From an uncultured bacterium (GTDB taxonomy: Bacteria; Hydrothermota; Tepidihabitantia; SM23-42; CAYGYG01): a DNA stretch of 64,000 nucleotides. Within the stretch, counting starts at the first letter, position 1. Each line of letters begins with the position of its first letter. The notes beneath the pieces are model-generated. The model saw only the letters and a list, made by a program, of their open reading frames with translations. It was not told where the DNA came from and did no database searches. The position numbers were made by a program, and so were the translations under genes. This document shows, one piece after another, positions 1 to 64,000 of this stretch. The stretch is from contig CAYGYG010000009.1 of NCBI GenBank assembly GCA_964354155.1, positions 6,053-70,052 of the forward strand, read 5' to 3'.

Positions 1-303
1 CTGTCAGTCGAAGACGGGGCTTCCGGCGCGGCGCCGACGCCGCGACTCCGGCTCTCGCCCAACCCGTGCGGTTCGCGCGCGAACTTCACCTTCGTTTTGC
101 CGGCGGGGGTTGATTATCGGATCGTTCTGTTCGATGCGGTCGGTCGCCGGGTCAGGATTCTCGGCGGGCAATCGGCCGGCGGCAATCAAAGCATCGCCTG
201 GGATCTAAAAGATGCGGCGGGAACGCGGGTGCGGCCCGGCGTCTATCTGTACCGGTTCGATGCCAGAGGGCTGAAGCAGAACGGCGATATCATCGTCAAC
301 TGA
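1..303 (+). CDS. C-terminal fragment of secreted protein with FlgD-Ig/T9SS type A-like sorting domain (5' end outside window)
   Basis: Frame open from base 1: ...LSPNPCGSRANFTFVLP...LFDAVGRRVR...WDLKDAAGTRVRPGVYLY, the typical sorting-domain pattern. Confidence 0.8.
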   Translation: MSVEDGASGAAPTPRLRLSPNPCGSRANFTFVLPAGVDYRIVLFDAVGRRVRILGGQSAGGNQSIAWDLKDAAGTRVRPGVYLYRFDARGLKQNGDIIVN

Positions 304-342
304 AACCTCGGACCGGTTCTGGTTTCCGGGCGCGGCTTGCGG

Positions 343-831
343 TTATCGGTTCAACTGCCAGATCGCGTGATTTAGGATTGCGGCGAAACTGACCCACGCC
401 AAATAGGGCACCAGCAGCAGTCCGCTGATCGGTACGACCTGATAGAAATAGAAGACCGTCAGCGCGATCAAAAGCCACAGGAATACGATTTCGACCAACC
501 CCAATCCCGGAGATCTCAGCCCGAAGAATAGCATCGACCAAAGAACGTTTAGGGCTAACTGAACGAAGAAAACCACCAGGGCCGTCTTCGCTCCCGATAC
601 GGCAAGCCCCTTGCGCCAAACCAGAAAGAGCGCGATGCCCATGAGCAGGTAGAGAGTAATCCAGACCGGACCGAAGAGAGCATTGGGCGGCCGCCACGCC
701 GGGCGGTTCAAAGACTCGTACCAGGTCTTTATGGACGGCGTCGTGAAGATCGAACCGACAACGCCGGCCAGCTGACAGATCAGAATGCTGGCGATGAATT
801 TGAGGATGCCGAATGACTCAGTTCTTGGCAT
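343..831 (-). CDS. tspO: TspO/MBR tryptophan-rich sensory protein
   Basis: WYESLNRPAWRPPNALFGPVW, QLALNVLWS and LVPYLAWVSFA motifs; five hydrophobic segments. Confidence 0.93.
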   Translation of the reverse strand: MPRTESFGILKFIASILICQLAGVVGSIFTTPSIKTWYESLNRPAWRPPNALFGPVWITLYLLMGIALFLVWRKGLAVSGAKTALVVFFVQLALNVLWSMLFFGLRSPGLGLVEIVFLWLLIALTVFYFYQVVPISGLLLVPYLAWVSFAAILNHAIWQLNR

Positions 832-870
832 TTGACAAGATCCTCCTTGCGTCGATTGTTGCTGCGTGTA

Positions 871-3800
871 TCAGGCATTCCGGTAAGCCTCGACTGCCTT
901 AATCCGGTGCTCAACCTTCATCTCTTTGAAGACCGCCACTGCCCGGTCGAATTGAACGTCGGCGGCGCCCGGCGGGTAGACTTTCTTCTGAATGCCCTGC
1001 TTTAACATCCTTCCATATTCCAGGTAGGTTTCAGCCAGCATCTTCTTGAAGTCGATCCGCGTCAAGATTTCGATCGCCCTTTCGAAGTTGTTCTCGGCTT
1101 TTTTGAAATCGTCGGTCAGCCCGTAGTACTCGCCGAGAATCATGTTGAAGACCGCTTCGCCGTATTTGGTCTGGACCTCGCGCGCGCTCTGTAAGCCTTT
1201 TTCAAGATACTCGAGGATCTCGGGGCGCGGTCCGGTACTTCCTGATTGGCGCATTTCGAATACGCCGAGTTCCGCCCGGTAGGCGTAGAGCCTAAGGAAT
1301 TCGTACGGATCACGAAGGTCCTGCAACTTCTTCTCTGCTTGCTGCAAGTAGTGTCCGGACTCAACCGGATCGCGCTTGTCCAAGTACACCGCACCGATAC
1401 TAATCAGAGTCGCGGCCACGCCCCTCCGGTCCCCCACTTCTTCATAACCCTTCATGGCCTCGACGAAGTACTCGACCGCTTGGTCGTAATCGCCCTTTTC
1501 CTTGGCCACGTCGCCCAGGAAAGAGTAGCTGGTCGCCACCGGCCGCTTGGCGCCCAGTTCCTTAAATATCTTGACGTTCGTCTCGTACAATGCCATTGCT
1601 TTGTCAAGCTGGCCCAGCATTTGGTAGACCATTCCCATGTTCGCGCTGGCCGCGGCGGCTACGTAACCGACGCCGATCTCGGTAGCGATCCGACGTGCCT
1701 GCTCGTACAAGGCGAGTGCCTCCTGGTAGTCCCCCTTGTCCTTGGCGACGCCGGCACGCTCCATTATTACTTTCGCGATCGACCGCTTATCGCCGATCTT
1801 GCCGGCGGCATCTTGAGCTCGCTTGTAGAAATCGTGCGACTTTGTGATCTCGCCCATGCTCGAATAGACGCTGCCCAGGCTGGTCGATATCCGCCCGACC
1901 GCCATTTTGTCGCCGAGCTTTTCGGCAATCTCCAGCGACTTAGAATAGTACTCGAGCGCCAGCGGGAAGTCACTGATTTCGTAGGCCGACGCCGCTAAAC
2001 TGCCGAATCCCGCGGTCTTGATCTGATCCAGGCGATTGCGGTCGACCAGCGAATCGCCTTGCCCCGTCCCGGAATGCGGCGTCAGCTCCTCGGCGATTTT
2101 CAGTGCCTGCCGTCCCTCGTCGAGGGCGCGCTTCGGATCGCCCTTCTCCCGCAGCACCCGGGAGGTCAAGATATGCAGTTCAGCCTGCTCGGCCATTTCC
2201 GCGTTCGACGGTGTGGTCAACCCGGCTTTCACTTCGACCACGATTCTTAAGGCATCATCGTAGCGGTTTTGGTCGAGGTGAACCTCGGCCATTCTTCGCT
2301 GGGCCCGGCGGCGGCCCGCCGGATCGACCGTGCGGCCCAGCATCGCGGTATAGCACTCAAGTGCCTTTCCGTAGTCGGCGGTCAGAGAGTGGATGTCGCC
2401 GAGGCCCTCGTAGGCGCCAGCGAGAATGATATCGTGGCCGGGTTCGTTTTGCGCCAGCGCAACCAGGCGGTCGAAATACTTTACTGCTTCATCATTGGCA
2501 TACCGCGCCCGGGCCTTCAATCCGGCTTTCATAAGCCACTCAAACGCCTTGGCCGGATGGTCGCTGTTCGAATACTGATAAGCAAGAATATCGGTGAAAT
2601 CATCCGGCCGGTCGCGATAGATCATTTCGATGAGCTCGCCGGTCTTTCGATGGAGTTCGCGGCGCCGCTTGAGCAGGAGCCCGGAGTACGCCACCTCCTG
2701 GAGCAGCGGATGACGAAAACTGTACTCTTCTTCGCGATCTTCCTTGCGACCGATGATGTACTCGTACTCTTGGAGCGTTGCCAGATGGACCGACAGCATA
2801 AGGCTGTCGAGCGTGCAGAGTTGTTCTAAAATCGGCGTCCGAAAGTTGCGCCCGACCACGGCGGCCATCTGGAGCACGTCACGGACGTCCTGGGTCAACT
2901 TATCCAACCGGGAAGCGATCACCGCCTGGACTGTGTCCGGAATCCGGATGTTCTCCAGGTCCTCCGGGCCCCGGCTCAACGACCAGATACCGTCGGTATA
3001 GACCAAAACCGCCGTATCGATCAGCGACCGGATGATTTCTTCGACGTAGAACGGGTTGCCTTCAGCCCGGGCAAGAATCTTGTCCTTGAAGGCCGCGGTA
3101 ATGCCCGGCACGTTAAGCAGGTTGTAGACCAAGGTTGTGGAAGCGCCGCCATCGAGCGGCTGCAGAGTGAGTTCGTGATAGTCATCGCCCAGTGCTTTCT
3201 TGAGTCGGCTCCGGGTCGCATCGGGCGCCGCATCCTTTTCGATCCTTGAGAGGGCGACGAGCAGGATCGGCGGCCGATCCGGCGGTGCCCCGGCCACCGG
3301 GCGGAAAATGAATTCGAGAAGTTCGAGCGACTCCTGGTCGATCCAATGATAGTCGTCGATGATGAGCAGGACCGGCCGGGTCCGCGCCAGGGTCGTGAAC
3401 AGTTTCTTGAGTGTGACCATGATCTGAACCTTGAGGCCCTGGGCGTCCAGGAACTTCACCTTTTCGTCGAATTCCTCAGCGAAACGAATCGAAAAGAGAT
3501 AGCCGAGATAGGGGATTACGTCGGCCCAGTCATCGGGAAAGATTTCCCGCGCCTTCTTCATCAGTTTTTCCTGAAAGAGCTTGCGGGTGTCGTTCTCGGT
3601 AATATCAAAGAAACCCTCGAGAATCTGGAGAAAAGGCCAGTAAGGCACGGTGTCGCCATATGACAGGCACCGTCCGACCAGCTGGACAACCCGTGACGAT
3701 CCGCTCCTTAGGCCGGATCTCAATTCTTCGATGAGCCGCGATTTCCCCAGCCCCGGGCCGCCGAGAACGAAAATGACCCCGCCCGTGCCGCCAACCAACC

Positions 3801-4470
3801 GGTCGGCCGACTGCTTGAGCACATCAAGTTCTTGCTGGCGACCGACCATCGGCGAACTCAGACCTTTGATGCCGCGCTTAGGATCCGGGTGTTCCCTCAA
3901 CCTGAGCGGACGATAGATTTTTATCGGTTCTCTCACTCCTTTGGCCGCCACCGCCGGACGTGCTTCATAGTCGAAAAGATACCGCGAGGCCCGGAAGACG
4001 GGTTCGGAGACGATGATCTCGTCCCGCTGGGCGATGTCCTTAAGGCGGGAAGTCAGATTGACGACGTCGCCCATCACCGTGTATTCCTTCTTTTCCTTGG
4101 AGCCGACATCTCCGGTTACGACCGTACCCATGTTGATGCCGACGTGGAGCCCGAGGTCGACTTTCTGTCCGAGTTTGGAGGCCAGCGCCCGGTTGATGTC
4201 CGGCATCGTCTTCATCATCTCCAGCGCCGCTTGGATCGCCCGCTCCGGGTCATCCTCATGAGCTGAAGGGTACCCAAACAAGGCAATCACCAGATCGCCT
4301 TCGTACTTGTGGATCGTGCCGCCGTGCTTGATGATCGGCCGGTTGAAATGCTCAAAGCAGGTACTGGCCACCTGCTGGACATCTTCCGGGTCAAGGCCGG
4401 CCGACAGGGGAGTAAACCCCGAGAGGTCGGCAAAGAGGATGGTGAGAAGGCGTCGTTCTTCGAGCATCAT
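871..4470 (-). CDS. Class III adenylate/guanylate cyclase fused to STAND/AAA ATPase and TPR repeats
   Basis: LFADLSGFT, KYEGD and GDVVNLTSRL cyclase motifs; Walker A GGPGLGKS; Walker B IIDDYHW; GNPFYVEE; C-terminal TPRs. Confidence 0.9.
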   Translation of the reverse strand: MMLEERRLLTILFADLSGFTPLSAGLDPEDVQQVASTCFEHFNRPIIKHGGTIHKYEGDLVIALFGYPSAHEDDPERAIQAALEMMKTMPDINRALASKLGQKVDLGLHVGINMGTVVTGDVGSKEKKEYTVMGDVVNLTSRLKDIAQRDEIIVSEPVFRASRYLFDYEARPAVAAKGVREPIKIYRPLRLREHPDPKRGIKGLSSPMVGRQQELDVLKQSADRLVGGTGGVIFVLGGPGLGKSRLIEELRSGLRSGSSRVVQLVGRCLSYGDTVPYWPFLQILEGFFDITENDTRKLFQEKLMKKAREIFPDDWADVIPYLGYLFSIRFAEEFDEKVKFLDAQGLKVQIMVTLKKLFTTLARTRPVLLIIDDYHWIDQESLELLEFIFRPVAGAPPDRPPILLVALSRIEKDAAPDATRSRLKKALGDDYHELTLQPLDGGASTTLVYNLLNVPGITAAFKDKILARAEGNPFYVEEIIRSLIDTAVLVYTDGIWSLSRGPEDLENIRIPDTVQAVIASRLDKLTQDVRDVLQMAAVVGRNFRTPILEQLCTLDSLMLSVHLATLQEYEYIIGRKEDREEEYSFRHPLLQEVAYSGLLLKRRRELHRKTGELIEMIYRDRPDDFTDILAYQYSNSDHPAKAFEWLMKAGLKARARYANDEAVKYFDRLVALAQNEPGHDIILAGAYEGLGDIHSLTADYGKALECYTAMLGRTVDPAGRRRAQRRMAEVHLDQNRYDDALRIVVEVKAGLTTPSNAEMAEQAELHILTSRVLREKGDPKRALDEGRQALKIAEELTPHSGTGQGDSLVDRNRLDQIKTAGFGSLAASAYEISDFPLALEYYSKSLEIAEKLGDKMAVGRISTSLGSVYSSMGEITKSHDFYKRAQDAAGKIGDKRSIAKVIMERAGVAKDKGDYQEALALYEQARRIATEIGVGYVAAAASANMGMVYQMLGQLDKAMALYETNVKIFKELGAKRPVATSYSFLGDVAKEKGDYDQAVEYFVEAMKGYEEVGDRRGVAATLISIGAVYLDKRDPVESGHYLQQAEKKLQDLRDPYEFLRLYAYRAELGVFEMRQSGSTGPRPEILEYLEKGLQSAREVQTKYGEAVFNMILGEYYGLTDDFKKAENNFERAIEILTRIDFKKMLAETYLEYGRMLKQGIQKKVYPPGAADVQFDRAVAVFKEMKVEHRIKAVEAYRNA

Positions 4471-4629
4471 GCGGGTTGCCCGGCTCTCTTACTATCGCCA
4501 GCTTGCGTACGGCGACATTGCGTTGGGTCTCGTGGCGCACAAAATACGTGCCGGGCGGCAGATCGAGAGTACGATCGCTACGATGGCTGTCGTCAATACG
4601 AGGCGGCCAATGATTGACCGGCTTTTCAT
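4467..4629 (-). pseudogene. Internal-deletion relic of a secreted sorting-domain protein
   Basis: AGGAGG RBS and ATG at 4629 give a signal-peptide-like start (MKSRSIIGRLVLTTAIVAIVL). Another frame then gives DLPPGTYFVRHETQRNVAVRKLAIVKR, whose TGA overlaps the cyclase ATG. Confidence 0.6.
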
Positions 4630-5000
4630 AGTATCCTCCTTACGGCCCATGGGTTTTCCCGCCGGCTGACGGTATGGGAACTACCGGTCGGCCGATTATC
4701 GGATCACCTTGTTGCTCGACTGCTTACCGGGCCGGCCCGGCCCGAAGACGTCCATGGCCGGAACGACACTACTGCTGGAGACAACGATCGGCAGGCGGCC
4801 GTCCCATTTCTCCAACGCCAAGCGCTGAACTTCAATTCGGCGCAGTTCAATCAGGGCGAACGTGACCTGCTCCTTAGACGATCACCGCTACTACGATGAT
4901 GAATTTCAGAAAACCTATCATTCACGGCTCCTATCGTTATTGAAAACCGCAGTCTTTCGTTTTGGTTGGACGGCACGAAAACGTTTTTCGATTGAGGGAC

Positions 5001-5028
5001 ATTCTAACAAGATATCAACGGTTGTCAA
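5001..5028 (-). promoter_or_regulatory. sigma70-type promoter
   Basis: TTGACA-N16-TAGAAT on minus strand. Confidence 0.55.
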
Positions 5029-5078
5029 TCGAGAAAGTGGCCGGGTCTCCTGTCAACGGTCGGCAGCCGGATCGATCG

Positions 5079-6509
5079 CTACCGTATTTTGACCAGGCGC
5101 ACCGGTTGCCGATTAGCTCCCGGCGGGACATTGAGTGGCCCGACAAAATATATGCCGCTGGGAAGGTCGGAACCGACCATGCTCCCCTGGTACCGGCCGA
5201 TCATGCGACCGGAGGTGTTGTAAAGGGCAAACCAGTCGTTCTCATGTCCGATCGCGCGGGCAAAGCTGCGAAACGGGTTGGGCACGGCGCGCCAGCGAGG
5301 AGCGGAAGGCTTGCTGATCCGGTTTTCGCTGATGCCGATATTTCCGAAGGGGTTGCGTTTGTAGTATATCTCCTGATTGGCGTCCCGGTTGTCGGTCCAG
5401 ACGACATGGACCCTGGTGCCAGAAAGCGCAACCGAGGGATAGAAGGAATCACTGGCATCGTTAGTCAGGCTGGTGTCTGGGCTCCAGGTCACACCGTTGT
5501 CGGTGGAACGCTTGTAGAAAATCTCGGTATTGCCGTCCCGGTTGTCGTACCAGACGAGGTGGATGCCATTGCCGGAAACGGCAACTGAAGGCCGGTAAGA
5601 GTCGGCCGGATCATTGGTAAGCCGGACATCCGGACCCCAGGTCAGGCCGCCGTCAAGCGAACGCTTGTAATACAATTCCTTGTTACCGTCACGTTCGTCA
5701 AACCACGAGACATGAATCTGGTTTCCCGAGACGCCGATGCTCGGCAAGTAAGAACCGGCCGGGTCATTGGTGAGGGCGGTATCGGGCTGCCAGGTTGCGC
5801 CGGCGTCCGTCGAGCGCTTGTAGAAGATCTCGGCGTTACCGGTACGCATATCATACCAGACAACATGAACCGATGCTCCGGACGCGGCCACGGCGGGAGG
5901 GCCCGAGGTTGCCGGATAGCTGGTCAAACGCTGATCGGGCTGCCAAGAGACCCCGCCGTCAGTGGAATGCTTGTAGAAGATGTTCCAGCTGTAACGCAGG
6001 CCGTCCCACTTGAAGTCGTGCCATACGACGTGGGTGAGAAGATTCCAGACCGCGATCGAGACCCAGGAATCGGCCTCAACCCGGAAATCGTCCCTGGTCA
6101 ATTGTGTGTCCGGAAGCCAGGTCGTGCCGCCATCCGTGGAACGTTTGTAGAAGATCTCGTCATCCTGGCCCCGGATGTAGTCGCACCAGACAATGTGCAC
6201 CAGGCCTTGGGGCGCCACCGCCAGGGAGAGGTTGGGCACCATCGAGGCTGAGGCCGTGTCAGTAAGCTTCGTCTCAGGACCCCAGGCGATCCCCCCGTTG
6301 GTTGAGCGCCGATAGAAGATCTTATCACCAGCATCGCGATAGTCAAACCAGATCACGTGCACGGTGTCGTTGGATGCGGCTACGCACCAACCGCTGTTGG
6401 CCGAAGTCTGGGAAACACTGCCGTCGGTGGTTAGACGAAAATCAGGCTCCCACTGGCCGAGAACAGCCGTTGTGGAAATCACTAACATCAACAGGACGGA
6501 TCTCATCAC
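5079..6509 (-). CDS. Secreted BNR/Asp-box repeat (sialidase-like beta-propeller) protein with C-terminal sorting domain
   Basis: Signal peptide; repeated 'EIFYKRSTDxGxTW' Asp-box units; PNPF...LPSGIYF tail. Confidence 0.85.
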   Translation of the reverse strand: MMRSVLLMLVISTTAVLGQWEPDFRLTTDGSVSQTSANSGWCVAASNDTVHVIWFDYRDAGDKIFYRRSTNGGIAWGPETKLTDTASASMVPNLSLAVAPQGLVHIVWCDYIRGQDDEIFYKRSTDGGTTWLPDTQLTRDDFRVEADSWVSIAVWNLLTHVVWHDFKWDGLRYSWNIFYKHSTDGGVSWQPDQRLTSYPATSGPPAVAASGASVHVVWYDMRTGNAEIFYKRSTDAGATWQPDTALTNDPAGSYLPSIGVSGNQIHVSWFDERDGNKELYYKRSLDGGLTWGPDVRLTNDPADSYRPSVAVSGNGIHLVWYDNRDGNTEIFYKRSTDNGVTWSPDTSLTNDASDSFYPSVALSGTRVHVVWTDNRDANQEIYYKRNPFGNIGISENRISKPSAPRWRAVPNPFRSFARAIGHENDWFALYNTSGRMIGRYQGSMVGSDLPSGIYFVGPLNVPPGANRQPVRLVKIR

Positions 6510-6635
6510 GGTAACCTCCTGAGACCTTTACGGTCATGATTGAACCGATTAGGGAGACGGTTTGCCCCAGGCATTATACTTGGCGTTGCGCGGCAGTAAA
6601 GAGCGAAATAGAGCCATGCCCGGCGCGGAAAGAGA

Positions 6636-6663
6636 TTGACATCGCCTTAAGCGAGTATAGAAT
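6636..6663 (+). promoter_or_regulatory. sigma70-type promoter
   Basis: TTGACA-N16-TAGAAT upstream of 6702. Confidence 0.65.
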
Positions 6664-6701
6664 ACCGGCGGGGAAAGGTAGTATCTAGCGAAAGGTGGTG
6701 A

Positions 6702-7985
6702 ATGGTGAGCATTGACCGGTGCAGGGCGATTTGGCTATGCGTGACGGTGTGGGCTGGCTTGGTTGTTGCGCAGACGCGCTGGCAGAAGTACTCAGGCAAT
6801 CCAATCATGGTGAAGAGCAATCCGATCTATGAGTACTATGCGATTGGCCAGCCGACCTGTCTCGTTGTCAATGACACATTTAAGGTGTGGTACTGCGGGG
6901 CCGGCATTGACCACCGGGCGCGGGTACTGCATGCCTATTCCACAAATGCAACCAGCTGGACCAAGTACGGCGGCGGCACGCCGGTGATTGATGTTGGCGG
7001 GGCGGGCACCTGGGATTCGCACTGGCTTGACACCCCGGAGATTCTGCAAGACTCGCGGGAGTTCAAGCTATACTACTTCGGCAACACCAGTGACACGGTA
7101 CAAACGAGCCAGGGCATTGGTCTGGCAACTTCGACCGACGGCATTAACTGGCAGAAGCATGCGAACAACCCGGTCTTTGCCAAAGGCGACAGTACGGCCT
7201 GGGATGGGTTCTGGATCGAGTCGCCGGCCGTGCTCTTTGCATGCGATACGTTCCGCATGTGGTACAGCGGCGTGGCGCGCGACTGGAAGATTCGAATTGG
7301 ATACGCGACATCGACGGACGGAGTTTTCTGGACCAAACACCCGGCCAATCCGGTCATTGACCTCGGTCTGCCCGGAACCTGGGAAGACTACATGGTCGCC
7401 GTGGCCAGCGTGGTCAGTAATGGCAGTCGCTATGAGATGTGGTACTGCGGAGTTTCGGCCGCCGACCTCTCAAACGGCGTGATCGACACGCCGCGTGTCG
7501 GTTATGCGTACTCGGCCAACGGTTTGATCTGGACCAAGTACAGCGGCAACCCCGTCTTGTCAATGGTCGACCCGCCGCGGGACACGCTTGGACCCTGGGC
7601 GCCGTCGGTTGTGAGTTACGGGGGCGGTTACCGGATGTGGTATGAAACCGGAGTCGGGTTCGGTTACGCCACCGCGCCCACCAGCATTGAAAGCGACCCG
7701 GCATGGGGGCATAGGGTTGATCTCGCTATCGCACCGAGTTTGGGCTTGCGCCACGCCCGAATCATCTACTCGATTGCTAAGGCCGGCCGGGTAACGATCT
7801 GCATCTTCGACACCCGGGGTTGTTTGGTGCGGAGGCTGATCGAACACGAAGCGCGGGCGGGCCGACATGTACTGACGTGGAATGGGAGGAACGATCATGG
7901 CCGGCCCGTCAGCAGCGGCGTATACTTTTGTGCCCTGCAGGGGAATGAAACGGCAACCGCCAAGAAGTTCGTGATTCTAAGATAG
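6702..7985 (+). CDS. Secreted five-bladed beta-propeller (GH43/GH130-like) protein with FlgD-Ig C-terminal domain
   Basis: Repeated 'GYATSTDGxxWxKxxxNPV' blades; WNGRNDHGRPVSSGVYF tail. Confidence 0.8.
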   Translation: MVSIDRCRAIWLCVTVWAGLVVAQTRWQKYSGNPIMVKSNPIYEYYAIGQPTCLVVNDTFKVWYCGAGIDHRARVLHAYSTNATSWTKYGGGTPVIDVGGAGTWDSHWLDTPEILQDSREFKLYYFGNTSDTVQTSQGIGLATSTDGINWQKHANNPVFAKGDSTAWDGFWIESPAVLFACDTFRMWYSGVARDWKIRIGYATSTDGVFWTKHPANPVIDLGLPGTWEDYMVAVASVVSNGSRYEMWYCGVSAADLSNGVIDTPRVGYAYSANGLIWTKYSGNPVLSMVDPPRDTLGPWAPSVVSYGGGYRMWYETGVGFGYATAPTSIESDPAWGHRVDLAIAPSLGLRHARIIYSIAKAGRVTICIFDTRGCLVRRLIEHEARAGRHVLTWNGRNDHGRPVSSGVYFCALQGNETATAKKFVILR

Positions 7986-8085
7986 CACGTATCAGAGACA
8001 CCGGCAGTCCGCGGCAATCAAAAAGAAACGCCCTGAACGAGATAGGATTCTCAACGTACAATCCATCGATCCTATTGCCAGGATC

Positions 8086-8205
8086 AATCAATCGTTTGAT
8101 TATCTAAAACTTCCATTAAATCACAAGTTATGCCATTGTCGTGACTATCTTGTGAGAATCTTGTGAGGGGTAAGTGCATAATGACAGTTGAACAATCGTT
8201 TGATT
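8086..8205. promoter_or_regulatory. Two putative TetR operator sites
   Basis: Near-palindrome AATCAATCGTTTGATT (8086-8101) and GAACAATCGTTTGATT (8190-8205) upstream of the TetR gene. Confidence 0.55.
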
Positions 8206-8231
8206 GGTCTTTGACCTAAAAGGAGCAGAAG

Positions 8232-8930
8232 ATGACCGAAGAAAAGAAACCTGATGGAAAGCAGAGGATTTTTGACGCCGCCGTCGAGTTGTTCGCGATG
8301 AAAGGCTACGACGCGGTTGGCACCCGAGAAATCGCCAACCTGGCCGAGGTGAACATCTCGATGATCAACTACTACTACGATGGCAAGGTCGGTATTCTCA
8401 AAGCGATAGTCGACGAGTCTTCCCGGAGGTACTACTCAGCGATTATCGATGCCGGCGCCGACGATATGGAGCCTCGCGAGCGCATGCGCCGGACAATTCA
8501 TAACATGGTCCGGTTCTTCCGCGAGAACACCGCGATGTCGATTGTCATGTCGAACACCTTCAACTACGAAGTGCCCGAGATCGTCGAGCTCAGGCTCCAG
8601 TGGATTGCCCAGAATCGCGCCCGGCTCGATACGCATTTCGCCCGCCTCGGGCTCGACATCAAGGATCATATCCAGATGAGTGTCTTCCGCGGCCTCTTGA
8701 CAGCGATAATCCAGCAGCACTTTCAATCAATGTTCATTTATGAGAGGAACAAGAAGATGTACGATGATGCGGAGAAGAAGTACTTCCAGGGGGAAGTCAA
8801 CGACCGGCCCGAGGAATGCTGTGCGCCGCCGGATGACGACTTCTATCGGAAGTATGCGGATACGCTGACTGATTTCTATCTGTTCGGCGTTACTGGTTTG
8901 GCGGATAAAAAAGGAAAAAAAGGAGACTAA
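8232..8930 (+). CDS. TetR/AcrR family transcriptional regulator
   Basis: RIFDAAVELFAMKGYDAVGTREIANLAEVNISMINYYY HTH; AGGAG RBS. Confidence 0.92.
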   Translation: MTEEKKPDGKQRIFDAAVELFAMKGYDAVGTREIANLAEVNISMINYYYDGKVGILKAIVDESSRRYYSAIIDAGADDMEPRERMRRTIHNMVRFFRENTAMSIVMSNTFNYEVPEIVELRLQWIAQNRARLDTHFARLGLDIKDHIQMSVFRGLLTAIIQQHFQSMFIYERNKKMYDDAEKKYFQGEVNDRPEECCAPPDDDFYRKYADTLTDFYLFGVTGLADKKGKKGD

Positions 8931-8931
8931 G

Positions 8932-9381
8932 ATGACACACCTAATCACTTTACTAACCTTCGTGGTTTCCGGGTTCAGCGCGACCAGCCCGGTCACGATA
9001 CAGAATCAAGCCGTATTTGCCGTAGCGAACGCTTCGGCCGGGGAAGTCGATAACGCGGTAAGAATGCCCGAGGTGATTGTTACGGCGCCAAGGGTTCCGG
9101 CGGACAGCGTCGATTTGCTGATTGGTAAGTACCGACCGCAGCCGGGTCTAGCCGCACTGGGGCGCAGCCTGGCGGGCTATGGCTTCATGGTGGTTGCCGG
9201 AATCTTTGCCCTGGTCTGGATCGTTCTGGTCATATCAGGAATGGCGGCATGGCCCCGCGAGCCGAGAATCCCCCACGAGCAGCCGAAAGTCCACATCTAC
9301 GATGTTTTCCAGCACCAGCCGGTCGCGGTTTACGACATTAGGAAGAAACGGCTCGATGCTTTGCGCCGCCGGCGCTCCTAG
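8932..9381 (+). CDS. Hypothetical membrane protein
   Basis: GGAG RBS; N-terminal signal-like segment, MPEVIVTAPR, one further TM helix. Confidence 0.65.
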   Translation: MTHLITLLTFVVSGFSATSPVTIQNQAVFAVANASAGEVDNAVRMPEVIVTAPRVPADSVDLLIGKYRPQPGLAALGRSLAGYGFMVVAGIFALVWIVLVISGMAAWPREPRIPHEQPKVHIYDVFQHQPVAVYDIRKKRLDALRRRRS

Positions 9382-9402
9382 GATCGGATCAGAAAGGAGG
9401 CA

Positions 9403-11520
9403 ATGATCATGTGGCTGATACTGACCACTTTCTTGATAACCAGCGCCAAGGAAGTTCATGTGAACTATGCGGAAATCGCACCGACGATCGACGGCGTAAT
9501 CGAAGACGTGTGGCAGAAGGCCGACTCGGCCTACGGTTTTGTTCAATTCATGCCCTATGAGCAGCAGCCGCCGAGCGAACGGACCGTAGTCTACGTACTG
9601 CAGGATAAATATAACATCTACTTTGCGTTCCGGTGCTGGGCCGAGAAACACAAACCGGTCGCCTGTCTGACTCGGGATGAGGAGTATGTCTCGGTCGGCA
9701 TCGACCCGTTTGACAGCAAGACCAACGGCTACTTCTTTACTGTCTTCGGCAGCCGGATCGTTTGGGACGGGTGGATCCACGATGACGGGCAGAGCCAGGA
9801 TCAATCGTGGGAAGGCGTCTGGTTCCGGGACGTTACGATGCACGATAACTACTACGAAGTGGAATTCAAGATACCGTTCAAGTCGATCCGGTATAAGAAA
9901 GGGCTGGAGCGCTGGGGAGTGCAGTTTATGCGCTACACGGCGGCCGAGCTGGAAACCGACTACTGGACCGAGGTGACTCAGGACCAGGGTGACAGGGTTT
10001 CCCGGTGGGGTTCCCTGGTCGGCGTCAATCCGCAGTCGACCGGATACTACTTTGAGCTCTACCCGGAAGGCTATGTTCGCTACGACAAAGAGGAAGGCGT
10101 GGATGCGGAATACAAGCCGCGGATGAGCATGAATGCTAAATGGGACATAACCCCCCAGACCACGCTCAACGCCACGGCCTTCCCGGATTTTGCCCAGATC
10201 GAGTCCGACCCTTTCACCCTCAACCTCGGACGCTATCCGGTGTATCTTGCGGAGCGACGGCCGTTCTTCGTGGAGGGCATGGACGCATTTCGTTTGGCGC
10301 ACCTGGGCGATGGGCCATTCACGCCGTTAGACATATTCTACTCCCGGCGGATCGGCAAATCCCTAAACGGCGATGTTGTCCCGATTATCGGCGGCGGCAA
10401 GCTGACCAGCAAGGCGCAGGACTGGAACTTCGGCGTGCTGGGTGCGTACACCGGTGAATATAGCCGGAATGATACCGTGCTCGAAACGGAACACGGGTTT
10501 GGAGCCGTGCGGGCGAAACGGCGGCTTCTGGGCAATTCGGAAGTCGGCGTGCTGCTGGACGGATCGATGGTTGACCAGGATGACTATAATGTCGCCCTGG
10601 CCACCGATCTCGTGTTGCGGCGAGGTGCCCGGCAGTTCATAACCCACGGTGCGGTCAGCGATAAGGATGGAAAGCGCGGTTGGGCGCTGTCGTCGGGCTA
10701 CCATGGCTTTATCGGCAAGTACCAGACGAATTTTGCCGGCGCGGTGATCAACGACTCTTTTGATGTCAGCGACATCGGCTTCGTGCCCTGGGTTGGTCAC
10801 AAGGAACTTGTCGCCGCGGTCGGACCCCTCAACCGCTATCGAAGCGGTGCCATGAGCACGCTCTACTACGGTCCGGGCCTGTCGTTGTCGAGAAGTCCGG
10901 GGAGTCGTGGCTGGTCCAAGCACGGATTCTTTGAGGTCAACCCCAGCTTCCGCAACGGCTGGGGATTCGATGCCAACCTTGATGCCGGACCGAGCTACGA
11001 GATGGACACAAGCTATTTCTCGCGCAGTGCGAGCCTTCACTTCTGGGGAAGGTTCTTCGGCAACCTCATCAACGGTTCGTTGCGCTACGGCTATCAATAC
11101 AACTACCAGCGTGGATTCATTGCCAATTCGGGCAGCAGCACGCTGACGCTCCACTACGCGATTACCGAGAATCTCCGCGTCGGGGCAATATCCAACGTCT
11201 GGGTCGAGTGGGATACGACCGGCACCTTGCTCGCCATGACCCCGCTTTTCCGGCCCAATGTCGGCATCGTCTTCAACGCCGATATGAACCTGACCGTGTT
11301 TAGCGAGATCGTTATGGCAACACCGGGTGCGGAAATCGGCGAGACCGAGGTCCGGACGGCTCGCACCGGCGTACTCTATTCGTGGAACTTCCGACCCAAG
11401 TCATGGATCTATATAGCGCTCAACGATTACCGCGCTGATGACCTGGCCCAGCCTGGGACCGATATGCAGTTGTTGTATCAAATCGGAGCGGTTAAGGCAA
11501 AGTACCTGCTCTACTTCTAA
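9403..11520 (+). CDS. CBM9-like sugar-binding domain plus DUF5916-type outer-membrane beta-barrel protein
   Basis: APTIDGVIEDVW and EFKIPFKSIRY (CBM9-like); PDFAQIESD, ERRPFFVEG, FYSRRIG; C-terminal Phe. Confidence 0.85.
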   Translation: MIMWLILTTFLITSAKEVHVNYAEIAPTIDGVIEDVWQKADSAYGFVQFMPYEQQPPSERTVVYVLQDKYNIYFAFRCWAEKHKPVACLTRDEEYVSVGIDPFDSKTNGYFFTVFGSRIVWDGWIHDDGQSQDQSWEGVWFRDVTMHDNYYEVEFKIPFKSIRYKKGLERWGVQFMRYTAAELETDYWTEVTQDQGDRVSRWGSLVGVNPQSTGYYFELYPEGYVRYDKEEGVDAEYKPRMSMNAKWDITPQTTLNATAFPDFAQIESDPFTLNLGRYPVYLAERRPFFVEGMDAFRLAHLGDGPFTPLDIFYSRRIGKSLNGDVVPIIGGGKLTSKAQDWNFGVLGAYTGEYSRNDTVLETEHGFGAVRAKRRLLGNSEVGVLLDGSMVDQDDYNVALATDLVLRRGARQFITHGAVSDKDGKRGWALSSGYHGFIGKYQTNFAGAVINDSFDVSDIGFVPWVGHKELVAAVGPLNRYRSGAMSTLYYGPGLSLSRSPGSRGWSKHGFFEVNPSFRNGWGFDANLDAGPSYEMDTSYFSRSASLHFWGRFFGNLINGSLRYGYQYNYQRGFIANSGSSTLTLHYAITENLRVGAISNVWVEWDTTGTLLAMTPLFRPNVGIVFNADMNLTVFSEIVMATPGAEIGETEVRTARTGVLYSWNFRPKSWIYIALNDYRADDLAQPGTDMQLLYQIGAVKAKYLLYF

Positions 11521-11537
11521 CGAAGCAGGAGTGGACA

Positions 11538-11696
11538 ATGGCTAGATTGATAGCGTATATGCGCTGGATCGGGCTGGCCGCGTTGCTTGTGATGGTATTC
11601 CTGTCGGCCACGTGTGAGCGAAAATGTCGTGCCGAGCGCCCGGACTTGAATCAGCAACCTGTTAACCTGAACCAGCAAGGAGGTTGCGATGTTTGA
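11538..11696 (+). CDS. Small putative lipoprotein (52 aa, not in ORF track)
   Basis: AGGAG RBS; MARLIAYMRWIGLAALLVMVFLSATC...; stop overlaps start region of next ORF. Confidence 0.45.
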   Translation: MARLIAYMRWIGLAALLVMVFLSATCERKCRAERPDLNQQPVNLNQQGGCDV

Positions 11697-11919
11697 AATG
11701 ATGAAGCTCTTCGACCGGCGGTGGTATATTCTCTTCTTTGCGATCCTCATCAGCAACTGCAATCCGGAACGGGCGCTGGTGACCGAGGGTCAGAGCGAAC
11801 CCCGGGCCAGCGAGGAGAGAATTGTACATCAGCCGAATCAGTCTCAAGCACCGCGGGAGAGGATCGGCCCAAGGCCGACGATCCGGCCGGCGAACCTGGA
11901 CCGGAAGAACATTGACTGA
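11689..11919 (+). CDS. Small putative lipoprotein
   Basis: AAGGAGGT RBS; basic N-terminus, hydrophobic stretch, ISNC lipobox-like site. Confidence 0.5.
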   Translation: MFEMMKLFDRRWYILFFAILISNCNPERALVTEGQSEPRASEERIVHQPNQSQAPRERIGPRPTIRPANLDRKNID

Positions 11920-11978
11920 CGGCGCGGACCGCATCGTATGATTGGCGGCGCACCGAGTCAAGCGCTTGACGAAACCGT

Positions 11979-12416
11979 TCAGTCCTTTTTGTTCAGATCC
12001 CAGTGGATCGGGGCCGGGTCTTCGCTAAGCTGGAGCAGGGGCCCAATCATCTTGATTTCGAGCTTCATGTCCTGACGCACAATGGGTATCGTCAGTTCCT
12101 TGCCGGCCCCGAGCATGAACTTCTCATAGAAAACGCCGACCGGGCACTGGGGCGCATCCCCAACCTTGAATCCGGCCCGGGCCATCACCGAATTCGGCTG
12201 GATCGACGCGATGATCATGGAGAGCTTGCCATTCCGGTACTGGGTGGTGTAGGTTATCCCGAGCTGGGCATTAGCTTCTTCGATCAACCGGTTCCGGATA
12301 TCCTTCTCAACGGTCCAGAGGTAGTGTTTCTTGATGGTTGAGAGTATGCCAAGGATGCCCAGGGCCACGAGGACAAAGACGGCCAGGATGATGATTGTCT
12401 TGACCGCGGAAGTCAT
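11979..12416 (-). CDS. Membrane-anchored PDZ-like domain protein
   Basis: N-terminal TM helix; LGI...IQPNSVMARAGFKVGD PDZ-like motif. Confidence 0.65.
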   Translation of the reverse strand: MTSAVKTIIILAVFVLVALGILGILSTIKKHYLWTVEKDIRNRLIEEANAQLGITYTTQYRNGKLSMIIASIQPNSVMARAGFKVGDAPQCPVGVFYEKFMLGAGKELTIPIVRQDMKLEIKMIGPLLQLSEDPAPIHWDLNKKD

Positions 12417-12425
12417 GGCGGGGCG

Positions 12426-13100
12426 CTACGACACGGATCCTGCCGGTTTGATGCATTCCGGCGTGTTGAACTTGGGCGAGTTGACCGCGGTTGAGACCGG
12501 ATAGGCTTGCAGCGCCGCGGCGTCAAAGGGTTTGAGCAAAGGCAAGAGCGTTCCCGGATCCTGAGTGTCTTTGTCAAGCCAGGTCAGGCGACTGTCCGGG
12601 GCGATGATCGCCGGCATCCGGCTGTGAATCGCCCTAAGAAGTTCGTTGGGTTCGGTGGTGATGATCGTGCAGGTAACCAGGATCGTCCCATCCGGGGCCT
12701 TCCAGTTGTCGTACAGACCGGCCAGGCCGAACGGCTTGCCCGAACGAAGACTGATGTAGATCGGTTCTTTCCGTCCTTGGACCGTCCGCCACTCGTAGAA
12801 ACCATCCGCCACAATCAGGCAGCGCCGGCTCTTGAAGGCGGGCGCGAAACTCTTCTTTTCCGTAATGGTTTCAACCCGGGCATTGATCATGCGGTTGCCG
12901 ATCGACGGGTCTTCAGCCCAGAAAGGTACGAGTCCCCAGCGCATGGCGACCAAACGATTTTTGCCGTTTCTGATAACACAGGCGACATCCTGGGTCGGTG
13001 CGATATTGTAGCTGGGCGGGGCCTCCCACGCCACTTCAAAGACCTCGAACTCATTGGTGATTTCGGTAATGGTGCTTTTGCGCACGAATCGGCCACACAT
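12426..13100 (-). CDS. yedK: SOS response-associated peptidase (SRAP/YedK/HMCES family)
   Basis: True start MCGRF at 13100 (catalytic Cys2); YNIAPTQ, INARVET, ADGFYEW, IHSRMP. Confidence 0.93.
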   Translation of the reverse strand: MCGRFVRKSTITEITNEFEVFEVAWEAPPSYNIAPTQDVACVIRNGKNRLVAMRWGLVPFWAEDPSIGNRMINARVETITEKKSFAPAFKSRRCLIVADGFYEWRTVQGRKEPIYISLRSGKPFGLAGLYDNWKAPDGTILVTCTIITTEPNELLRAIHSRMPAIIAPDSRLTWLDKDTQDPGTLLPLLKPFDAAALQAYPVSTAVNSPKFNTPECIKPAGSVS

Positions 13101-13215
13101 ACCAGACAATACTATTCGCCGGTTTTCAAATGTCAATGCCCCTTTTTGGGGTCTGGCTTTCATGTCTTTCTGATTCGTCGGGGCGGGTGATTCTTGTTGC
13201 GACGCCACAAGCTCC

Positions 13216-13243
13216 TTGACTCACATGCATCTTCAGATACAAT
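13216..13243 (+). promoter_or_regulatory. sigma70-type promoter
   Basis: TTGACT-N16-TACAAT. Confidence 0.6.
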
Positions 13244-13267
13244 AGGGCAGATAGACCAAGGAGCCAC

Positions 13268-13540
13268 GTGATTAAGTACAGCGAAAACCGCGGCGATTCG
13301 CCTGAAGATGCTATTGTGATCAGCGGCGCAACAAGCCACCGAGAAGGCATCGACGCCGAGTATCGGTATCTTGTGAAGAATTTTCCCGGCCACCGGGTGA
13401 ACCGCCAGGCGCTGAAGAATCACCAGGGTCGGTTCTATGATGAGATGGAACTCCGGTTGGCCGATGACACCAGTACTAAGATCTATTTCGACATTACCCA
13501 ACCCTACCGTCTTTTGATGAATGAATTCAAGCCGCGGTGA
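13268..13540 (+). CDS. Small hypothetical protein
   Basis: AAGGAG RBS plus GTG start; GDSPEDAIVI...IYFDIT; promoter directly upstream. Confidence 0.7.
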   Translation: MIKYSENRGDSPEDAIVISGATSHREGIDAEYRYLVKNFPGHRVNRQALKNHQGRFYDEMELRLADDTSTKIYFDITQPYRLLMNEFKPR

Positions 13541-13561
13541 TGGCGAAAGTTAAAAAGTAAC

Positions 13562-15994
13562 ATGCCTGTCCCCTACGTGATAAGCGAAGAGAAGCGGGCG
13601 CGGCCCGAACTGGTTGGGGCCAAGGCCTGGAACCTGTTCCTGCTCAAGCGCCGTTTCCGGATTCCTGAATTCACGGTTGTCACTGCCCTGGCCTACGAGT
13701 CCTGGCGCCAGACCGGCCGGATGGTCAGCGCGGTTGAAAAAGAACTCCGGGAGAGCGTGGCGCGGATGCTCGAGAAAGGTCCGCTTGCGGTTCGCTCATC
13801 CGGCACGGCCGAGGACATGCCGGGCCATTCGTTCGCCGGCATGTACGAGACGACCCTGAACGTACGGACCGTTGAAGAAGCGCTGGCCGCGGTGATTCGG
13901 ACGTGGCAATCGGTCAACACCAGGAGGGTGAAGCAGTACCGAAGCCGGATGAATGTGCCGGCGGGTGAAATGGCGGTCATCCTCCAGCATCAACTAACGC
14001 CCCAAACCAGCGGGGTGATGGTCACAAAGAACCCGGCGGGCGGCAACGAAATCATCATCGAGTGCGCTCGCGGACTGGGCGACAAGTTGGTGTCCGGCGC
14101 GGTCACTCCGTCACAGTACCGATTGAAGAACAACCGTGTGATCGATCGGCGCGGAGAAGATCTGCTATCGAAAAAGCACATTGTTCGATTGGCAAAGTGC
14201 GGGCGGCGCATCGAGCGGCGCTTCAAATCACCCCAGGATATCGAATGGGCGATCGAAGATGACGAAGTATTCATCCTTCAGGCGCGTCCGGTCCTGGTTC
14301 ACGAAAAGACCCGAGTCAAGTCGGGCCGGGTGTGGTGTAACGCCAATGTGCGTGAGACGATACCGGACCCGGTGACTCCCCTGATGTGGTCGATTTTTGA
14401 GGAACACATGTTCCCCGGTATCATCATCGATGCTTTCGGTCTACCGATCGATCGCGAACAGTATGCCCGATTCCCCGGGGTCGAACGAGTCCTGGGACGA
14501 TTGTACTGGAACTGCAATTCAACCCTTGCCTACGCCAAGTCAATAGGCTTTCTCTTCAGCGTCTTTCAGGCCGATTTCGCCGTTGATCCCCAGATGGCCC
14601 GGGCCATGCGCAGTATCGACGCCCGGGCCGTGCCCAAGGTCATTTCAACGCCGAGGATGTTTCTCTTCAGTTTGGTCGCCGGGGTGCGTCTCAACTACTA
14701 TCTGTTGCTCAGTTTCTTTCGCTATCGTTGGCTGGCGCGCCGCGTGGTCAGGGCCTTTGAGGCCACGGACCGGCTCCAGGCCAGTCTCAAGACCTCGGAT
14801 GATTTCAAGACCGGCTGTACTAACGTCCGTACTTGGCTGGCCTATGTTACCGACCTCTTTGCGCGACGGTATTTCGGCGGCATCTTCTTGGGCATATTTT
14901 ACATGCTGGCGCTGACGAAGTTGCTGGGCTTGAGGTTGGGGAAGAAGGGCGAGGCCGCGGCCCGCCGGTCGGCGCTCGGCATTATTGATAAGACGAGCGA
15001 GATGGTACTTTCGATCAGCGAAATGGTCGGACGGGCGCGAAACCGGCTGGTCCGAATTACCAGCCGTGGTCTGCGCCGCCTCTACCGGACTGACCGCCAG
15101 TTCCGTGCGCTCTTCGACCGTTTCTTAAGCAACTTCGGGCACCGCGGTCCTGGTGAGTTCGATGTGGCGAGCATTAACTGGGCCGAGGACCACGACATGG
15201 TCTATGATCTGATTGTTACCAGCCAGGGTGTTAAGCCGTGTATTGAACGCCGCCGGGTCATTGACGAACTGCTCCGGTCATTACCTTCGTTTGAACGCAT
15301 CGTACTGAAGATGCTCATACCCAGGCTCGAGGCTTTGTACCCACTACGCGAAAATGGCAAGCACTACTATTTCCGGCTCGGTTGGCGGATCAAGGAGCAG
15401 CTTTTGATCATGGACCGGATTCTTCGCCAGGAGAAGTACACGATGCGGCCCCGAGACATCTTCTTCTTGACCTTGCCCGATCTCGAGGCAATTGCCGGTC
15501 GGCAGCTGACTGTAGGCCAGGCGCGACGGTTGATAAGGGAGAGGAAGGAGGAATGGGACAGGTTTAAGAAGATCGAACCGCCGGACATCGTCTACGAAAG
15601 CGGCGAGCAGTACTTTGAACCGCTGGCCAAAGACCGTGTGCTGACCGGAGAACCCCTGACCTTTGGCCGGGTCGCGGGCCGGGCACGCATTATTAAGAAC
15701 TACTGCGACAGCCACCGGTTGCGCAGGGGAGAGATCATGGTCACCAATCACGCTGATCCGGGCTGGACCCCGCTTTTCAACGTGGCGTCGGGAGTCATCG
15801 TTGAAGTCGGCGGTCTGGCCTGTCATGCGGCGATGGTTGCCCGCGAGCTCGGGGTGCCGGCTATTGTCGTTCGCGGCGCTACAAAGTTGATCCGTGACGG
15901 CCAGATGGTCGAGCTTGATGCGGACCTGGGCACGGTCGATTTGAAGATCAAGCGACCCGAGGCTAAGTCCAGCCAGTTTTGGGTTGACAGGTAA
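13562..15994 (+). CDS. PEP-utilising enzyme with PPDK-type ATP-grasp and C-terminal phospho-His swivel domain (rifampin phosphotransferase-like architecture)
   Basis: AVRSSGTAED...SFAGMY, QDIEWA, LQARP; FGHRGPGEFD central domain; GGLACHAAMVARELGVP. Confidence 0.85.
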   Translation: MPVPYVISEEKRARPELVGAKAWNLFLLKRRFRIPEFTVVTALAYESWRQTGRMVSAVEKELRESVARMLEKGPLAVRSSGTAEDMPGHSFAGMYETTLNVRTVEEALAAVIRTWQSVNTRRVKQYRSRMNVPAGEMAVILQHQLTPQTSGVMVTKNPAGGNEIIIECARGLGDKLVSGAVTPSQYRLKNNRVIDRRGEDLLSKKHIVRLAKCGRRIERRFKSPQDIEWAIEDDEVFILQARPVLVHEKTRVKSGRVWCNANVRETIPDPVTPLMWSIFEEHMFPGIIIDAFGLPIDREQYARFPGVERVLGRLYWNCNSTLAYAKSIGFLFSVFQADFAVDPQMARAMRSIDARAVPKVISTPRMFLFSLVAGVRLNYYLLLSFFRYRWLARRVVRAFEATDRLQASLKTSDDFKTGCTNVRTWLAYVTDLFARRYFGGIFLGIFYMLALTKLLGLRLGKKGEAAARRSALGIIDKTSEMVLSISEMVGRARNRLVRITSRGLRRLYRTDRQFRALFDRFLSNFGHRGPGEFDVASINWAEDHDMVYDLIVTSQGVKPCIERRRVIDELLRSLPSFERIVLKMLIPRLEALYPLRENGKHYYFRLGWRIKEQLLIMDRILRQEKYTMRPRDIFFLTLPDLEAIAGRQLTVGQARRLIRERKEEWDRFKKIEPPDIVYESGEQYFEPLAKDRVLTGEPLTFGRVAGRARIIKNYCDSHRLRRGEIMVTNHADPGWTPLFNVASGVIVEVGGLACHAAMVARELGVPAIVVRGATKLIRDGQMVELDADLGTVDLKIKRPEAKSSQFWVDR

Positions 15995-16011
15995 GTCGTA
16001 TTGGCTATGAT
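15984..16011 (+). promoter_or_regulatory. sigma70-type promoter (near-leaderless)
   Basis: TTGACA-N16-TATGAT, 8 nt before ATG 16020. Confidence 0.6.
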
Positions 16012-16019
16012 ACGACTGA

Positions 16020-16589
16020 ATGAAGACGATCCGAAAAAAACTTGAGTCTTTTTGCCACTCGTATCCTGCAACTGCGGTGATCGTCTGTGTCAAGCAGGGC
16101 GCCACTCTCAATGCTATGGCCGTGGCCTGGCATATGCCGGTTTCATTCAAACCGCCGCTTTATGCCGTGTCGATTTCACCCAAGCGTTTCACTCATGCCA
16201 TGATCGTAAAGGCCAAGGAATTCTCAATCAATTTCCTGACTCATGCCGACGCCGAGTTCATTCACAAGCTGGGTCACACGTCAGGGAAAACGCTGAACAA
16301 GTTCAAGAAGTACGGCATCAAGACCGAGAAGCCGGCCCGGATTAAAAGCCCGGTCCTGAAGAAGGCATTTGCGGCGTATGAGTGCCGGCTTTTCGACTTC
16401 ACGTCGGCCGGCGACCACACGATCTTCATCGGCGAGGTTATCGCGATTCACAGCGATGATGCGAGCTTCACGGTTGACGGCCTGATCAGACTTGACAGAA
16501 CAAGGCCGGCCATGTATATTGGCGACGACCATTACGTGACGGCGGATTCTAAGAGTTTGGTGTCGACAAAAGATACAAAAACGGACTGA
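16020..16589 (+). CDS. Flavin reductase family protein
   Basis: NAMAVAWHMPVSFKPP, EFSINF, AGDHTIFIGEV. Confidence 0.9.
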   Translation: MKTIRKKLESFCHSYPATAVIVCVKQGATLNAMAVAWHMPVSFKPPLYAVSISPKRFTHAMIVKAKEFSINFLTHADAEFIHKLGHTSGKTLNKFKKYGIKTEKPARIKSPVLKKAFAAYECRLFDFTSAGDHTIFIGEVIAIHSDDASFTVDGLIRLDRTRPAMYIGDDHYVTADSKSLVSTKDTKTD

Positions 16590-16636
16590 AGATGGGAATC
16601 CAGCCCGGCTGCGTCAGGCAGTATTGAAGGAGAACC

Positions 16637-16801
16637 ATGGAAAGATGGCAGTGTATTGTCTGCGGCTACATCTATGACCCTGAGAAGGGCGACCCGGAAA
16701 ACGGTATTGCCCCGGGCACTTTCTGGGAGGAGTTGGCGGATTCATGGGGGTGCCCGGAATGCGGCGCCAGCCGGGAAGAGTTTGAGCGCGTCGAATACTG
16801 A
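16637..16801 (+). CDS. Rubredoxin (54 aa, not in ORF track)
   Basis: [44 protein letters not shown]: two CxxC motifs; AAGGAG RBS. Confidence 0.95.
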
Positions 16802-16818
16802 TTGCTTAAAAGGCCCGA

Positions 16819-17541
16819 TTATAGATTTTCGATGGCGACCAATCGTCCGTCGTGGGCGAATACGTAGACTTCCTTTTTGAACGTCACGCGTGTCTTTCCA
16901 TCCTCGTCAACAACCATTTTTATCGCTTTGGGCCGGGTGCAGGAGAGACAGTCGGAAAACGTATGGCTCCACTCCTGATTCCCTTTTAGATCAATGAAGA
17001 GAAGACAATCCCACACCGATTTCCGTTCTTTGCGCCGGGTGTTGATTGATAGGAACCGACCGTTCTCGGAGGCGACGACATCAACGATGGCATGCCAATC
17101 ACGCCTGTTCAGTTTTCGGGCCATGCCGGCATTCGACACCAGGTAAAGCGCGGGCTCGTGATTGTTGATGTCGGAACGTAGGATGACGGCGAACCCCAGG
17201 TTATGGGCCAGACCGCAACCAGGGTTATATTGATAATTACCGCTGATCGCCTTCTGCCACAGGACTTTGCCCCGGTTATTGAAGAACTTGACCGAGCTTT
17301 CGTGAATCGTATCGCTCATCTTGAGATGGTAGACAAGCGCGAACCGACCGTTTTCAGAGACATAGGCCTTGTCCAGAATCGATACGCGAATTGTCTGCCC
17401 GCCTATTTGCTCAGTCTGCTCAGTGAGCCCGAGCCGGGCTCTCTTGATGACCGCCGAATCAGGGCCGATGAATTTAAGCGTGTCACCCTGAATCGCAATA
17501 TGATAGGTGCAGAAGATGACGATGGCCGCAAGGCAAACCAT
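16819..17541 (-). CDS. Hypothetical exported protein (beta-propeller-like, CxxC near C-terminus)
   Basis: Long ORF; likely leaderless start at 17541 just after TTGACA-N16-TATAGT (17549-17576). Confidence 0.65.
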   Translation of the reverse strand: MVCLAAIVIFCTYHIAIQGDTLKFIGPDSAVIKRARLGLTEQTEQIGGQTIRVSILDKAYVSENGRFALVYHLKMSDTIHESSVKFFNNRGKVLWQKAISGNYQYNPGCGLAHNLGFAVILRSDINNHEPALYLVSNAGMARKLNRRDWHAIVDVVASENGRFLSINTRRKERKSVWDCLLFIDLKGNQEWSHTFSDCLSCTRPKAIKMVVDEDGKTRVTFKKEVYVFAHDGRLVAIENL

Positions 17542-17609
17542 AGGAGAAACTATAGTCATAACGCCCTGGATGTCAACAGGGAGTTACGCTTGGCCGCGGT
17601 TCAAATGGC

Positions 17610-17637
17610 TTGACCGCCAGAGCTAATTGACTATAAT
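17610..17637 (+). promoter_or_regulatory. sigma70-type promoter
   Basis: TTGACC-N16-TATAAT. Confidence 0.6.
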
Positions 17638-17657
17638 CTGATGAATCAGGAGGTTAT

Positions 17658-17804
17658 ATGACCCGTAAGGCTTTTTGTGCGCTGACGTTGTTCGCCGTGT
17701 CGGTCTTGGCAGGACCAATCTACAAGGATGGGGTCTTGGTGGGTGGCATCGAAAAAAGTCGTCGTCTTAGACTAACTTTCGGTTCAGAACCGCACCAAGC
17801 ATAA
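17658..17804 (+). CDS. Small signal-peptide-bearing ORF (48 aa), possibly a gene relic
   Basis: AGGAGGT RBS; MTRKAFCALTLFAVSVLAGPIYKDG...; first ORF after the promoter. Confidence 0.45.
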   Translation: MTRKAFCALTLFAVSVLAGPIYKDGVLVGGIEKSRRLRLTFGSEPHQA

Positions 17805-17827
17805 GCCAAGAACGGCCAAGGAGGCTC

Positions 17828-19240
17828 ATGCCATTCGTTGACTACGAATCACCGCGGCCTGGACCCAACGGGCAGAAGATAATCGAGCGGGACAAGAAGG
17901 TGATGTTCGGGGCCAATACCCGGACCCCGGAAATCCCTCTGGTCGTCGATTATGCTCAAGGCGTCCAGGTCACTGACGTAGACGGGAAAGAATATCTTGA
18001 CTTCGGCGCCGGCTTCGCCGTCTGTGGTACCGGGCACTGTCATCCCCAAGTTGTTCAGGCAATCATCGACCAGGCCCGCAAACTGCTCCATATCTCAGGC
18101 AGTGACTTCTACTATGCTTCGCAGCTTGAGCTGGCCGAGAGACTGCTGCCGCTGACACCGGGTGATTTCGAGAAGCGCGTCTATTTCGCAAACTCCGGGG
18201 TTGAGACGCTGGAAGCGGCGATCAAGATCAGCCGGAATTTTACGAGACGGCCCAAGATGATTGCGTTCCTGGGCGGGTTTCACGGCCGGACTTTCGCCGG
18301 CATGTCTCTTTCCGGCAGTAAGAAGGTGCAGAAGGCCCATTTCTCCCCCCTCATTCCTGAAGTCGTCCATGTTCCATTTGCGTACTGCTATCGCTGCCCC
18401 TACAACCTGCAGTATCCGGCCTGCAAGCGTCAAGACACGTTCGATGGCATTCCGATGCTGCCCTGTATTGCTTTTCTGACCGAGGTGATTTTTGAACAAC
18501 TGGTCGACCCGGAAGATGTTGCCGGTCTGTTTGTCGAGACGATCCAGGGCGAGGGCGGCTATATTGTGCCGCCGCCGGAATTCCACCGGCTGCTGCGGGC
18601 GATAACCAAGAAACACGGCATCTGCTATGTCCTCGATGAAATCCAATCCGGTCTTGGCCGAACCGGGAAGATGTTCGCGATCGAGTATTGGAACACCGAG
18701 CCCGACATCATCTGTATCGCCAAGGCGATCGCATCCGGCCTGCCGCTCGGTGCGGTGGTGGCCCGGGCCGAAATGATGGATGACGCGGTGGACCGGCGCG
18801 CCTGGAAAAAAGGGTCACACGGCAGCACCTTTGGCGGCAATCCGGTCGCCTGTGCCGCCGGCATCAAGAGCCTGGAGTTGATCAAGAACGGACTCGTCGA
18901 CAATGCCGCTGACGTCGGCGGGTACCTCAAGGAGCGCATTACGGCATTGGCCGCAAAGCACCGTATCATCGGAGACGTCCGGGGTAAGGGGCTGATGATC
19001 GGTATCGAGCTGGTCAAAGACAAGAAGACCAAAGAACGGTTCCCGCGCGAAATGACCAAGGACGGCAAAGGCATACCTCAAATCTTCACCGGGACGTGCT
19101 TCAAGAAAGGGTTGATTCTCTACGGCGCCGGGTTCAACTGTTTGAGAATCAGCCCACCGCTCATTCTGAGCAAGGCCGATGCGGAACGCGGCCTGGCCAT
19201 ATTCGAACAGGCCCTTGAAGAGGTCGAGAACCTGGTCTAA
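17828..19240 (+). CDS. Class III PLP-dependent aminotransferase (4-aminobutyrate/acetylornithine type)
   Basis: NSGVE, FHGRT, ETIQGEGG, DEIQSGLGRTG, AKAIASG, STFGGNP. Confidence 0.92.
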   Translation: MPFVDYESPRPGPNGQKIIERDKKVMFGANTRTPEIPLVVDYAQGVQVTDVDGKEYLDFGAGFAVCGTGHCHPQVVQAIIDQARKLLHISGSDFYYASQLELAERLLPLTPGDFEKRVYFANSGVETLEAAIKISRNFTRRPKMIAFLGGFHGRTFAGMSLSGSKKVQKAHFSPLIPEVVHVPFAYCYRCPYNLQYPACKRQDTFDGIPMLPCIAFLTEVIFEQLVDPEDVAGLFVETIQGEGGYIVPPPEFHRLLRAITKKHGICYVLDEIQSGLGRTGKMFAIEYWNTEPDIICIAKAIASGLPLGAVVARAEMMDDAVDRRAWKKGSHGSTFGGNPVACAAGIKSLELIKNGLVDNAADVGGYLKERITALAAKHRIIGDVRGKGLMIGIELVKDKKTKERFPREMTKDGKGIPQIFTGTCFKKGLILYGAGFNCLRISPPLILSKADAERGLAIFEQALEEVENLV

Positions 19241-19244
19241 CGAT

Positions 19245-19273
19245 GGAATATCGGGCGCAATTGGCTGTATAAC
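19245..19273 (+). promoter_or_regulatory. Putative ECF-sigma autoregulatory promoter
   Basis: GGAATA-N15-TGTATAAC immediately before the sigma ATG; same motif at 42002 and 46511. Confidence 0.65.
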
Positions 19274-19275
19274 AG

Positions 19276-19830
19276 ATGCAGCACGAAACCGAGCTGGAAT
19301 TAGTAAGAAAGGTGAAGAATGGTGAAACCGAGGTTTTCAATGAATTGGTCAGATGCTATCAAAGGCGGCTCTACGTCGCGGTATACCGGATGGTCCATAA
19401 TGCGTCCGAGACAGAGGATCTGGTCCAGGAGGTGTTCATCCATGCCTTTCGGGGGATTGCGAGCTTCAACGAAAAGTACCATTTCTCAACCTGGATCTAC
19501 AGGATTGCGATGAATCTGAGCATCAATCATCTAAAGAAGCACCGGATGCGTGCGGTGCCGCTCGATGAATTGCCGGAAAAGTTTGCCCAAGACAAGAAAG
19601 CCAATCCGGCAGAACAGGCGAGCGAATCGATTCTCAAGGAAAAGGTGAAGAACGCGCTGGAGCAGCTGCCCTCAGAACAGAAGGCGGTGTTCGTGCTCAG
19701 AACGTACGAAGAGTTCAGCTATGATGAGATTGCAAAGGCGTTGAAGACCTCCAAGGGGACGGTCATGTCCCGTTTGAGCCGTGCCCGTGAGAAGTTGAAA
19801 GATATTTTGGTGGCTGAAGGAGCGATATAA
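19276..19830 (+). CDS. ECF RNA polymerase sigma factor (RpoE/SigW-like)
   Basis: EDLVQEVF, FSTWIYRIAMN (region 2); SYDEIAKAL...GTVMSRLSRAR (region 4). Confidence 0.95.
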   Translation: MQHETELELVRKVKNGETEVFNELVRCYQRRLYVAVYRMVHNASETEDLVQEVFIHAFRGIASFNEKYHFSTWIYRIAMNLSINHLKKHRMRAVPLDELPEKFAQDKKANPAEQASESILKEKVKNALEQLPSEQKAVFVLRTYEEFSYDEIAKALKTSKGTVMSRLSRAREKLKDILVAEGAI

Positions 19831-19833
19831 GCC

Positions 19834-20916
19834 ATGCACGACGGAAACATCAGAAAACTGCTCAATCAGTATCTTGACCAGGAGCTTGCGGCGGCCGACA
19901 AGATTCAAGTCGAAAGGCACCTTGAAGAGTGTCCGGAATGCCGTCTCGAGTATGAGCGCCTGCTCAAGGTGCACAAGTTGAGCCTGCTGGTTGAGCCTCC
20001 GGTGCCGTCTGAGGATGCGCTTGAGAGCCTGGCGATCAGGATCCGACGGACGATCGCCCGCGAGCGACCGCCGAGAAGACGCAGCCGAGTTCTTTTTCCT
20101 TCTTTTCAGCTGTGGCCCCAGGTGGCCTCGGCTGCGGTCATACTTTTCGTGGCCGGGATGAGCCTTGTTGTCATCTTGAGGCTGGAAGAGGGTAAGCACC
20201 TTGCCCTGCCGGGTACCCGGGACAAAGAAATACCTAGGCTGGCAATGACCGCCAGCGAAGAAGATAGTGGGCGGGCCAAGACTGCGGGAAAGAGCGCTCC
20301 GCCGGTCGCCAGAGGCGATGTCGTCGGCAAGAAGGCGGCGGAGGAGAAAGCGGGGGCTCGCCGGCCGGACCAGAAGACGGCCAAGGATGAGGTAGCGACT
20401 ACGGCACCGACCGGACCGAAGCCTGCTCCGGCTGCGGGCACGGTTGCCGGTGCTGCGGCCAGGGGCGATGCCCGGGGTCAGGCGATCGAAGCGGAAGCAC
20501 CGGCCGGTTCAGAAGCTCGGGCGACGAAGACGGCGGCTCCGGTGCCGGTAACTACTCTCGAGAAGAAGCGCGAAACGACGTCGCGCACGTTGGTGCCGGA
20601 TCTGGAGTTCGCCCAGCAGGAAGCGTGTGACGAATTGGTTTTAAACTATGATGTCGGTCCGCAATTGCTTGAGTCGGTTGAGGTGAAAGTGCTTGACGAT
20701 CAGGACCGGTCGCGGTTGCGGCGCGAAGTCACGCTCAACGTCATGGTCGATACCCTGGGCAATGTCGCTTTAGCCAATATAATGAGATCGTCGGGTGATT
20801 TGAAGCAGGACAGCGCGATTCTCAACACAGTCCGGCAATACCGGTTTGAGCCGGCGCAATATCGCCAGCGCCGGGTCAAGGCCCAGACTGTGCTGAGGGT
20901 ACAATTGAAAGACTAA
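19834..20916 (+). CDS. Zinc-finger (HxxxCxxC) anti-sigma factor with TM helix, low-complexity linker and TonB C-terminal domain
   Basis: HLEECPEC; TM at about aa 95-118; C-terminal VMVDTLGNV...RSSG...DSA...YRFEPA. Confidence 0.82.
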   Translation: MHDGNIRKLLNQYLDQELAAADKIQVERHLEECPECRLEYERLLKVHKLSLLVEPPVPSEDALESLAIRIRRTIARERPPRRRSRVLFPSFQLWPQVASAAVILFVAGMSLVVILRLEEGKHLALPGTRDKEIPRLAMTASEEDSGRAKTAGKSAPPVARGDVVGKKAAEEKAGARRPDQKTAKDEVATTAPTGPKPAPAAGTVAGAAARGDARGQAIEAEAPAGSEARATKTAAPVPVTTLEKKRETTSRTLVPDLEFAQQEACDELVLNYDVGPQLLESVEVKVLDDQDRSRLRREVTLNVMVDTLGNVALANIMRSSGDLKQDSAILNTVRQYRFEPAQYRQRRVKAQTVLRVQLKD

Positions 20917-21155
20917 CACGACTTTTATATTTCCCTGACGGCGATAAATTTTGGGCTTGTGGTTTCATATTCGCCCAATTACTCTATTTCATGAAATTAT
21001 TACTCGTTCTTATTACCTGCGATTTATCAAAAGTTAGACCGCTACCCCGAAAGCGCCGCCCTTGGGCGGCGGGGTAGCTTGTGTGATTGTCGTGGCTCAG
21101 ATGAACCCTAACTGCGCCCAAAACCTATCGCCTTTCAATTTATACAAAAGTCGTG
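20917..21155 (-). ncRNA. Unknown structured element, copy 1 of 3
   Basis: Nested inverted repeats CACGACTTTT/AAAAGTCGTG, GCGATAAATTTTGGGC/GCCCAAAACCTATCGC, GCTACCCC/GGGGTAGC; core motifs shared with 22538 and 36311; mismatches become G-U pairs on minus strand. Confidence 0.7.
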
Positions 21156-21254
21156 CACTAAGTACAGAAGCTACCGGTAACGATCGCCGGCTTCCCTGGA
21201 CCGGCACCCGTCCGCCGGCGTGTTATCCGGAGTTCAAGATTTGATTTTTGATAT

Positions 21255-22418
21255 TTACTTTTTAATTTCCTTCCCATAAACTTCCTCGGCCGCCACCCTG
21301 AAGCCGTCGATCGGATACTTTCCAAAACCGTTTTGCGCCATCCGCGCCATGGTCCCGTCGTCTCTCAGTCGTCTAACCGTCCGGCCAAAGTCGCCGGCCG
21401 CATCCTGGTTAAGGGGTAGGGCGACTTTATGCGCCAAAGCGAAGTCGTAGTTCCGCCTGGCAAAGGGGCCGATCAGCGGTCTTAAGGCAAACAGCGGCAG
21501 GCCAAGGCCGACCGCCCAATTGGTCCTTTCGTGAGACGCCGCAACGAAGACGTCAAGTTCCGGCACAAGTTCAACGGCCCGTGCCGTATCGCTTTGCCGG
21601 TCTGGTCGCCAGACGAGAGTGACGATATCCCAGGCCGGACTTAAGTTCCCGGCACGATCCACCCTAACCTTCAATGAAAGCGCCGTGAGCCGGCGGGCCA
21701 GCATCCGGCACTTCGACCAACTGCACCCGGCGAAGACAAGTACTCTGTACTCATTACGCGCCGCTGACGCGGCCGCGCTGAGAATCAGATCAGTATGGGC
21801 CGGAGGATATGCTCCGGATGTGAAGAATCCGATGGTCAGATGCTTGCCGGTTTTGATCCGTTGGAGCCTGCGGTCCAGCGCTTGGGCCGCACCGGAGACC
21901 AGGCCGGGCTCGATCATAAGACCGGTGACCGAAAGGCTTGCCGCCGGTTGACCCAGCGCGGTAAACCCGTTCTTGGTTGACTCAAGCGGCACGAAGACCC
22001 GGGTTGCTTCCGGGACGATGCTGGTACGCGGCGCCGCGATCTCCCCGTGAACGTAGTAGACCCGCCTGATACCGCCGAGCATCCGGGCGACAATGGGATG
22101 TTCAACGAGGATGATTGTGTCGGGCCCGGCCCGCCCCGGGCCCAGGTCCCGGGCCAGCAGTCTTACGAGTAGTCCACCGGTCGAGCGTTGTGACCGCATC
22201 CGGTTGTAGAGCGCGGTCACCAGGCCGCCGCGGCTGCCGGTATGGTAGGCAAGCCGGACCGCGTTCCATGCCGCGCGGGAAGCACGGCGGCTCACCTGAA
22301 AGACATCAAAGATCGGTATCGGCAGGCGATAACGCGCGGCTAGGGTCTGGAGCAAACCATCAAGATAGTTGGGATGACCCCGTCCGATATCCGTGTACAG
22401 GGCGACGATTCGGGACAT
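21255..22418 (-). CDS. Putative GT-B fold glycosyltransferase-like protein
   Basis: N-terminal DIGRGH motif, IILVEHP, GLGLPLFAL; leaderless after TTGACG-N16-TACAAT (22425-22452). Confidence 0.6.
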   Translation of the reverse strand: MSRIVALYTDIGRGHPNYLDGLLQTLAARYRLPIPIFDVFQVSRRASRAAWNAVRLAYHTGSRGGLVTALYNRMRSQRSTGGLLVRLLARDLGPGRAGPDTIILVEHPIVARMLGGIRRVYYVHGEIAAPRTSIVPEATRVFVPLESTKNGFTALGQPAASLSVTGLMIEPGLVSGAAQALDRRLQRIKTGKHLTIGFFTSGAYPPAHTDLILSAAASAARNEYRVLVFAGCSWSKCRMLARRLTALSLKVRVDRAGNLSPAWDIVTLVWRPDRQSDTARAVELVPELDVFVAASHERTNWAVGLGLPLFALRPLIGPFARRNYDFALAHKVALPLNQDAAGDFGRTVRRLRDDGTMARMAQNGFGKYPIDGFRVAAEEVYGKEIKK

Positions 22419-22537
22419 GCGACAATTGTACCTATGGTTGGGCTGGCGTCAAGACATGACCCGGTCGGATGTGAGAGTCCCGTGACTTCGATTCGTAGAC
22501 TATGGCCCGGAGCTGACTCCTCTCCACTTATTTCTAA

Positions 22538-22774
22538 CACTACTTTTGCCTTTTTTAAAGAAGATTAAATTTAGGCTGGTGGTCTCATATTCGCCCGATA
22601 GTGCTTAGACTCAAAAGAACAAAGGTTGTTGATATTAGCCAAGCAAGTCAGAGGTTCGGTCGCCACTCTCAGCCAGCAACCCTTTGGTCGCAGAGTGGCT
22701 TAGCTAATACTCGCGGCTCAGATGAGCCTCACGGTGCCTAAGATTTATCCTTCTTGTATTCTACAAAAGTCGTG
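22538..22774 (-). ncRNA. Unknown structured element, copy 2 of 3 (inside outer inverted repeats 22513-22811)
   Basis: Same scaffold: CACTACTTTTG/CAAAAGTCGTG, TCATATTCGCCC, GCCACTCT/AGAGTGGC, GGCTCAGATGAGCC. Confidence 0.7.
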
Positions 22775-22823
22775 CAGTTTATACCTTGTAGGAAAAGTGG
22801 AGAGGATTCAGGGCCCGGAAAGC

Positions 22824-22851
22824 TTGACAAGCCCCGGATATAGCTTATAAT
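22824..22851 (+). promoter_or_regulatory. sigma70-type promoter of the TBDR operon
   Basis: Consensus hexamers TTGACA-N16-TATAAT. Confidence 0.75.
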
Positions 22852-22925
22852 AAGCGTTAGACGCAGCCCGGCGCTGACGGTTCTGGGCCGAATAGTTGCC
22901 GCGCCGGATACCGACAGGAGGACCA

Positions 22926-25475
22926 ATGGTCAGCACTCTCTTGATGGTTTTTTTTCTGAGCACGACTTACGGCAAGATCCAGGGCGTGGTCACGGACGAG
23001 ACCAGCGGTAACCCGCTGCCCTACGCAAGTATCACGGTTCTGGGTACGGACCTCGGCGCTTTGACGGACGAGAACGGCAAGTTCTTCATTCTCAACGTGG
23101 ACCCGGGCAAGTACGTGGTCAGGGTCACGAATGTTGGGTATCAGACGAAGCTAATTGACAATGTTGTCGTCGAAGTGGGCTTAGTAGTCCGGCTCAGTGT
23201 GACCATCGCCGAGCAGCCTATCGAGTTAAGCCCGGTTACGGTGACCAGCGAACGACCTCCGGTCCAGAAGGAGATGATCGGCCCGACCTTCAGTATCAAG
23301 AAGGAAGAAATTTTCCTGCTGCCGGTCGATCACGGCCTCGGTTTTGTCGCTTTTCAGCCTTCGGTTGTGCGTATTGACACGGCTCTTCATGTCCGGGGCG
23401 GACGCGCCTCCGAAGTGCTGTTCATGATCGACAACGTCTCCATCGTCGACCCCCAGAGCGGCGATCTGGCGATTCAGATGTCCAAAGGGATTCTCGACGA
23501 AGTCGTCTTCCTGCCCGGCGGTTTTGATGTCGAATACGGCCGGGCCATGTCCGGGGTGATCAACATCATCACCGCACGTCCCGCGGACCGATTCCGGGCC
23601 AAGGCCTACGGCAAGACGGAACGGATCATGCCCTACTATTGGGATTTCGGTTACGACAACTACCAGGTCTCAGGGCACGTGCCGGTGTCGAAGCAGGCCC
23701 GGGGTTATCTTTCGTTCGACCTGATGCAGACCGATGACTGGGACCCCAAGCTTTTCATTTTACCGCACAAGGAGCGCGACGATTACTCGGTATACGGCAA
23801 GTGGTTTCTGGGGCTCCCGGGCATGCTGCGCATGACGGTGAGCGGCGCCAAGTCTTTGAGCAAATTCGACCGCTATAACAGCCAGTGGAAATTCCGGCTC
23901 GACCACTACCGATCCGACATGAGGGAAGGTGATCTGGAGGCCGTGCATCTCAACTACTTTCCCAGCTCCCGGCGGACGTTTGACCTGATCGTGAGCCGTC
24001 TGGCCACCGAACGGCAATATGGGCTGCGTTCGGGTCAGAACGCGGCCTTCTTCGAACGATTCGACTTCTGCGACCCAGATTCGCTGACCTGGCCTTTTCC
24101 CAACTTCAACAACCCCTATGGAGTTCTTCTCAAGTATTTCTACGGCGAGGGCGACTATCCGGAATACGAGAGGAAGGCCAGCGAGGTCATGAAGGGCAAC
24201 CTGTCGAGCACGATGCAGCTGCACCAGTACCACGAACTGAAAGGCGGCGTGGAGTATGCGCGGATCAAGATCGACAACTACACGGCCTTCGCGGTCGACA
24301 GTCTCCACCGGATCGTTGACGAGTACCAGCACCGGCCTTGGGAGCTGGGCGCGTACCTCCAGGACAACATCGACTACAAGGGCATGTATGTGAAAGCCGG
24401 GATCCGATACGATGAATTCCGCACCGGCATGGAGAGCATCGCGACCAAACGCGTCGTCTCACCCCGTTTTGGATTATCCTACATGGTCACTGAGCGGTTC
24501 ATTTTCCGGACCAATATGGGACAATACACCCAGCCGCCGCTTTATGACCATCTTTTCGGCGGCCTGAACTTGGTGCCGATCCCGGCCTATCTCACGAAGC
24601 CCCCGCCGATCGGCAATCCTGACTTGAGACCGGAAAAGACGAGAAGCTTCGAAATGGGTCTCCAGGGCGAAGTAAGTCAGGGGTTCATGATCACGGGCAA
24701 CGCCTTTTACAAGGATGTGACCGACCTGATCGGTACGCGCATCAAATATGTTCTGCCCCGGAACTATGTTACCTATTACAACGTCGAAGCGGCCAACATC
24801 AAGGGGCTGGAGATGATCCTTGATTTCAAAGGCGAGATCTACACCGGGAAGATATCATATACGCTTTCCTATGCCAAGGGAACCAGTTCGTTTGCGGAAG
24901 ATGTCTATCAGCGCTACTTCAAGGAGAACCCTAATCCGGACACGGCTTTTGTACCGGAAGCGACTGATTTCAACTTAGACTTCGACCAGCGCCACCGGAT
25001 TTTCATTCAGGGCCTGGTGAATCTGCCGCTGGAGGCCAAGATGGGCGTGTTCGGCTATCTGGGTAATGGTTTTCCTTATACGCCGCCGGGCCCGGAGGGC
25101 AAGCTTGAAGAGCGTAATATTCTCAACCTGCCTTTTCAGAAACAGATCGATTTCGTTTTTCTGAAAGGGGTCAAACTCGGCCGATTCGCGGCCCATGCCA
25201 ACGTCGAAGTGATCAACGTGCTCGGCATCCAGAATCAGATCGCCCCGCGCTTCACCTACGTTCCCGAAGACCAGATCCAGCCCCGGCTTTTCACCAATTC
25301 CTATTCCATTTTCAACAGCACCTACCATCCGGCTGCGGACAAGAACCATGACGGCATACTGGCGGCCAGCGAGTATTATGCCGCTTTCACCGATATCAAT
25401 GATGAGTCCGAGGACTATGTCAATTGCTATACGCAACCGCGGCGTGCCCGCGTCGGTCTCTCGATAGAGTTCTGA
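22926..25475 (+). CDS. TonB-dependent receptor with N-terminal carboxypeptidase regulatory-like domain
   Basis: AGGAGG RBS; GKIQGVVTD...TDENGKF; plug HVRGGR, GGFDVEYG; GNPDLRPEKT; terminal Phe. Confidence 0.92.
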   Translation: MVSTLLMVFFLSTTYGKIQGVVTDETSGNPLPYASITVLGTDLGALTDENGKFFILNVDPGKYVVRVTNVGYQTKLIDNVVVEVGLVVRLSVTIAEQPIELSPVTVTSERPPVQKEMIGPTFSIKKEEIFLLPVDHGLGFVAFQPSVVRIDTALHVRGGRASEVLFMIDNVSIVDPQSGDLAIQMSKGILDEVVFLPGGFDVEYGRAMSGVINIITARPADRFRAKAYGKTERIMPYYWDFGYDNYQVSGHVPVSKQARGYLSFDLMQTDDWDPKLFILPHKERDDYSVYGKWFLGLPGMLRMTVSGAKSLSKFDRYNSQWKFRLDHYRSDMREGDLEAVHLNYFPSSRRTFDLIVSRLATERQYGLRSGQNAAFFERFDFCDPDSLTWPFPNFNNPYGVLLKYFYGEGDYPEYERKASEVMKGNLSSTMQLHQYHELKGGVEYARIKIDNYTAFAVDSLHRIVDEYQHRPWELGAYLQDNIDYKGMYVKAGIRYDEFRTGMESIATKRVVSPRFGLSYMVTERFIFRTNMGQYTQPPLYDHLFGGLNLVPIPAYLTKPPPIGNPDLRPEKTRSFEMGLQGEVSQGFMITGNAFYKDVTDLIGTRIKYVLPRNYVTYYNVEAANIKGLEMILDFKGEIYTGKISYTLSYAKGTSSFAEDVYQRYFKENPNPDTAFVPEATDFNLDFDQRHRIFIQGLVNLPLEAKMGVFGYLGNGFPYTPPGPEGKLEERNILNLPFQKQIDFVFLKGVKLGRFAAHANVEVINVLGIQNQIAPRFTYVPEDQIQPRLFTNSYSIFNSTYHPAADKNHDGILAASEYYAAFTDINDESEDYVNCYTQPRRARVGLSIEF

Positions 25476-25478
25476 GGC

Positions 25479-25997
25479 ATGGCCGGTAGTATGAGACGAC
25501 GGTTCCAGAGAGGATTGCCACTATCGATGCTGGCCGGTGTCATTCTATTCTCAGTGCACTGCAAATGGCCCTGGGAATATATCAATCCCGACGATCGCGT
25601 GCCCGCGCCCGACCCGCCGGTGATTACTGAACCCAGGCCGGACACCATCATCTGGTGGCACCGTGCCGCCGTGGTTATCTTCGACTGGACGAAAGTCGCG
25701 GGCGCAGAATTCTACCAGATTGACACGGACAGTACGTCGGCCTTCAACTCAGCCGACGACAATCCCTTCCGCGTCACGGCCGAGGTCGATTCGCCGCCGG
25801 CGCCGGTTACGTTTGGCGGTGGGGCGCTGGTCCAGCGCTACTATGGCCGGATTCGCGGGCTGAGCCAGGGCTGGAAAGAAGGGATGACCGAGTGGTCGAC
25901 GGTGCGCTCGGTCGTCATGAAACGTCAACAAGCCGCCGGTCCGAAGCAGGAATATCCTCATGCCGAGGGCGAGTTTGACCTTGAGGAGGTTAGATGA
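25479..25997 (+). CDS. Lipoprotein with fibronectin-III-like domain (paralog of next gene)
   Basis: Lipobox-like SVHC; PAPDPPVITEP..DTIIW, FDWT, YQID.DS..FNS, TEWS. Confidence 0.7.
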   Translation: MAGSMRRRFQRGLPLSMLAGVILFSVHCKWPWEYINPDDRVPAPDPPVITEPRPDTIIWWHRAAVVIFDWTKVAGAEFYQIDTDSTSAFNSADDNPFRVTAEVDSPPAPVTFGGGALVQRYYGRIRGLSQGWKEGMTEWSTVRSVVMKRQQAAGPKQEYPHAEGEFDLEEVR

Positions 25998-26434
25998 AAC
26001 GTTACGGGACAAGGCTGATCCTGGGGATCGGCATAGTCGCGCTGGTGGTTGCATCGAATCGGTGTAAGTCGCCGGTGGAATCGGACGATGATTTGCCGCC
26101 GGCACCAGCGCCGCCCGTGATGATCGAACCGCATGCCGATACGACGATCTGGTACGCGATTTCACCGCAGGTACAATTCAACTGGACCGCGCTTGAGGGG
26201 GCGCAGGCGTACGAAATCGACATCGACAGTTCCGCGCAGTTCAATTCGACCGAGGATAACCCCAACAAAATCCTGGCGCGCACCTCGGCCCCGCCGACAA
26301 CGGTTATGTTTCCGAGAGTCAGCAATCAGAGATTCTACTACCGAATCCGCGCTACGAGCCAGAGCTGGCGCACCGGTATGACGGAATGGTCGTTGCCGCG
26401 CTGGCTGGTCCTGCGTTACCAACCCGGCTCCTGA
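25994..26434 (+). CDS. Lipoprotein with fibronectin-III-like domain (tandem paralog)
   Basis: PAPAPPVMIEP..DTTIW, FNWT, YEID.DS..FNS, MTEWS; GAGG RBS. Confidence 0.75.
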   Translation: MKRYGTRLILGIGIVALVVASNRCKSPVESDDDLPPAPAPPVMIEPHADTTIWYAISPQVQFNWTALEGAQAYEIDIDSSAQFNSTEDNPNKILARTSAPPTTVMFPRVSNQRFYYRIRATSQSWRTGMTEWSLPRWLVLRYQPGS

Positions 26435-26476
26435 GCACGCGTGAACCGCCGGGATCGCATGACAGGTAAGTAGACC

Positions 26477-27046
26477 GTGGTACTGCTATTCTTCGTTTTT
26501 CTCGCCGTTGAGCCGGAAATAAGGGTGGGGTTGGTCTTTCCTCAATTCATCGCGGGCGAGAACGAGATCGGCACACTTTTTAACCCCGCGGCTACGGTCT
26601 ATCTTAGTCGCCAGGACTTCAGTTTCGGGATTTTTGGCGATGGTTATCTCAAACGGACCGACCCATACAGCGGCCGCTACTTCAAGGAATCTGGAGAGTA
26701 CGCGGCCGCCCGGGCCTTGGGCATTGGCGGAGTACTGCGCTGGCGTTTCTTCTGGTTTGCCACCGGTAAGGTCGGGGGTGGTTACTATGGCGGCAGTATT
26801 GACCGGGCGGCGGTCGATAGTGCCGGCCGGGTCATGCAGGAGAGAGACGGCCGGAGCTCGCTGGGCCTGTTCATGGCCTGGGATTTGTATCAGCGGATTG
26901 GCCGGTACAAGGTCGGCGGCGAATTCAAGATCAACTATGTACCTTTCGGCGCCGAATCCGGGGATTACGTATTACAGCAGAATGTCGATTCCTTCAAACG
27001 CGTGTCGCTTACCGGCATTGGCCTGAGCCTCTTGGTCGGTCTATGA
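26477..27046 (+). CDS. Putative small outer-membrane beta-barrel protein
   Basis: Amphipathic beta-strand pattern; C-terminal GIGLSLLVGL. Confidence 0.55.
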   Translation: MVLLFFVFLAVEPEIRVGLVFPQFIAGENEIGTLFNPAATVYLSRQDFSFGIFGDGYLKRTDPYSGRYFKESGEYAAARALGIGGVLRWRFFWFATGKVGGGYYGGSIDRAAVDSAGRVMQERDGRSSLGLFMAWDLYQRIGRYKVGGEFKINYVPFGAESGDYVLQQNVDSFKRVSLTGIGLSLLVGL

Positions 27047-28101
27047 AGCGCCATTGGGCAGTCGCCACGGTGTTGTTGGGGTCAGGATATCTTACCGCCG
27101 CCCGGGGCCTCATCATCAGCCCGGTGCCGCACACGACGTTCTGCAGCGGCCAGGCCGCCATCATCCATTACGGCGCCGGCCGGGAAGAATTGCACGTCCT
27201 CTACAAGGGGTCGCTCAATCCTTATCGCTCAAGCCTCTGGCTCATCCCGGTACCGGCCGAGCCGACGATCGGCGATTTTCAAATACCGGTTCTCGATCAG
27301 CTGTCCCGGCTTTCCGCCCCGGTTCGTCATGGCGTGGTGCGGAGCCGCGGTTGCTACGGCTACGTCACCACCGGGTTTTCCGAGGCGAATGATGGATATG
27401 ATCTTGACAAAGTCGAATTGCTCGAAGCCAATATCGCCGGGGTGAACGCGGTGAGCGTGATTCACACCGACAATGTGGATTCGCTGAGCCAGTGGGTCCG
27501 CGATCGCCATTACATCTGGTTGTCCGGGTATGAAGACGCGATCGACTACTACCTCAGGCAAGGATGGACCTGGTTTGTGGCGGTCAAGACCGACTCGGGT
27601 CATCCCTACGAGGGGTGCGCGGTCAGCCTTTCCTTCAACAGCGCCGAACCGGTTCTGCCCCTTGAGATTCTGAAGGAGGACCCCTTCTCGAGTAAGAACT
27701 ATGACCAGAAGTTCGCCGTCTACGTTACCATTGTCGCCGACGAAAAGAAATCGGGCGAGGGTTTCGACCTGCGTTATGCCAACCGGCTGGACGACGATGA
27801 ATGGAAGGCGGCGGCAACGGATATGCCCGGACTGCAAGGTCTGCTCAAGAGCGGCGATTACGTGACGAAGCTGAGCCAGCGGTACGGAAAGGCGGGAGAA
27901 ATCCGGGGTGATCTGGTGCTCAAGAAGGCTCCGGATACTAAGGAATACCGGAGCATAATCAGTGAAGAAATCTACCAATACTACAATGAGGCGGGCAATT
28001 GTCTGTTGTGGCTGATTGCTTGTTACCCGTGTTACCTGGTGGGACGCAAGATCGTGCGCCGTGCTCGACACCGACGGTCCAGCGGCACCCAAGCCGAGTG
28101 A
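27043..28101 (+). CDS. DUF2330-like exported protein with C-terminal membrane anchor
   Basis: QAAIIH, WLIPVPAEP, LSQWVRD..Y, YLRQGWTWFVAVK. Confidence 0.7.
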   Translation: MKRHWAVATVLLGSGYLTAARGLIISPVPHTTFCSGQAAIIHYGAGREELHVLYKGSLNPYRSSLWLIPVPAEPTIGDFQIPVLDQLSRLSAPVRHGVVRSRGCYGYVTTGFSEANDGYDLDKVELLEANIAGVNAVSVIHTDNVDSLSQWVRDRHYIWLSGYEDAIDYYLRQGWTWFVAVKTDSGHPYEGCAVSLSFNSAEPVLPLEILKEDPFSSKNYDQKFAVYVTIVADEKKSGEGFDLRYANRLDDDEWKAAATDMPGLQGLLKSGDYVTKLSQRYGKAGEIRGDLVLKKAPDTKEYRSIISEEIYQYYNEAGNCLLWLIACYPCYLVGRKIVRRARHRRSSGTQAE

Positions 28102-28238
28102 GCAGATAACGCCTTCCTGCGGGGCAACAATTCCTGTTTACAAGTCGTACGATTCTGGGTAGAATCATCATCAGCCGACGATTACCGGGAAAGGGTCGTC
28201 GGGTGATTGGATCTCTAACCAAAAGGTAGGGTCTTGTG

Positions 28239-28466
28239 ATGTTTGTTGTCCTTGTGATTACTCAGGTTCTGGCGAGCCTCTCTCTCTTGGGCAGCCTGGT
28301 CAAAGGTCTGGGTGGTCTGGCGATTATCGGTAACATGGCGCTGGTGGTCTTGCTGGCCTGGCTTACGGTTCGGGTGCGCGTCAAAATGACCAGAAAGGAA
28401 AAGGAAAACTTGCGCGCCCGAATCGACGAACTGGAAAAGAAAATCGAGTCAATAACCAAAAAGTAA
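28239..28466 (+). CDS. Small membrane protein with coiled-coil tail
   Basis: Two TM helices followed by KEKENLRARIDELEKK. Confidence 0.6.
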   Translation: MFVVLVITQVLASLSLLGSLVKGLGGLAIIGNMALVVLLAWLTVRVRVKMTRKEKENLRARIDELEKKIESITKK

Positions 28467-28517
28467 TAGACGCTTCAGTCATTTCCCGGAACGGTATTTT
28501 TTTAGTCAGGAGGTAAG

Positions 28518-29612
28518 ATGAGGAAGCTACTCCTATCCGCATGCTGTTTGCTTTTAACCTTCTGCGGTCAGACCCAGGCCATCAAGATCGGAGTGGCCGG
28601 ACCGATGACCGGCGACCAGGCCAAGATGGGCCTGGATATCTATCAGGGTGCGCTGCTTGCGGCCGAAGAATGGAATGCACGTGGCGGTGCACTGGGCAAG
28701 AAGATAGTCATCATCCAGGTCGACGACCGGCACGACCCCAAGGAAGCAGTCAGCGTTGCCAACAAACTCATCAGCGACAAGGCAGTCGGGGTCGTCGGAC
28801 ATCTCAACTCCAACTGTTCGATTCCAGCGTCCCAGGTTTACCACGAATTCGGCGTGATTCAGATAACGCCTTCCTCGACCAATCCCCAGTTGACCGAGCA
28901 GGGGTACAACAATGTTTTCCGGGTCTGCGGCCGGGATGACCAGCAGGGATCGGTCGGGGCGAAGTTCGTGGTCAGTGTTCTCAAGAGGAGGCGAATCGCG
29001 GTGCTGCACGACAAGACAACGTATGGCCAGGGACTCGCCGATGAATTCGTGCGTAACGTGACCCAGGACCAGACTACCAAGGTGGTGGCCTACGAAGGTA
29101 TTCTACAGGGCGACAACGATTTTACCGCGGTACTGACCAAGACCAAAGCACAGAGGCCGGACGCGGTTTATTTCGGGGGCGTCTATCCAGAGGCCGGTCT
29201 TTTGGCGAAACAGATGCACCAACTCGGCCTGAAGGTGCCTTTCATTTCGGGCGATGCGGCCTTCGACAAGAAGTTCATTGAAATCGGCGGCGAAGCAACC
29301 GAAGGTTCGTACCTTTCCTTCAGTCCTTCGTTCGAGGGTCAGCCCAGCGCCAGAAAATTCCTTGATGCCTATAAGACCCGATTCGGTGAGCCGGGACCAT
29401 ACTCGGTTTACGCCTATGATGCCGCGAATATCATTCTCCATGGCATCGCCAACGCCGGCGCTGCCGATGGCGCAAAAGTCGCTGAGGCAATCCACAGCTT
29501 GGCTTACGAAGGCGCGATGGGCAAGATTCAGTTCGACCAGAGGGGCGACGTCCTGATCGCACCCTACATCTTCTGGACGGTCAAGGATGGGAAATTCGTG
29601 CCGGTTGAGTAG
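28518..29612 (+). CDS. livK: Branched-chain amino acid ABC transporter substrate-binding protein (LivJ/LivK family)
   Basis: IKIGVAGPMTG, VVGHLNS, FRVCGRDDQQG, HDKTTYGQGLAD, YAYDA. Confidence 0.9.
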   Translation: MRKLLLSACCLLLTFCGQTQAIKIGVAGPMTGDQAKMGLDIYQGALLAAEEWNARGGALGKKIVIIQVDDRHDPKEAVSVANKLISDKAVGVVGHLNSNCSIPASQVYHEFGVIQITPSSTNPQLTEQGYNNVFRVCGRDDQQGSVGAKFVVSVLKRRRIAVLHDKTTYGQGLADEFVRNVTQDQTTKVVAYEGILQGDNDFTAVLTKTKAQRPDAVYFGGVYPEAGLLAKQMHQLGLKVPFISGDAAFDKKFIEIGGEATEGSYLSFSPSFEGQPSARKFLDAYKTRFGEPGPYSVYAYDAANIILHGIANAGAADGAKVAEAIHSLAYEGAMGKIQFDQRGDVLIAPYIFWTVKDGKFVPVE

Positions 29613-29729
29613 CGGTGAAGAAGATTCCAGGTCTTCTCCAATTTGGGTGGGTCGATTTCGGTCATTTTCTTGGGGATCGGGAAGCAACTTCTAGATATTC
29701 GAGTTTTGTGCGATGAATCGCACCGCTAC
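29609..29729. repeat. GTAG-type REP-like inverted pair
   Basis: GTAGCGGTG (29609) inverted with CACCGCTAC (29721-29729); minus-strand GTAGCGGTGCGATTCATCGCAC hairpin. Confidence 0.45.
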
Positions 29730-29758
29730 CTACTTCCAGTTTCGGATTTGCTTAAGAC

Positions 29759-30340
29759 TTAAGACAGGGTCTTAAGGACGCGTTTGCAGATTTCTTTCAG
29801 GGTTTCAAAGACGCCGACACCCTGACTGGCAACTCCCTCGAAGTAGGGGTAGCTGCCCTGTGAGTTTAGTATCTTCTGGATCTCGGCAACCGAGTTGATA
29901 TTCGGCAGATCCCGCTTGTTATACTGAAGAACGAGAGGGATCCGATCGAGCGAGAGGCTATAGCTTTGCAGATTGTCGAGCATGTTCTGAAAGCTCTCGA
30001 TGTTCACATCGTACCTTTCGATCTGAGAATCGGCCACAAAGACAATACCGTCAACACCCCTGAGAATCAACTTCCTCGAAGCATTGTAGAAGACCTGACC
30101 CGGCACCGTGTACAGATGAAATCTGGTCTTGAAACCCTTGATCGTGCCCAAATCGACCGGCAGGAAGTCAAAGAAAAGCGTACGGTCAAGTTCGGTGGCC
30201 AGGCTGATCAGCTTACCCTTAATCTCCGGGTTCAGCTTGGTGAAGATGTATTTGATATTGGTGGTTTTACCGCCCAGTCCCGGACCATAGTAGACGATCT
30301 TGCAGTTGATTTCGCGGGAAGCATAGTTGATCAGAGCCAT
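29759..30340 (-). CDS. mglA: MglA small Ras-like GTPase
   Basis: KIVYYGPGLGGKTTN, DRTLFFDF, LYTVPGQVFY, YNKRDL. Confidence 0.95.
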   Translation of the reverse strand: MALINYASREINCKIVYYGPGLGGKTTNIKYIFTKLNPEIKGKLISLATELDRTLFFDFLPVDLGTIKGFKTRFHLYTVPGQVFYNASRKLILRGVDGIVFVADSQIERYDVNIESFQNMLDNLQSYSLSLDRIPLVLQYNKRDLPNINSVAEIQKILNSQGSYPYFEGVASQGVGVFETLKEICKRVLKTLS

Positions 30341-30348
30341 CCGATCTC

Positions 30349-30849
30349 CTAAAACCCGAAGAGCTTGTCCAGTTCCTCTTCGGCGGCTTTTGTGAAGTCA
30401 GAGTCTATTTTCGATGACTTCTTCGGCGGGCCATGATCGATCTTTTTGAAGATATTAGCGAATACCCGGTCTAAGGCTTCGGCCGTGGCTCTGGTTTTGA
30501 TACGAACCAACCCCAGCGTTGTGCGCTGATCGAAGATCACCGCGAGAATGACCCGGTCGGCGACGAGGCTGATGTAGATGTTCTCTTTCTCACCCTGGTG
30601 GAAGATTGTGCCGAACTCGCGCTCGCCGATCAGGCTCGCCAGCTGGGAAGTAGCGGCGAAATCGGCCGCCGAGAGAGTGGCAAAAGACGAAAGGTCGATG
30701 CGGGAGGTATCGCCGGTTGACGTAATCAACTGCCCGGCCTTGTCAATCAGCATGGCCGTCTTCGAATTGGTCGAGGCAATTAACTTGTTGAGGACGTCGT
30801 TAATCGCCCAGAATTCCTCTTCGAATATATTAATACCTTCTTGAGACAT
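30349..30849 (-). CDS. mglB: MglB roadblock-domain GTPase-activating protein
   Basis: LIDKAGQLI, AADFAATSQLA.LIGE.EF...FHQGE, TTLGLVR. Confidence 0.93.
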   Translation of the reverse strand: MSQEGINIFEEEFWAINDVLNKLIASTNSKTAMLIDKAGQLITSTGDTSRIDLSSFATLSAADFAATSQLASLIGEREFGTIFHQGEKENIYISLVADRVILAVIFDQRTTLGLVRIKTRATAEALDRVFANIFKKIDHGPPKKSSKIDSDFTKAAEEELDKLFGF

Positions 30850-31025
30850 GACCCGGTTCCATCATTAAGATTACTATTCTATCCGGTAAGGGGCGGTTGT
30901 AAAGAGAAAAGAACGGACGCAAGCTTACGGTGTGTCCCGAAAGGGCGGTAAATCTTACGATAGTGGGCCGGTCCGGCAATGCGACCTCAATCCGGCATGT
31001 CGCCGAGGGATTTGGATAGAAAGAT

Positions 31026-31053
31026 AAGGGGGGTGCGGGACGGCACCCCCCTT
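31026..31053. terminator. Intrinsic terminator-like hairpin after por operon
   Basis: AAGGGGGGTGC-gggacg-GCACCCCCCTT. Confidence 0.7.
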
Positions 31054-31061
31054 TCAATCTT

Positions 31062-31988
31062 CTACTGACCTTCCTGATGGCGTTTCAGCAGTCGATCCCA
31101 CTTGAAGTCAAACTCGGCTTGAATGCGATCGATCATCGCCTGGTCCTTGGCCTTGAAGATGTGGGCAAACCGGTCCTGAATCTTCAGGAATTCGACCACG
31201 GGTTTCTTTTCTTTGGGCATGATCGAAATGCGGTACTTCCGGTTCTCATACTCATAGAGCGGCCAGAAGCAGGTTTCCACTGCCAACCGGCTTATATCGA
31301 GTGTTTTCTCCGGAGGATAGCCCCAGCCCAGGCGGCAGGGCGAAAAGATGTTGATGAAACTGGGTCCATCGGTGGCCAGTGCTTTCCGGACCTTGGTTAC
31401 GAGGTCGTTCCAGTAGGCGATCGTGGCCTGGGCCGCATAGGGGATGTCATGGGCGATGATGATTTCGGTAAGATCCTTGCGCGGCTGCATCTTGCCGGGG
31501 ATGACTTTGCCCGCTACCGAAGTCGTCGTGTGGGCGCCGGTCGGCGTTGCCGAGGAACGCTGAATGCCCGTGTTCATGTAGGCCTGGTTGTCGTAGCAGA
31601 CATAGAGCATGCGGTGACGCCGTTCAATCGCGCCGGACAGAGCCTGAATCCCGATGTCGTAAGTGCCGCCGTCGCCGCCCACCGCGATGAAGTCGATGTC
31701 CTTGGTGATTTTGCCCATTTTCTTCTGCGCCCGGTAAGCCGCTTCGACCCCGCTGATTGTTGCCGCAACGTTCTCAAAGGCGTTGTGGATATAGGGCACC
31801 TTCCATGCCGTGTACGGGAAGATCGTGGTAACGACTTCGGCACAACCGGTAGCCAGGCCGACCACAACCGGGCGTTCTGCGGCCAACAACACCTGGCGCA
31901 GTGCGATCGTGGCGCCGCAGCCGGCACAGGCGCGATGACCGCCGGCCAAAAGGTCGGTTTTCTTTGCCAGTTCTCGCAAGTTCGCCAT
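31062..31988 (-). CDS. porB: Pyruvate:ferredoxin oxidoreductase beta subunit
   Basis: GHRACAGCG, TGCAEV, GGDGGTYDIG...YDNQAYMNTGIQ TPP-binding motif. Confidence 0.93.
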   Translation of the reverse strand: MANLRELAKKTDLLAGGHRACAGCGATIALRQVLLAAERPVVVGLATGCAEVVTTIFPYTAWKVPYIHNAFENVAATISGVEAAYRAQKKMGKITKDIDFIAVGGDGGTYDIGIQALSGAIERRHRMLYVCYDNQAYMNTGIQRSSATPTGAHTTTSVAGKVIPGKMQPRKDLTEIIIAHDIPYAAQATIAYWNDLVTKVRKALATDGPSFINIFSPCRLGWGYPPEKTLDISRLAVETCFWPLYEYENRKYRISIMPKEKKPVVEFLKIQDRFAHIFKAKDQAMIDRIQAEFDFKWDRLLKRHQEGQ

Positions 31989-31989
31989 A

Positions 31990-33159
31990 TCAGCTCCTTA
32001 CCCCGTAATAAGTGATCGGGGCGGTTACCTTTCCTTGGTTCCGGATATCAAACAGCTGCCGGTAGATTTCCTTGATATCCTCAATGCTGATATCGCGTCC
32101 GCCCAGTCCGTAGACGTAGTTGGCCAGCAACGGCTTGGTCGGCTCGTCGTAGAGGATCGAGCGTGTTTCAATGTAGAGCTGGCCGCCGTTGGTCGAAAAG
32201 CTGTCGGAGCGGTCCATGACCCCGACGACTTTGAGTTTCTTGAGTGCGGCCTTGAGCATGGCGACGGGAAAGGGACGAAAAACCCGGAGCTTGATAAGGC
32301 CGGCCTTCTTACCTTCCCGGCGTAACTCGTCGACCGCGATCCGTGCAGTGCCGACGGTCGAACCCATTGCCAGGAGCGCGACTTCGGCGTCCTCACAACG
32401 GTATTCCTCGAGAATGGGATAACCGCGCTTGAAGCGCTGGCTGAACTGTTTGTTCACTTCCTCGATTGCCGGCAGAACATGGTTCATGGCGTCGATCTCC
32501 GACATCTTGTGCTCGAAGTAGTAGTCCTGTAAATCAAGCCCACCCACGGTGAAGGGTTTGTCGACGTTGAGCAGCGAGTACTTGGCTTCCCGCGTGCCGA
32601 CGAAGCTCTTCACGGCTGGGTCATCAAGCAATTCGATGTTCTCCATGGCGTGGCTGATGATGAAACCGTCGATGGTGATCATTACCGGGAGCAGTGTCTT
32701 CTCCGCAATCAGCACGGCCTGAAGGACCGAATCATATGCTTCCTGCGTACGCTCGGTCAAGATCTGAATCCATCCCGCATCCCGGGCACCCATCGAATCA
32801 GAGTGATCACAGTGGATGTTGATGGGGCTGGAAAGCGAGCGGTTGACCAGGCAGAGGACGATGGGCAGTCGCAAACCGGCCGCGATATAGAGAATCTCAT
32901 ACATCAGGGCCAGTCCCTGGGAGGAAGTCCCGGTCATAACCCGGGCTCCGGCCGCCGCCGCACCAACACATGCGCTCATCGCCGAATGCTCGCTTTCAAC
33001 CGCGACATACTCGGTATCCACCTGGCCATTGGCGACAAAGCCAGAAAAGATCTGGACAATCTCGGTGGCGGGGGTAATCGGATATGCGGCGACGACGTCA
33101 GGGTTGATCTGCCGCATGGCCTCGGCCATTGCTTCATTGCCGGTTCGTGCGACAATCAT
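31990..33159 (-). CDS. porA: Pyruvate:ferredoxin oxidoreductase alpha subunit
   Basis: GNEAMA, YPITPAT, ESEHSA, TSSQGL; start MIVART after GGAGG. Confidence 0.93.
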   Translation of the reverse strand: MIVARTGNEAMAEAMRQINPDVVAAYPITPATEIVQIFSGFVANGQVDTEYVAVESEHSAMSACVGAAAAGARVMTGTSSQGLALMYEILYIAAGLRLPIVLCLVNRSLSSPINIHCDHSDSMGARDAGWIQILTERTQEAYDSVLQAVLIAEKTLLPVMITIDGFIISHAMENIELLDDPAVKSFVGTREAKYSLLNVDKPFTVGGLDLQDYYFEHKMSEIDAMNHVLPAIEEVNKQFSQRFKRGYPILEEYRCEDAEVALLAMGSTVGTARIAVDELRREGKKAGLIKLRVFRPFPVAMLKAALKKLKVVGVMDRSDSFSTNGGQLYIETRSILYDEPTKPLLANYVYGLGGRDISIEDIKEIYRQLFDIRNQGKVTAPITYYGVRS

Positions 33160-33443
33160 TTGACCTCCCTTTCCATGGTAATCGCGTTGGCCTTGGGCGG
33201 ACATTCATAGGCGCAGATGCCGCAGCCTTTGCAGAAGTCATAGTCGATCCCGGTGACCTTGCCGTTTTCCACGATGATTGCCGAATCCGGGCAGTAGATC
33301 CAGCAGAGGTAGCACTGGACGCACTTGTCTTTATGCCAGATCGGCCGCTCGCTGCGCCAATCGCCGGTTTTGAATTCTCGCGACGTACCGCCTTCGGGGA
33401 TGACACAGCCGATCTCGAGTTCGGTCCATTTCTTGAGCTTCAT
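33156..33443 (-). CDS. porD: Pyruvate:ferredoxin oxidoreductase delta (ferredoxin) subunit
   Basis: KTGDWR; two CxxCxxCxxxCP motifs. Confidence 0.93.
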   Translation of the reverse strand: MKLKKWTELEIGCVIPEGGTSREFKTGDWRSERPIWHKDKCVQCYLCWIYCPDSAIIVENGKVTGIDYDFCKGCGICAYECPPKANAITMEREVK

Positions 33444-34018
33444 CCTTCAATGACCTCCTCATAGGCTTTCTCGATGGCCTTGACGTTACCGTCGACGATC
33501 TGCGGCCGGCCCGGGAATTTCTTCTCAAGTTTCCCGCGCACCGACTTGACAGTCTCTTTGAAGTCGAGGATCCGGGTAACCTTGATCATGGCCCCGAGCA
33601 TCGGGGTGTTGGGGATGTCGCGACCCAGTATTTCCTTCGATATCTTGCTGGCATCGACGACATAGATTTTCTGCTTCTTGCCAAGATTGAGTTTCTTACG
33701 AAGAACGTCGGGCTTGTCCTGAGTATTGATAAGAAGAACGCCGTCCTCTTTCAAGCCATCGGTGACCGGGACGCTGGCAATCAAGCTTGCGTCGAGAATC
33801 ACCACGATGTCCGGATTTTTCACGCCGCAGTGTTGGAAGATCGGCGCGTCCGAAAGCCGATTGAACGCCTGGACCGGCGCACCCATTCTTTCCGGACCGT
33901 ACTCCGGAAACCCCTGGATGTGCTTTCCGGTGTCCATGGCGGCATCGGCAAAGAGCAGTGCCGCGGTTTTGGCCCCCTGGCCACCCCGGCCGTGCCACCT
34001 AATCTCTAAAAGAGCCAT
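33440..34018 (-). CDS. porC: Pyruvate:ferredoxin oxidoreductase gamma subunit
   Basis: EIRWHGRGGQGAKT, FPEYGPERMGAP, NTPMLGA. Confidence 0.93.
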   Translation of the reverse strand: MALLEIRWHGRGGQGAKTAALLFADAAMDTGKHIQGFPEYGPERMGAPVQAFNRLSDAPIFQHCGVKNPDIVVILDASLIASVPVTDGLKEDGVLLINTQDKPDVLRKKLNLGKKQKIYVVDASKISKEILGRDIPNTPMLGAMIKVTRILDFKETVKSVRGKLEKKFPGRPQIVDGNVKAIEKAYEEVIEG

Positions 34019-34074
34019 GTCGGCCTCCTAATCTTAAGGCAAACGAATAGAATCGAAAATGTGGCTAAGACACT

Positions 34075-34179
34075 ATCCTACAGGGTCGGGCAACCCTAAC
34101 TCTTGGATTACTGGCAATTGTAGGATGAACGTCACCTGTTGTCTTTGATCCGCAAATCAGCGCAACAGGCCGGGCGTTC
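34075..34179 (-). promoter_or_regulatory. Structured 5' leader of por operon
   Basis: Two abutting hairpins: GAACG..CCTGTTG/CAACAGG..CGTTC and ATCCTACA/TGTAGGAT. Confidence 0.4.
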
Positions 34180-34183
34180 TTCT

Positions 34184-34211
34184 ATTATACTCGGATTATC
34201 CGATTTGTCAA
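34184..34211 (-). promoter_or_regulatory. sigma70-type promoter of por operon
   Basis: TTGACA-N16-TATAAT. Confidence 0.75.
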
Positions 34212-34248
34212 GACAGGGACTGAGCTGGTAGGTGACTCGCATCGGATA

Positions 34249-34274
34249 TGTGGGAGCGACATCCTTGTCGCGAA
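34249..34274 (+). repeat. REP-like palindrome
   Basis: TGTGGGA-GCGACA-tcct-TGTCGC-GAA: GTGG tetranucleotide plus hairpin. Confidence 0.45.
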
Positions 34275-34285
34275 AAGAAGCTCAT

Positions 34286-34316
34286 AAAAAAATACGGGGC
34301 ACAACCGTGCCCCGTA
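34286..34316 (-). terminator. Rho-independent terminator of the putative selenoprotein gene
   Basis: TACGGGGCAC/GTGCCCCGTA stem followed by a U7 tract on the minus strand. Confidence 0.8.
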
Positions 34317-34334
34317 CTTCAGATGCAATTCAAG

Positions 34335-36287
34335 CTATCTCAGTAGAATCACCTTTTCCGTTTTCTCTGTTTCCAGGGTAGTCAGCCTCAGGAAATAGAC
34401 GCCTTTGGGCAGATCACGGCCGCGGTCATCGGTGCAATTCCAGTCAAGAACTGTTGTCGTACTGGATATCATTCGGCTCAGGTTGCGCACCAGCCGGCCG
34501 GCAGGGTCATAGACCCGCAGGCTGGCTTTCTGGCCAGCCGGGACCTGAAGGTTGATCATCAGCCGATTTCGGGCGGGATTGGGATAAGCCGAGAAGACCG
34601 GCCGGGAAAGACGGTCTGGCGAATCGGTCTCGATCGCGGTCATCAGCGTCGGGGGCCAGGTTGTGTATTTGAGCGCCCGGGCGGTGGTGATGGGCACGGC
34701 GTACTCGTGGTAAGCTCCTTCGTAGTAGTACTGGAGACCGACACTGCAGCCGTAGTTCTGGATGCCGACCGTGTTGCTGGTCAGGTGCATGGCTTCTTTG
34801 TACTGAACGATGATCTCACCATCACCGGTTGGGGTCGGATAGTAGGCCGGGTCATAGAGAATGATCTCGAAGGTCTCAGGATAGCCGGTCTGACTCAAGT
34901 GTTCGACCTTGAACCATTCGGCAATAAACCGGTGCCGCGTGGCATCATTGTAGTAGTAGACGTCACCCGGGCCGACGGCAGGAGGATAGAGGTCATCCCA
35001 GATGCCGCAGACCACGGCGGGTGGGGCTTGGGTATTGGGCAGGGGCGTGTTGGTCCAGGTGGTGAGGGTTGTCGAGCCGAGGGCGACCCAGCCGTTGGAG
35101 CAAATCGAAACCTGGGTGTAGTTGTTGCCATAGTACTTGAAGGTGAAGGGTAGATTGATGACGAATGTCTGATCGTCCCCCGGATCGAGCGAAACACCCT
35201 GGTTTACCGTCTGGCTTGTATCGATCGGAAACCACGAGTAGACCGGGCATTGCCGCCATGGACCTCCCGAATGGTAGCTGTAGTAATACCCGGTGTCGCT
35301 CGGCGGAACCGAACCGACCATCAGCTGAAAGTCGAACGTATCGGCCCAGGTGTTCTCGCGCGCGATGATGCGGAACGGTGCCTTGTGGCCGAGCGGGCAG
35401 CTGGAAAGGGCCTGCACCCCATAGCGGTCCGCGCTGTTCTCTTTGGTGCTGTCGATCAATAACGAACCGAAATTGCCGCTGTTGTCGGTAATGGTAACGT
35501 AGGGTGAGGTAGTGGAGATCGTCGAAGCCAGGTTGATGAAGCTGCGGCCGCCGATGTTCTTCAAAAAGGCGGTAAGGGTGGCCGTCTCGCCTGGATCCAG
35601 CTTGCCGTTATTGTTGCCGCCGGTGTCGTAGACCTTTGTTTTGATGAAAGAGAGAAAGTACTGCTGCCCAAGATAGTTGAGTGCTGCGTCGTCGGCGAAG
35701 ACCTTCGCCTTTTCGAGAGCACCTCAACACGTATGGGCACAACTGTCAAAGAGTGCAACCCTGACTTTCTTCACCTGGGCCGGAACAACGCCCGGCAGAT
35801 TGGCCAGTTCGGTTCTAAGATTGAACGAATAGGTATGCCAGAGCGTATCGGCAGCCGGAATCAGGTGCTGGGTGCTAGTGTTGCGCCAGGCGCACGGTGT
35901 CGTGAAACGGCAGATCCGAGTCGCGCCCAGAACCGTGCCGCTCGAGTTAAAGTAGGAAAGGATTACCGCCGCCGCGGCCCAGCAGAGAGTGTCCGCGTCG
36001 TTGTCATAGGCATAGAGTTTGGCCTTAATCGAGAATGAGAAACTGTCGACCGAGGTGATGTCAATCGTCTGCCACAACTGTGTGTAGCCACCAGAGTACT
36101 TGTACGCGTAAGCTTCGTAGTCCGGGTCCGGTTCATAACCCGTGGCCCGGTTAACGGTATCATATAGCGACGGAACGTATGATTGCCAGCCAACCGCAAG
36201 GTCTTCCTCGAATCCGGGATTGGCGAGGAAATTGCCGGCGGCGACCAGCCCGATGCACAGTACGACCAGAAGGATAGTCGGCCTCAT
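34335..36287 (-). CDS. Putative secreted selenoprotein (650 aa, Sec188): signal peptide, CBM-like jelly-roll, nidogen/C25-associated-like region, FlgD-Ig/T9SS-A sorting domain
   Basis: ORF-track ORFs 35724..36287 and 34335..35564 are in the same frame and separated only by TGA at 35724-35726 (...SCAHTC-U-GALEKAKVFADD...); SECIS-like hairpin follows. Confidence 0.78.
35678..35726 (-). promoter_or_regulatory. Bacterial SECIS-like element
   Basis: UGA-N14-GGCGAA-GGUC-UUCGCC; apical loop 20 nt after UGA; lower stem GUGCU/AGCAC. Confidence 0.72.
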
Positions 36288-36310
36288 TTACACCTCCTTG
36301 TTTCCTTGAA

Positions 36311-36583
36311 GTTACGACACTAACATTACAACTTTTGCATTTTCTATAATGCGAATAGAATTTAGGTTCGTGGGCTCATATTCGCCCAAGGAAAGTCTAA
36401 AGATGCGGCTTGGTCCGTTTGCGATTAATATCTCCAAATCGAAAGTTAGGGCGCCACCCTAAGCGTGCCGCTTTTCAAGCTAGCAGGGTGGCTTAGGTTC
36501 TGCCCGTGGCTCAGATGAGCCTTACTTCACCTAAAATCTATCCTTATTTCTGTACTTTTACACAAGCCGTGTAACATCATAAC
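36311..36583 (-). ncRNA. Unknown structured element, copy 3 of 3 (in 5' leader of the putative selenoprotein gene)
   Basis: ATAGAATTTAGGT/ACCTAAAATCTAT, GGCTCATATTCGCCC, GCCACCCT/AGGGTGGC, CGTGGCTCAGATGAGCC; outer 12-bp stem pairs fully only with G-U on minus strand. Confidence 0.7.
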
Positions 36584-36614
36584 CCGCTGGTTATTTGATA
36601 TGGCTCGATTCATC

Positions 36615-36642
36615 ATTGTAAACACATCGGCCGAGATGTCAA
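36615..36642 (-). promoter_or_regulatory. sigma70-type promoter upstream of element copy 3
   Basis: TTGACA-N16-TACAAT. Confidence 0.7.
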
Positions 36643-36811
36643 CCTTTATTTCTCGGGCAGTTCGGGCACAGGTCGGACACTTCGACTGCCTACGACCGTA
36701 CCGTCGGAAGCTCGCTCCTGCCGAGTGCCATTTCGCCGGATGTTCCGATGAGTCAATGCTTATCTCCTAAATCACACGCGGGGACAGCACAGCAAGGTCC
36801 ATATAATCCTG

Positions 36812-36839
36812 TTGACATTTCAACAAAACTGACTATAAT
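36812..36839 (+). promoter_or_regulatory. sigma70-type promoter
   Basis: TTGACA-N16-TATAAT. Confidence 0.75.
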
Positions 36840-37004
36840 CGTGCTCGCGTTTCTACGCCTTTTTTTGAACATCCGAGAAATCCATTGTCATTCGGATGGT
36901 CGATTTTGTCAGTCTAAGGAGGTTGCCCATCAGCTTTTCTTGTCTTGGTCTTAGTAGGAAAGTTTAGAGAATCTCCGGCCCGGGGTTGAGATACTGCGTT
37001 TATT

Positions 37005-38576
37005 ATGAAGTATTCCCAGATTGAATCCAAAACCGAACTGAGACGTGACGTCACGGTTTGGGGCTCGTTCATGTGGGGCTATGCTGACGTCGGCGCCGAC
37101 GTCTATGTCGCGCTCGGGTTGGTCATGGCCGCGGCCCAGGGTGCGGCCAACCTGGCCTTTGCCTTAGCCGGCCTGGTCTACATCATGATCGGCCTGGCCT
37201 ATACCGAACTTGCCTCGGCTTATCCGGTGGCGGGCGGGGGGCAGTACTTCACATTGCGCGGTCTGGGTGATTTCTGGGGTTTTGTCGCAGGGTGTGCGTT
37301 GCTTCTGGACTATACCATCGATGTTGCACTTTTCGCCTACGCCTCGACCGGATACATCAACTTTTTCTTTCCTTCCATCGCCAAACTTTCGATCTCGGTT
37401 GGGCCATTCCACGGCGTCAATCCGGTGTGGGCGCTTCAGACGCTGGGCATGATTGGATTTTTAATCTGGCTCAATATCCGCGGCATAAGAGAGTCTTCCT
37501 TGCTCAACGAAGTACTCGGCATTGTCGATATCGTCACCGAATCCGGAATAATCGTCATGGGCTTTCTCTTTGCGTGGAAACCGGAGTTGCTGGTGCATCA
37601 ATGGACTACTCAATTCCCGACGCTCAACAATTTTCTCTACGGATCATCCCTGGCAATCATATCTTACGTCGGATTGGAATCGATTTCGCAGGCCGCTCAG
37701 GAGACAAAACGGCCGGCAACCATAATTCCAAGGACTTCACTCTCTTTAATTTTCACGGTATTCATCTTTGCCACTGCGTTCTCGACACTGAGCCTCGGCG
37801 TCTTGCCCTGGCAGGTTCTGGCCGAAGCGCAAGCGAATCCGGTGGCCAAACTGGCCAGCGTCATACCGTATATCGGAGCGTTTGCCGGTCCATTCGCCGC
37901 GATTCTGGGGGCCACGATCCTGCTGATTTCATCGAACACCGGCGTGATGGGTGCATCGCGGGTAACGTTCTCGATGAGCCAGCTCAAGCTGATAAGTCCG
38001 TGGTTCAATGAAGTGCACGCAAAGTTCCGTACCCCGGTGCGGACCATCATCGTTTTCTCGGGCTTGGGCGCGCTGCAGGCGGCCCTGGCGGCGCTGACTC
38101 CGCGCGTACTCGATACGCTTGGCAATATGTATGCTTTTGGCGCCAGTCTCGGCTACACATTGGTGTTCATCGCGCTGATCAAACTGCGTTTCTCGGATCC
38201 CTACACGCCGCGACCGTTTACCATGCCGTTGAACCTGACCTTTAGTCGCAAAGGACAGAAGATCAAATTTCCATTGTTGGGGGCGTTCGGCTTGATCGGG
38301 GTCAGTACGATCCTTTTCGCGGTAATCCTCACCCACACGATCGGTCGTATTGCCGGGCCGGCTTGGATTATTGCCTGTCTTTGCTACTATGCCTGGTACC
38401 GCCGTAAGAACGGGATGGCGGTATTCCGCAGCATCAAGCGCAATTGGGAACATGACCAGATTGAAACTCTGACTTCGGCCGAGGAATACGAGCTGGTCGA
38501 AGTCTACAAACAGGCGCTCAAAGAACGTGATGAGAGAGCGGCGAAAATAGCCAAACACCATGGACCTGCCGAATAG
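37005..38576 (+). CDS. APC-family permease (possibly cation/K+ related)
   Basis: About 12 TM helices; YTELASAYPVAGG, LLLDY, SYVGLESISQAAQE, HAKFRTP. Confidence 0.88.
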   Translation: MKYSQIESKTELRRDVTVWGSFMWGYADVGADVYVALGLVMAAAQGAANLAFALAGLVYIMIGLAYTELASAYPVAGGGQYFTLRGLGDFWGFVAGCALLLDYTIDVALFAYASTGYINFFFPSIAKLSISVGPFHGVNPVWALQTLGMIGFLIWLNIRGIRESSLLNEVLGIVDIVTESGIIVMGFLFAWKPELLVHQWTTQFPTLNNFLYGSSLAIISYVGLESISQAAQETKRPATIIPRTSLSLIFTVFIFATAFSTLSLGVLPWQVLAEAQANPVAKLASVIPYIGAFAGPFAAILGATILLISSNTGVMGASRVTFSMSQLKLISPWFNEVHAKFRTPVRTIIVFSGLGALQAALAALTPRVLDTLGNMYAFGASLGYTLVFIALIKLRFSDPYTPRPFTMPLNLTFSRKGQKIKFPLLGAFGLIGVSTILFAVILTHTIGRIAGPAWIIACLCYYAWYRRKNGMAVFRSIKRNWEHDQIETLTSAEEYELVEVYKQALKERDERAAKIAKHHGPAE

Positions 38577-38793
38577 AGTGGATCGGAATCTGACGAAGTG
38601 GCGGATCGTGTACCAGCTGTTCTCGGGCCTTCTGTTTATGACGCTCGGCGTGGTTATTTTTGTGCGGGCCAAGGGCTATATGAATTTTCTGAGTGCCGGG
38701 CTTTTTGGCTGTGTCCTGGCGGCCTACGGTTTCTACCGGCTGGTCATGTTTTTACGCTCGTTCAAACAGCGAAGAGAAGGCCGCGATGAGTAG
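38560..38793 (+). CDS. Small two-TM membrane protein
   Basis: Overlaps both neighbouring genes; two hydrophobic helices. Confidence 0.6.
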   Translation: MDLPNRVDRNLTKWRIVYQLFSGLLFMTLGVVIFVRAKGYMNFLSAGLFGCVLAAYGFYRLVMFLRSFKQRREGRDE

Positions 38794-39352
38794 CGGACCG
38801 CAGGTTACCTTTATCGGCGCCCTGCTGGCGTTCGTTTTCAGCAGCGCAATTCTCAGTATTATCTGGTGGATGCTCCATCCGCCGCCGCAGGTTTCGCTTT
38901 CGGTTGCCAAGGCGAAGGTCGCGGTTTCGGCTATCAAGAAGATCATCGTGCCGACGGTCGGCACGGTCTACTCGGAAAAGGCGGTGGAGCTTGCCTGTCG
39001 GCTGGGGCAGGAGCAGAAGGCGGAAATCGTCGTCACCTACGTGATTGAGGTTCCCTTCACGCTGCCGCTTAACGCGACGATGGGTAAATTGGAGCAGTTG
39101 GCCAAGGAAGCGGTCGGACGGGGGGTCGAGATCGTTATGCACCACGGGCTCCCGGCCAAGTCCAAGATCGAGCGTGCCCGGAAAGTGGGCGAAGGCATAA
39201 TCCGCCTGGCCGCCGACCAGGATGCGGATTTGATTGTTATCGGAATTCGTCCGGTCATCGGCTTGTCCGAACGGATTCTGGGCCGGACTTCAGAAACTCT
39301 CTTGCGCCGGGCACCCTGTGAGGTTATCATTGACCGGCGGCCGGAGGAGTAG
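38786..39352 (+). CDS. Membrane-anchored universal stress protein (USP)
   Basis: N-terminal TM; KIIVPT, ADLIVIG, LGRTSETLLRRAPCEV. Confidence 0.88.
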   Translation: MSSGPQVTFIGALLAFVFSSAILSIIWWMLHPPPQVSLSVAKAKVAVSAIKKIIVPTVGTVYSEKAVELACRLGQEQKAEIVVTYVIEVPFTLPLNATMGKLEQLAKEAVGRGVEIVMHHGLPAKSKIERARKVGEGIIRLAADQDADLIVIGIRPVIGLSERILGRTSETLLRRAPCEVIIDRRPEE

Positions 39353-39420
39353 CCGGTGGGTCACCGCTTATTGCCCCTGACGGCCGGCGTAAGGCTTAGG
39401 GCAAGCATGATGGAGGTTCT

Positions 39421-39843
39421 ATGAAAGCATTGGTTCTGGGATGCGGGCGGGTCGGCTCGATGCTGGCGAATTTGCTGGCGTCGAGCAACTGGGAAGTAAC
39501 CGTGGTTGATATTGACTCTAATGCGTTCATCGCGCTGGGCGAGGATTTCACCGGCCGTCAGCTCGCGGGTCGCGTGACCGATGAGGAGCTGCTCAAGACG
39601 GCGGGCGTGGAGACCGCGGACTTGATTGCCGTCTTAACTTCCGACGAGATCGCCAACCTAATGTCGGCCCAGGTTGTCAAACAGAAATTCGGCAAGGAAA
39701 TGGTACTGGTCAGGGTTTTTGATCCGGTCAAAGCCGGGGCGTACCGTGAGCTCGGCCTCAAGACCGTCTGCCCGACCAATATTGAGTTTGAGATGATTCT
39801 TAAGGAATGCGGTATCAAGCCCAAGAAGGCCAAAGGGGGTTAG
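39421..39843 (+). CDS. TrkA-N/RCK domain protein
   Basis: LVLGCGRVG Rossmann motif; AGVETAD. Confidence 0.88.
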   Translation: MKALVLGCGRVGSMLANLLASSNWEVTVVDIDSNAFIALGEDFTGRQLAGRVTDEELLKTAGVETADLIAVLTSDEIANLMSAQVVKQKFGKEMVLVRVFDPVKAGAYRELGLKTVCPTNIEFEMILKECGIKPKKAKGG

Positions 39844-40488
39844 ATGTACATCATAATCGTCGGTGCCGGCAAGATCGGTTACAATCTCACCAAGGCATTG
39901 GCCGCCGAAGGCAACGAAGTCCTGCTCATCGAACGGGATCGCAACAAGTACAACGCACTGGTCAAGGAGTTGGGCGAAGCCGTCTACTTGGGCAACGGTT
40001 GTGAGGTGGCAACCCTCAAGAGCGTGGGTACGAACCGAGCCGACATGCTTATCGCCGTCACCGGTCTTGACCAGGAGAACCTCGTGACCTGTCAGCTGGC
40101 CAAACTACTCTTCATGATACCCAAGACCCTGGCCATCGTCAATGATCCGAAGAACGAAGATCTTTTCAAGAACCTGGGAGTCGACGGCGTGGTCAATACG
40201 ACGAGCCTCATCAGCGCGATCATTGGGCACAAACTCGATGTCGGTATCTTGACGCCGCTGTTGACTTTCAAAAACTATGAGATCGTCCAAGCCGAGATAA
40301 CCGAATCGTCGCCCGCGGTCAACCGGGCGGTAAAGGATCTCGGACTGCCGGCTGATTCGCTGTTGATTGCGGCCGTCCGGGAAGGGGCCGCGGTGATCCT
40401 CAAGGGTGATTCGATCATCCAGCCCAACGATACGATCGTCGCCCTTACGGCCAAGGAAGAAGAAAACGAACTGCGCAAGATTCTATGA
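39844..40488 (+). CDS. trkA: TrkA/KtrA-family potassium uptake regulatory subunit (RCK-N plus RCK-C)
   Basis: IIVGAGKIG, VTGLDQENL; C-terminal SPAVNRAVKDLGLP. Confidence 0.85.
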   Translation: MYIIIVGAGKIGYNLTKALAAEGNEVLLIERDRNKYNALVKELGEAVYLGNGCEVATLKSVGTNRADMLIAVTGLDQENLVTCQLAKLLFMIPKTLAIVNDPKNEDLFKNLGVDGVVNTTSLISAIIGHKLDVGILTPLLTFKNYEIVQAEITESSPAVNRAVKDLGLPADSLLIAAVREGAAVILKGDSIIQPNDTIVALTAKEEENELRKIL

Positions 40489-40943
40489 AGATAGTCAAAT
40501 ACTTGAAATCATCCCACATCAGTGCCGATATCAAGGCGTCGGACAAGAACAGCGTCATCCAGTCGCTGATCGCGCTTCTCGTCGAACAGGGTCAGGTGCC
40601 GGGCGATATGGCGGAAGATGTTATGAGCGCGGTGCTGGAGCGGGAATCACTGACCAGCACCGGCTTGGGTTCAGGCGTTGCCTTGCCCCACGTCAAGACC
40701 GATGTCGTCAAGCAGATCTGCGTTGCCTTTGGCCGCAGTAGTGCGGGCATCGAGTTTGAGGCCCTGGACGGCAACCCGGTCCATTTCTTCTTTCTCATCC
40801 TTGCGCCGACCAAGGCAACGGATGACTACCTGAAAATCCTTTCTTCGATTTCAGGGATGATGAAAATGGAGACCGTGCGGGCGCAACTGCGCGAGGCCAA
40901 ATCCGCGGAAGAGATTTACCGTATACTGGACCGTCCGGTCTAG
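40485..40943 (+). CDS. ptsN: PTS EIIA (Ntr/fructose-mannitol type)
   Basis: ERESLTSTGLGSGVALPH, FEALDGNPV. Confidence 0.85.
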   Translation: MKIVKYLKSSHISADIKASDKNSVIQSLIALLVEQGQVPGDMAEDVMSAVLERESLTSTGLGSGVALPHVKTDVVKQICVAFGRSSAGIEFEALDGNPVHFFFLILAPTKATDDYLKILSSISGMMKMETVRAQLREAKSAEEIYRILDRPV

Positions 40944-41015
40944 GCCGGGGATGGCGCGGCGTCACAAGTATTCGGTTTTCTTTGAGTTTTGAACCGATCC
41001 GGCTGTTTTTTTCAG

Positions 41016-41043
41016 TTGACATTTATCGGAATTCGAACATAAT
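41016..41043 (+). promoter_or_regulatory. sigma70-type promoter
   Basis: TTGACA-N16-CATAAT. Confidence 0.6.
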
Positions 41044-41056
41044 TACAGCTCTGCTA

Positions 41057-41986
41057 ATGAAACGCGACCACTTGAGAAGCATCAGGACGGGCCTTCTGTT
41101 GCCGGCTGTGTTGCTGGCGATGATGGCCAGTTGTGGGAAGAAGAGCGAACCTCAGACCCCGACATCCGGGTATATCACGGTGCGGGGGTCAGATCAGACC
41201 TATCCAATGATGATGGAAGAAGCCTATGCCTTCATGGATTTGTATCCAAAGGCCAAGGTTCTGGTCGTGGGTGGGGGCTCCAACCCGGCTATGGCCGCCC
41301 TGTTTGTCGATTCAGGTCAGGTGGCCCACTCGACCCGTCCGATGACCGACGACGAGCTGGGCCGGGCTCGTGAAGCTGGCTTTCAAGTAAAGGAATACAA
41401 GATTGCCAAGGATGGAATCGCGATTGTGGTCAATCCCCTCAATCCGGTGCAGCAGTTGACCAGAAGCCAGGTCTCCGACATATTCTCAGGGCGCATTGCG
41501 AACTGGTCTAAAGTTGGAGGCCGGGGCGGACCGATTAGTGTGCATGTCTGGGGCGAGAACGCCGGCAGCTACTCGTACTTCAAGGACAGCGTTCTGGGCG
41601 GTAAGGCCTATGCCAAGCGCGTCCAGCGTTTCGACAACGGCGAGATGATGATTCGGTCCATCGCTGAAAACCGGAATGCCGTCGGCTTTCTATCCATGGC
41701 CCTGCTTTACAAATCCTGGAGTCCGCTGATCGAAGACACGCGAATCAAGGCACTGGCGATCGGCTTAGTGCCCAAGGGTGAATTCTACCCTCCGGACGAA
41801 GCGACGGTTCATGCTGGTCAGTACCTATTCGTTCGTAACATCTATCTGTACACGCCGAACGAACCCAAGGGGGTGGACTCTGGTTTCATCACCTTTGTCA
41901 TGTCGGCTGCAGGGCAGAAGATTATTGCCGGGAATGGATTCGTGCCGGTTACCGTGCCGGTCAAGTACACCCAGGATACCCTGTAG
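41057..41986 (+). CDS. PstS-like phosphate-binding lipoprotein
   Basis: Lipobox MASC; ITVRGS, GGGS, IAKDGIAIVVNP.NPV, IFSG.I.NW. Confidence 0.85.
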   Translation: MKRDHLRSIRTGLLLPAVLLAMMASCGKKSEPQTPTSGYITVRGSDQTYPMMMEEAYAFMDLYPKAKVLVVGGGSNPAMAALFVDSGQVAHSTRPMTDDELGRAREAGFQVKEYKIAKDGIAIVVNPLNPVQQLTRSQVSDIFSGRIANWSKVGGRGGPISVHVWGENAGSYSYFKDSVLGGKAYAKRVQRFDNGEMMIRSIAENRNAVGFLSMALLYKSWSPLIEDTRIKALAIGLVPKGEFYPPDEATVHAGQYLFVRNIYLYTPNEPKGVDSGFITFVMSAAGQKIIAGNGFVPVTVPVKYTQDTL

Positions 41987-42001
41987 CGTATGAAATATCG
42001 G

Positions 42002-42031
42002 GGAATATCGATGACCGACAGGTTGTATAAC
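42002..42031 (+). promoter_or_regulatory. Putative ECF-sigma promoter
   Basis: GGAATA-N16-TGTATAAC. Confidence 0.6.
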
Positions 42032-42051
42032 CTATGGTGATAGGAGAAAAC

Positions 42052-43455
42052 ATGCGCAGGCCAGTATTGATATCTCTTTTAATTGCGGGACTTATGTGGT
42101 CGGTGTCAGTCGACGACATTGTCAAGGAGGGCGTTGCGTTGCGCGATGCCGGCGACCCGAGCGGGGCGATCGTGAAGTTCGAACAGGCGTTGAAATCAAA
42201 AGCCAAACACCCCCTGGCCAATTTCGAGATCGGCAAGACCTATCTAGAGAAAGGTGACTGTGAGAACGCGGTCATTTTTCTGACGAAAGCCAAGAATTAC
42301 GGGTATGACGCACTGAAAAGCCACTTGGCGCTGGGCCAGGCCTTTGAGGCCTGCGGCAACAACATTGAGGCGGCCATCGAGTACAGCGAAGCGGCGAAGT
42401 TGGCGCCCAATGACCCTGAATGTCAATGTAACCTGGCTCGGGTCAGCCAGCAGACGGGTGTTGCCGAAGGTGGGTACATAAATGCGCTCAAGATCGACCC
42501 GAATTACGTACCGGCGATGGTCGGCCTTGCCAACCTCTACGCGAACAATAATGACTCGGTGAAGGCGATGACCTATTTTGACAAAGCCCAGAAGACGAAA
42601 CCGGACTACGCGCCAACCTACTTCGCACTTGGCAACTATCACCTACAGAAGAAACGCTACCTCAAGAGCATCGAATCGTTCACCCGTTACATCCAACTTG
42701 AACCCAGGAAGCATCGGGGCTATGGTGCTCGGGCCGATGCCTACTCAAAATCAAAGAAAGATACTGTTGCTTACAAGCATGCGATTACCGACATCCGACA
42801 GGCAATTGCTTTGGGTGATACGACAATGGGTTCTCTGAAGTTCCTTGCGTTTTTATACGGTCAGACCAATCAGCACAAAGAGCGCCGGGACGTGCTCAGA
42901 CAGGTTGTGATCAAGGATCAATATGACACGCAGTCCTGGATGGACCTGGCCCGGGCCTATGCCAAGACTGATTCTGCCCGCGGTGCGGCTGATGCCTATC
43001 TGAGATTGATCGTACTCGATTCAATGTACGCGCGGGAGATTGCTCCGGACCTCGCCATGGCTTACTACAATGTGGCCAAGTATGATTCGGCCGTGATCTG
43101 GTTCAAGAAACGTCTCGATTATGACACCTTGACGGTCGCGACCTATGTGAATCTGGCGTTAGCCTATCTCCAACTCAAGAACTACAAAGCGGCGGTCGAG
43201 AATTTCAGAAAGTCGCTGAAACTGAATCCCAAGTATGTGAAAGGTCATCTTTGGTTGGGACAGACGTCTGAATTCCTCGGTGCAAAGGCCGAGGCGATGG
43301 CTGAGTACAGGACGGTCATCAAACTTGCTCCCGGCAGCCCGGATGCGAAGCTGGCGCGCGAGGGAATTGCACGGCTCAACAAGCCGGCAACCCCGACCAC
43401 GCCTAACTATCAAGACTACTGGGACAAGTACTGGGACGATTTGTACAAGAAGTAG
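42052..43455 (+). CDS. Periplasmic TPR-repeat protein
   Basis: AGGAG RBS; signal peptide; multiple TPR repeats. Confidence 0.88.
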   Translation: MRRPVLISLLIAGLMWSVSVDDIVKEGVALRDAGDPSGAIVKFEQALKSKAKHPLANFEIGKTYLEKGDCENAVIFLTKAKNYGYDALKSHLALGQAFEACGNNIEAAIEYSEAAKLAPNDPECQCNLARVSQQTGVAEGGYINALKIDPNYVPAMVGLANLYANNNDSVKAMTYFDKAQKTKPDYAPTYFALGNYHLQKKRYLKSIESFTRYIQLEPRKHRGYGARADAYSKSKKDTVAYKHAITDIRQAIALGDTTMGSLKFLAFLYGQTNQHKERRDVLRQVVIKDQYDTQSWMDLARAYAKTDSARGAADAYLRLIVLDSMYAREIAPDLAMAYYNVAKYDSAVIWFKKRLDYDTLTVATYVNLALAYLQLKNYKAAVENFRKSLKLNPKYVKGHLWLGQTSEFLGAKAEAMAEYRTVIKLAPGSPDAKLAREGIARLNKPATPTTPNYQDYWDKYWDDLYKK

Positions 43456-43523
43456 GACCAGGGGGTGTTGGTGGAAGGCGGTAACCAGACTGCACAACAG
43501 TCAACTGGAAAGGAGGTTTGACG

Positions 43524-44357
43524 ATGTCTGGACTTTTCGAAGGATTACATAATGCACCTGCTGCAGTAAAGATATTGGTGTCGTTCGTTGTCCCCGCCAC
43601 ACTTGCAGTCGGCTTGGGGATTGCGCTGGCCTTTGTTAAACGCGTCGGCCTGCTCACTCTACTCCTCTATATCTGCAACTTCATCATCTGCGTCATAATC
43701 TTCCAGATGCTGCCCGGGTTCGTACGCGACGGTGGTCCCTTGGTTGGCGTTTTGATCTACATCTTCATTCTACTCGTCACCTACATCATCGAGCGTTTTT
43801 TCACCCTGCAGCGTTCCAAGGGCAAGACGCCGATGGCGGAATTCATGCGCAGCTACATCCAGCATGTCGCCGAGAAGAACTTCGACGCCGCCATGAATGA
43901 CTGCGAAATGCAGGGCGGTTCTGCGGCCAATATCCTGAAGAGCGGCCTGCAGCAATCGGTGAAGGGTTCGGGCGAGAAGGCAACCATCTTGAAGACCTCG
44001 ATCGAGACGAGGAGGATTTTCGAAGAAGCGGTGGCCCGCGAAACTCCGCTCCTGGAGAGAAACCTCATCGCTCTTACCACGATTGCGTCGATCGCGACTA
44101 TGGTCGGCTTGCTCGGGACCACGGTTGGCATGATCCGTGCATTCCAGGCCATGGCCCACGCCGGTGCCCCGGATGCCATCATGCTGGCGCGTGGTATTTC
44201 TGAGGCGTTGTTCAATACCGCCGGCGGATTGTGGAACGCGATTGTCGGCATCATCGCCAACAACTTCTTTGTCAACAAGGTTGATCGCTTCACGTACGAC
44301 ATCAATGAAGCGGTGTACGATACGCTGGACTACCTTGAGCGACTTGAGAAGAAGTAG
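43524..44357 (+). CDS. exbB: MotA/TolQ/ExbB proton channel protein
   Basis: TMVGLLGTTVGMIRAF, GISEALFNTAGG. Confidence 0.9.
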   Translation: MSGLFEGLHNAPAAVKILVSFVVPATLAVGLGIALAFVKRVGLLTLLLYICNFIICVIIFQMLPGFVRDGGPLVGVLIYIFILLVTYIIERFFTLQRSKGKTPMAEFMRSYIQHVAEKNFDAAMNDCEMQGGSAANILKSGLQQSVKGSGEKATILKTSIETRRIFEEAVARETPLLERNLIALTTIASIATMVGLLGTTVGMIRAFQAMAHAGAPDAIMLARGISEALFNTAGGLWNAIVGIIANNFFVNKVDRFTYDINEAVYDTLDYLERLEKK

Positions 44358-44368
44358 CGGAGGCCAAA

Positions 44369-45043
44369 ATGGCACGCCATAAGAGACTGCGTGTAGGTAT
44401 TACCATCGACATGACGCCCATGGTGGACATTGGATTCCTGCTGGTCATCTTCTTCATGAGCACCTATCATGCCCGTCCGCCGGAAACCCTTACGGTTCAG
44501 TTGCCCCTGTCACGCTCGCCGTTCAAGGTGCCGGAGGCGGATGTGATGATTCTGACCATCATCCCGCCGGAAAGAGCCTATAACCTGGCCGAGTCGATCA
44601 ACCCGAGCGCCCTGTTGATGGCGATTTCGGAGTATCAACTGCCGGCGGCTCAGGGCGGTTTGGATCTGAAAAGGAAGGCGGCTATCGAGAAGGCGATTCA
44701 TGAGTTCAAGACCACGGAAAAGATAATCGAAACGATGGGCGAAGCGGCCAACTTCACACCCGAGCAGCGCGCGGCCCGGGCCGACAGCCTGCTTTGCTGG
44801 TGGAATCTCGGCCGCGAATCCTCCCAACCCACCAAGTTCGACATGGTCGGCTATCTTGTCATTCAGGAGCGGATTAGAAACCCGCATCTGCGCCTGGTCG
44901 TTAAGGCGGACAAGGACGTTCAATCGGGCGTTATTCTGCGACTCATGGAGACGCTTCAGGACCCCAAGGTCAATATGCTGCGGTTCAGTATGATGACGAT
45001 GCTGGAAGAGACCGGTTCAATCATCATGAGCACAGGAGGTTAG
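44369..45043 (+). CDS. exbD: ExbD/TolR family protein with extended periplasmic domain
   Basis: IDMTPMVDIGFLLVIFFM; VVKADKDV. Confidence 0.88.
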   Translation: MARHKRLRVGITIDMTPMVDIGFLLVIFFMSTYHARPPETLTVQLPLSRSPFKVPEADVMILTIIPPERAYNLAESINPSALLMAISEYQLPAAQGGLDLKRKAAIEKAIHEFKTTEKIIETMGEAANFTPEQRAARADSLLCWWNLGRESSQPTKFDMVGYLVIQERIRNPHLRLVVKADKDVQSGVILRLMETLQDPKVNMLRFSMMTMLEETGSIIMSTGG

Positions 45044-45044
45044 C

Positions 45045-45620
45045 ATGGGTGTTGTCGAAGGCGCAACTCGAGGCAAAGGCAAACGACGAGGCCGGATCAT
45101 TAACGACCTGACCCCGATGGTCGATATCGCGTTTCTCCTGGTCATCTTCTTCATGACAACAACCGTGTTCCGCGAGCCCCAGGCAATTGAGATTGCGCTG
45201 CCACCCAAAGGCAGCGTACCAACGGCGCAGTCGAACGTGATCAGCATCTTCATCGATTCGATTGGGGTGACATCAAAACAGCTGTCTGATGAAGTCCGGA
45301 GCCAGATTTCCTTGGACTCGATCGAGGCCTACTTGAAGATCGAAGAGCGCAACAATGTCGAACGGCAGACCGGCGGCAAGGAGTTGCTGACGCAATTCGA
45401 CGCGATGCCCGAGGGCGAGGCGAAGGACAGCCTTGACAAGTACATCCGGCGGAAAGTATCCAAGCTTGTCGTCCTCGTCGATGTTCACGGTCGGTCACGA
45501 TACCAGGACATGGTGCGGGTCATGGACCAGGTTCAGCAAGCGGGCATCGTCCGGTTCAGCATTGTCCCACACATCGAACAGACGCCACCCCCTGCAAAGA
45601 AAGGAGGTAGATCGCGATGA
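45045..45620 (+). CDS. exbD: Second ExbD/TolR family protein
   Basis: DLTPMVDIAFLLVIFFM; YQDMVRVMDQV. Confidence 0.88.
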   Translation: MGVVEGATRGKGKRRGRIINDLTPMVDIAFLLVIFFMTTTVFREPQAIEIALPPKGSVPTAQSNVISIFIDSIGVTSKQLSDEVRSQISLDSIEAYLKIEERNNVERQTGGKELLTQFDAMPEGEAKDSLDKYIRRKVSKLVVLVDVHGRSRYQDMVRVMDQVQQAGIVRFSIVPHIEQTPPPAKKGGRSR

Positions 45621-46375
45621 ACGGAATTAACTCGAAGTTATGGTTCCCGGCAATCGGGAAGAGGAGCCCGATTCTGAACTTATCGGCCCTCAGTCTCCGT
45701 TCCGCCTACTACGTAACCAACGTGTTGATTTTTCTCGTGATCTTCGGCATATTCGCTTCCATCAAATACCAGCAGTGGCGTTATGAGCAACAACTCAAGC
45801 AGGCCGGTATGATCGGCGGCAGGAAAGTAATCACCTTGACGTACGCCCAGCTCGGGCCGCCGCCGTCGATTACCGGCGGTGAAGACGCCAGCGCGCAAGC
45901 GGCAAGTGGTGCCCGGGCGGCGGCGCCGGCGGTAGGCGCCCCCAGGCCGGTACCTGATGCCGAAGCGCAGCAGGAGACCGCGCCGACTCAGGCGGAAATC
46001 TCCGGTGTCAGCCTGGTTGGGGCCGGGACCGGGACGGGCGTGGGCTCGGGAGCGATTATCCAGGTCGAAGATATCCCGGATATCAACGCTTTCATTCCGT
46101 ACGAAGTCGAGCCTAAGATTTTGTATGGGCCGCCGCCGGTGTATCCTGAGTTTGCCCGGATCGCCGAGCAGGAAGGGACGGTGTATGTTAAGGCATTGGT
46201 TGACTTAAACGGTTCCATCATGCGGGTCGTCATCGTTCGAAGTTCCGGGGCGCCCGTTCTTGATTCAGCCGCGGCGCGCTCGGTGTACGCTTGGAGGATG
46301 AACCCGGCCCTGCAGAACAACAAGCCGGTTCGGGTTTGGGTCGCCAAGCCGATTACGTTCAAACTCGACAAGTAG
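45617..46375 (+). CDS. tonB: Energy transducer TonB
   Basis: TM anchor, Pro/Ala linker, YPEFAR..EQEGTVYV..LVD..G, KPVRVW. Confidence 0.88.
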   Translation: MNGINSKLWFPAIGKRSPILNLSALSLRSAYYVTNVLIFLVIFGIFASIKYQQWRYEQQLKQAGMIGGRKVITLTYAQLGPPPSITGGEDASAQAASGARAAAPAVGAPRPVPDAEAQQETAPTQAEISGVSLVGAGTGTGVGSGAIIQVEDIPDINAFIPYEVEPKILYGPPPVYPEFARIAEQEGTVYVKALVDLNGSIMRVVIVRSSGAPVLDSAAARSVYAWRMNPALQNNKPVRVWVAKPITFKLDK

Positions 46376-46510
46376 CGGTATCGGTATTCCCGGTCGGTAA
46401 CGCTTGAAAGATTGAGCCTTCCCGGGTCCGAGAGAGGCCCGGGAAGGTGAGGATTTTCTATTCGATAATCGGAAGGGGGAGTGTTTTCTTGGTTAAGTAC
46501 CTCCTGGTCT

Positions 46511-46539
46511 GGAATAGGGGGGGATGCCGGCTGTATAAC
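46511..46539 (+). promoter_or_regulatory. Putative ECF-sigma promoter
   Basis: GGAATA-N15-TGTATAAC. Confidence 0.6.
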
Positions 46540-46650
46540 CACATAGCAACCACCACTCACGGTCTTTATAAGTCTGTATCTCGTAGAGGAAGAACAGATT
46601 TTGCGCAAGGTCCCAGAGTTCTCGCGGGGACCGGCCGGAAGGAGGCAAAG

Positions 46651-47406
46651 ATGAGACCATACTTCGATACAGCACTCCCTATCGTCGGCAGCCGCAGCCG
46701 GGTCGGCGCTGCCTACAACGGCAACCTGAGACGGGCTTTCTACAGCACCCACGCTCTGTTGTTCTTCGCTATTGTCCTGGCTTTCTCCTATGTCAGGTAC
46801 GAGCACTGGCGTGCTGAGGTGGCAGCCAATTCAGGGAATCGGCCCAAGCCACCCGTAATCATCATCGACCCGACTCGCCTTGGGCCGCCGCCCTCAATCA
46901 TCGGCGGGGATGGCGATCACGGTTTGGGTACGAACGGAGTGGGAAACAATCTCACCGCACCGGCGGTCGGAGTTCCCAGGCCGGTACCCGATGACCGTGC
47001 AATCCAGCTGACTTCGCCTACCCAGCAGGACATTGCCGGCACCGGTCTTTTCGACGGGAAGAACGGCGGCGTAGGCGACAGTGTCGTGGTTGCGGTGACG
47101 GACATTCCGCCGATCGATGCTTTTGTGCCCTTTGAGAAACCGCCTCAAATCATTGCCAAACCTTCGATAGAGTACCCTCCGATCTCAGTTGCACTGGATG
47201 AACAGGGAACGGCATATGTCAAGGCATTGGTTGACTTGGACGGTTCGATAATGAGGGTTGTTGTCGTCAGGAGCTCAGGTTCGGCCCGGCTCGATTCGGC
47301 GGCGGCGAACAATGTTGGCGGTTGGAAGATGAAGCCGGCAATCCAGAATGATAAGCCAGTCCGGGTCTGGGTTGCGTCGCCGATTACCTTTCGATTGGGC
47401 AAGTAG
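46651..47406 (+). CDS. tonB: Second TonB paralog (tandem duplicate)
   Basis: GGAGG RBS; LGPPPSI, PRPVPD and VKALVDLDGSIMRVVVVRSSG nearly identical to preceding TonB. Confidence 0.88.
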   Translation: MRPYFDTALPIVGSRSRVGAAYNGNLRRAFYSTHALLFFAIVLAFSYVRYEHWRAEVAANSGNRPKPPVIIIDPTRLGPPPSIIGGDGDHGLGTNGVGNNLTAPAVGVPRPVPDDRAIQLTSPTQQDIAGTGLFDGKNGGVGDSVVVAVTDIPPIDAFVPFEKPPQIIAKPSIEYPPISVALDEQGTAYVKALVDLDGSIMRVVVVRSSGSARLDSAAANNVGGWKMKPAIQNDKPVRVWVASPITFRLGK

Positions 47407-47457
47407 GAAGGCCGCTCATACCGCGGCGCGAGCCGGTATTAGTGAATGAGGGGGAGG

Positions 47458-47877
47458 TTATTTTTCGGGTCGGGCGCCGCGGCGCCGTCCGATCTTGATG
47501 CGGATCAATGCGCGCTGCAGGGATGCCATCGTCTCAGCGTGACTCGTCTTGTCGAATCGCCTCTCCTCAAGGAGCCGGCGGGCGCGTTCCCGCGCCTTCT
47601 CGGCCCGGGCCAGATCGATCTCTTCAGCCCGCTCGGCCGCATCCGCCAGGATCGTGGTCTTGGCGCCCGTAATCTGGACGAAACCACCGGCGATGGCCAT
47701 GAAGGTTATGTCCCGGCCCTTTTTGACTCTTATCTCGCCCGGGTCGATGATGGATACGAGCGGCACGTGTTGCGCGAGCACGGTTATCTCCCCCGACATC
47801 GTGGGGATGGTGACCGAGTCGATTTCGTCGGAATAGACGATCCGTTCCGGCGTGGCGATTTCTAAACGAAACTTCAT
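47458..47877 (-). CDS. atpC: ATP synthase F1 epsilon subunit
   Basis: LEIATPER, GEITVLAQHVP, ILADAAERAEEID. Confidence 0.95.
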   Translation of the reverse strand: MKFRLEIATPERIVYSDEIDSVTIPTMSGEITVLAQHVPLVSIIDPGEIRVKKGRDITFMAIAGGFVQITGAKTTILADAAERAEEIDLARAEKARERARRLLEERRFDKTSHAETMASLQRALIRIKIGRRRGARPEK

Positions 47878-47891
47878 GGCGCCGATCAGTG

Positions 47892-49328
<1,437 letters not shown>

Positions 49329-50183
49329 TCATACCTGTTCGATCACCGCCCGGGCGGTGCTGAGTTCGGTCAACTCTTTGGTAATATTCTCCTGGCGAAC
49401 TCGGTTGTACGACAAAACCAATTCGGAGATGAGGCCGGCGGCGTTGTCGGTCGCGTTCTTCATCGCGACCATCCGGGCGGCAAACTCGGACGCCTGCGCT
49501 TCGAGCATAGCCGCATAGAGCTCGTATTCAATAATCCGGGACAAGAGCGGCGCGATGACCTCCTGGGCCGATGGTTCATAGACGAATGAGGCGTGCATCT
49601 CCGGTTCGTGGCTGGCCTGCTTCAGCGGCAGTAACTCCAGCACTGAAGGCCGGCCGGTGAGGTTGGAGACAAACCGGCTGTAGACGATGGTTACCCGGTC
49701 AACCGCGGCCTTTTGGTATTCTTCGATCACCAGCCGGCCGATCGGCAAGGTCTGAATGAAAGGTACCGGGACCGGCAACCCGGCAAACTCGGCAATCACC
49801 TCGTAGCCGCGCCGCATCAGGAAGTCACGGCCTTTCTTGCCGACCGCGACAAACTGACAATGTGCTCGGTCGGTCACTTCCTCCAGGGCGCGATGGATTA
49901 CATTCATATTGAAGGCCCCGCAAAGACCGCGGTCCGAGGTCACCACGACAATCAGCGTGTTAGTGACTGGCCTTGACTGCAACAGGGGATGCAGTTCTGG
50001 TTCGGTCTTTGAAGAGACATCGAGCAGAAGCTTCCAGGCGAGAGCCGCGTAGGGACGGGATGCAAAGAGCGCGGCGGTTGCTTTGCGCATGCGGGCCGCC
50101 GACACCATTTCCATTGTCCCGGTGATCTTCCGGATGCTGGTGACGGAACGGATGTGGTTTCTGATGTCGCGGACCGATGCCAT
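49329..50183 (-). CDS. atpG: ATP synthase F1 gamma subunit
   Basis: KITGTMEMVSAA, SDRGLCGAFN, ARMVAMKNATDNA, RQENIT. Confidence 0.97.
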   Translation of the reverse strand: MASVRDIRNHIRSVTSIRKITGTMEMVSAARMRKATAALFASRPYAALAWKLLLDVSSKTEPELHPLLQSRPVTNTLIVVVTSDRGLCGAFNMNVIHRALEEVTDRAHCQFVAVGKKGRDFLMRRGYEVIAEFAGLPVPVPFIQTLPIGRLVIEEYQKAAVDRVTIVYSRFVSNLTGRPSVLELLPLKQASHEPEMHASFVYEPSAQEVIAPLLSRIIEYELYAAMLEAQASEFAARMVAMKNATDNAAGLISELVLSYNRVRQENITKELTELSTARAVIEQV

Positions 50184-51697
50184 TAGCGTTTGCCCGAAAT
50201 GGTTTTGAATTCCTGGATGGCCTGTTTGAGCCCTTCTTCATTTTCGGCCGTCAGCTCATTGGACTGTTTGATATTGGCACCGATCTGCGGGTGCATCGAA
50301 TCCATGAACTTGAGGAAGTCGGCTTCGAAACTTGTTACTGCCTCGGCCGGAATGTCATCGATCAGGCCTGAAATGCCGACGAAGATTATCATGACCTGTT
50401 TCTCGACGGCCAGGGGTACATACTGGCCCTGTTTCAGGATCTCGGTCATCACCTTGCCGCGTGTCAGCTGCTGGCGCGTCGCGGCATCAAGGTCGCTGCC
50501 GAATTCGGCAAATGCCGCCATCTCTCGGTATTGGGCCAGGTCAAGACGTAACTTGGCGGCGACTTTCTTCATCGCGCGGACCTGGGCTGCCGAACCCACC
50601 CGGGATACGGAAAGACCAACATTGATTGCCGGACGGATACCCTGATAGAAGAGTTCTGGTTCGAGATAAATCTGTCCATCCGTGATCGAAACCACGTTGG
50701 TGGGTATATAGGCGGTGAAGTCGCCGGCCTGGGTCTCGATGATCGGCAGGGCGGTCAACGAACCGCCGCCATGTTCCTTGTTCAGCTTGGCCGCCCGCTC
50801 GAGCAACCGGGCATGGAGATAAAAAATATCCCCCGGGTAGGCCTCGCGGCCCGGTGGTCGCCGAAGAATAAGCGAGATCTGGCGGTAGGCCCAGGCATGT
50901 TTGGAGAGGTCGTCATAGATGACGAGCGCATCCTTGCCCTGATCCATGAAATACTCACCCATCGAGCAACCGGCGTACGGCGCAATATACCAAAGGGATG
51001 CGGGGTCGGATGATCCGGCGTTCACCACGATGGTGTGGTCCATCGCACCGTGTTTCTCCAATTCGCCGACAATGCGGGCCACCTTGGATTCTTTCTGGCC
51101 GATGGAAACATAGATGCAGAAAACCCCTTCGTTCTTCTGGTTGATGATCGCGTCGATGGCGATGGCGCTCTTGCCGGTCTGGCGGTCTCCAATGATCAGC
51201 TCCCGTTGACCGCGGCCGATCGGAATCATACTATCAATCGCCTTGATGCCGGTCTGGATCGGCCGGTTGACCGGCTCCCGCAGGATGACCCGCGGGGCGA
51301 TTTTCTCAATCGGGTAGTGCTGTTCCGGCCGGACCGGTCCTTTCCCGTCGATTGGCTCACCCAAGGGATTGATGACCCGGCCGAGCAAGCTCTCACCGAC
51401 GCCGACTTGGAGTATTCGGCCGGTGCCGCGTACCAGGTCACCTTCCTTGATTTCTTCATAGTTGCCCAACACGACGGCCCCGATCCGGTCTTCAAGCAGA
51501 TTGAGCGCGACACCGAAGACCCCGTTAGGAAATTCAAGCATTTCCGAAGCGAAACAGTCGCCCAGGCCGTGGATCTGGGCCACGCCGTCAGCCAGTTCAA
51601 TGACGGTACCGATGTGCTCGACCGATACTTTTTCTTCGAACCCGACAATGTCCTTCTTGAGTTCAGCTAGAAGCTTTGCCTTCTGGTCCTGGTTCAT
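50183..51697 (-). CDS. atpA: ATP synthase F1 alpha subunit
   Basis: [27 protein letters not shown]; start after AAGGAG. Confidence 0.98.
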
Positions 51698-51739
51698 CCC
51701 GTAGCGACTCCTTGGCAATCGAACACTATTCCGCCTCCT

Positions 51740-52219
51740 TCATCCTCGTCTCAGCTGTTTAATCAGATTGTTGAGTTTGCTGACCACGCTGGCATCGATC
51801 ATGACGTCACCGGCTTTGATGACAATGCCTCCGATAATGGCGGGATCAACGACATTCCGAATCGTCAAGCGCCGTCCCAGTTTTGCGGCGAACCGTTCGG
51901 CAATCACCGCCTTCTCATCGGGGGCTAGAGGCGCGGCGGTTTTTACCTCAAATTCCAGGATACCGGTCTGCTCGCGAGTGCGCTTGTAGTTTCGCAGGAT
52001 GTCGGTCAGGCTGCTCATCGCGCTGCTGCGGAGGAGAAGGAAGATGAAGTCGTAGGCCGCCGGCGCAATGTAGTCCTTAAAAAGGTCCTGGACGGTCCGG
52101 ACCTTTTCTTCAAAGTTGATACGCGGGTTGTCAAGGTAGCCGCGCAGCTTAAGCGACGAATGGAGCGAAGACTCGACTAGTTCAAGATCAGCCAAGATAC
52201 TCTCCAATTGCTGTGCCAT
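51740..52219 (-). CDS. atpH: ATP synthase F1 delta subunit (N-terminally short)
   Basis: LDNPRI...EK, VDPAIIGGIVIKAGDVMIDASV; operon position. Confidence 0.9.
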   Translation of the reverse strand: MAQQLESILADLELVESSLHSSLKLRGYLDNPRINFEEKVRTVQDLFKDYIAPAAYDFIFLLLRSSAMSSLTDILRNYKRTREQTGILEFEVKTAAPLAPDEKAVIAERFAAKLGRRLTIRNVVDPAIIGGIVIKAGDVMIDASVVSKLNNLIKQLRRG

Positions 52220-52220
52220 G

Positions 52221-52745
52221 CTATCCTTTCCGGCTTATCGACTCAAGTTCTTTCTCGACTTCTTTTACCGCGCTGTCCAGGAGGCTCTTTCTGGTTTTTT
52301 CATCAACCTGTTTGCGAACCACCGCAATCGAAAGCTGAACCACCATTTCGCCGACTTCCTTCTTGACTTCATTCATGATATTCTTCTTTTCCCGGCCGAT
52401 TTCCTGCATTGCCCGCTCGACGATTTTCTTCGACTCCTCATTGGCGAGCTCGACGATCTTCTTTTTCTCCTGGTCGCCCAGTTTTGTTGCCTGGTCAATG
52501 ATGCGGTGGGACTCGCGCTTGGCTTCTTCGATCAGCTGGCGCTGTCTTTCTTCAGACTCGGCGGCCTGCCGCTTCAAATCCTCGGCGGTCTTAAGCCCTT
52601 CTTCAATCTTAGACGAGCGTTCCTTGAATAGTTTGAGCAGGGGCTTGTAGAGAAAGCGGTTGAGGAGCCAGAGCAGTATCAGAAAGTTGACGATCTGAGC
52701 GATGAGAAGCAGAGGGTGGATTCCGAGCTTGCCCAGGGCTTCCAT
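52221..52745 (-). CDS. atpF: ATP synthase Fo b subunit
   Basis: AQIVNFLILLWLL...YKPL...ER..KI; coiled coil. Confidence 0.95.
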   Translation of the reverse strand: MEALGKLGIHPLLLIAQIVNFLILLWLLNRFLYKPLLKLFKERSSKIEEGLKTAEDLKRQAAESEERQRQLIEEAKRESHRIIDQATKLGDQEKKKIVELANEESKKIVERAMQEIGREKKNIMNEVKKEVGEMVVQLSIAVVRKQVDEKTRKSLLDSAVKEVEKELESISRKG

Positions 52746-52747
52746 GG

Positions 52748-53103
<356 letters not shown>

Positions 53104-53104
53104 A

Positions 53105-53845
53105 CTAATGCTCTTCACGCATTGTCGCGATCTTGATGAAGAAGAGGGTGAGCAGGGCAAAGACGAGGGCCTGGATGAAGCCAACGAAGATCTCGAGCAC
53201 CAGGAAGGGGAGAGGTATCACGAAGGGAAGCAGGGTGAGCATCACCAGGAGCAGAACTTCACCGGCAAAGATATTGCCGAAGAGACGGAACGAAAACGAG
53301 ATTATTTTGGCCAGCTCGGCGATTAGCTCAAGGATTCCAACAAAGAACATGATCGGGCTCTTGAGTTTGATGAATCGTCCGATATAACCCTTAAGACCCA
53401 GATACTTAATGCTGTAGACCTGGGTCAAGGATACTGAAATGAGGGCGAGGGCGATCGTCGTGTTGAGGTCGGCCGACGCGCCCCGCAGCAGCGGGGTGAA
53501 GGAACGGTGCTCACCCTCGGTGTGGAAGAACCCGATTGAGCCGAAACCGGGGAGCAGTCCAAGCCAGTTGACAATCAACACGAAAAGGAATATCGTCATC
53601 ACCAGCGGGAAAAACCGGCGGCCTTTTTCCTCATCTTCAACCGCGTCACATACCGTACGATAGAGAGTCTCCAGCGCATACTCAACCACGTTCTGAATCC
53701 CTATCGGAACAACGCGTTTCGTGAGCCGGACCATAACGACGAGAACGCCGAACAGCAAAAGGGTAAACCAGGTTACCAGGAGCGAATTCGTGATCGGCAG
53801 TGGGCCTAGCTGGAATAGCTTCTCCGCGGCTATCGAAATGTGCAT
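53105..53845 (-). CDS. atpB: ATP synthase Fo a subunit
   Basis: NWLGLLPG, SFRLFGNIFAGE, EIFVGFIQALVF; leaderless after TTGACT-N16-TAAAAT (53852-53879). Confidence 0.96.
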   Translation of the reverse strand: MHISIAAEKLFQLGPLPITNSLLVTWFTLLLFGVLVVMVRLTKRVVPIGIQNVVEYALETLYRTVCDAVEDEEKGRRFFPLVMTIFLFVLIVNWLGLLPGFGSIGFFHTEGEHRSFTPLLRGASADLNTTIALALISVSLTQVYSIKYLGLKGYIGRFIKLKSPIMFFVGILELIAELAKIISFSFRLFGNIFAGEVLLLVMLTLLPFVIPLPFLVLEIFVGFIQALVFALLTLFFIKIATMREEH

Positions 53846-53921
53846 CGGCCAATTTTATCCGTCAGGGATCGAAAGTCAACAGCGTTCTAAGTAAAATGGC
53901 TGTCCCCGAAGGGGTCGGGGG

Positions 53922-54446
53922 TTATTGTTGCATTACTCGAGGTAGGGTGTCGACGAGTGCCTTGGCCAGAGCTGTGATGGCTTTCTTCACCGGGGGTGAA
54001 ATGGGCTTACCCCACTCCAGGGACTTGGGCTCAACGCCAATGAGCACTACCTCAGCCCCGACGCTTTCCCGGAGATACTGGACAAGAAGAGAAAGCGGTA
54101 CCTGATGGGTCGAGACACTTTCATTCTTAATTCTCTTGTCGTCCATCAACAGGATGGTGCCGGGCTTCTGTTTCGCCAAGGCTGCATCGATGATGATGAC
54201 ATGAGTGGGCTTTAGGGCACGGATCTTGCCGGTGTAGTTCTCAGGGACCTCGCCGCCGACAATGACTTTGATGTTGTCATGGGGATTCTCGAGCAGTTCG
54301 TGGAACAGGAGTTCAGCACACATCGCCCCGAGTCCGTCATCGGCCTTCATCGGGTTACCGACTCCGACGATGACGACACGGCGGGCGCCTTTGACCCGCT
54401 TCGAGAAGTTCTTTGGTAACGTCGGTTTCTTCTGTTTCCGTGTCAT
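53922..54446 (-). CDS. hycI: Hydrogenase maturation endopeptidase (HycI-like)
   Basis: VGVGNPMKADDGLG, GEVPENY, IIIDAA, STHQVPL. Confidence 0.88.
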   Translation of the reverse strand: MTRKQKKPTLPKNFSKRVKGARRVVIVGVGNPMKADDGLGAMCAELLFHELLENPHDNIKVIVGGEVPENYTGKIRALKPTHVIIIDAALAKQKPGTILLMDDKRIKNESVSTHQVPLSLLVQYLRESVGAEVVLIGVEPKSLEWGKPISPPVKKAITALAKALVDTLPRVMQQ

Positions 54447-54538
54447 AGCTGCTGGCGCCGTGAGGGGCGCAATATGATCCGTTACTATTATACCCATAAC
54501 CGCGCGCAAGACAAGGTAAATCGAGCTTCCCAAAGCGG

Positions 54539-54566
54539 TTGACATTCGCGGGGAAATCGGTAGAAT
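54539..54566 (+). promoter_or_regulatory. sigma70-type promoter
   Basis: TTGACA-N16-TAGAAT. Confidence 0.65.
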
Positions 54567-54586
54567 AGTCGACAAGGATTCCTGAG

Positions 54587-54793
54587 ATGACCGGTTTTAT
54601 CCTCTGGCTGATACTACTTGTGCTTTGTTGGCCGCTGGCGCTTATGGCACTGGTGGTCTATCCGATTGTCTGGCTCATCTTGCTGCCTTTTCGCCTCATC
54701 GGCATAACGGTAGAGGCAGTGCTAGCTTTGTTTCGGGCCATCATTCTTCTGCCGGTACGGGTTCTGCGCGGTCCGGCGCGCCACAACTTCTGA
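54587..54793 (+). CDS. Small hydrophobic membrane protein
   Basis: CWPLALMALVVYPIVWLILLPFRLIGI pattern; promoter upstream. Confidence 0.7.
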   Translation: MTGFILWLILLVLCWPLALMALVVYPIVWLILLPFRLIGITVEAVLALFRAIILLPVRVLRGPARHNF

Positions 54794-54803
54794 TCGAACC
54801 TGA

Positions 54804-55214
54804 ATGCTGTACGAAATCAGCATATCAACCAGCCGAGCCGAGGATTTGATTGAGATTACCGGCAGCGTGGATAAGATCGTCAGCGAGTCGAGGGTGGCCA
54901 ACGGCATGGTGCATGTGTTCGTGCCGCATGCCACCGCCGGCATTATTCTCAATGAGAGCGACGACCCTAATATCAGGACTGACTTCCTTAATGCCATAGA
55001 GAAGGCGGTACCGAAGCGAGCCGCGTACTTGCACGACCGGATCGATCGCAATGCGGCCGCCCATATCCGAAGCGCCCTGGTTGGCTCCAGTGTCTTCATC
55101 CCCATCCAGAACGGACGGCTGGTTCTCGGCACCTGGCAGACGATAATGTTCTGCGAATTCGACGGCCCCAGACAATCGCGCCGAATCGTTGTCCAGATAA
55201 TCGAGACCAAGTAG
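54804..55214 (+). CDS. yjbQ: YjbQ/UPF0047 family protein
   Basis: HATAGIILNE, NAAAHIRS, LGTWQ...EFDGPR. Confidence 0.92.
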   Translation: MLYEISISTSRAEDLIEITGSVDKIVSESRVANGMVHVFVPHATAGIILNESDDPNIRTDFLNAIEKAVPKRAAYLHDRIDRNAAAHIRSALVGSSVFIPIQNGRLVLGTWQTIMFCEFDGPRQSRRIVVQIIETK

Positions 55215-55325
55215 GCCGGATTTACTGAATCATCAGTTTCGCCGTGGTCGCCCTGCAGTTTGACACGGTTCTCTCGGGGCTCGCCGGGCGATAATTCGAT
55301 TTCGATGGGCGTGCGGAGCGGCGCG

Positions 55326-56849
55326 CTACTCCAGACTGCCGATTATCTTTTCCACTTCTTCCAGTATTTCACATGACTTAACCAGCTCTTTCATCCGGGT
55401 GTGGTCCGGATACAGCGGCCGGTCAATCTCGAGGTGGCTGATGTGATTGCGGACAATACTCTTGGCGGTCTGCACGCCATGGCCGGGAGTGAGGGGTCGG
55501 AAGTCCAACGCCTGGGAGGCGGCCATGAATTCGATGCCGAGCACGCCGTATGCGTTGTCAAGAATTTGTGCGTTTTTGAGGGCGGTATTCATTCCCATCG
55601 AAACGAAATCTTCCTGATCCGCGGCGGCCGGAATGGATTGGATTGACGCCGGCATGGAAAGGATGCGCTGTTCGGCGATCAGCGTGTCAGCCGTGTACTG
55701 ACTCAGCATCATGCCCGAGAACATTCCCGCGCCCTTGGTCAGGAATTCAGGCAGGCCGACGCTAAGGGCCGGATTGAGCAAGCGATTGAGACGGCGCTCC
55801 GAGAGAACACAGACCATTGTTACCGCCGCGCCGACCATGTCCATCGGCAGGGAAATCGGGCTGCCCTGAAAATTGGCCCCGGTGAGTGTGAGCCGGTGCT
55901 CGGGCAAGAATATCGGGTTGTCGGCAACCGCATTGAGTTCGGTTTCAATCTGCTTCCTGGCCCATGCCACCGCGTCGTGCGCCGCGCCGATGACCTGGGG
56001 CGAGGAGCGCATCGAATAGGCATCCTGAACCTTGGTCTTAATCTTGCCGGTCAAAAGGTCGCTGCCCCCGATGCATTTCATGATTGCCTGGGCCGACCGG
56101 ATTGCCCCGGGGAACCCGCGCTGCTGATGCAGTCTCACGTCGTAAGGCTTCATGTTGGCGTAGAGGGCTTCCAGGGTCATGGCGCAGGCGATCTCCGACT
56201 GTTTGAGCCACCGGTTGATGTCGTAAATCTGGATGGCGCTCATCGCGGCGGTAAGATTAGAACCGTTGATGGTGGCCAGGCCGTCCCGCGCCTGCAGACC
56301 GGGTACCTGAATGCCGGCCCGGTCCAACGCTGCCTTGCCGGGCAGGCGGTTACCTTCGTAATAGGCCTCGCCTTCACCCAGCATCAGCAGGGCGATTTGC
56401 GACATCGGGGCGAGGTCGCCGCAGGCGCCGACCGAACCTTTCTGGCAGACGACCGGAGTAACACCTTTGTTGAGCATCTCGACCAAGGTCATTGTAATCT
56501 CGGGTCGGCAGCCGGACTTACCGCGGGCATGGACATTGATCCGGCTGGCCATAGCGCCCCGGACATACTCAATAGGGGCCGGGTCGCCAATACCGGCGGC
56601 GTGGTTGTAGACCAGATAGCGCTGGAATTGCTGAACTTGCTCGTCGGAGAGAACGACTTCGGAGAACTCGCCAATGCCGGTGTTGACGCCGTACATTATT
56701 TCGCGGCCCTTGAGCTTGTCTTCCAGCATGGCCCGGCATTTTCTGATCTCTTCAACGCACCCGGACGGGACTTCGACCTTCTCGCCCAACCGGGCAATCC
56801 CAACCAGTTTCTCGATGGTCAGGCTCTTACCATCTAAACTTACGGCCAT
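55326..56849 (-). CDS. hutH: MIO-dependent aromatic amino acid ammonia-lyase (histidine ammonia-lyase family)
   Basis: MYGVNTGIG, GSVGACGDLAP, QDAYSMR, DNP, ANFQG, QEDFVSMG. Confidence 0.85.
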   Translation of the reverse strand: MAVSLDGKSLTIEKLVGIARLGEKVEVPSGCVEEIRKCRAMLEDKLKGREIMYGVNTGIGEFSEVVLSDEQVQQFQRYLVYNHAAGIGDPAPIEYVRGAMASRINVHARGKSGCRPEITMTLVEMLNKGVTPVVCQKGSVGACGDLAPMSQIALLMLGEGEAYYEGNRLPGKAALDRAGIQVPGLQARDGLATINGSNLTAAMSAIQIYDINRWLKQSEIACAMTLEALYANMKPYDVRLHQQRGFPGAIRSAQAIMKCIGGSDLLTGKIKTKVQDAYSMRSSPQVIGAAHDAVAWARKQIETELNAVADNPIFLPEHRLTLTGANFQGSPISLPMDMVGAAVTMVCVLSERRLNRLLNPALSVGLPEFLTKGAGMFSGMMLSQYTADTLIAEQRILSMPASIQSIPAAADQEDFVSMGMNTALKNAQILDNAYGVLGIEFMAASQALDFRPLTPGHGVQTAKSIVRNHISHLEIDRPLYPDHTRMKELVKSCEILEEVEKIIGSLE

Positions 56850-56875
56850 ATGCTATCCATTTTGGGAGGTGGTTA

Positions 56876-56903
56876 ATTGTATCCAGGAATGCGGACAAGT
56901 CAA
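56876..56903 (-). promoter_or_regulatory. sigma70-type promoter
   Basis: TTGACT-N16-TACAAT. Confidence 0.6.
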
Positions 56904-56906
56904 GCT

Positions 56907-57749
56907 TCAATCGTATGGGCTGTAATCGGGAAGCCCCAATTCCGCGGCAAGCCGAGCCGGCGTGTACCCCTCTTTACGGACTCGCAGATCGAAATAGAGA
57001 ATCAGTGATCCGATTAGCTGCACCGGCCGGACGAGCGGGGTCACGAAAAGACCCAGAACCGGAATGTAACCGGCGAATACGCTGGCGCCGCCGACGACTA
57101 GACTAATGACGATACCGATGCCGAAGACCCGCCAGAAACTGCCTTTGACAAGCTGCGCGCTGCGGGAGAGTGACTTTGTGGCGCCGAGGTTCTCAATCAC
57201 TATGATCGGCAGGGCAAGGGACCAGACGGTGAGGAAGTAGACGGCGAATGCAACACCCAGGATGGTTATGATCAGCCCGAAAGCGGCAAGCCCGATCAGA
57301 AGCCCGGCACCGAGGATGCGCCAGAACCGTCGGCCGGCCACCCGGTAGGCATCCATGATTTTAGGGAGGGGTAGTCCCAATGCATGGTACGCGGACGCAT
57401 AGACGATTGCACCATCAGCCAGAATCATCCCGACGCTGGTGATTATCATCAGGAAGAAGAAGATAGGCACCAGGATGAGCAGCAGGTACAAGTTGGGCGT
57501 AAATCCATTCCGGACTGACAGAATACCGAAAGTGTAGATCAAGACGTACGCGGCAGTAAGAAGAAAAGAGAGGACGAAGTACGGGATATAACCAAGGGCA
57601 ACGATGCCGAGGATGCGTCCGAAGTTTTTGAAATAGTACTGGAGAAGGTCGTTGATGATTTCACTTATGTCCTTGGGTCTCAGGAACTCTGGTGATGCTG
57701 TCGCTCCCTGCGTACTGGTCATTGTCTCGCGGTTCATTTCATCTGGCAA
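56907..57749 (-). CDS. Integral membrane protein (GDPD membrane-domain-like)
   Basis: Multiple TM helices; LRP...EI, SLSRSAQLVKGSFWRVFG, LYFDLRVRKEG; start uncertain. Confidence 0.75.
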   Translation of the reverse strand: MPDEMNRETMTSTQGATASPEFLRPKDISEIINDLLQYYFKNFGRILGIVALGYIPYFVLSFLLTAAYVLIYTFGILSVRNGFTPNLYLLLILVPIFFFLMIITSVGMILADGAIVYASAYHALGLPLPKIMDAYRVAGRRFWRILGAGLLIGLAAFGLIITILGVAFAVYFLTVWSLALPIIVIENLGATKSLSRSAQLVKGSFWRVFGIGIVISLVVGGASVFAGYIPVLGLFVTPLVRPVQLIGSLILYFDLRVRKEGYTPARLAAELGLPDYSPYD

Positions 57750-57919
57750 TCACGGAAGGCAAACGGTTGGCGAGAGGGTCTTCCATGGAGTATTATCCCT
57801 GTTTCCCGCGTCCTTGTCAAATGAATTATGTGCGGGCGCTGGAAGAGCATTCATCGCTTTCGCCCCTGATCGATGTCTTGAAGGACTCATTACTCTCCGG
57901 TTGCCCGGCGCGCGATGCT

Positions 57920-58459
57920 TCAGTTCATGGCATTTCGAATCGGTGTGCTTCTGAGATGCCTGATGACGACGATCATCGAAATAATGGTGGCGGCGAGCAG
58001 GACGATCCCGGCAATCAGACTGAAAGGGCCGTAAAGACCGATAGCGCTGCTGGTCGGTTGAGGAAACTTGACGCCGGCGAACAGCGCTGACCAGATAAAG
58101 GGCCAGACAATAGCCTGGAGCCCAGTATAGAATAGGCCGACCCAGGAGACGACCTCCAATGCCAGCCGGGCCCAGGCCTTGAGGCGTAAGAAGGATATTG
58201 CCACGGCGAGCAGGAGAACGGCCAGGCCGATGTGGAGTATGGTCACCAGCTGGAATGCTTCGGAGTTGTTGAAAATCACCGTCAGCACCGGGGGAAACTC
58301 TTCAGGCGGAACGTAGAGATCAGTATTCACCGCGCGTTGAAGCCATCTTAACCCGACAATCGACACGCTGCCGTAAAGAATAATGAGTATTGCCGGGGAT
58401 AGGAACGACAAACCGATAATTGTAATCGCGGCGGGTCGCTTCGCGGTGTGCTCGGCCAT
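57920..58459 (-). CDS. Hypothetical membrane protein
   Basis: KRPAAITII, FLRLKAWAR; four TM helices; promoter TTGACT-N16-TATAAT at 58475-58502. Confidence 0.7.
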   Translation of the reverse strand: MAEHTAKRPAAITIIGLSFLSPAILIILYGSVSIVGLRWLQRAVNTDLYVPPEEFPPVLTVIFNNSEAFQLVTILHIGLAVLLLAVAISFLRLKAWARLALEVVSWVGLFYTGLQAIVWPFIWSALFAGVKFPQPTSSAIGLYGPFSLIAGIVLLAATIISMIVVIRHLRSTPIRNAMN

Positions 58460-58550
58460 AGAATCCGTGCCCGCATTATAGCCTGCCATCGGCTCAAGTC
58501 AACAAGATTATCGGGCGGCCAACTAATCAGGGTAGAGATACTTAAGCAAT

Positions 58551-58574
58551 TGTACAATTGTACAAGTGTACAAG
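58551..58574. repeat. Three tandem 8-nt TGTACAA(T/G) units
   Basis: TGTACAAT TGTACAAG TGTACAAG in an intergenic region. Confidence 0.5.
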
Positions 58575-58722
58575 TATTGCTTGGGTGGGAGCGGCATCAG
58601 CGGATTACGATGGTTTTGCGAACGGGAGTGTTTCCAGAGACAATCGAGACCAGGGATCGGCAAGACGGCAGGTACTCGATGCGCGACGGGGACGGCCGAG
58701 AATCATGGGGCGGTAAAGGCGG

Positions 58723-59127
58723 CTACGAGCCGGCCGGTTCGGTTCTCGGTTTGACTTGTGCTTTTACGAAGATGTATTCGTACTTGAGCTTGTGTCGGTC
58801 AAACGCCGCGAGCTCGAACTCCTGGTTCATATGGAACGCATCGGTGGGGCAGGAGTCGACACACTGCGCACAGTGCACGCACCGGTCGTTATGAACGACC
58901 ATTTTGAATTTCTTGTCGGCTTCCGAAACCGTGAGAATCTCAAGCGCCTCGGCCGGGCAGTCGCGGACACAGGCGCGGCAGATAATGCACTTTTCAGGTG
59001 CCAGAACCGGTGTGCCGCGGAAGTCCTTGGGCACCGCAAGCTTTTCGAACGGATACTTCACCGTGGCCGGTTTCTTGAATAGATGCCGTATCAGCTCAGG
59101 AAGAAAGGGTACGATCTTCAGACTCAT
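58723..59127 (-). CDS. Membrane-bound hydrogenase 2x[4Fe-4S] subunit (NuoI/EchF-like)
   Basis: PATVKYPF, CIICRACVRDCP, CVHCAQCVDSCP. Confidence 0.9.
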   Translation of the reverse strand: MSLKIVPFLPELIRHLFKKPATVKYPFEKLAVPKDFRGTPVLAPEKCIICRACVRDCPAEALEILTVSEADKKFKMVVHNDRCVHCAQCVDSCPTDAFHMNQEFELAAFDRHKLKYEYIFVKAQVKPRTEPAGS

Positions 59128-60095
59128 TGGAGAAGTCCTTTCAAGATAATGACGATCAGCAGTTGCAGTACCGAGAGCGGCGCGAGCCAGCGCCATGAGA
59201 AATCGACCATCTGGTCGATCCGGATCCGGGCACAGGCGGCGCGGATCGCCGCCAGCAGTACGATAATGATGACCGTTTTGTAGATAAAATTGACCAGACC
59301 CCAGAACAGGCCACCCGGGAAACCACCCATGAATACGGCGGCGATCAGGCCGGCGCCAACCACCATTTCAATGTCGCTGAGCAGACGGAAGAAGGCGAGC
59401 TTTTTACCCGAATACTCGGTAAAAGTGCCGCCGACGATCTCGGTTTCCGCATGCGGTATGTCAAAAGGCACTCTTTCCAGCTTGGCCTGCAAGGCGATGA
59501 GCGCCACCACGAAGCCAATGATATTGGGGAGCAAGAGGACCGGTTGGGTCTGGTAGAAGTGAGCGATTTCGGCGATACGCCAGGAATTTGCCATGATCGC
59601 CGGACTCAGAACGGCCAGCATCAGCGGGACTTCGTAGCCAAAGAGCATGGTGAGAACGCGAACCCCGCCGATGGTGGAGAAGAAACTGGTGGAATGCCAG
59701 CCGGCCAGGAAGAAAATCAGGGTCGGGAGACTGAGCAGGTAGACAACCACAATCAAGTCGCCGGAGAATGAATTGAAACCCGGCGTCGCCACCGAGAAAT
59801 GCCAGACCGGAAGATAGAGCGCCGCGGTGCAGACGATGGCAACCGCAAAGACGGGCAGCGCCGAGAACATTATCTTATCGGCTTTTTCAGGCACAATATC
59901 TTCCTTGGCGAAGAGCTTGATGATATCGGCGATAGGCTGGAGCAGGCCGGAACGTCCGGTATGCAAGGGGCCGATTCGGTTTTGCATCCGGGCGTAAATC
60001 TTTCGGTCAATCCATTCGCAGAGTGTCGAATAGACGAGCAGGAAGAGCAGACCAGGGTAGACCAACAGATAAAGAAGTGTTTTTATCAGATCCAT
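59124..60095 (-). CDS. Membrane-bound hydrogenase NuoH-like subunit
   Basis: RKIYARMQNRIGP, QPIADIIKLFAKE, PFDIPHAETEIVGG..TEYSG. Confidence 0.92.
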   Translation of the reverse strand: MDLIKTLLYLLVYPGLLFLLVYSTLCEWIDRKIYARMQNRIGPLHTGRSGLLQPIADIIKLFAKEDIVPEKADKIMFSALPVFAVAIVCTAALYLPVWHFSVATPGFNSFSGDLIVVVYLLSLPTLIFFLAGWHSTSFFSTIGGVRVLTMLFGYEVPLMLAVLSPAIMANSWRIAEIAHFYQTQPVLLLPNIIGFVVALIALQAKLERVPFDIPHAETEIVGGTFTEYSGKKLAFFRLLSDIEMVVGAGLIAAVFMGGFPGGLFWGLVNFIYKTVIIIVLLAAIRAACARIRIDQMVDFSWRWLAPLSVLQLLIVIILKGLLQ

Positions 60096-60113
60096 AGTCC
60101 ACGCTTCCTTCGG

Positions 60114-60210
60114 CCAAATCCTAAACGAGTCCCGAATGCGAGCTTGGCTTCCTGCAATTTGAAGATTCGCACTTGTTTAGAATTTCGGATTTCGGATTTC
60201 GGAGTTTTTT
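60114..60210. repeat. Degenerate 7-nt tandem repeat (TTTCGGA-type) intergenic insert
   Basis: TTTAGAA TTTCGGA TTTCGGA TTTCGGA; similar to 62680-62885. Confidence 0.6.
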
Positions 60211-60213
60211 GCA

Positions 60214-61437
60214 TCAGAACGGCCATGCGATTTCCTTCTTCTTCAAATCCAATCTCTTGTAGTACTGGACTGCTTTCTGCCGCAGCTCGCTGAAGGTCAC
60301 CGTTCGCTCCGTACCGGTTCGGGAATCGACCAGCTCGACCAGGCGTTCGGCACAGCAGATGCACGGGTCGATAGCGGCAAAGATAAGCGGGATATCGGCG
60401 ATGAAGGCACCCTTGAGCATCACCAGTGTGACCGGGTAGTTGGCGAGGGTCGGCGCGCGGACTTTGAGCCGTTCCGGTTTGTCCGTGCCGTTCGACTTGA
60501 TATAGTGGAGATTCTCGCCTCGGGGAGCCTCGTACCGGCTTACCACCTCGCCGTCTTTGACACGGCGCGGATACTTCGTGTTGATCGGGCCGGCCGGCAG
60601 ATTCTTGAGGAGGTACTCGCACATCTTGTATGATTCGAACAGTTCCTTAACCCGGACGACGACCCGGCCCAGCACATCGCAACTGCCGGCGGTGCAGACC
60701 TCAAAAGGCAGTTCACCATAGACCGCGTACGGGTCGTCTTTTCTGACGTCGCGCGGGATGTCGGAAGCGCGCAGGGTAGGTCCGACGGCACAAAGCGAGA
60801 GGGCGGTTTGCTTCGGCAATTTGCCGACGCCGGCCAGCCGGGCCAAGAAGGTCGGCTCGGTGGCGCCGATCTTGAAGTAGTATTCGGTGCGCTTTGTGAG
60901 CAACTTAAGGTCGTCCAGGATTCTTGCCTTCTGCTGGTCGTCGATGTCGCGCCGCGAGCCGCCGAAGATGTTCATCGCATAGTGAACACGGTTACCGGAG
61001 ATCGTCTCGAGGATATCCATGACAACCTCGCGGTCGCGCCAGGTGTACATGAAATAGGTGTCAAACCCCGCCTCGTGGCCGGCGACACCGAGCCACAACA
61101 AATGGCTGTGGATTCTCTCGAGCTCGGCGACCAGGGTCCTGATGTACAGGCCGCGCCGCGTTGGCTCAAGCTCCATCAGCTTCTCGACCCCCTGGACGAA
61201 ACAGGTGGTGTGCGAGTGGGAGCAGATGCCGCAAATCCGTTCCGTCAGATAGATATTCTGCACAAAATTGCGTTGCTCAGCCAGTTTCTCCAGTCCCCGG
61301 TGGTTATAACCGAGGCGGACGTCGACGTCCCTGATGATTTCGCCTTCGAGTGTCATCCGCAGGCTGATCGGCTCCTTGAGGGCCGGGTGCTGAGGCCCAA
61401 TCGGGACATTGTAGGTCAGGCCGCTCATGTCATCCAT
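60214..61437 (-). CDS. Group 4 [NiFe]-hydrogenase large subunit with cleavable C-terminal extension
   Basis: L1 ERICGICSHSH; L2 DPCICCAER followed by an extension of about 40 aa. Confidence 0.92.
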   Translation of the reverse strand: MDDMSGLTYNVPIGPQHPALKEPISLRMTLEGEIIRDVDVRLGYNHRGLEKLAEQRNFVQNIYLTERICGICSHSHTTCFVQGVEKLMELEPTRRGLYIRTLVAELERIHSHLLWLGVAGHEAGFDTYFMYTWRDREVVMDILETISGNRVHYAMNIFGGSRRDIDDQQKARILDDLKLLTKRTEYYFKIGATEPTFLARLAGVGKLPKQTALSLCAVGPTLRASDIPRDVRKDDPYAVYGELPFEVCTAGSCDVLGRVVVRVKELFESYKMCEYLLKNLPAGPINTKYPRRVKDGEVVSRYEAPRGENLHYIKSNGTDKPERLKVRAPTLANYPVTLVMLKGAFIADIPLIFAAIDPCICCAERLVELVDSRTGTERTVTFSELRQKAVQYYKRLDLKKKEIAWPF

Positions 61438-61907
61438 TATCCGCCTCCGGGTATCTTCTCTTCCGGTCGCTCGAAGATCCAATCCTTGCGCAACGGATGT
61501 TGGCCTTGGGGCCAGTCATCGGGCAGGACGAGAGGCCGCGGGTCGGGGATGTTCTCGATTATGAGTCCGAACATATCTTGAAGCTCTCTTTCATAGAGGA
61601 CGGCACCGGGTATGACCTCACAGATGCTGGGGACTTTGGGCTCGTTACGCGGTGTCGTCGTGCGCACGGTAAGCAAGCAACTCTCGTTGGCGAGATGATA
61701 GAGGATCTCGAAAACCTCGCCCTTGTCTACGCCCGAAATCGTTGAGATATGCACGAAATTGAAGGTGTCCCTGAGGAACCGTGTCACGGTGAGGAGATTG
61801 GAGCGGTCAGCCCTGACGAATATCCTTCTTGGCGCCGGGTTGGTCAGTTCCAAAACCTGGTCCTGGAATTGCTCTTTGATTCGGCTGACGATCTTTTCGT
61901 CGCTCAT
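61437..61907 (-). CDS. Hydrogenase NuoC-like subunit
   Basis: HISTISGVD, YERELQDMFG, LPDDWP..HPLRKDW. Confidence 0.9.
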   Translation of the reverse strand: MSDEKIVSRIKEQFQDQVLELTNPAPRRIFVRADRSNLLTVTRFLRDTFNFVHISTISGVDKGEVFEILYHLANESCLLTVRTTTPRNEPKVPSICEVIPGAVLYERELQDMFGLIIENIPDPRPLVLPDDWPQGQHPLRKDWIFERPEEKIPGGG

Positions 61908-62323
61908 AATGTTCCCAGTAGCTTGGCGACGCCGTCGATTACGGCATCGGGTCGGACCGGGCAGCCGGGAATATAGGCGTGCACCGGCAAGACCTGGTCG
62001 ATCCCGCCGAGCATATTGTAGGCGCCGCGGTAAACGCAGCCGGACAGGGCGCACGATCCGACCGCGACCACGAATTTCGGCTCGGGTACCTGTTCGAAAA
62101 TCCTGACCATCCGGTCCCGGGACTGCCGGGTCATGGGACCGGTGGCAATGATGACGTCGGCATGCCGGGGCGTTGCCTTGAGCAGAACGCCGAAACGCTC
62201 CAGGTCGAACCTGGGCATGAGCGCGGCCAGGATCTCAATATCACAGGCATTGCAGGCACCGGTGTTGAGGTGCAATATCCAGGGCGATTTGATACGCGAC
62301 CAACGGACCAATCTTGATAACAT
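61904..62323 (-). CDS. Hydrogenase small subunit (NuoB/EchC-like)
   Basis: GACNACDIE, PRHAD, VGSCA, IPGCP. Confidence 0.93.
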   Translation of the reverse strand: MLSRLVRWSRIKSPWILHLNTGACNACDIEILAALMPRFDLERFGVLLKATPRHADVIIATGPMTRQSRDRMVRIFEQVPEPKFVVAVGSCALSGCVYRGAYNMLGGIDQVLPVHAYIPGCPVRPDAVIDGVAKLLGTL

Positions 62324-62324
62324 C

Positions 62325-62657
62325 CTAACTCCTCGTGATCAGGGCCAGAACCGACAGAAAGATCATTGCCAGGTAGAAGATGCCGAAATAGACGACCGGA
62401 CCGGAAGGCAGGGTGGCAACGACCAGGGCGGCAACATGCATCATCGTGAAGAACAGGGCGACGAAGAAGAACAGGCGGTAGCCGAACTGTATCTTGTAGC
62501 CCGGGACGTCTTCACCGCAGGCATAGGTGGCGAGTTTGCCGGCGGTCTTCTTCACTTTCGGAGCCATGAGACTGCCCAGGTAGTAGATGAAGAAGCAGAC
62601 GGCGAGGAAGATGATGAAGGCAATCGGCGGCGATAGAAGGATATCGATCGATTTCAT
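62325..62657 (-). CDS. NuoA-like membrane subunit
   Basis: KLATYACGED loop; three TM helices. Confidence 0.8.
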   Translation of the reverse strand: MKSIDILLSPPIAFIIFLAVCFFIYYLGSLMAPKVKKTAGKLATYACGEDVPGYKIQFGYRLFFFVALFFTMMHVAALVVATLPSGPVVYFGIFYLAMIFLSVLALITRS

Positions 62658-62679
62658 CGTCGACCTCTGAACACAAGGC

Positions 62680-62885
62680 CAAATACGAAATCCGAAATTC
62701 TAAATCCTGAACAATACTTAAGTTCTAATGCTCCAATTCCCAGACAATGGTTCCGGGATTGGAATTTCGAAATTCGAACTTGCTTATGCCTCATGTCTGT
62801 CTCACACCGCGTGTTCCGTCTCGTCTTGAGACTCGACGTCGAGAGAGGCACGAGACGGAATTTAGGATTTCGAGTTTAGGGTTTG
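62680..62885. repeat. Degenerate 7-nt repeats in inverted arrangement with an embedded palindrome
   Basis: AAATACG AAATCCG AAATTCT AAATCCT ... ATTTAGG ATTTCGA GTTTAGG GTTTG; TTCCGTCTCGT/ACGAGACGGAA at 62814-62860. Confidence 0.6.
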
Positions 62886-62900
62886 ATCGCATTCTCATCC

Positions 62901-63209
62901 CTACCCTCTCAGCTTGGTTAACTTCCTGATGTCGAGGCTCTTGGTGTGGCGGTAGATATTGATGATGATGGCCAGCGCAGTGGCGACGACACTCACCTCA
63001 ACGACAATAAAAGAAATGGCCAGACTCTGGGCAATCAGAATGTTGTTTTTGCCGAAGCCGGTGGCGATCAACGCCAGGGTAATACCTTTGGCGATCACCT
63101 CAATACCGATGAAAAGCTTGATCAGATTCTTCATGGTCAGCAGGCAGTAAATGCCGAGGCCGACCAGAATCGCAACGAAAGCCATATTTAAGAGCCAGAG
63201 TTCATTCAT
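62901..63209 (-). CDS. NuoK/MnhC-like membrane subunit
   Basis: GIYCLL..KNLIKLFIGIEVI, IVVEVSV, SLDIRKLTKLRG. Confidence 0.88.
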   Translation of the reverse strand: MNELWLLNMAFVAILVGLGIYCLLTMKNLIKLFIGIEVIAKGITLALIATGFGKNNILIAQSLAISFIVVEVSVVATALAIIINIYRHTKSLDIRKLTKLRG

Positions 63210-63678
63210 GATCATTCCTCTTTCTGAAAAGCGCCAGTACGGCGAAGACGCCGGCGAAGATGACTCCGATCTGACCGACCAGGTCGAACGTACGCTGGTT
63301 CCAGAGAACATGGCCGAAACTGCCCATTTCCCGAACACCGGGCAGGGCGCCGATCTTGCCCAGCAATCGGCTCATTATGACGAAATCGACGATGACGAAG
63401 ACGATGAAGAAAACCGGGAAGATGATCACCGGGGTTTTTGACTCCTTAACGTCTTCTTCGCCGCGGGTCAACGCGATGGTCGAAATGAAGAGCACCGTGA
63501 TCAAGCCGGCCACCACCGATATCTCAAAGACGCCGACATAGGGTGCGTTCATGCGGAACAGGACCACGGCCAGAAGGATGCTGGCCAAAGCCAGGCTGAT
63601 TGCCGCTTTGAGCAGGTCGCGCAGCAGGATCGCCAGAATCGAGAAGAAGACCAGTCCGAGGAGCAGGGCGATATGCAT
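63202..63678 (-). CDS. NuoJ/MnhB-like membrane subunit
   Basis: DLLKAAISL, EISVVAGL, LWNQRTFDLVGQ. Confidence 0.82.
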   Translation of the reverse strand: MHIALLLGLVFFSILAILLRDLLKAAISLALASILLAVVLFRMNAPYVGVFEISVVAGLITVLFISTIALTRGEEDVKESKTPVIIFPVFFIVFVIVDFVIMSRLLGKIGALPGVREMGSFGHVLWNQRTFDLVGQIGVIFAGVFAVLALFRKRNDHE

Positions 63679-63687
63679 GTTTGACTC

Positions 63688-63999
63688 CTACTTCCCAAAG
63701 AGGTTGAGCGTGAAGTCGACGCCCTGGGCCAGGACATCGGTTGCCGGCTTGAGCCAGGTTTCGATCGTTGCCGCGAAGAAGATACCGATGCCGACACAGA
63801 GCAGCGCCAGGATCACGGTTGAGGCGGACATCCAGAAGGGTGCCTCTTTCACGTCTTTCCATGCCTCGTTCAGCTTGCCAAAGAAGGCCCGGCGCTGAAT
63901 GATCAGATAGTACCATAGGGTGACGACGCTAACCAGGACCGCAATGACGGCGAAGAGATACATCTTAGCCTGCACCAGCGCGATGATAATAATCAGCTT
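63688..63999 (-). CDS. C-terminal part of antiporter-like (MnhD/NuoM-N type) subunit; 5' end outside window
   Basis: KLIIIIAL...SVVTLWYYL...AFFG...VKEAPFWM. Confidence 0.8.
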   Translation of the reverse strand, partial: KLIIIIALVQAKMYLFAVIAVLVSVVTLWYYLIIQRRAFFGKLNEAWKDVKEAPFWMSASTVILALLCVGIGIFFAATIETWLKPATDVLAQGVDFTLNLFGK

Positions 64000-64000
64000 G

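Follow-up and report, generated by a model that had tools for sequence, protein, structure and literature searches.

[quoted passage not shown] The ERIC/IRU and Correia (CREE) sequences are intergenic imperfect palindromes of 100–250 nt, which form rods when transcribed and differ greatly in copy number among related genomes. The bridge or seek RNAs of IS110/IS1111 and the omega RNAs of TnpB/IscB are encoded inside or beside a recombinase or nuclease gene and have guide loops that match their targets; to our knowledge, these elements have no terminal inverted repeats. We also know of no IS200/IS605 or integron attC system that leaves target-site duplications of the kind described below. IS4 members of the IS10/IS50 type produce a 9-bp duplication. 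Bacterial MITEs, in the part of a published account on which we draw, are 50–800 bp long, with terminal inverted repeats of at least 10–15 bp, duplications of 2–10 bp and no transposase (PMC11602168).

Within the window, the whole 64,000-nt stretch of DNA that was analysed, three ~240-nt copies of one element (c1, c2 and c3) share a common scaffold and all lie on the minus strand, as a preliminary description had proposed; their nhmmer E-values (8e-70 to 5e-64) are far beyond chance and their mean column identity is 73%. We set the limits of the copies from flanking duplications and motif coordinates. c1 (subfamily A, 239 nt) occupies 20917–21155, as originally delimited, and its P1 (5′ strand 21145–21155, 3′ strand 20917–20927) is a perfect 11-bp inverted repeat; the core motif CTGAGCCACG is at 21091–21100, the P4 strands are at 21071–21080 and 21040–21048, and the core motif GGGCGAATATGA is at 20965–20976, all on the minus strand. 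The segment first taken for c2, 22538–22774, stands as an inner unit (minus strand; core CTGAGCCGCG at 22712–22721, P4 strands at 22692–22701 and 22661–22669, GGGCGAATATGA at 22585–22596), and the full copy is a 299-nt composite of subfamily B that encloses it (22513–22811, minus strand). c3 (subfamily C, 245 nt), also minus-strand, was recovered within narrower limits, 36327–36571 instead of 36311–36583, with CTGAGCCACG at 36505–36514, P4 strands at 36485–36494 and 36452–36460, and GGGCGAATATGA at 36376–36387. All of the landmarks named beforehand, namely P1 (CACGACTTTTG/CAAAAGTCGTG), CTGAGCC opposite GGGCGAAT and P4, were found by motif coordinates. The predicted fold of c1 has an energy of −93.6 kcal/mol; fold z-scores against shuffled sequences were −7.5, −3.8 and −3.1 for c1, c2 and c3, and none of 200 shuffles equalled any copy. 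Covariance model R1 detected c1 and c3 with E-values of 5.8e-31 and 2.2e-33, respectively. The longest ORF inside c1 is at most 60 aa.

The copies are flanked by short target-site duplications. At c3, ATGTTA occurs at 36572–36577 (5′ copy) and 36321–36326 (3′ copy), identical at 6/6 positions. At c1, TTAGT occurs at 21157–21161 (5′ copy), with one base (G, 21156) between it and CACGAC, and at 20912–20916 (3′ copy); read on the plus strand, the latter holds the TAA stop (20914–20916) of a convergent anti-sigma-like gene (19834–20916), whose stop codon c1 abuts. The c2 composite is flanked by a 9-bp duplication, TTCCGGGCC at 22812–22820 (5′ copy) and CTCCGGGCC at 22504–22512 (3′ copy), which agree at 8/9 positions, and no separate duplication flanks its inner unit; all of these repeats are given on the minus strand. 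Across the genome, the duplications are copy-specific (TTAGT, ATGTTA, TAATC, TACTG, TCCTTA, TATTTA), and in two subfamily-B copies the duplications are 9 bp long, with agreement at 8/9 and 9/9 positions. In-register flank repeats at no fewer than five of six bases were present at 10 of the 12 CACGAC-type copies, compared with 9 of 132 non-cognate pairings examined as controls, and none of 20,000 permutations attained the observed mean.

The c2 site is empty in a syntenic metagenome contig, L089: the interval measures 160 nt there and 449 nt in the window, and what is missing is exactly the c2 composite (22513–22811) plus one copy of the duplication. Moreover, the ends of the c2 outer shell, CTGAATCCTCTCCAC...GTGGAGAGGAGTCAG, are those of an IS4-family insertion sequence of a relative, G001 (L071 103–1298). 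This ~1.2-kb element encodes a 368-aa IS4-family-like transposase, which matches the profiles PF01609 and NF033591 (E 1.3e-39, under the cut-off of the latter model). We consider it probable that c1–c3 are copies of a MITE that represents a new family of an uncultured WOR-3 bacterium. The multicopy, non-autonomous and mobile nature suggested earlier is thereby upheld, with one change: given the terminal inverted repeats, the 6- and 9-bp duplications and the empty c2 site, mobility looks DNA-based, not RNA-based.

The family extends well beyond the three copies originally counted. The genome (G000, candidate division WOR-3) contains 12 full copies in three subfamilies, besides one with an insert, one half copy and one divergent copy; they are scattered across 10 contigs, not arrayed. 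The family also includes mini forms with internal deletions, and nested insertions. Distribution among relatives is patchy: counting G000 itself, 4 of 41 relatives gave BLAST matches and the covariance model detected the element in 2 of 151 genomes drawn from the phylum, and the exact core pattern occurs in only three WOR-3 assemblies of the genome collection. Relative G030 contains 68 matches to the 13-nt arm, most of them at the ends of contigs; the reversed control gave 4. At seven loci from three other genera with homologues of two downstream genes, the element was absent (E up to 0.01). None of the loci examined contained an autonomous element with CACGAC ends, and searches of G000 for three transposase families returned no match for PF01609 or PF00665 and one fragment for PF00872.

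Gene context varies from copy to copy. A 387-aa gene lies between c2 and c1, both of which have the same orientation. A promoter-like consensus match, TTGACA-16-TATAAT (12/12; 22824–22851, plus strand), belongs to a TonB-dependent receptor gene; its −35 hexamer lies 12 nt downstream of the end of the c2 composite. The 387-aa gene has the match TTGACG-16-TACAAT at 22425–22452 (minus strand); since this site is downstream of c2, the copy has two divergent promoter-like sites downstream of it, where a single promoter had been described. c3, which had been placed in a 5′ leader, lies between a promoter-like site, TTGACA-16-TACAAT (36615–36642, minus strand), and the start codon of a 187-aa gene (35724–36287); if this consensus match is used, c3 would be transcribed in the 5′ UTR of that gene. 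Orientation relative to genes is not fixed (6 sense and 11 antisense in tandem contexts), the functions of the neighbouring proteins are unrelated, and the copies showed neither a conserved promoter nor a conserved terminator. A regulatory role is not indicated, and the earlier view that the element is not a simple riboswitch is supported. A scan of 26 proteins, 24 from ORFs that directly flank copies and two from further ORFs of the window, found no transposase, RT, TnpB or IS110 family. As noted before, the window offers no partner enzyme.

As a MITE the element would be ordinary in kind, but the conservation of its folded central core is unusually high. This ~150-nt core consists of P3, a CUGA/GAAU internal loop and P4, and it is constant also across genera. 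Within subfamilies, identity is 0.64–0.91 at the termini, 0.90–0.96 in P2/P3 and 1.0 in GGGCGAAT; conservation that is higher in the interior than at the termini is the opposite of the typical MITE pattern. The same core is also paired with other termini, such as GTGCGTGGTCA in G001, which counts against the MITE reading. It is possible, if rather unlikely, that the core functions as a structured RNA module, protein-binding or cis-acting, that rides several transposon shells and is kept by the host at some loci such as c1, for instance as a 3′-UTR element or a small RNA. The copies would then still have come by transposition, and RNA function would explain the persistence of the core. The covariation that the preliminary description proposed to examine is indeed there: in 22 copies, 9 of 20 pairs of P3 and P4 changed on both sides, a score that none of 500 shuffles attained; in the full-length alignment, both-sided changes affect 18 of 42 predicted pairs; and the core helix of G006 has a compensatory change from G-C to A-U. 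The non-complementary CTGA/GAAT pair is invariant and asymmetric, which is odd in a plain inverted repeat, and for 15 of 19 copies the sense strand gives the more stable fold (consensus fold −42.1, versus −24.5 for the antisense strand). However, covariation fits RNA and folded DNA alike, and the unconstrained orientation and the lack of a common neighbouring function or of a conserved promoter or terminator speak against an RNA. Plus-strand A-C mismatches had been read as G-U pairs of a minus-strand RNA; this argument fails family-wide, as the isolated arm-helix mismatches of 29 copies comprise 7 G-U, 13 A-C and 31 others, with no excess of G-U.

Conservation at c1 bears on the same question. 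In a comparison of the window with L089, identity is 97.5% for the orthologous c1 and 97.0% for the adjoining unique, non-repeat 99 nt that separate c1 from the 387-aa gene's stop codon (21156–21254, minus strand), compared with 81–92% in coding regions and 74–86% in other intergenic regions. Together, they have 9 differences in 338 nt, whereas third codon positions in the adjoining genes differ by ~16–26%. That c1 and its flank are better conserved than the adjoining genes was counted against a plain MITE reading. As support for an RNA module, however, the figure comes from one genome pair and could reflect a recombination tract; at other loci the copies are ~70% identical next to flanks at 70–75%, with no extra conservation of the copies. 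The preliminary description had named a decayed DNA MITE as the outcome that would refute it; a DNA MITE is the probable outcome, without the copies being simply decayed.

The conserved non-complementary positions in the rod, the upkeep of structure while sequence varies, and the placing of the 387-aa gene between co-oriented copies would also suit a folded single-stranded DNA element, akin to the ends of IS200/IS605 with their HUH transposases or to integron attC, in which recognition would act on the rod with its fixed mismatches. We regard this as very improbable in view of the copy-specific 6- and 9-bp duplications, the spread over 10 contigs with no array, and the lack of any HUH or integrase family among the 26 scanned proteins. 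Least probable are the roles proposed at the outset, namely an RNA that serves as guide or bridge (by the logic of IS110/IS1111, TnpB or box C/D) or as a polymerase decoy in the manner of 6S, to which the rod-like structure and the fixed-length segments between conserved landmarks had pointed. The supposedly variable segments are markers of subfamilies, not of copies (identity 0.76–0.96 within and 0.37–0.48 between subfamilies), and outside the copies the genome has no match to them of at least 13 nt with E <2, which leaves the guide or template reading unsupported. No recombinase gene adjoins any examined copy, and the tandem G-A loop, as read from the sequence, is not the kink-turn needed by box C/D because it has no 3-nt bulge. 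The element is absent from Rfam 15: near the copies nothing matched, the 6S family included, even with E allowed up to 10, and the copies of relatives gave no match with E up to 1.

Returning to the MITE reading, a transposase acting on the CACGAC type would bind the CACGAC...GTCGTG termini and cut AT-rich, TAnTTA-like sites with a 6-bp stagger; repair of the cut would yield the 6-bp duplications of c1 and c3. c2 would be a CACGAC-type unit carried in a second shell made of the two ends of an IS4-family IS, whose insertion 12 nt ahead of the promoter −35 box would have created the 9-bp duplication. The copies in G000 are now probably mostly immobile, and transcripts through them would be expected to fold into the rod.

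Among the known systems, 6S RNA resembles the element in its rod-like fold with an internal loop, but the element is multicopy, flanked by duplications and without an Rfam match. Like the RNAs of IS110/IS1111 and TnpB/IscB, it is a structured non-coding sequence of a mobile element; unlike them, it has terminal repeats and duplications, no recombinase or nuclease gene beside it and no target matches. With ERIC/IRU and Correia (CREE) it has in common an intergenic imperfect palindrome that would fold to a rod on transcription and a copy number that varies widely among relatives, but it shows no sequence likeness, belongs to another phylum and is longer, and its central domain (P4 plus ~65 nt) is large and asymmetric where they have a simple hairpin. 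The IS4-family element of G001 has its first 21 and last 17 nt in common with the c2 shell, and the 9-bp duplication of the composite is that of the IS10/IS50 type; it differs in that the shell has no transposase and a CACGAC-type unit in its place, and no IS4-type gene was found in G000. The closest likeness is to bacterial MITEs, as defined in the account cited above (PMC11602168): the element is 239–299 nt long, with 11-bp terminal repeats and 6- or 9-bp duplications, and is non-coding, intergenic and multicopy, with deletion derivatives and nesting. It departs from them in that a parent IS is known for the c2 shell only, and in an interior that is conserved above the termini, covaries and recurs with other termini.

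The three intergenic segments singled out in the preliminary description are true minus-strand copies of one scaffold, with a mean column identity of 73%. They measure 239 nt (c1, 20917-21155), 299 nt (c2, 22513-22811, a composite in which an inner unit at 22538-22774 is enclosed by an outer shell) and 245 nt (c3, 36327-36571). The landmarks, namely the terminal inverted repeat P1 (CACGACTTTTG/CAAAAGTCGTG), CTGAGCC(R)CG, the P4 hairpin and GGGCGAATATGA, lie at the positions first assigned to them, and a profile built from these three copies recovered each of them at E values of 8e-70 to 5e-64. The longest open reading frame overlapping the c1 intergenic region comprises 60 amino acids; the region holds no meaningful frame and no transposase gene. 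The window's own genome (G000; 2.96 Mb, 62 contigs) contains 12 full copies on 10 contigs, and our covariance model gave 16 matches there at E values up to 1, of which 14 were at 3e-9 or better. These copies fall into three subfamilies: c1 belongs to A with two further copies, c2 to B with four, and c3 to C with three as well as the broken copies. The 10-nt and ~65-nt segments, initially regarded as variable between copies and as possible copy-specific guides, show identities of 0.76-0.96 inside a subfamily and 0.37-0.48 across subfamilies; instead of being copy-specific, they mark lineages.

P1 is paired at 11 of 11 positions in c1 and carries one to three mismatches in c2 and c3, and the ends of the c2 shell form an inverted repeat of ~15 bp. 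Adjoining the termini are direct repeats that differ from copy to copy: TTAGT at c1, ATGTTA at c3, and TAATC, TACTG, TCCTTA, TATTTA and TAATTA at others. When the flanks of copies with CACGAC-type termini were compared in register, at least 5 of 6 positions were equal in 10 of 12 cognate pairs versus 9 of 132 non-cognate pairings, and the mean flank match exceeded that of all 20,000 permutations. Of the two misses, one is a mis-anchored copy and the other is a single register off; the comparison left out three copies that failed anchoring and the five subfamily B copies. Among the latter, 9-bp duplications were found at c2 (8 of 9 positions) and at the copy on contig C1 (9 of 9), the other three being without a clear duplication, and the B inner unit has no duplication of its own. 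Since the stop codon (TAA) of the convergent gene falls within the c1 duplication, the insertion left the protein unchanged. Unlike the 6-bp duplications of other copies, a 21-nt direct repeat, ATTTCATTCTTCATACCCAAT, borders one of two divergent copies in the genome of a relative, G006 (L060 1432-1684), and the 3′ member of this repeat belongs to the P2 stem.

An empty counterpart of the c2 site was found in a metagenome contig (L089) that is syntenic with window positions 17879-29587 at 83-86% identity. The distance from the gene for a 387-aa protein to the TonB-dependent receptor gene is 160 nt in L089 versus 449 nt in the window; the L089 flanks are collinear over the insertion point (TTGTCAAG, about 10 nt, then ATARTCTACG), and what is missing is exactly the 299-nt c2 composite together with one copy of the 9-bp duplication. 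Sites filled in three other contigs (L086, L088 and L090) are empty in G000 or in a second relative, G030, in alignments less clean than that of L089. The contigs of four DNA runs over 18500-38400 were short; no joint among them skips an element, and no piece spans an empty site. We conclude that the copies came by DNA transposition.

The outer shell has a recognizable counterpart. Each of the five B copies continues outward as far as CTGAnTCCTCTCCAC...GTGGAGAGGAnTCAG, which are the ends of a ~1.2-kb insertion sequence (IS) in the relative G001 (L071 103-1298, contig C3; ends CTGAGTCCTCTCCAC...GTGGAGAGGAGTCAG), a second copy of which is cut off by a contig start (L092 1-125, contig C17). This IS encodes a 368-aa transposase that matches PF01609, its best NCBIfam model being the IS4 family NF033591 at an E value of 1.3e-39, with a score of 136 bits that lies under the curated cut-off of 152. 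Duplications of 9 bp are what IS10/IS50-type elements make, and the IS4-family-like IS of G001 is likely the parent of the c2 shell. An outward-facing hexamer, TTGACA or TGTCAAG, frequently lies 11-14 nt from the end of a B-type shell or of the IS, as at window 22811-22829, at the G000 copies on C28 and C1, and in L039 and L071. Judged by eye, such a hexamer is near the shell end on the 5′ side in four of the five B copies and on the 3′ side in several; at c2 it is the -35 element of a perfect promoter-like site. This arrangement suggests insertion just upstream of promoters.

For the CACGAC-type termini, a pattern search of four genomes, whose assemblies break at repeats, for an autonomous IS gave small copies only, and a metagenome scan gave six loci, none with a transposase-sized interior. 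In G001, the same core occurs with other termini (GTGCGTGGTCA) bordered by 6-7-bp direct repeats; searching for these termini added one solo match and one ~95-nt deletion form. A search of five genomes for PF01609, PF00665 and PF00872 showed none of these families in all element carriers: two carriers, G035 and G006, have no match to any of the three, and G000 has no match to PF01609 or PF00665 and a single fragment of PF00872. Because the termini of the G000 copies have also decayed, these copies are probably immobile now.

By BLAST, the element was found in 4 of 41 relatives, G000 included, the element-bearing relatives being titled candidate division WOR-3. Two divergent copies in G006 were gained with the covariance model, which places the element in two of 151 genomes sampled across the phylum, G000 again included. 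The exact core pattern matched nine stretches in three WOR-3 assemblies across the whole genome collection, and the phage and plasmid collections gave no match to the element. In G030 (1.9 Mb, 87% complete), a 13-nt arm had 68 matches versus 4 for the reversed control. Most of these lie 40-90 nt from contig ends, a position that is the mark of a recent burst. The element stands behind many contig breaks in G030, and it is useful as a repeat annotation for WOR-3 genomes.

Rearranged and decayed forms accompany the full copies. Arms-only mini forms of 65-112 nt, without the core, occur in G030 (L101, L104 and L107) and in a metagenome (L087), and also at L102, L103 and L106. Four of them have a common junction inside a TGAGCC direct repeat and the others are joined at other short repeats; the mini forms may have originated recurrently by in-place deletion. 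Since such a junction could arise repeatedly in place, we did not accept them as proof that the core is dispensable. G000 also holds a 5′ half copy and a C-type copy with a 233-nt insert in its P4 region (C16:58933-59165). The insert belongs to a second repeat family, with many full and partial copies on at least 20 contigs (C3:125457-125688, for example, at 90% identity), and its presence within a C-type copy implies that G000 carries several small, mutually nesting repeat families. In three copies from two subfamilies (C5:86452-86704, C5:115991-116245 and C24:23329-23592), the tip of P4 has given way to a small hairpin (GTCCGCC, 3-4 nt, GCGGAT). This hairpin is found as well in a truncated copy on C33 and in the 233-nt repeat, which suggests either that insertions hit this loop repeatedly or that copies exchanged sequence. 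On the window's contig, outside the window, a GC-rich divergent locus (C9:89212-89559; L022 1275-1622) has one complete core besides a tandem array of three 5′ core units; P3 at this locus is altered on both strands (UGAU/AUCA), and the covariance model matched it at an E value of 1.3e-17. It lies between a 306-aa gene and the 3′ end of a gene that we take to be ThiC-like from a reading of its protein sequence. A degenerate stretch at C52:9700-9860, with the core-like motifs CATCTGAACCAC, GGTCTAACTTTT and CGAATGAGTGCC, was missed by the profile searches and is probably a decayed copy.

The gene context of the copies is heterogeneous. The 12 full copies in G000 lie in eight divergent, two convergent and two tandem regions (one sense, one antisense), and 27 copies from other genomes and contigs, where genes were called crudely as longest ORFs, lie in 7 divergent, 5 convergent, 5 tandem sense and 10 tandem antisense regions. 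Orientation is uninformative in divergent and convergent regions; the tandem regions total 6 sense versus 11 antisense. The scanned neighbours, 26 proteins, have unrelated functions, including a lysyl-tRNA-synthetase-type enzyme, enoyl-CoA hydratase, peptidases, a methionine-synthase-like protein, a GTPase, secreted proteins and a TonB-dependent receptor; matches to transposase, reverse transcriptase, TnpB or IS110 families were absent from all of them. Being downstream of the 387-aa gene and co-oriented with it, c1 is probably in the 3′ UTR of that gene, and c3, situated between a promoter-like site and its gene, is probably in a 5′ UTR. The 387-aa protein (21255-22418, minus strand) and a 187-aa protein (35724-36287, minus strand) have no Pfam match and have homologues in relatives at 46-49% identity. 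Both divergent promoter-like sites have c2 upstream of them, and none of seven loci in G001, G030 and G035 with homologues of the genes downstream of c2 and c3 contains the element at E values up to 0.01. On the grounds of these seven loci, the unrelated neighbours, the mixed orientations and the placement of c2, we rejected a cis-regulatory leader or riboswitch; the element is neither a leader nor a regulon.

Other RNA classes were considered as well. Rfam 15, the search suggested in the preliminary description, gave nothing over the window at the gathering threshold. At E values up to 10 over 20000-37500 there were three unrelated weak matches, all off the copies, and the relatives' copies had no match at E values up to 1. 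The 6S models were unmatched both at the gathering threshold over the window and at E values up to 10 over 20000-37500, and 6S RNA was set aside. The proposal that the variable segments act as guides also fared poorly, as they have no match of at least 13 nt with an E value below 2 in the genome outside the copies; this lack of targets, with the absence of IS110 and TnpB family members among the scanned neighbours, argues against an IS110 bridge RNA or a TnpB omega RNA. A kink-turn has tandem G-A pairs beside a 3-nt bulge, and box C/D RNA has C and D boxes. In the element, CUGAGCC opposite GGGCGAAU gives C-U, U-A, G-A and A-G followed by three G-C pairs with no bulge, so that a box C/D kink-turn was rejected; an RUGAUGA box is absent from the element, as read directly in the sequence. 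A switch between P4 and a terminator in c3 was likewise discarded: c3 has a terminator-like hairpin that, by eye, is not kept in the other subfamilies.

The rod fold has z-scores of -7.5 (c1), -3.8 (c2) and -3.1 (c3), with 0 of 200 shuffles as stable. In the internal helices P3 and P4, 9 of 20 pairs have double-sided changes and 92.5% of cells are paired; no shuffle of 500 reaches this score, and slid controls are 31-47% paired. The full-length alignment has double changes at 18 of its 42 predicted pairs. CTGA and GAAT, which oppose each other without being complementary, are invariant in 22 of 22 aligned copies; in G006, the G-C pair adjoining them is now A-U. This covariation implies selection for pairing and is silent on whether RNA or DNA is the folded molecule. 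The consensus fold scores -42.1 in the element's own (sense) orientation versus -24.5 in antisense, and 15 of 19 copies are more stable in sense. The original argument for a minus-strand RNA, that mismatches read as G-U pairs on that strand, was not borne out by the isolated arm-helix mismatches of 29 copies (7 G-U, 13 A-C and 31 other), which we used because the count over all mismatch columns (56 G-U, 61 A-C and 244 other) is dominated by loop columns.

These features bear on an alternative, which we consider unlikely: the ~150-nt core, made up of P3, P4, the invariant tandem G-A loop (CUGA/GAAU) and the 3′ segment, would fold into a functional RNA or single-stranded DNA that binds a protein. 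It would have hitch-hiked in at least three transposon shells (with CACGAC, GTGCGTGGTCA and IS4-type ends), have outlived them and, at loci such as c1, be kept by the host through purifying selection. [quoted passage not shown] In L089, the 239 nt of c1 have 97.5% identity and the adjoining unique 99 nt 97.0%, as compared with 80.7-92.5% for coding regions and 73.8-85.7% for other intergenic regions in the same block; 9 of the 338 nt of c1 and its unique flank differ, versus ~16% and ~26% of third codon positions in the 300 nt bordering each side. The orthologous c1 has therefore evolved several-fold more slowly than neighbouring third codon positions, which, in this one genome pair, reflects either purifying selection or a recent exchange confined to that stretch. 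At other loci, conservation of the copies does not exceed that of their flanks. If the core were functional, an uncultured phylum would harbour a mobile module of structured RNA; should the core act as an RNA or bind a protein, it would illustrate how transposition can spread a structured module that the host afterwards retains. A core that covaries, outlasts its termini, recurs in different mobile shells and has a slowly evolving c1 ortholog is worth modest follow-up.

We consider it fairly probable that the whole story is a family of non-autonomous DNA transposons mobilized in trans. CACGAC-type units would insert by a 6-bp staggered cut at TAnTTA-like sites, and an IS4-family enzyme would move the B-type composites by a 9-bp cut, in many cases 11-14 nt away from a TTGACA that faces outward. 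Literature searches for WOR-3 together with miniature inverted-repeat elements or with insertion sequences and transposases yielded no description of the element. Read as a MITE, this apparent new RNA class need not be chased as a riboswitch, guide RNA or 6S analogue. MITEs, as defined in PMC11602168, are 50-800 bp long, lack a transposase, and have terminal inverted repeats of at least 10-15 bp and target-site duplications of 2-10 bp; on this reading, the feature is a transposable-element family, a new family of this known kind.

Follow-up and report, generated by a model that had tools for sequence, protein, structure and literature searches.

The gene described here lies on the minus strand of a 64,000-nucleotide stretch of DNA from an uncultured bacterium (the window) and consists of a single frame of 650 codons, running from an ATG at 36287 to a TAG at 34337–34335 (Table 1). 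Its sole interruption is a TGA at codon 188. Under translation table 11 the locus is called as two ORFs, 35724..36287 (187 aa, ATG start) and 34335..35564 (409 aa, TTG start), and the 159 nt (53 codons) that link them contain no stop. The 650-codon frame confirms the reading of an earlier note, made from the letters alone, in which the two ORFs form one frame broken by TGA with the 53 linking codons open. The same note had described the downstream ORF as having only a TTG start without a ribosome-binding site, and inspection of the sequence by eye likewise reveals no Shine-Dalgarno-like motif in front of this internal TTG. The peptide surrounding the recoded codon reads ...VALFDSC183AHTC187-U188-GALEKAKVFADD.... 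Sequencing support for the TGA, another point the note had raised, comes from contigs of four metagenome runs belonging to four studies, one of which may be the source sample; all agree at 35724–35726 without any difference, and a sequencing error at the TGA is therefore excluded. The four runs consist of DNA, and none of the runs listed was of RNA. The terminator-like hairpin downstream of the stop codon was read directly from the sequence and is not among the output of the promoter/terminator pattern scan.

Table 1 Features of the selenoprotein gene candidate, in coordinates of the window.
Feature	Position	Strand	Evidence
Complete gene, probable selenoprotein	34335..36287	-	650 codons plus TAG stop, one in-frame TGA; full length matches homologues in related genomes, one TGA each
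Shine-Dalgarno-like GGAGG, 5 nt upstream of ATG	36293..36297	-	Read from sequence
Predicted signal peptide, residues 1–18 (MRPTILLVVLCIGLVAAG then NF...)	36234..36287	-	Hydrophobic N-terminus in 17/17 aligned homologues; residues 1–20 low pLDDT; cleavage site placed by eye
N-terminal CBM-type β-jelly-roll, residues ~19–207, with Sec188	35667..36233	-	AlphaFold model m55bf0f578500, pLDDT 92.9; VIA, Foldseek
UGA codon 188, probably read as selenocysteine	35724..35726	-	TGA in all but one of the phylum N-domain matches listed and in 65 distinct aligned sequences
SECIS-type hairpin GGCGAA-GGUC-UUCGCC, 14 nt 3' of UGA	35694..35709	-	Encodes A-K-V-F-A of the last jelly-roll strand
Ig-like β-sandwich, residues 208–330	35298..35666	-	Model; VIA Z 10–11 to HAP2 domain III, sialidase Ig and MG domains
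Middle domain, residues 331–566, all-β	34590..35297	-	Model mf5023985acdd, pLDDT 80.2
T9SS type A C-terminal sorting domain, residues 568–647	34347..34586	-	PF18962 42 bits (cut-off 27); TIGR04183 45.3 bits (cut-off 23)
Terminator-like hairpin ACGGGGCAC-GGTT-GTGCCCCGT then A-TTTTTTT, 20 nt past stop codon	34286..34315	-	Read from sequence

The predicted structure of the read-through product, which the earlier note had proposed as a check, displays a high-confidence fold with an N-terminal jelly-roll resembling those of carbohydrate-binding modules (CBMs). Model residues 15–207 match CBMs with VIA Z values of 13–15 (rmsd 2.6–3.6 over 137–156 residues), and the Foldseek matches include CBM16 (E 5e-6), CBM4, FBA and MAM. 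In the model, Sec-188 occupies a surface loop (residues 185–191) connecting the final two strands of the jelly-roll, and the last strand, 'KVFADD' (residues 192–205), comes after the UGA, in agreement with the earlier proposal that the 'VFADD' strand closing the jelly-roll is located beyond this codon. The β-jelly-roll fold is predicted to be the same as in CBM16, CBM4, CBM22, CBM61, CBM70 and porphyran- or alginate-binding modules, and the Sec domain displays further CBM-like traits in its N-terminal N-G-D-F-E motif and in a large number of aromatic and polar positions that are conserved. Sequence similarity to 5x7o is weak and concerns its C-terminal CBM-like domain (E 9e-5), and Pfam returns no family for residues 1–330 at E <= 0.1, hence no CBM family membership by sequence; we therefore refer to a CBM-like fold and claim no membership. 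Jelly-rolls of this type also include enzymes, as seen among the VIA matches, and carbohydrate binding by the Sec domain is a prediction. We know of no CBM that contains Sec.

The Ig-like domain that follows is common to many T9SS C25 peptidases and subtilases. The middle domain is also present in many TGA-free paralogues of 900–1350 aa, and for its residues 326–566 neither Foldseek against PDB (E <= 0.001) nor Pfam gave a match. The score of the C-terminal sorting domain exceeds the curated cut-offs, and the domain has about 130 matches in the genome, which also encodes PorU (455 bits; cut-off 420). The three marks by which a T9SS type A cargo is recognised, namely the sorting domain, a signal peptide (here by inspection) and PorU in the genome, are thus all found, and the combination of signal peptide and Por_Secre_tail/FlgD-Ig-like sorting domain is held in common with type A cargo such as gingipain and Omp28-type surface proteins. 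This architecture is the one the earlier note had outlined, with a signal peptide and a FlgD-Ig/T9SS-like sorting domain.

A search of the phylum, candidate division WOR-3, with residues 1–216 as the query identified a match in 107 of 272 genomes, with a family copy number of up to about nine per genome. The source genome contains four paralogues, each with a TGA. Among the N-domain matches listed, all but one have an in-frame TGA and one carries two. Sec falls in one alignment column across 68 parsed loci, which comprise 49 distinct 24-residue contexts with identity down to about 34%. The residue preceding Sec is Cys in 38 of these contexts, Gly in 10 and Ser in one, while C183 is not conserved across the family. 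The CxxxC-U motif noted initially therefore stands only for its second half: Cys187 before Sec is common, although not universal, whereas C183 is particular to one protein. Conserved residues include C132, H141, W134 and R124; some of them, C132 and H141 among them, persist in Sec-less homologues, and the scaffold therefore has a role for which Sec is not strictly required. Six TGA-less homologues were seen among the matches listed (P0007, P0010, P0038, P0115, P0126 and L084); Ala, Asp, Pro, Val or a gap is aligned to U in these proteins, and Cys in none of them. They are distant, Sec-less paralogues and not a sign of nonsense mutation. Public gene calls recovered by the near profile search (58 hits) include 28 proteins of 179–196 aa and 21 of 329–466 aa, which are read as N-terminal and C-terminal fragments, respectively; one hit spans 90% of the query and is a 636-aa Sec-less protein. 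A single-protein search for longer homologues found no Cys-containing or full-length form, which is weak evidence, and a profile search for longer proteins retrieved, among its best hits, only proteins sharing the Ig-like domain. As these searches list their best hits, Cys-containing forms may occur elsewhere.

The machinery for Sec incorporation is encoded in the same genome. The selA gene (C1:191094–192188) adjoins selB (C1:189131–191020), and a cluster on contig C7 comprises a second selB, a tRNA-Sec (73.5 bits) and a Sec-containing selD; both of the two selD copies in the genome contain Sec. All of selA, selB, selC and selD, the genes by which the earlier note had wished its reading to be judged, are thus present, with selB and selD in duplicate. 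Within WOR-3, all taxonomic families having the Sec-protein gene also have selA, and the 15 families named in the tallies with no selA match (74 genomes) have no match to the gene. At the level of taxonomic families, the selenoprotein family therefore occurs only where Sec machinery exists. Four gene-positive genomes have no selA match, two of which possess a clear tRNA-Sec (G223, 77.6 bits; G030, 75.1 bits).

These observations bear on the possibility that UGA-188 is a real stop, yielding a 187-aa secreted fragment with or without a separately initiated C-terminal protein, with the hairpin acting in termination, pausing or regulation; a variant invokes near-cognate read-through without Sec. 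Every public gene call found does split the family at the UGA. However, the 187-aa product would, according to the model, miss the final strand of the jelly-roll, the frame is open and conserved past the UGA in all homologues, and no conserved start or ribosome-binding site is found downstream. Moreover, the loop and spacing of the hairpin are those of a SelB-binding element, and neither a real stop nor Sec-independent read-through would require selA, yet the gene is confined to families with selA. A real stop is thus considered very improbable.

The hairpin was located in the earlier note as starting 14 nt after the UGA, and it is confirmed at 35709–35694. Together with the same TGA, it is found again in 65 distinct homologous sequences, which is far beyond chance, and these sequences formed the set for its comparison. 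They display 14 stem variants, with the full six pairs in 64 sequences and five pairs in one, and an apical loop that is GGTC in 64 and GGTT in the remaining one. The spacer between UGA and hairpin measures 14 nt in 55 sequences, 11 nt in seven, 17 nt in two and 20 nt in one. Pairing is observed in 99.7% of 390 cells, compared with 18–64% when the partner is slid, with compensatory changes at four of the six pairs and 22 cells altered on both sides. The observed value was reached by none of 500 shuffles, and RNAalifold predicts the identical helix. Paired changes may be synonymous (GCG/TTC to GCA/TTT), and the first stem pair changes from G-C to A-U or C-G through the preceding third base together with GCC to GCT or GCG. 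Other variants involve linked amino-acid swaps that preserve pairing, with AAG/TTC encoding K/F, GAG/TCC encoding E/S and AGG/CTC encoding R/L. Homologues with a TGA and a conserved downstream hairpin, the comparison the earlier note had called for, are thus found and display covariation. The element has the properties by which a bacterial SECIS is recognised: a 3' stem-loop with G in its apical loop, at a suitable distance from the codon and supported by covariation. Rfam gives no match at E <= 10 within 35500–35900.

A scan of the genome for TGA followed by 11, 14, 17 or 20 nt, a 6-bp stem and a GGTC loop recovered the four family paralogues and four other sites. The latter were dropped, with C7:33356 lying in a short 39-codon frame and C7:33640 in another frame, together with the sites on C11 and C18. 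In the selD and Omp28-like genes of this genome, which also encode selenoproteins, the structures downstream are different and lack a GGUC loop; the hairpin is thus specific to the family rather than a consensus across the genome. The match of the AGGUCU loop to Escherichia coli fdhF, pointed out at the outset, is borne out by the same context in the K-12 record (NC_000913.3), and the two elements are further alike in the in-frame UGA, the short coding-region hairpin and the GGUC loop. In contrast, the upper helix follows the UGA by 11 nt in fdhF and by 11–20 nt, mostly 14, in the WOR-3 family, and the WOR-3 stem is a perfect 6-bp helix whereas that of fdhF has a bulged U, as we read it from the fdhF sequence. 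The WOR-3 protein is also unrelated to formate dehydrogenase, its SelB binding is predicted and its genome has two SelB paralogues.

As the hairpin is located wholly inside the coding sequence for a conserved β-strand, and Sec-less homologues retain a similar A-x-V/A-hydrophobic-A-D-D/N pattern, its conservation could in principle reflect nothing but protein-level conservation of the AKVFAD strand. Compensatory changes at synonymous sites contradict this, as do the radical linked swaps (K/F to E/S) that preserve pairing. Apart from the pattern, Sec-less homologues vary freely in this region, and L084, read as DNA, has no GGUC hairpin. With a perfect stem in 64 of the 65 TGA-bearing sequences, a purely protein-driven hairpin was rejected as scarcely credible. 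A pseudogene, arising by nonsense mutation or by a sequencing or assembly error in the source genome, would equally present a single in-frame stop dividing an otherwise intact gene, but its probability is negligible and it was rejected on the phylum-wide conservation of the TGA, on its presence in all four paralogues of the genome and on the agreement of the metagenome contigs. Some candidate phyla recode UGA and WOR-3 is an uncultured lineage, but genome-wide reassignment of TGA to a standard amino acid (code 4 or 25) without Sec was rejected as practically impossible: TGA closes 633 of 1578 frames of at least 300 codons and is otherwise the commonest stop in the genome, some WOR-3 family genes themselves terminate at TGA, no internal stop is found in selA, selB, PorU or many paralogues of >1000 aa, and in-frame TGA is restricted to specific conserved sites.

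Thus, the selenoprotein gene is very probably genuine, with UGA-188 decoded as Sec through SelB and the GGUC hairpin in an exported CBM-like family of WOR-3. The selenoprotein reading of the earlier note is supported overall, and the tests that it named on Sec machinery, on conservation of the TGA and hairpin, on the predicted structure and on read support came out in its favour.

Mammalian thioredoxin reductase possesses a C-terminal Gly-Cys-Sec-Gly redox centre. The WOR-3 family displays a similar vicinal Cys-Sec followed by Gly (C-U-G) and, by analogy, could form an eight-membered selenenylsulfide ring. In contrast to the flexible C-terminus that bears the thioredoxin reductase motif, the WOR-3 motif is positioned in an internal β-sandwich loop of an extracytoplasmic protein with no flavoprotein domain, and its redox role is hypothetical. 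No NCBIfam or Pfam model matches the Sec domain (seven proteins were scanned against NCBIfam at E <= 1, the full protein matching only T9SS/FlgD-type C-terminal models and six diverse N-domains matching no family). The 119 families tabulated in a 2026 review (PMC13188914) include none that resembles it, as far as the available text of that review extends. Within the same limits, the earlier view that the architecture is unlike known bacterial selenoprotein families holds. The available portions of this review and of the deep-Sep paper (PMC12013277) do not describe the WOR-3 Sec family, and unvalidated candidate lists elsewhere could include it. Literature searched by title and abstract yielded no report of a selenoprotein as T9SS cargo.

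Two groups of predicted selenoproteins in the accessible part of the review invite comparison. The bacterial CU-motif families SaoL, SaoC, HgcA, MbdU, KCU-star and Csac_0668 are computationally predicted, and several are extracytoplasmic or metal-related (PMC13188914). The Cys-Sec dipeptide of these families is shared by 38 of the 49 WOR-3 contexts. When compared through the available review table and NCBIfam models, the WOR-3 family differs from them in its fold, in its T9SS export and in the Gly or Ser that replaces Cys in 11 of 49 contexts. The second group comprises extracytoplasmic predicted selenoproteins, namely the FCYXU-type TonB-dependent receptor, the DUF1573 UGC protein, DsbA/DsbG-like proteins and SaoB/SaoX (PMC13188914). 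As described there, all are exported, like the WOR-3 protein, with Sec beside or near Cys. They have other folds, with no HMM match, and in the accessible account most have Cys homologues, whereas none was seen for the WOR-3 family.

In 28 of 61 related genomes, an Omp28-like (PF11551) gene for a UxxC T9SS protein, its TGA conserved, lies on the same strand 279–1390 nt upstream of the Sec-protein gene. In the source genome the two genes are not adjacent but about 35 kb apart. In the proposed mechanism, SelB with Sec-tRNA(Sec) would bind the 6-bp GGUC-loop hairpin 14 nt past UGA-188, leading to the insertion of Sec and the synthesis of a 650-aa preprotein. As the hairpin also codes for the last strand (AKVFAD) of the modelled jelly-roll, RNA and protein constraints are superimposed on the same nucleotides. 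The signal peptide would export the preprotein and the type A sorting domain would then take the protein through the outer membrane via the type IX secretion system, as suggested by the domain matches and the machinery of the genome. The exposed selenol of the jelly-roll may then serve as a reactive centre at the cell surface or in the extracellular space, pointing to extracellular selenol chemistry.

As to what this centre does, there is a good possibility that Cys-Sec forms a redox-active (selenenylsulfide) site served by the secreted UxxC Omp28/thioredoxin-like selenoprotein, with the jelly-roll holding on to a polymeric substrate while its disulfide, polysulfide or similar bonds come under attack. 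It is rather unlikely that the Sec site captures a soft metal, metalloid or sulfur species, and distinctly more so that it is a purely structural cross-link. More broadly, and tentatively, WOR-3 may export a set of T9SS selenoproteins for extracellular selenium chemistry, comprising the CBM-like Sec protein, the Omp28/thioredoxin-like UxxC protein and, apparently, C25 (gingipain-type) peptidase homologues with Sec in place of the catalytic Cys. The CBM-like protein would then be a novel type of catalytic or capturing module, in which a polymer-binding jelly-roll offers a Cys-Sec selenol for attack on disulfide, polysulfide or metal-bound substrates at the cell surface, and the secreted UxxC partner would recycle it. 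Under this proposal Sec would be indispensable to the CBM-like family, since no Cys-containing counterparts are seen, and may be a main reason why the phylum keeps its Sec machinery.

Almost all bacterial selenoproteins described so far are oxidoreductases that act inside the cell or in the periplasm and have homologues with Cys, a Cys/Sec pairing on which prediction pipelines lean. The WOR-3 family stands apart in its CBM fold, its T9SS export and the absence of any Cys-for-Sec counterpart among the homologues seen, a combination that would explain why public calls split into pieces of about 187 and 440 aa. With the present reading, hundreds of genes in an uncultured phylum receive a corrected annotation. 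The family also provides an exceptionally clean natural case of a SECIS superimposed on a structural β-strand, with coupled amino-acid swaps driven by the RNA, and it points to extracellular selenium biochemistry in WOR-3.

The minus strand of the window from 36287 to 34335 translates as one 650-codon frame whose sole interruption is a TGA at 35726–35724 (codon 188). The peptide around this UGA reads ...VALFDSCAHTC-U-GALEKAKVFADD... and a perfect hairpin, GGCGAA-GGUC-UUCGCC, lies 14 nt 3' of the TGA at 35709–35694. Frame, peptide and hairpin are thus as described in an earlier note, which proposed a secreted selenoprotein with a CxxxC-U motif and an fdhF-like SECIS. Under translation table 11 the gene is split into a 187-residue ORF, with an ATG start and GGAGG upstream, and a 409-residue ORF starting at a TTG 53 codons downstream. 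The gene appears to be monocistronic. Its stop codon is followed by a terminator-like hairpin and then by a separate, perfect sigma-70-like promoter (TTGACA-16-TATAAT) for downstream oxidoreductase genes. The downstream ORFs may, at a guess, encode 2-oxoacid:ferredoxin oxidoreductase subunits.

A genome-wide reassignment of TGA is rejected, since more long frames end in TGA (633 of 1578) than in either other stop codon and large genes are devoid of internal stops. A sequencing artefact is likewise rejected because Logan contigs of four metagenome runs from four studies, one run possibly being the source sample, all cover 35724–35726 and leave the codon unchanged at 96–100% identity, while differing at neighbouring sites such as 35733. 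At the latter position the contigs of three runs (X2, X3 and X4) display A>G and those of the fourth (X1) break exactly there. This pattern points to strain variation at a distance of 7 nt from the Sec codon.

The TGA is conserved among homologues. A six-frame whole-genome search of 60 relatives with the complete gene returned dozens of matches. Those covering the N-terminal 200–330 residues contain one in-frame TGA each, bar one row with two; those limited to residues about 220–650 contain none and represent paralogues of 900–1350 residues with the Ig-like, middle and sorting domains. Four paralogues in the window's own genome each carry a TGA. With residues 1–216 as query, 107 of the 272 genomes of the phylum (candidate division WOR-3) were matched, and all but one of the matches listed possess an in-frame TGA (two in one row), at identities down to about 34%. 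In the 68 parsed loci U occupies one single alignment column. The preceding residue is Cys in 38, Gly in 10 and Ser in 1 of the 49 distinct local contexts, while Gly follows U in 37. Cys is therefore absent before U in 11 contexts, and in 6 no Cys lies within five residues, thus identifying Sec itself, rather than a Cys-Sec pair, as the invariant feature. Of the proposed CxxxC-U motif the U is kept in the family, whereas C183 is peculiar to the gene under study.

A conserved hairpin follows the TGA in 65 distinct sequences, which were taken from −6 to +57 around the codon and aligned with MAFFT. The stem, of which 14 variants occur, comprises six perfect pairs in 64 sequences and five in the other. 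All loops but one read GGTC (64 sequences), the exception being GGTT, and the spacer between TGA and stem measures 11, 14, 17 or 20 nt in 7, 55, 2 and 1 sequences, respectively. On this alignment 99.7% of the 390 helix cells are paired, against 18–64% when the 3' partner is slid. Two-sided changes occur at four of the six pairs (22 cells), 0 of 500 shuffles attain the observed paired percentage, cell count or covariation score, and the same helix is predicted independently by RNAalifold. Some compensatory changes are synonymous on both sides (GCG...TTC to GCA...TTT), and the first stem pair varies through the preceding third base together with synonymous GCC to GCT or GCG changes. Linked stem swaps that alter the protein are also found, namely AAG/TTC (K,F), GAG/TCC (E,S) and AGG/CTC (R,L); apart from RNA pairing, little could readily account for a Phe-to-Ser change in a predicted β-strand that occurs solely alongside Lys-to-Glu. 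The GGTC loop is absent from the corresponding place in L084, the sole TGA-less paralogue read at the DNA level, and Rfam holds no family matching the element. In the E. coli K-12 fdhF record the TGA is followed by 11 nt and GGTTGCA-GGTC-TGCACC, whose GGUC loop and AGGUCU context are those of the present hairpin, as stated in the earlier note.

The window's genome is 99% complete and encodes selA, two selB, tRNA-Sec (selC) and two selD. One SelB paralogue adjoins selA and the other precedes tRNA-Sec and the Sec-containing selD. A second tRNA-Sec match is located on contig C21, at its edge. Contig C7 carries two copies of TGACTCGA.., each followed by 14 nt and a 6-bp stem closed by a GGTC loop, one at C7:33356 in a 39-codon frame and the other 284 nt away at C7:33640 in another frame; they precede the second selB by about 3 kb.

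Coordinates of features in the window and on contigs (C) of its genome
Feature	Coordinates	Remarks
Promoter-like site	window 34184–34211, minus strand	between terminator-like hairpin and downstream genes
Downstream ORFs	window 33440–34018, 31990–33204, 31062–31988	preceded by the minus-strand promoter-like site; identity guessed from N-terminal sequences
Middle all-β domain	window 34590–35297	residues 331–566; recurs in many TGA-free paralogues of 900–1350 residues
Omp28-family UxxC T9SS gene	C9:5276–6349 (window 1–297)	mostly left of the window; ends at window start
Further Omp28-family UxxC T9SS genes	C7:58244–59272; C33:16440–17432	
selA and adjacent selB	C1:189131–192188	
Second selB, then tRNA-Sec and selD	C7:36812–40060	tRNA-Sec 73.5 bits; selD with its own in-frame TGA
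Second Sec-type selD	C7:28794–29696	
C25/PorU peptidase-core homologues	C26:35480–36964; C26:37000–38469	outside the window; tandem, T9SS-tailed, one in-frame TGA each

Across the phylum the gene follows selA by taxonomic family, the gene and selA being matched in 16/16 and 16/16 genomes of family f3, 39/44 and 42/44 of f7 and 23/31 and 29/31 of f2, with no match to the gene in the 15 named families without a selA match (74 genomes). Four gene-positive genomes have no selA match; tRNA-Sec is clear in two (G223 and G030) and borderline in G010, and none passes the cut-off in G163, which is 76% complete. selA is found about 0.4–10 kb from the family gene in G039:C137, G037:C1, G021:C48, G165:C37, G162:C59 and G014:C233 (genome:contig). 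The conserved UGA, the covarying SECIS-type hairpin, the Sec machinery and the co-occurrence with it support the selenoprotein interpretation, and the gene is very probably a genuine selenoprotein gene in which UGA-188 would be recoded to Sec.

The model of residues 1–330, folded with a 62-row alignment (pLDDT 92.9), displays a β-jelly-roll (residues about 19–207) and an Ig-like sandwich (208–330). Sec-188 is positioned in the loop 185–191 connecting strands 174–184 and 192–205. In the model the last jelly-roll strand is thus encoded after the UGA, where the earlier note had placed it, and by the hairpin itself. VIA-align relates the fold to a porphyran-binding CBM, CBM16, a hyaluronan-binding module, CBM4 and phage tailspike CBM-like domains (Z 13–15), and Foldseek matches include CBM16, CBM4, FBA and MAM domains. 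A profile search of PDB sequences gave a single weak match, the C-terminal CBM-like domain of 5x7o, and Pfam and NCBIfam gave none in the N-terminal 330 residues. Residues 326–566 are modelled as an all-β fold (pLDDT 80.2) with no match in Foldseek PDB or Pfam searches. A possible lead on this middle domain is the precomputed NIDO (PF06119) label often borne by long C25 peptidases with the same Ig-like domain. Residues 568–647 form a T9SS type A sorting domain above curated cut-offs, in agreement with the FlgD-Ig/T9SS-like domain expected from the sequence, and the genome encodes PorU and about 130 sorting-domain matches. These strong models suggest that Sec would be exposed in a surface loop of the CBM-like domain and that export would proceed via the Sec translocon and T9SS.

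Many proteins of about 184–196 residues were among the matches of an exhaustive representative search, and of the 42 aligned fragments of this size 31 have the Cys before the UGA as their last residue; homologues from a word-index search are likewise split into fragments of about 187 and about 440 residues. Few proteins span the Sec site, namely P0010 (GC-A-EGHC), P0038, P0115, P0126 and the chimeric-looking P0007, and no Cys is aligned to U in these or in L084. P0010 is the counterpart of the 'GC-U-xGHC' subfamily (L088 and L090) with Ala in place of U. Conserved residues kept in Sec-less forms include E27, W34, D54, Q73, W150, C132 and H141. Homology-based selenoprotein searches have missed the family, for which its lack of Cys/Sec pairs would account. 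Among the 119 families and subfamilies in the table of a 2026 review of prokaryotic selenoproteomes, none has the architecture or motif context of the gene (PMC13188914). The curated selenoprotein models of NCBIfam release 20 matched 0 of 7 tested sequences, and full-text literature searches yielded nothing relevant linking selenoprotein or selenocysteine to T9SS, type IX secretion or WOR-3. The CBM-like Sec gene is therefore regarded as a new selenoprotein family, its architecture being, as had been claimed, unlike that of the known bacterial families in these sources.

When match positions were compared by hand, 28 of 61 related genomes proved to have an Omp28-family (PF11551) gene on the same strand as a CBM-like Sec gene and 279–1390 nt upstream of it. 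The product of this gene, which likewise contains a conserved TGA, combines an N-terminal thioredoxin-like UxxC motif with a T9SS tail. The three copies in the window's genome all lie away from the gene under study. Judged by sequence, these proteins are a second predicted family of secreted selenoproteins. In the peptidase homologues on C26 the TGA context is G[W/R]G-U-G..YFDD, downstream of a C/S-H-G motif, and a putative Sec seems to take the place of the catalytic Cys found in gingipain-type peptidases; a C25-type Sec peptidase family is absent from the review table (PMC13188914).

The favoured but tentative proposal for the Sec of the CBM-like domain is a redox-active selenol or selenenylsulfide, which the secreted UxxC protein encoded nearby might recycle. 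Capture of a soft metal or sulfur species is somewhat less likely, and a structural cross-link is improbable. The recoding mechanism is ordinary; what is unusual about the family is its fold, its route of export, its expansion across the phylum and its lack of Cys counterparts.
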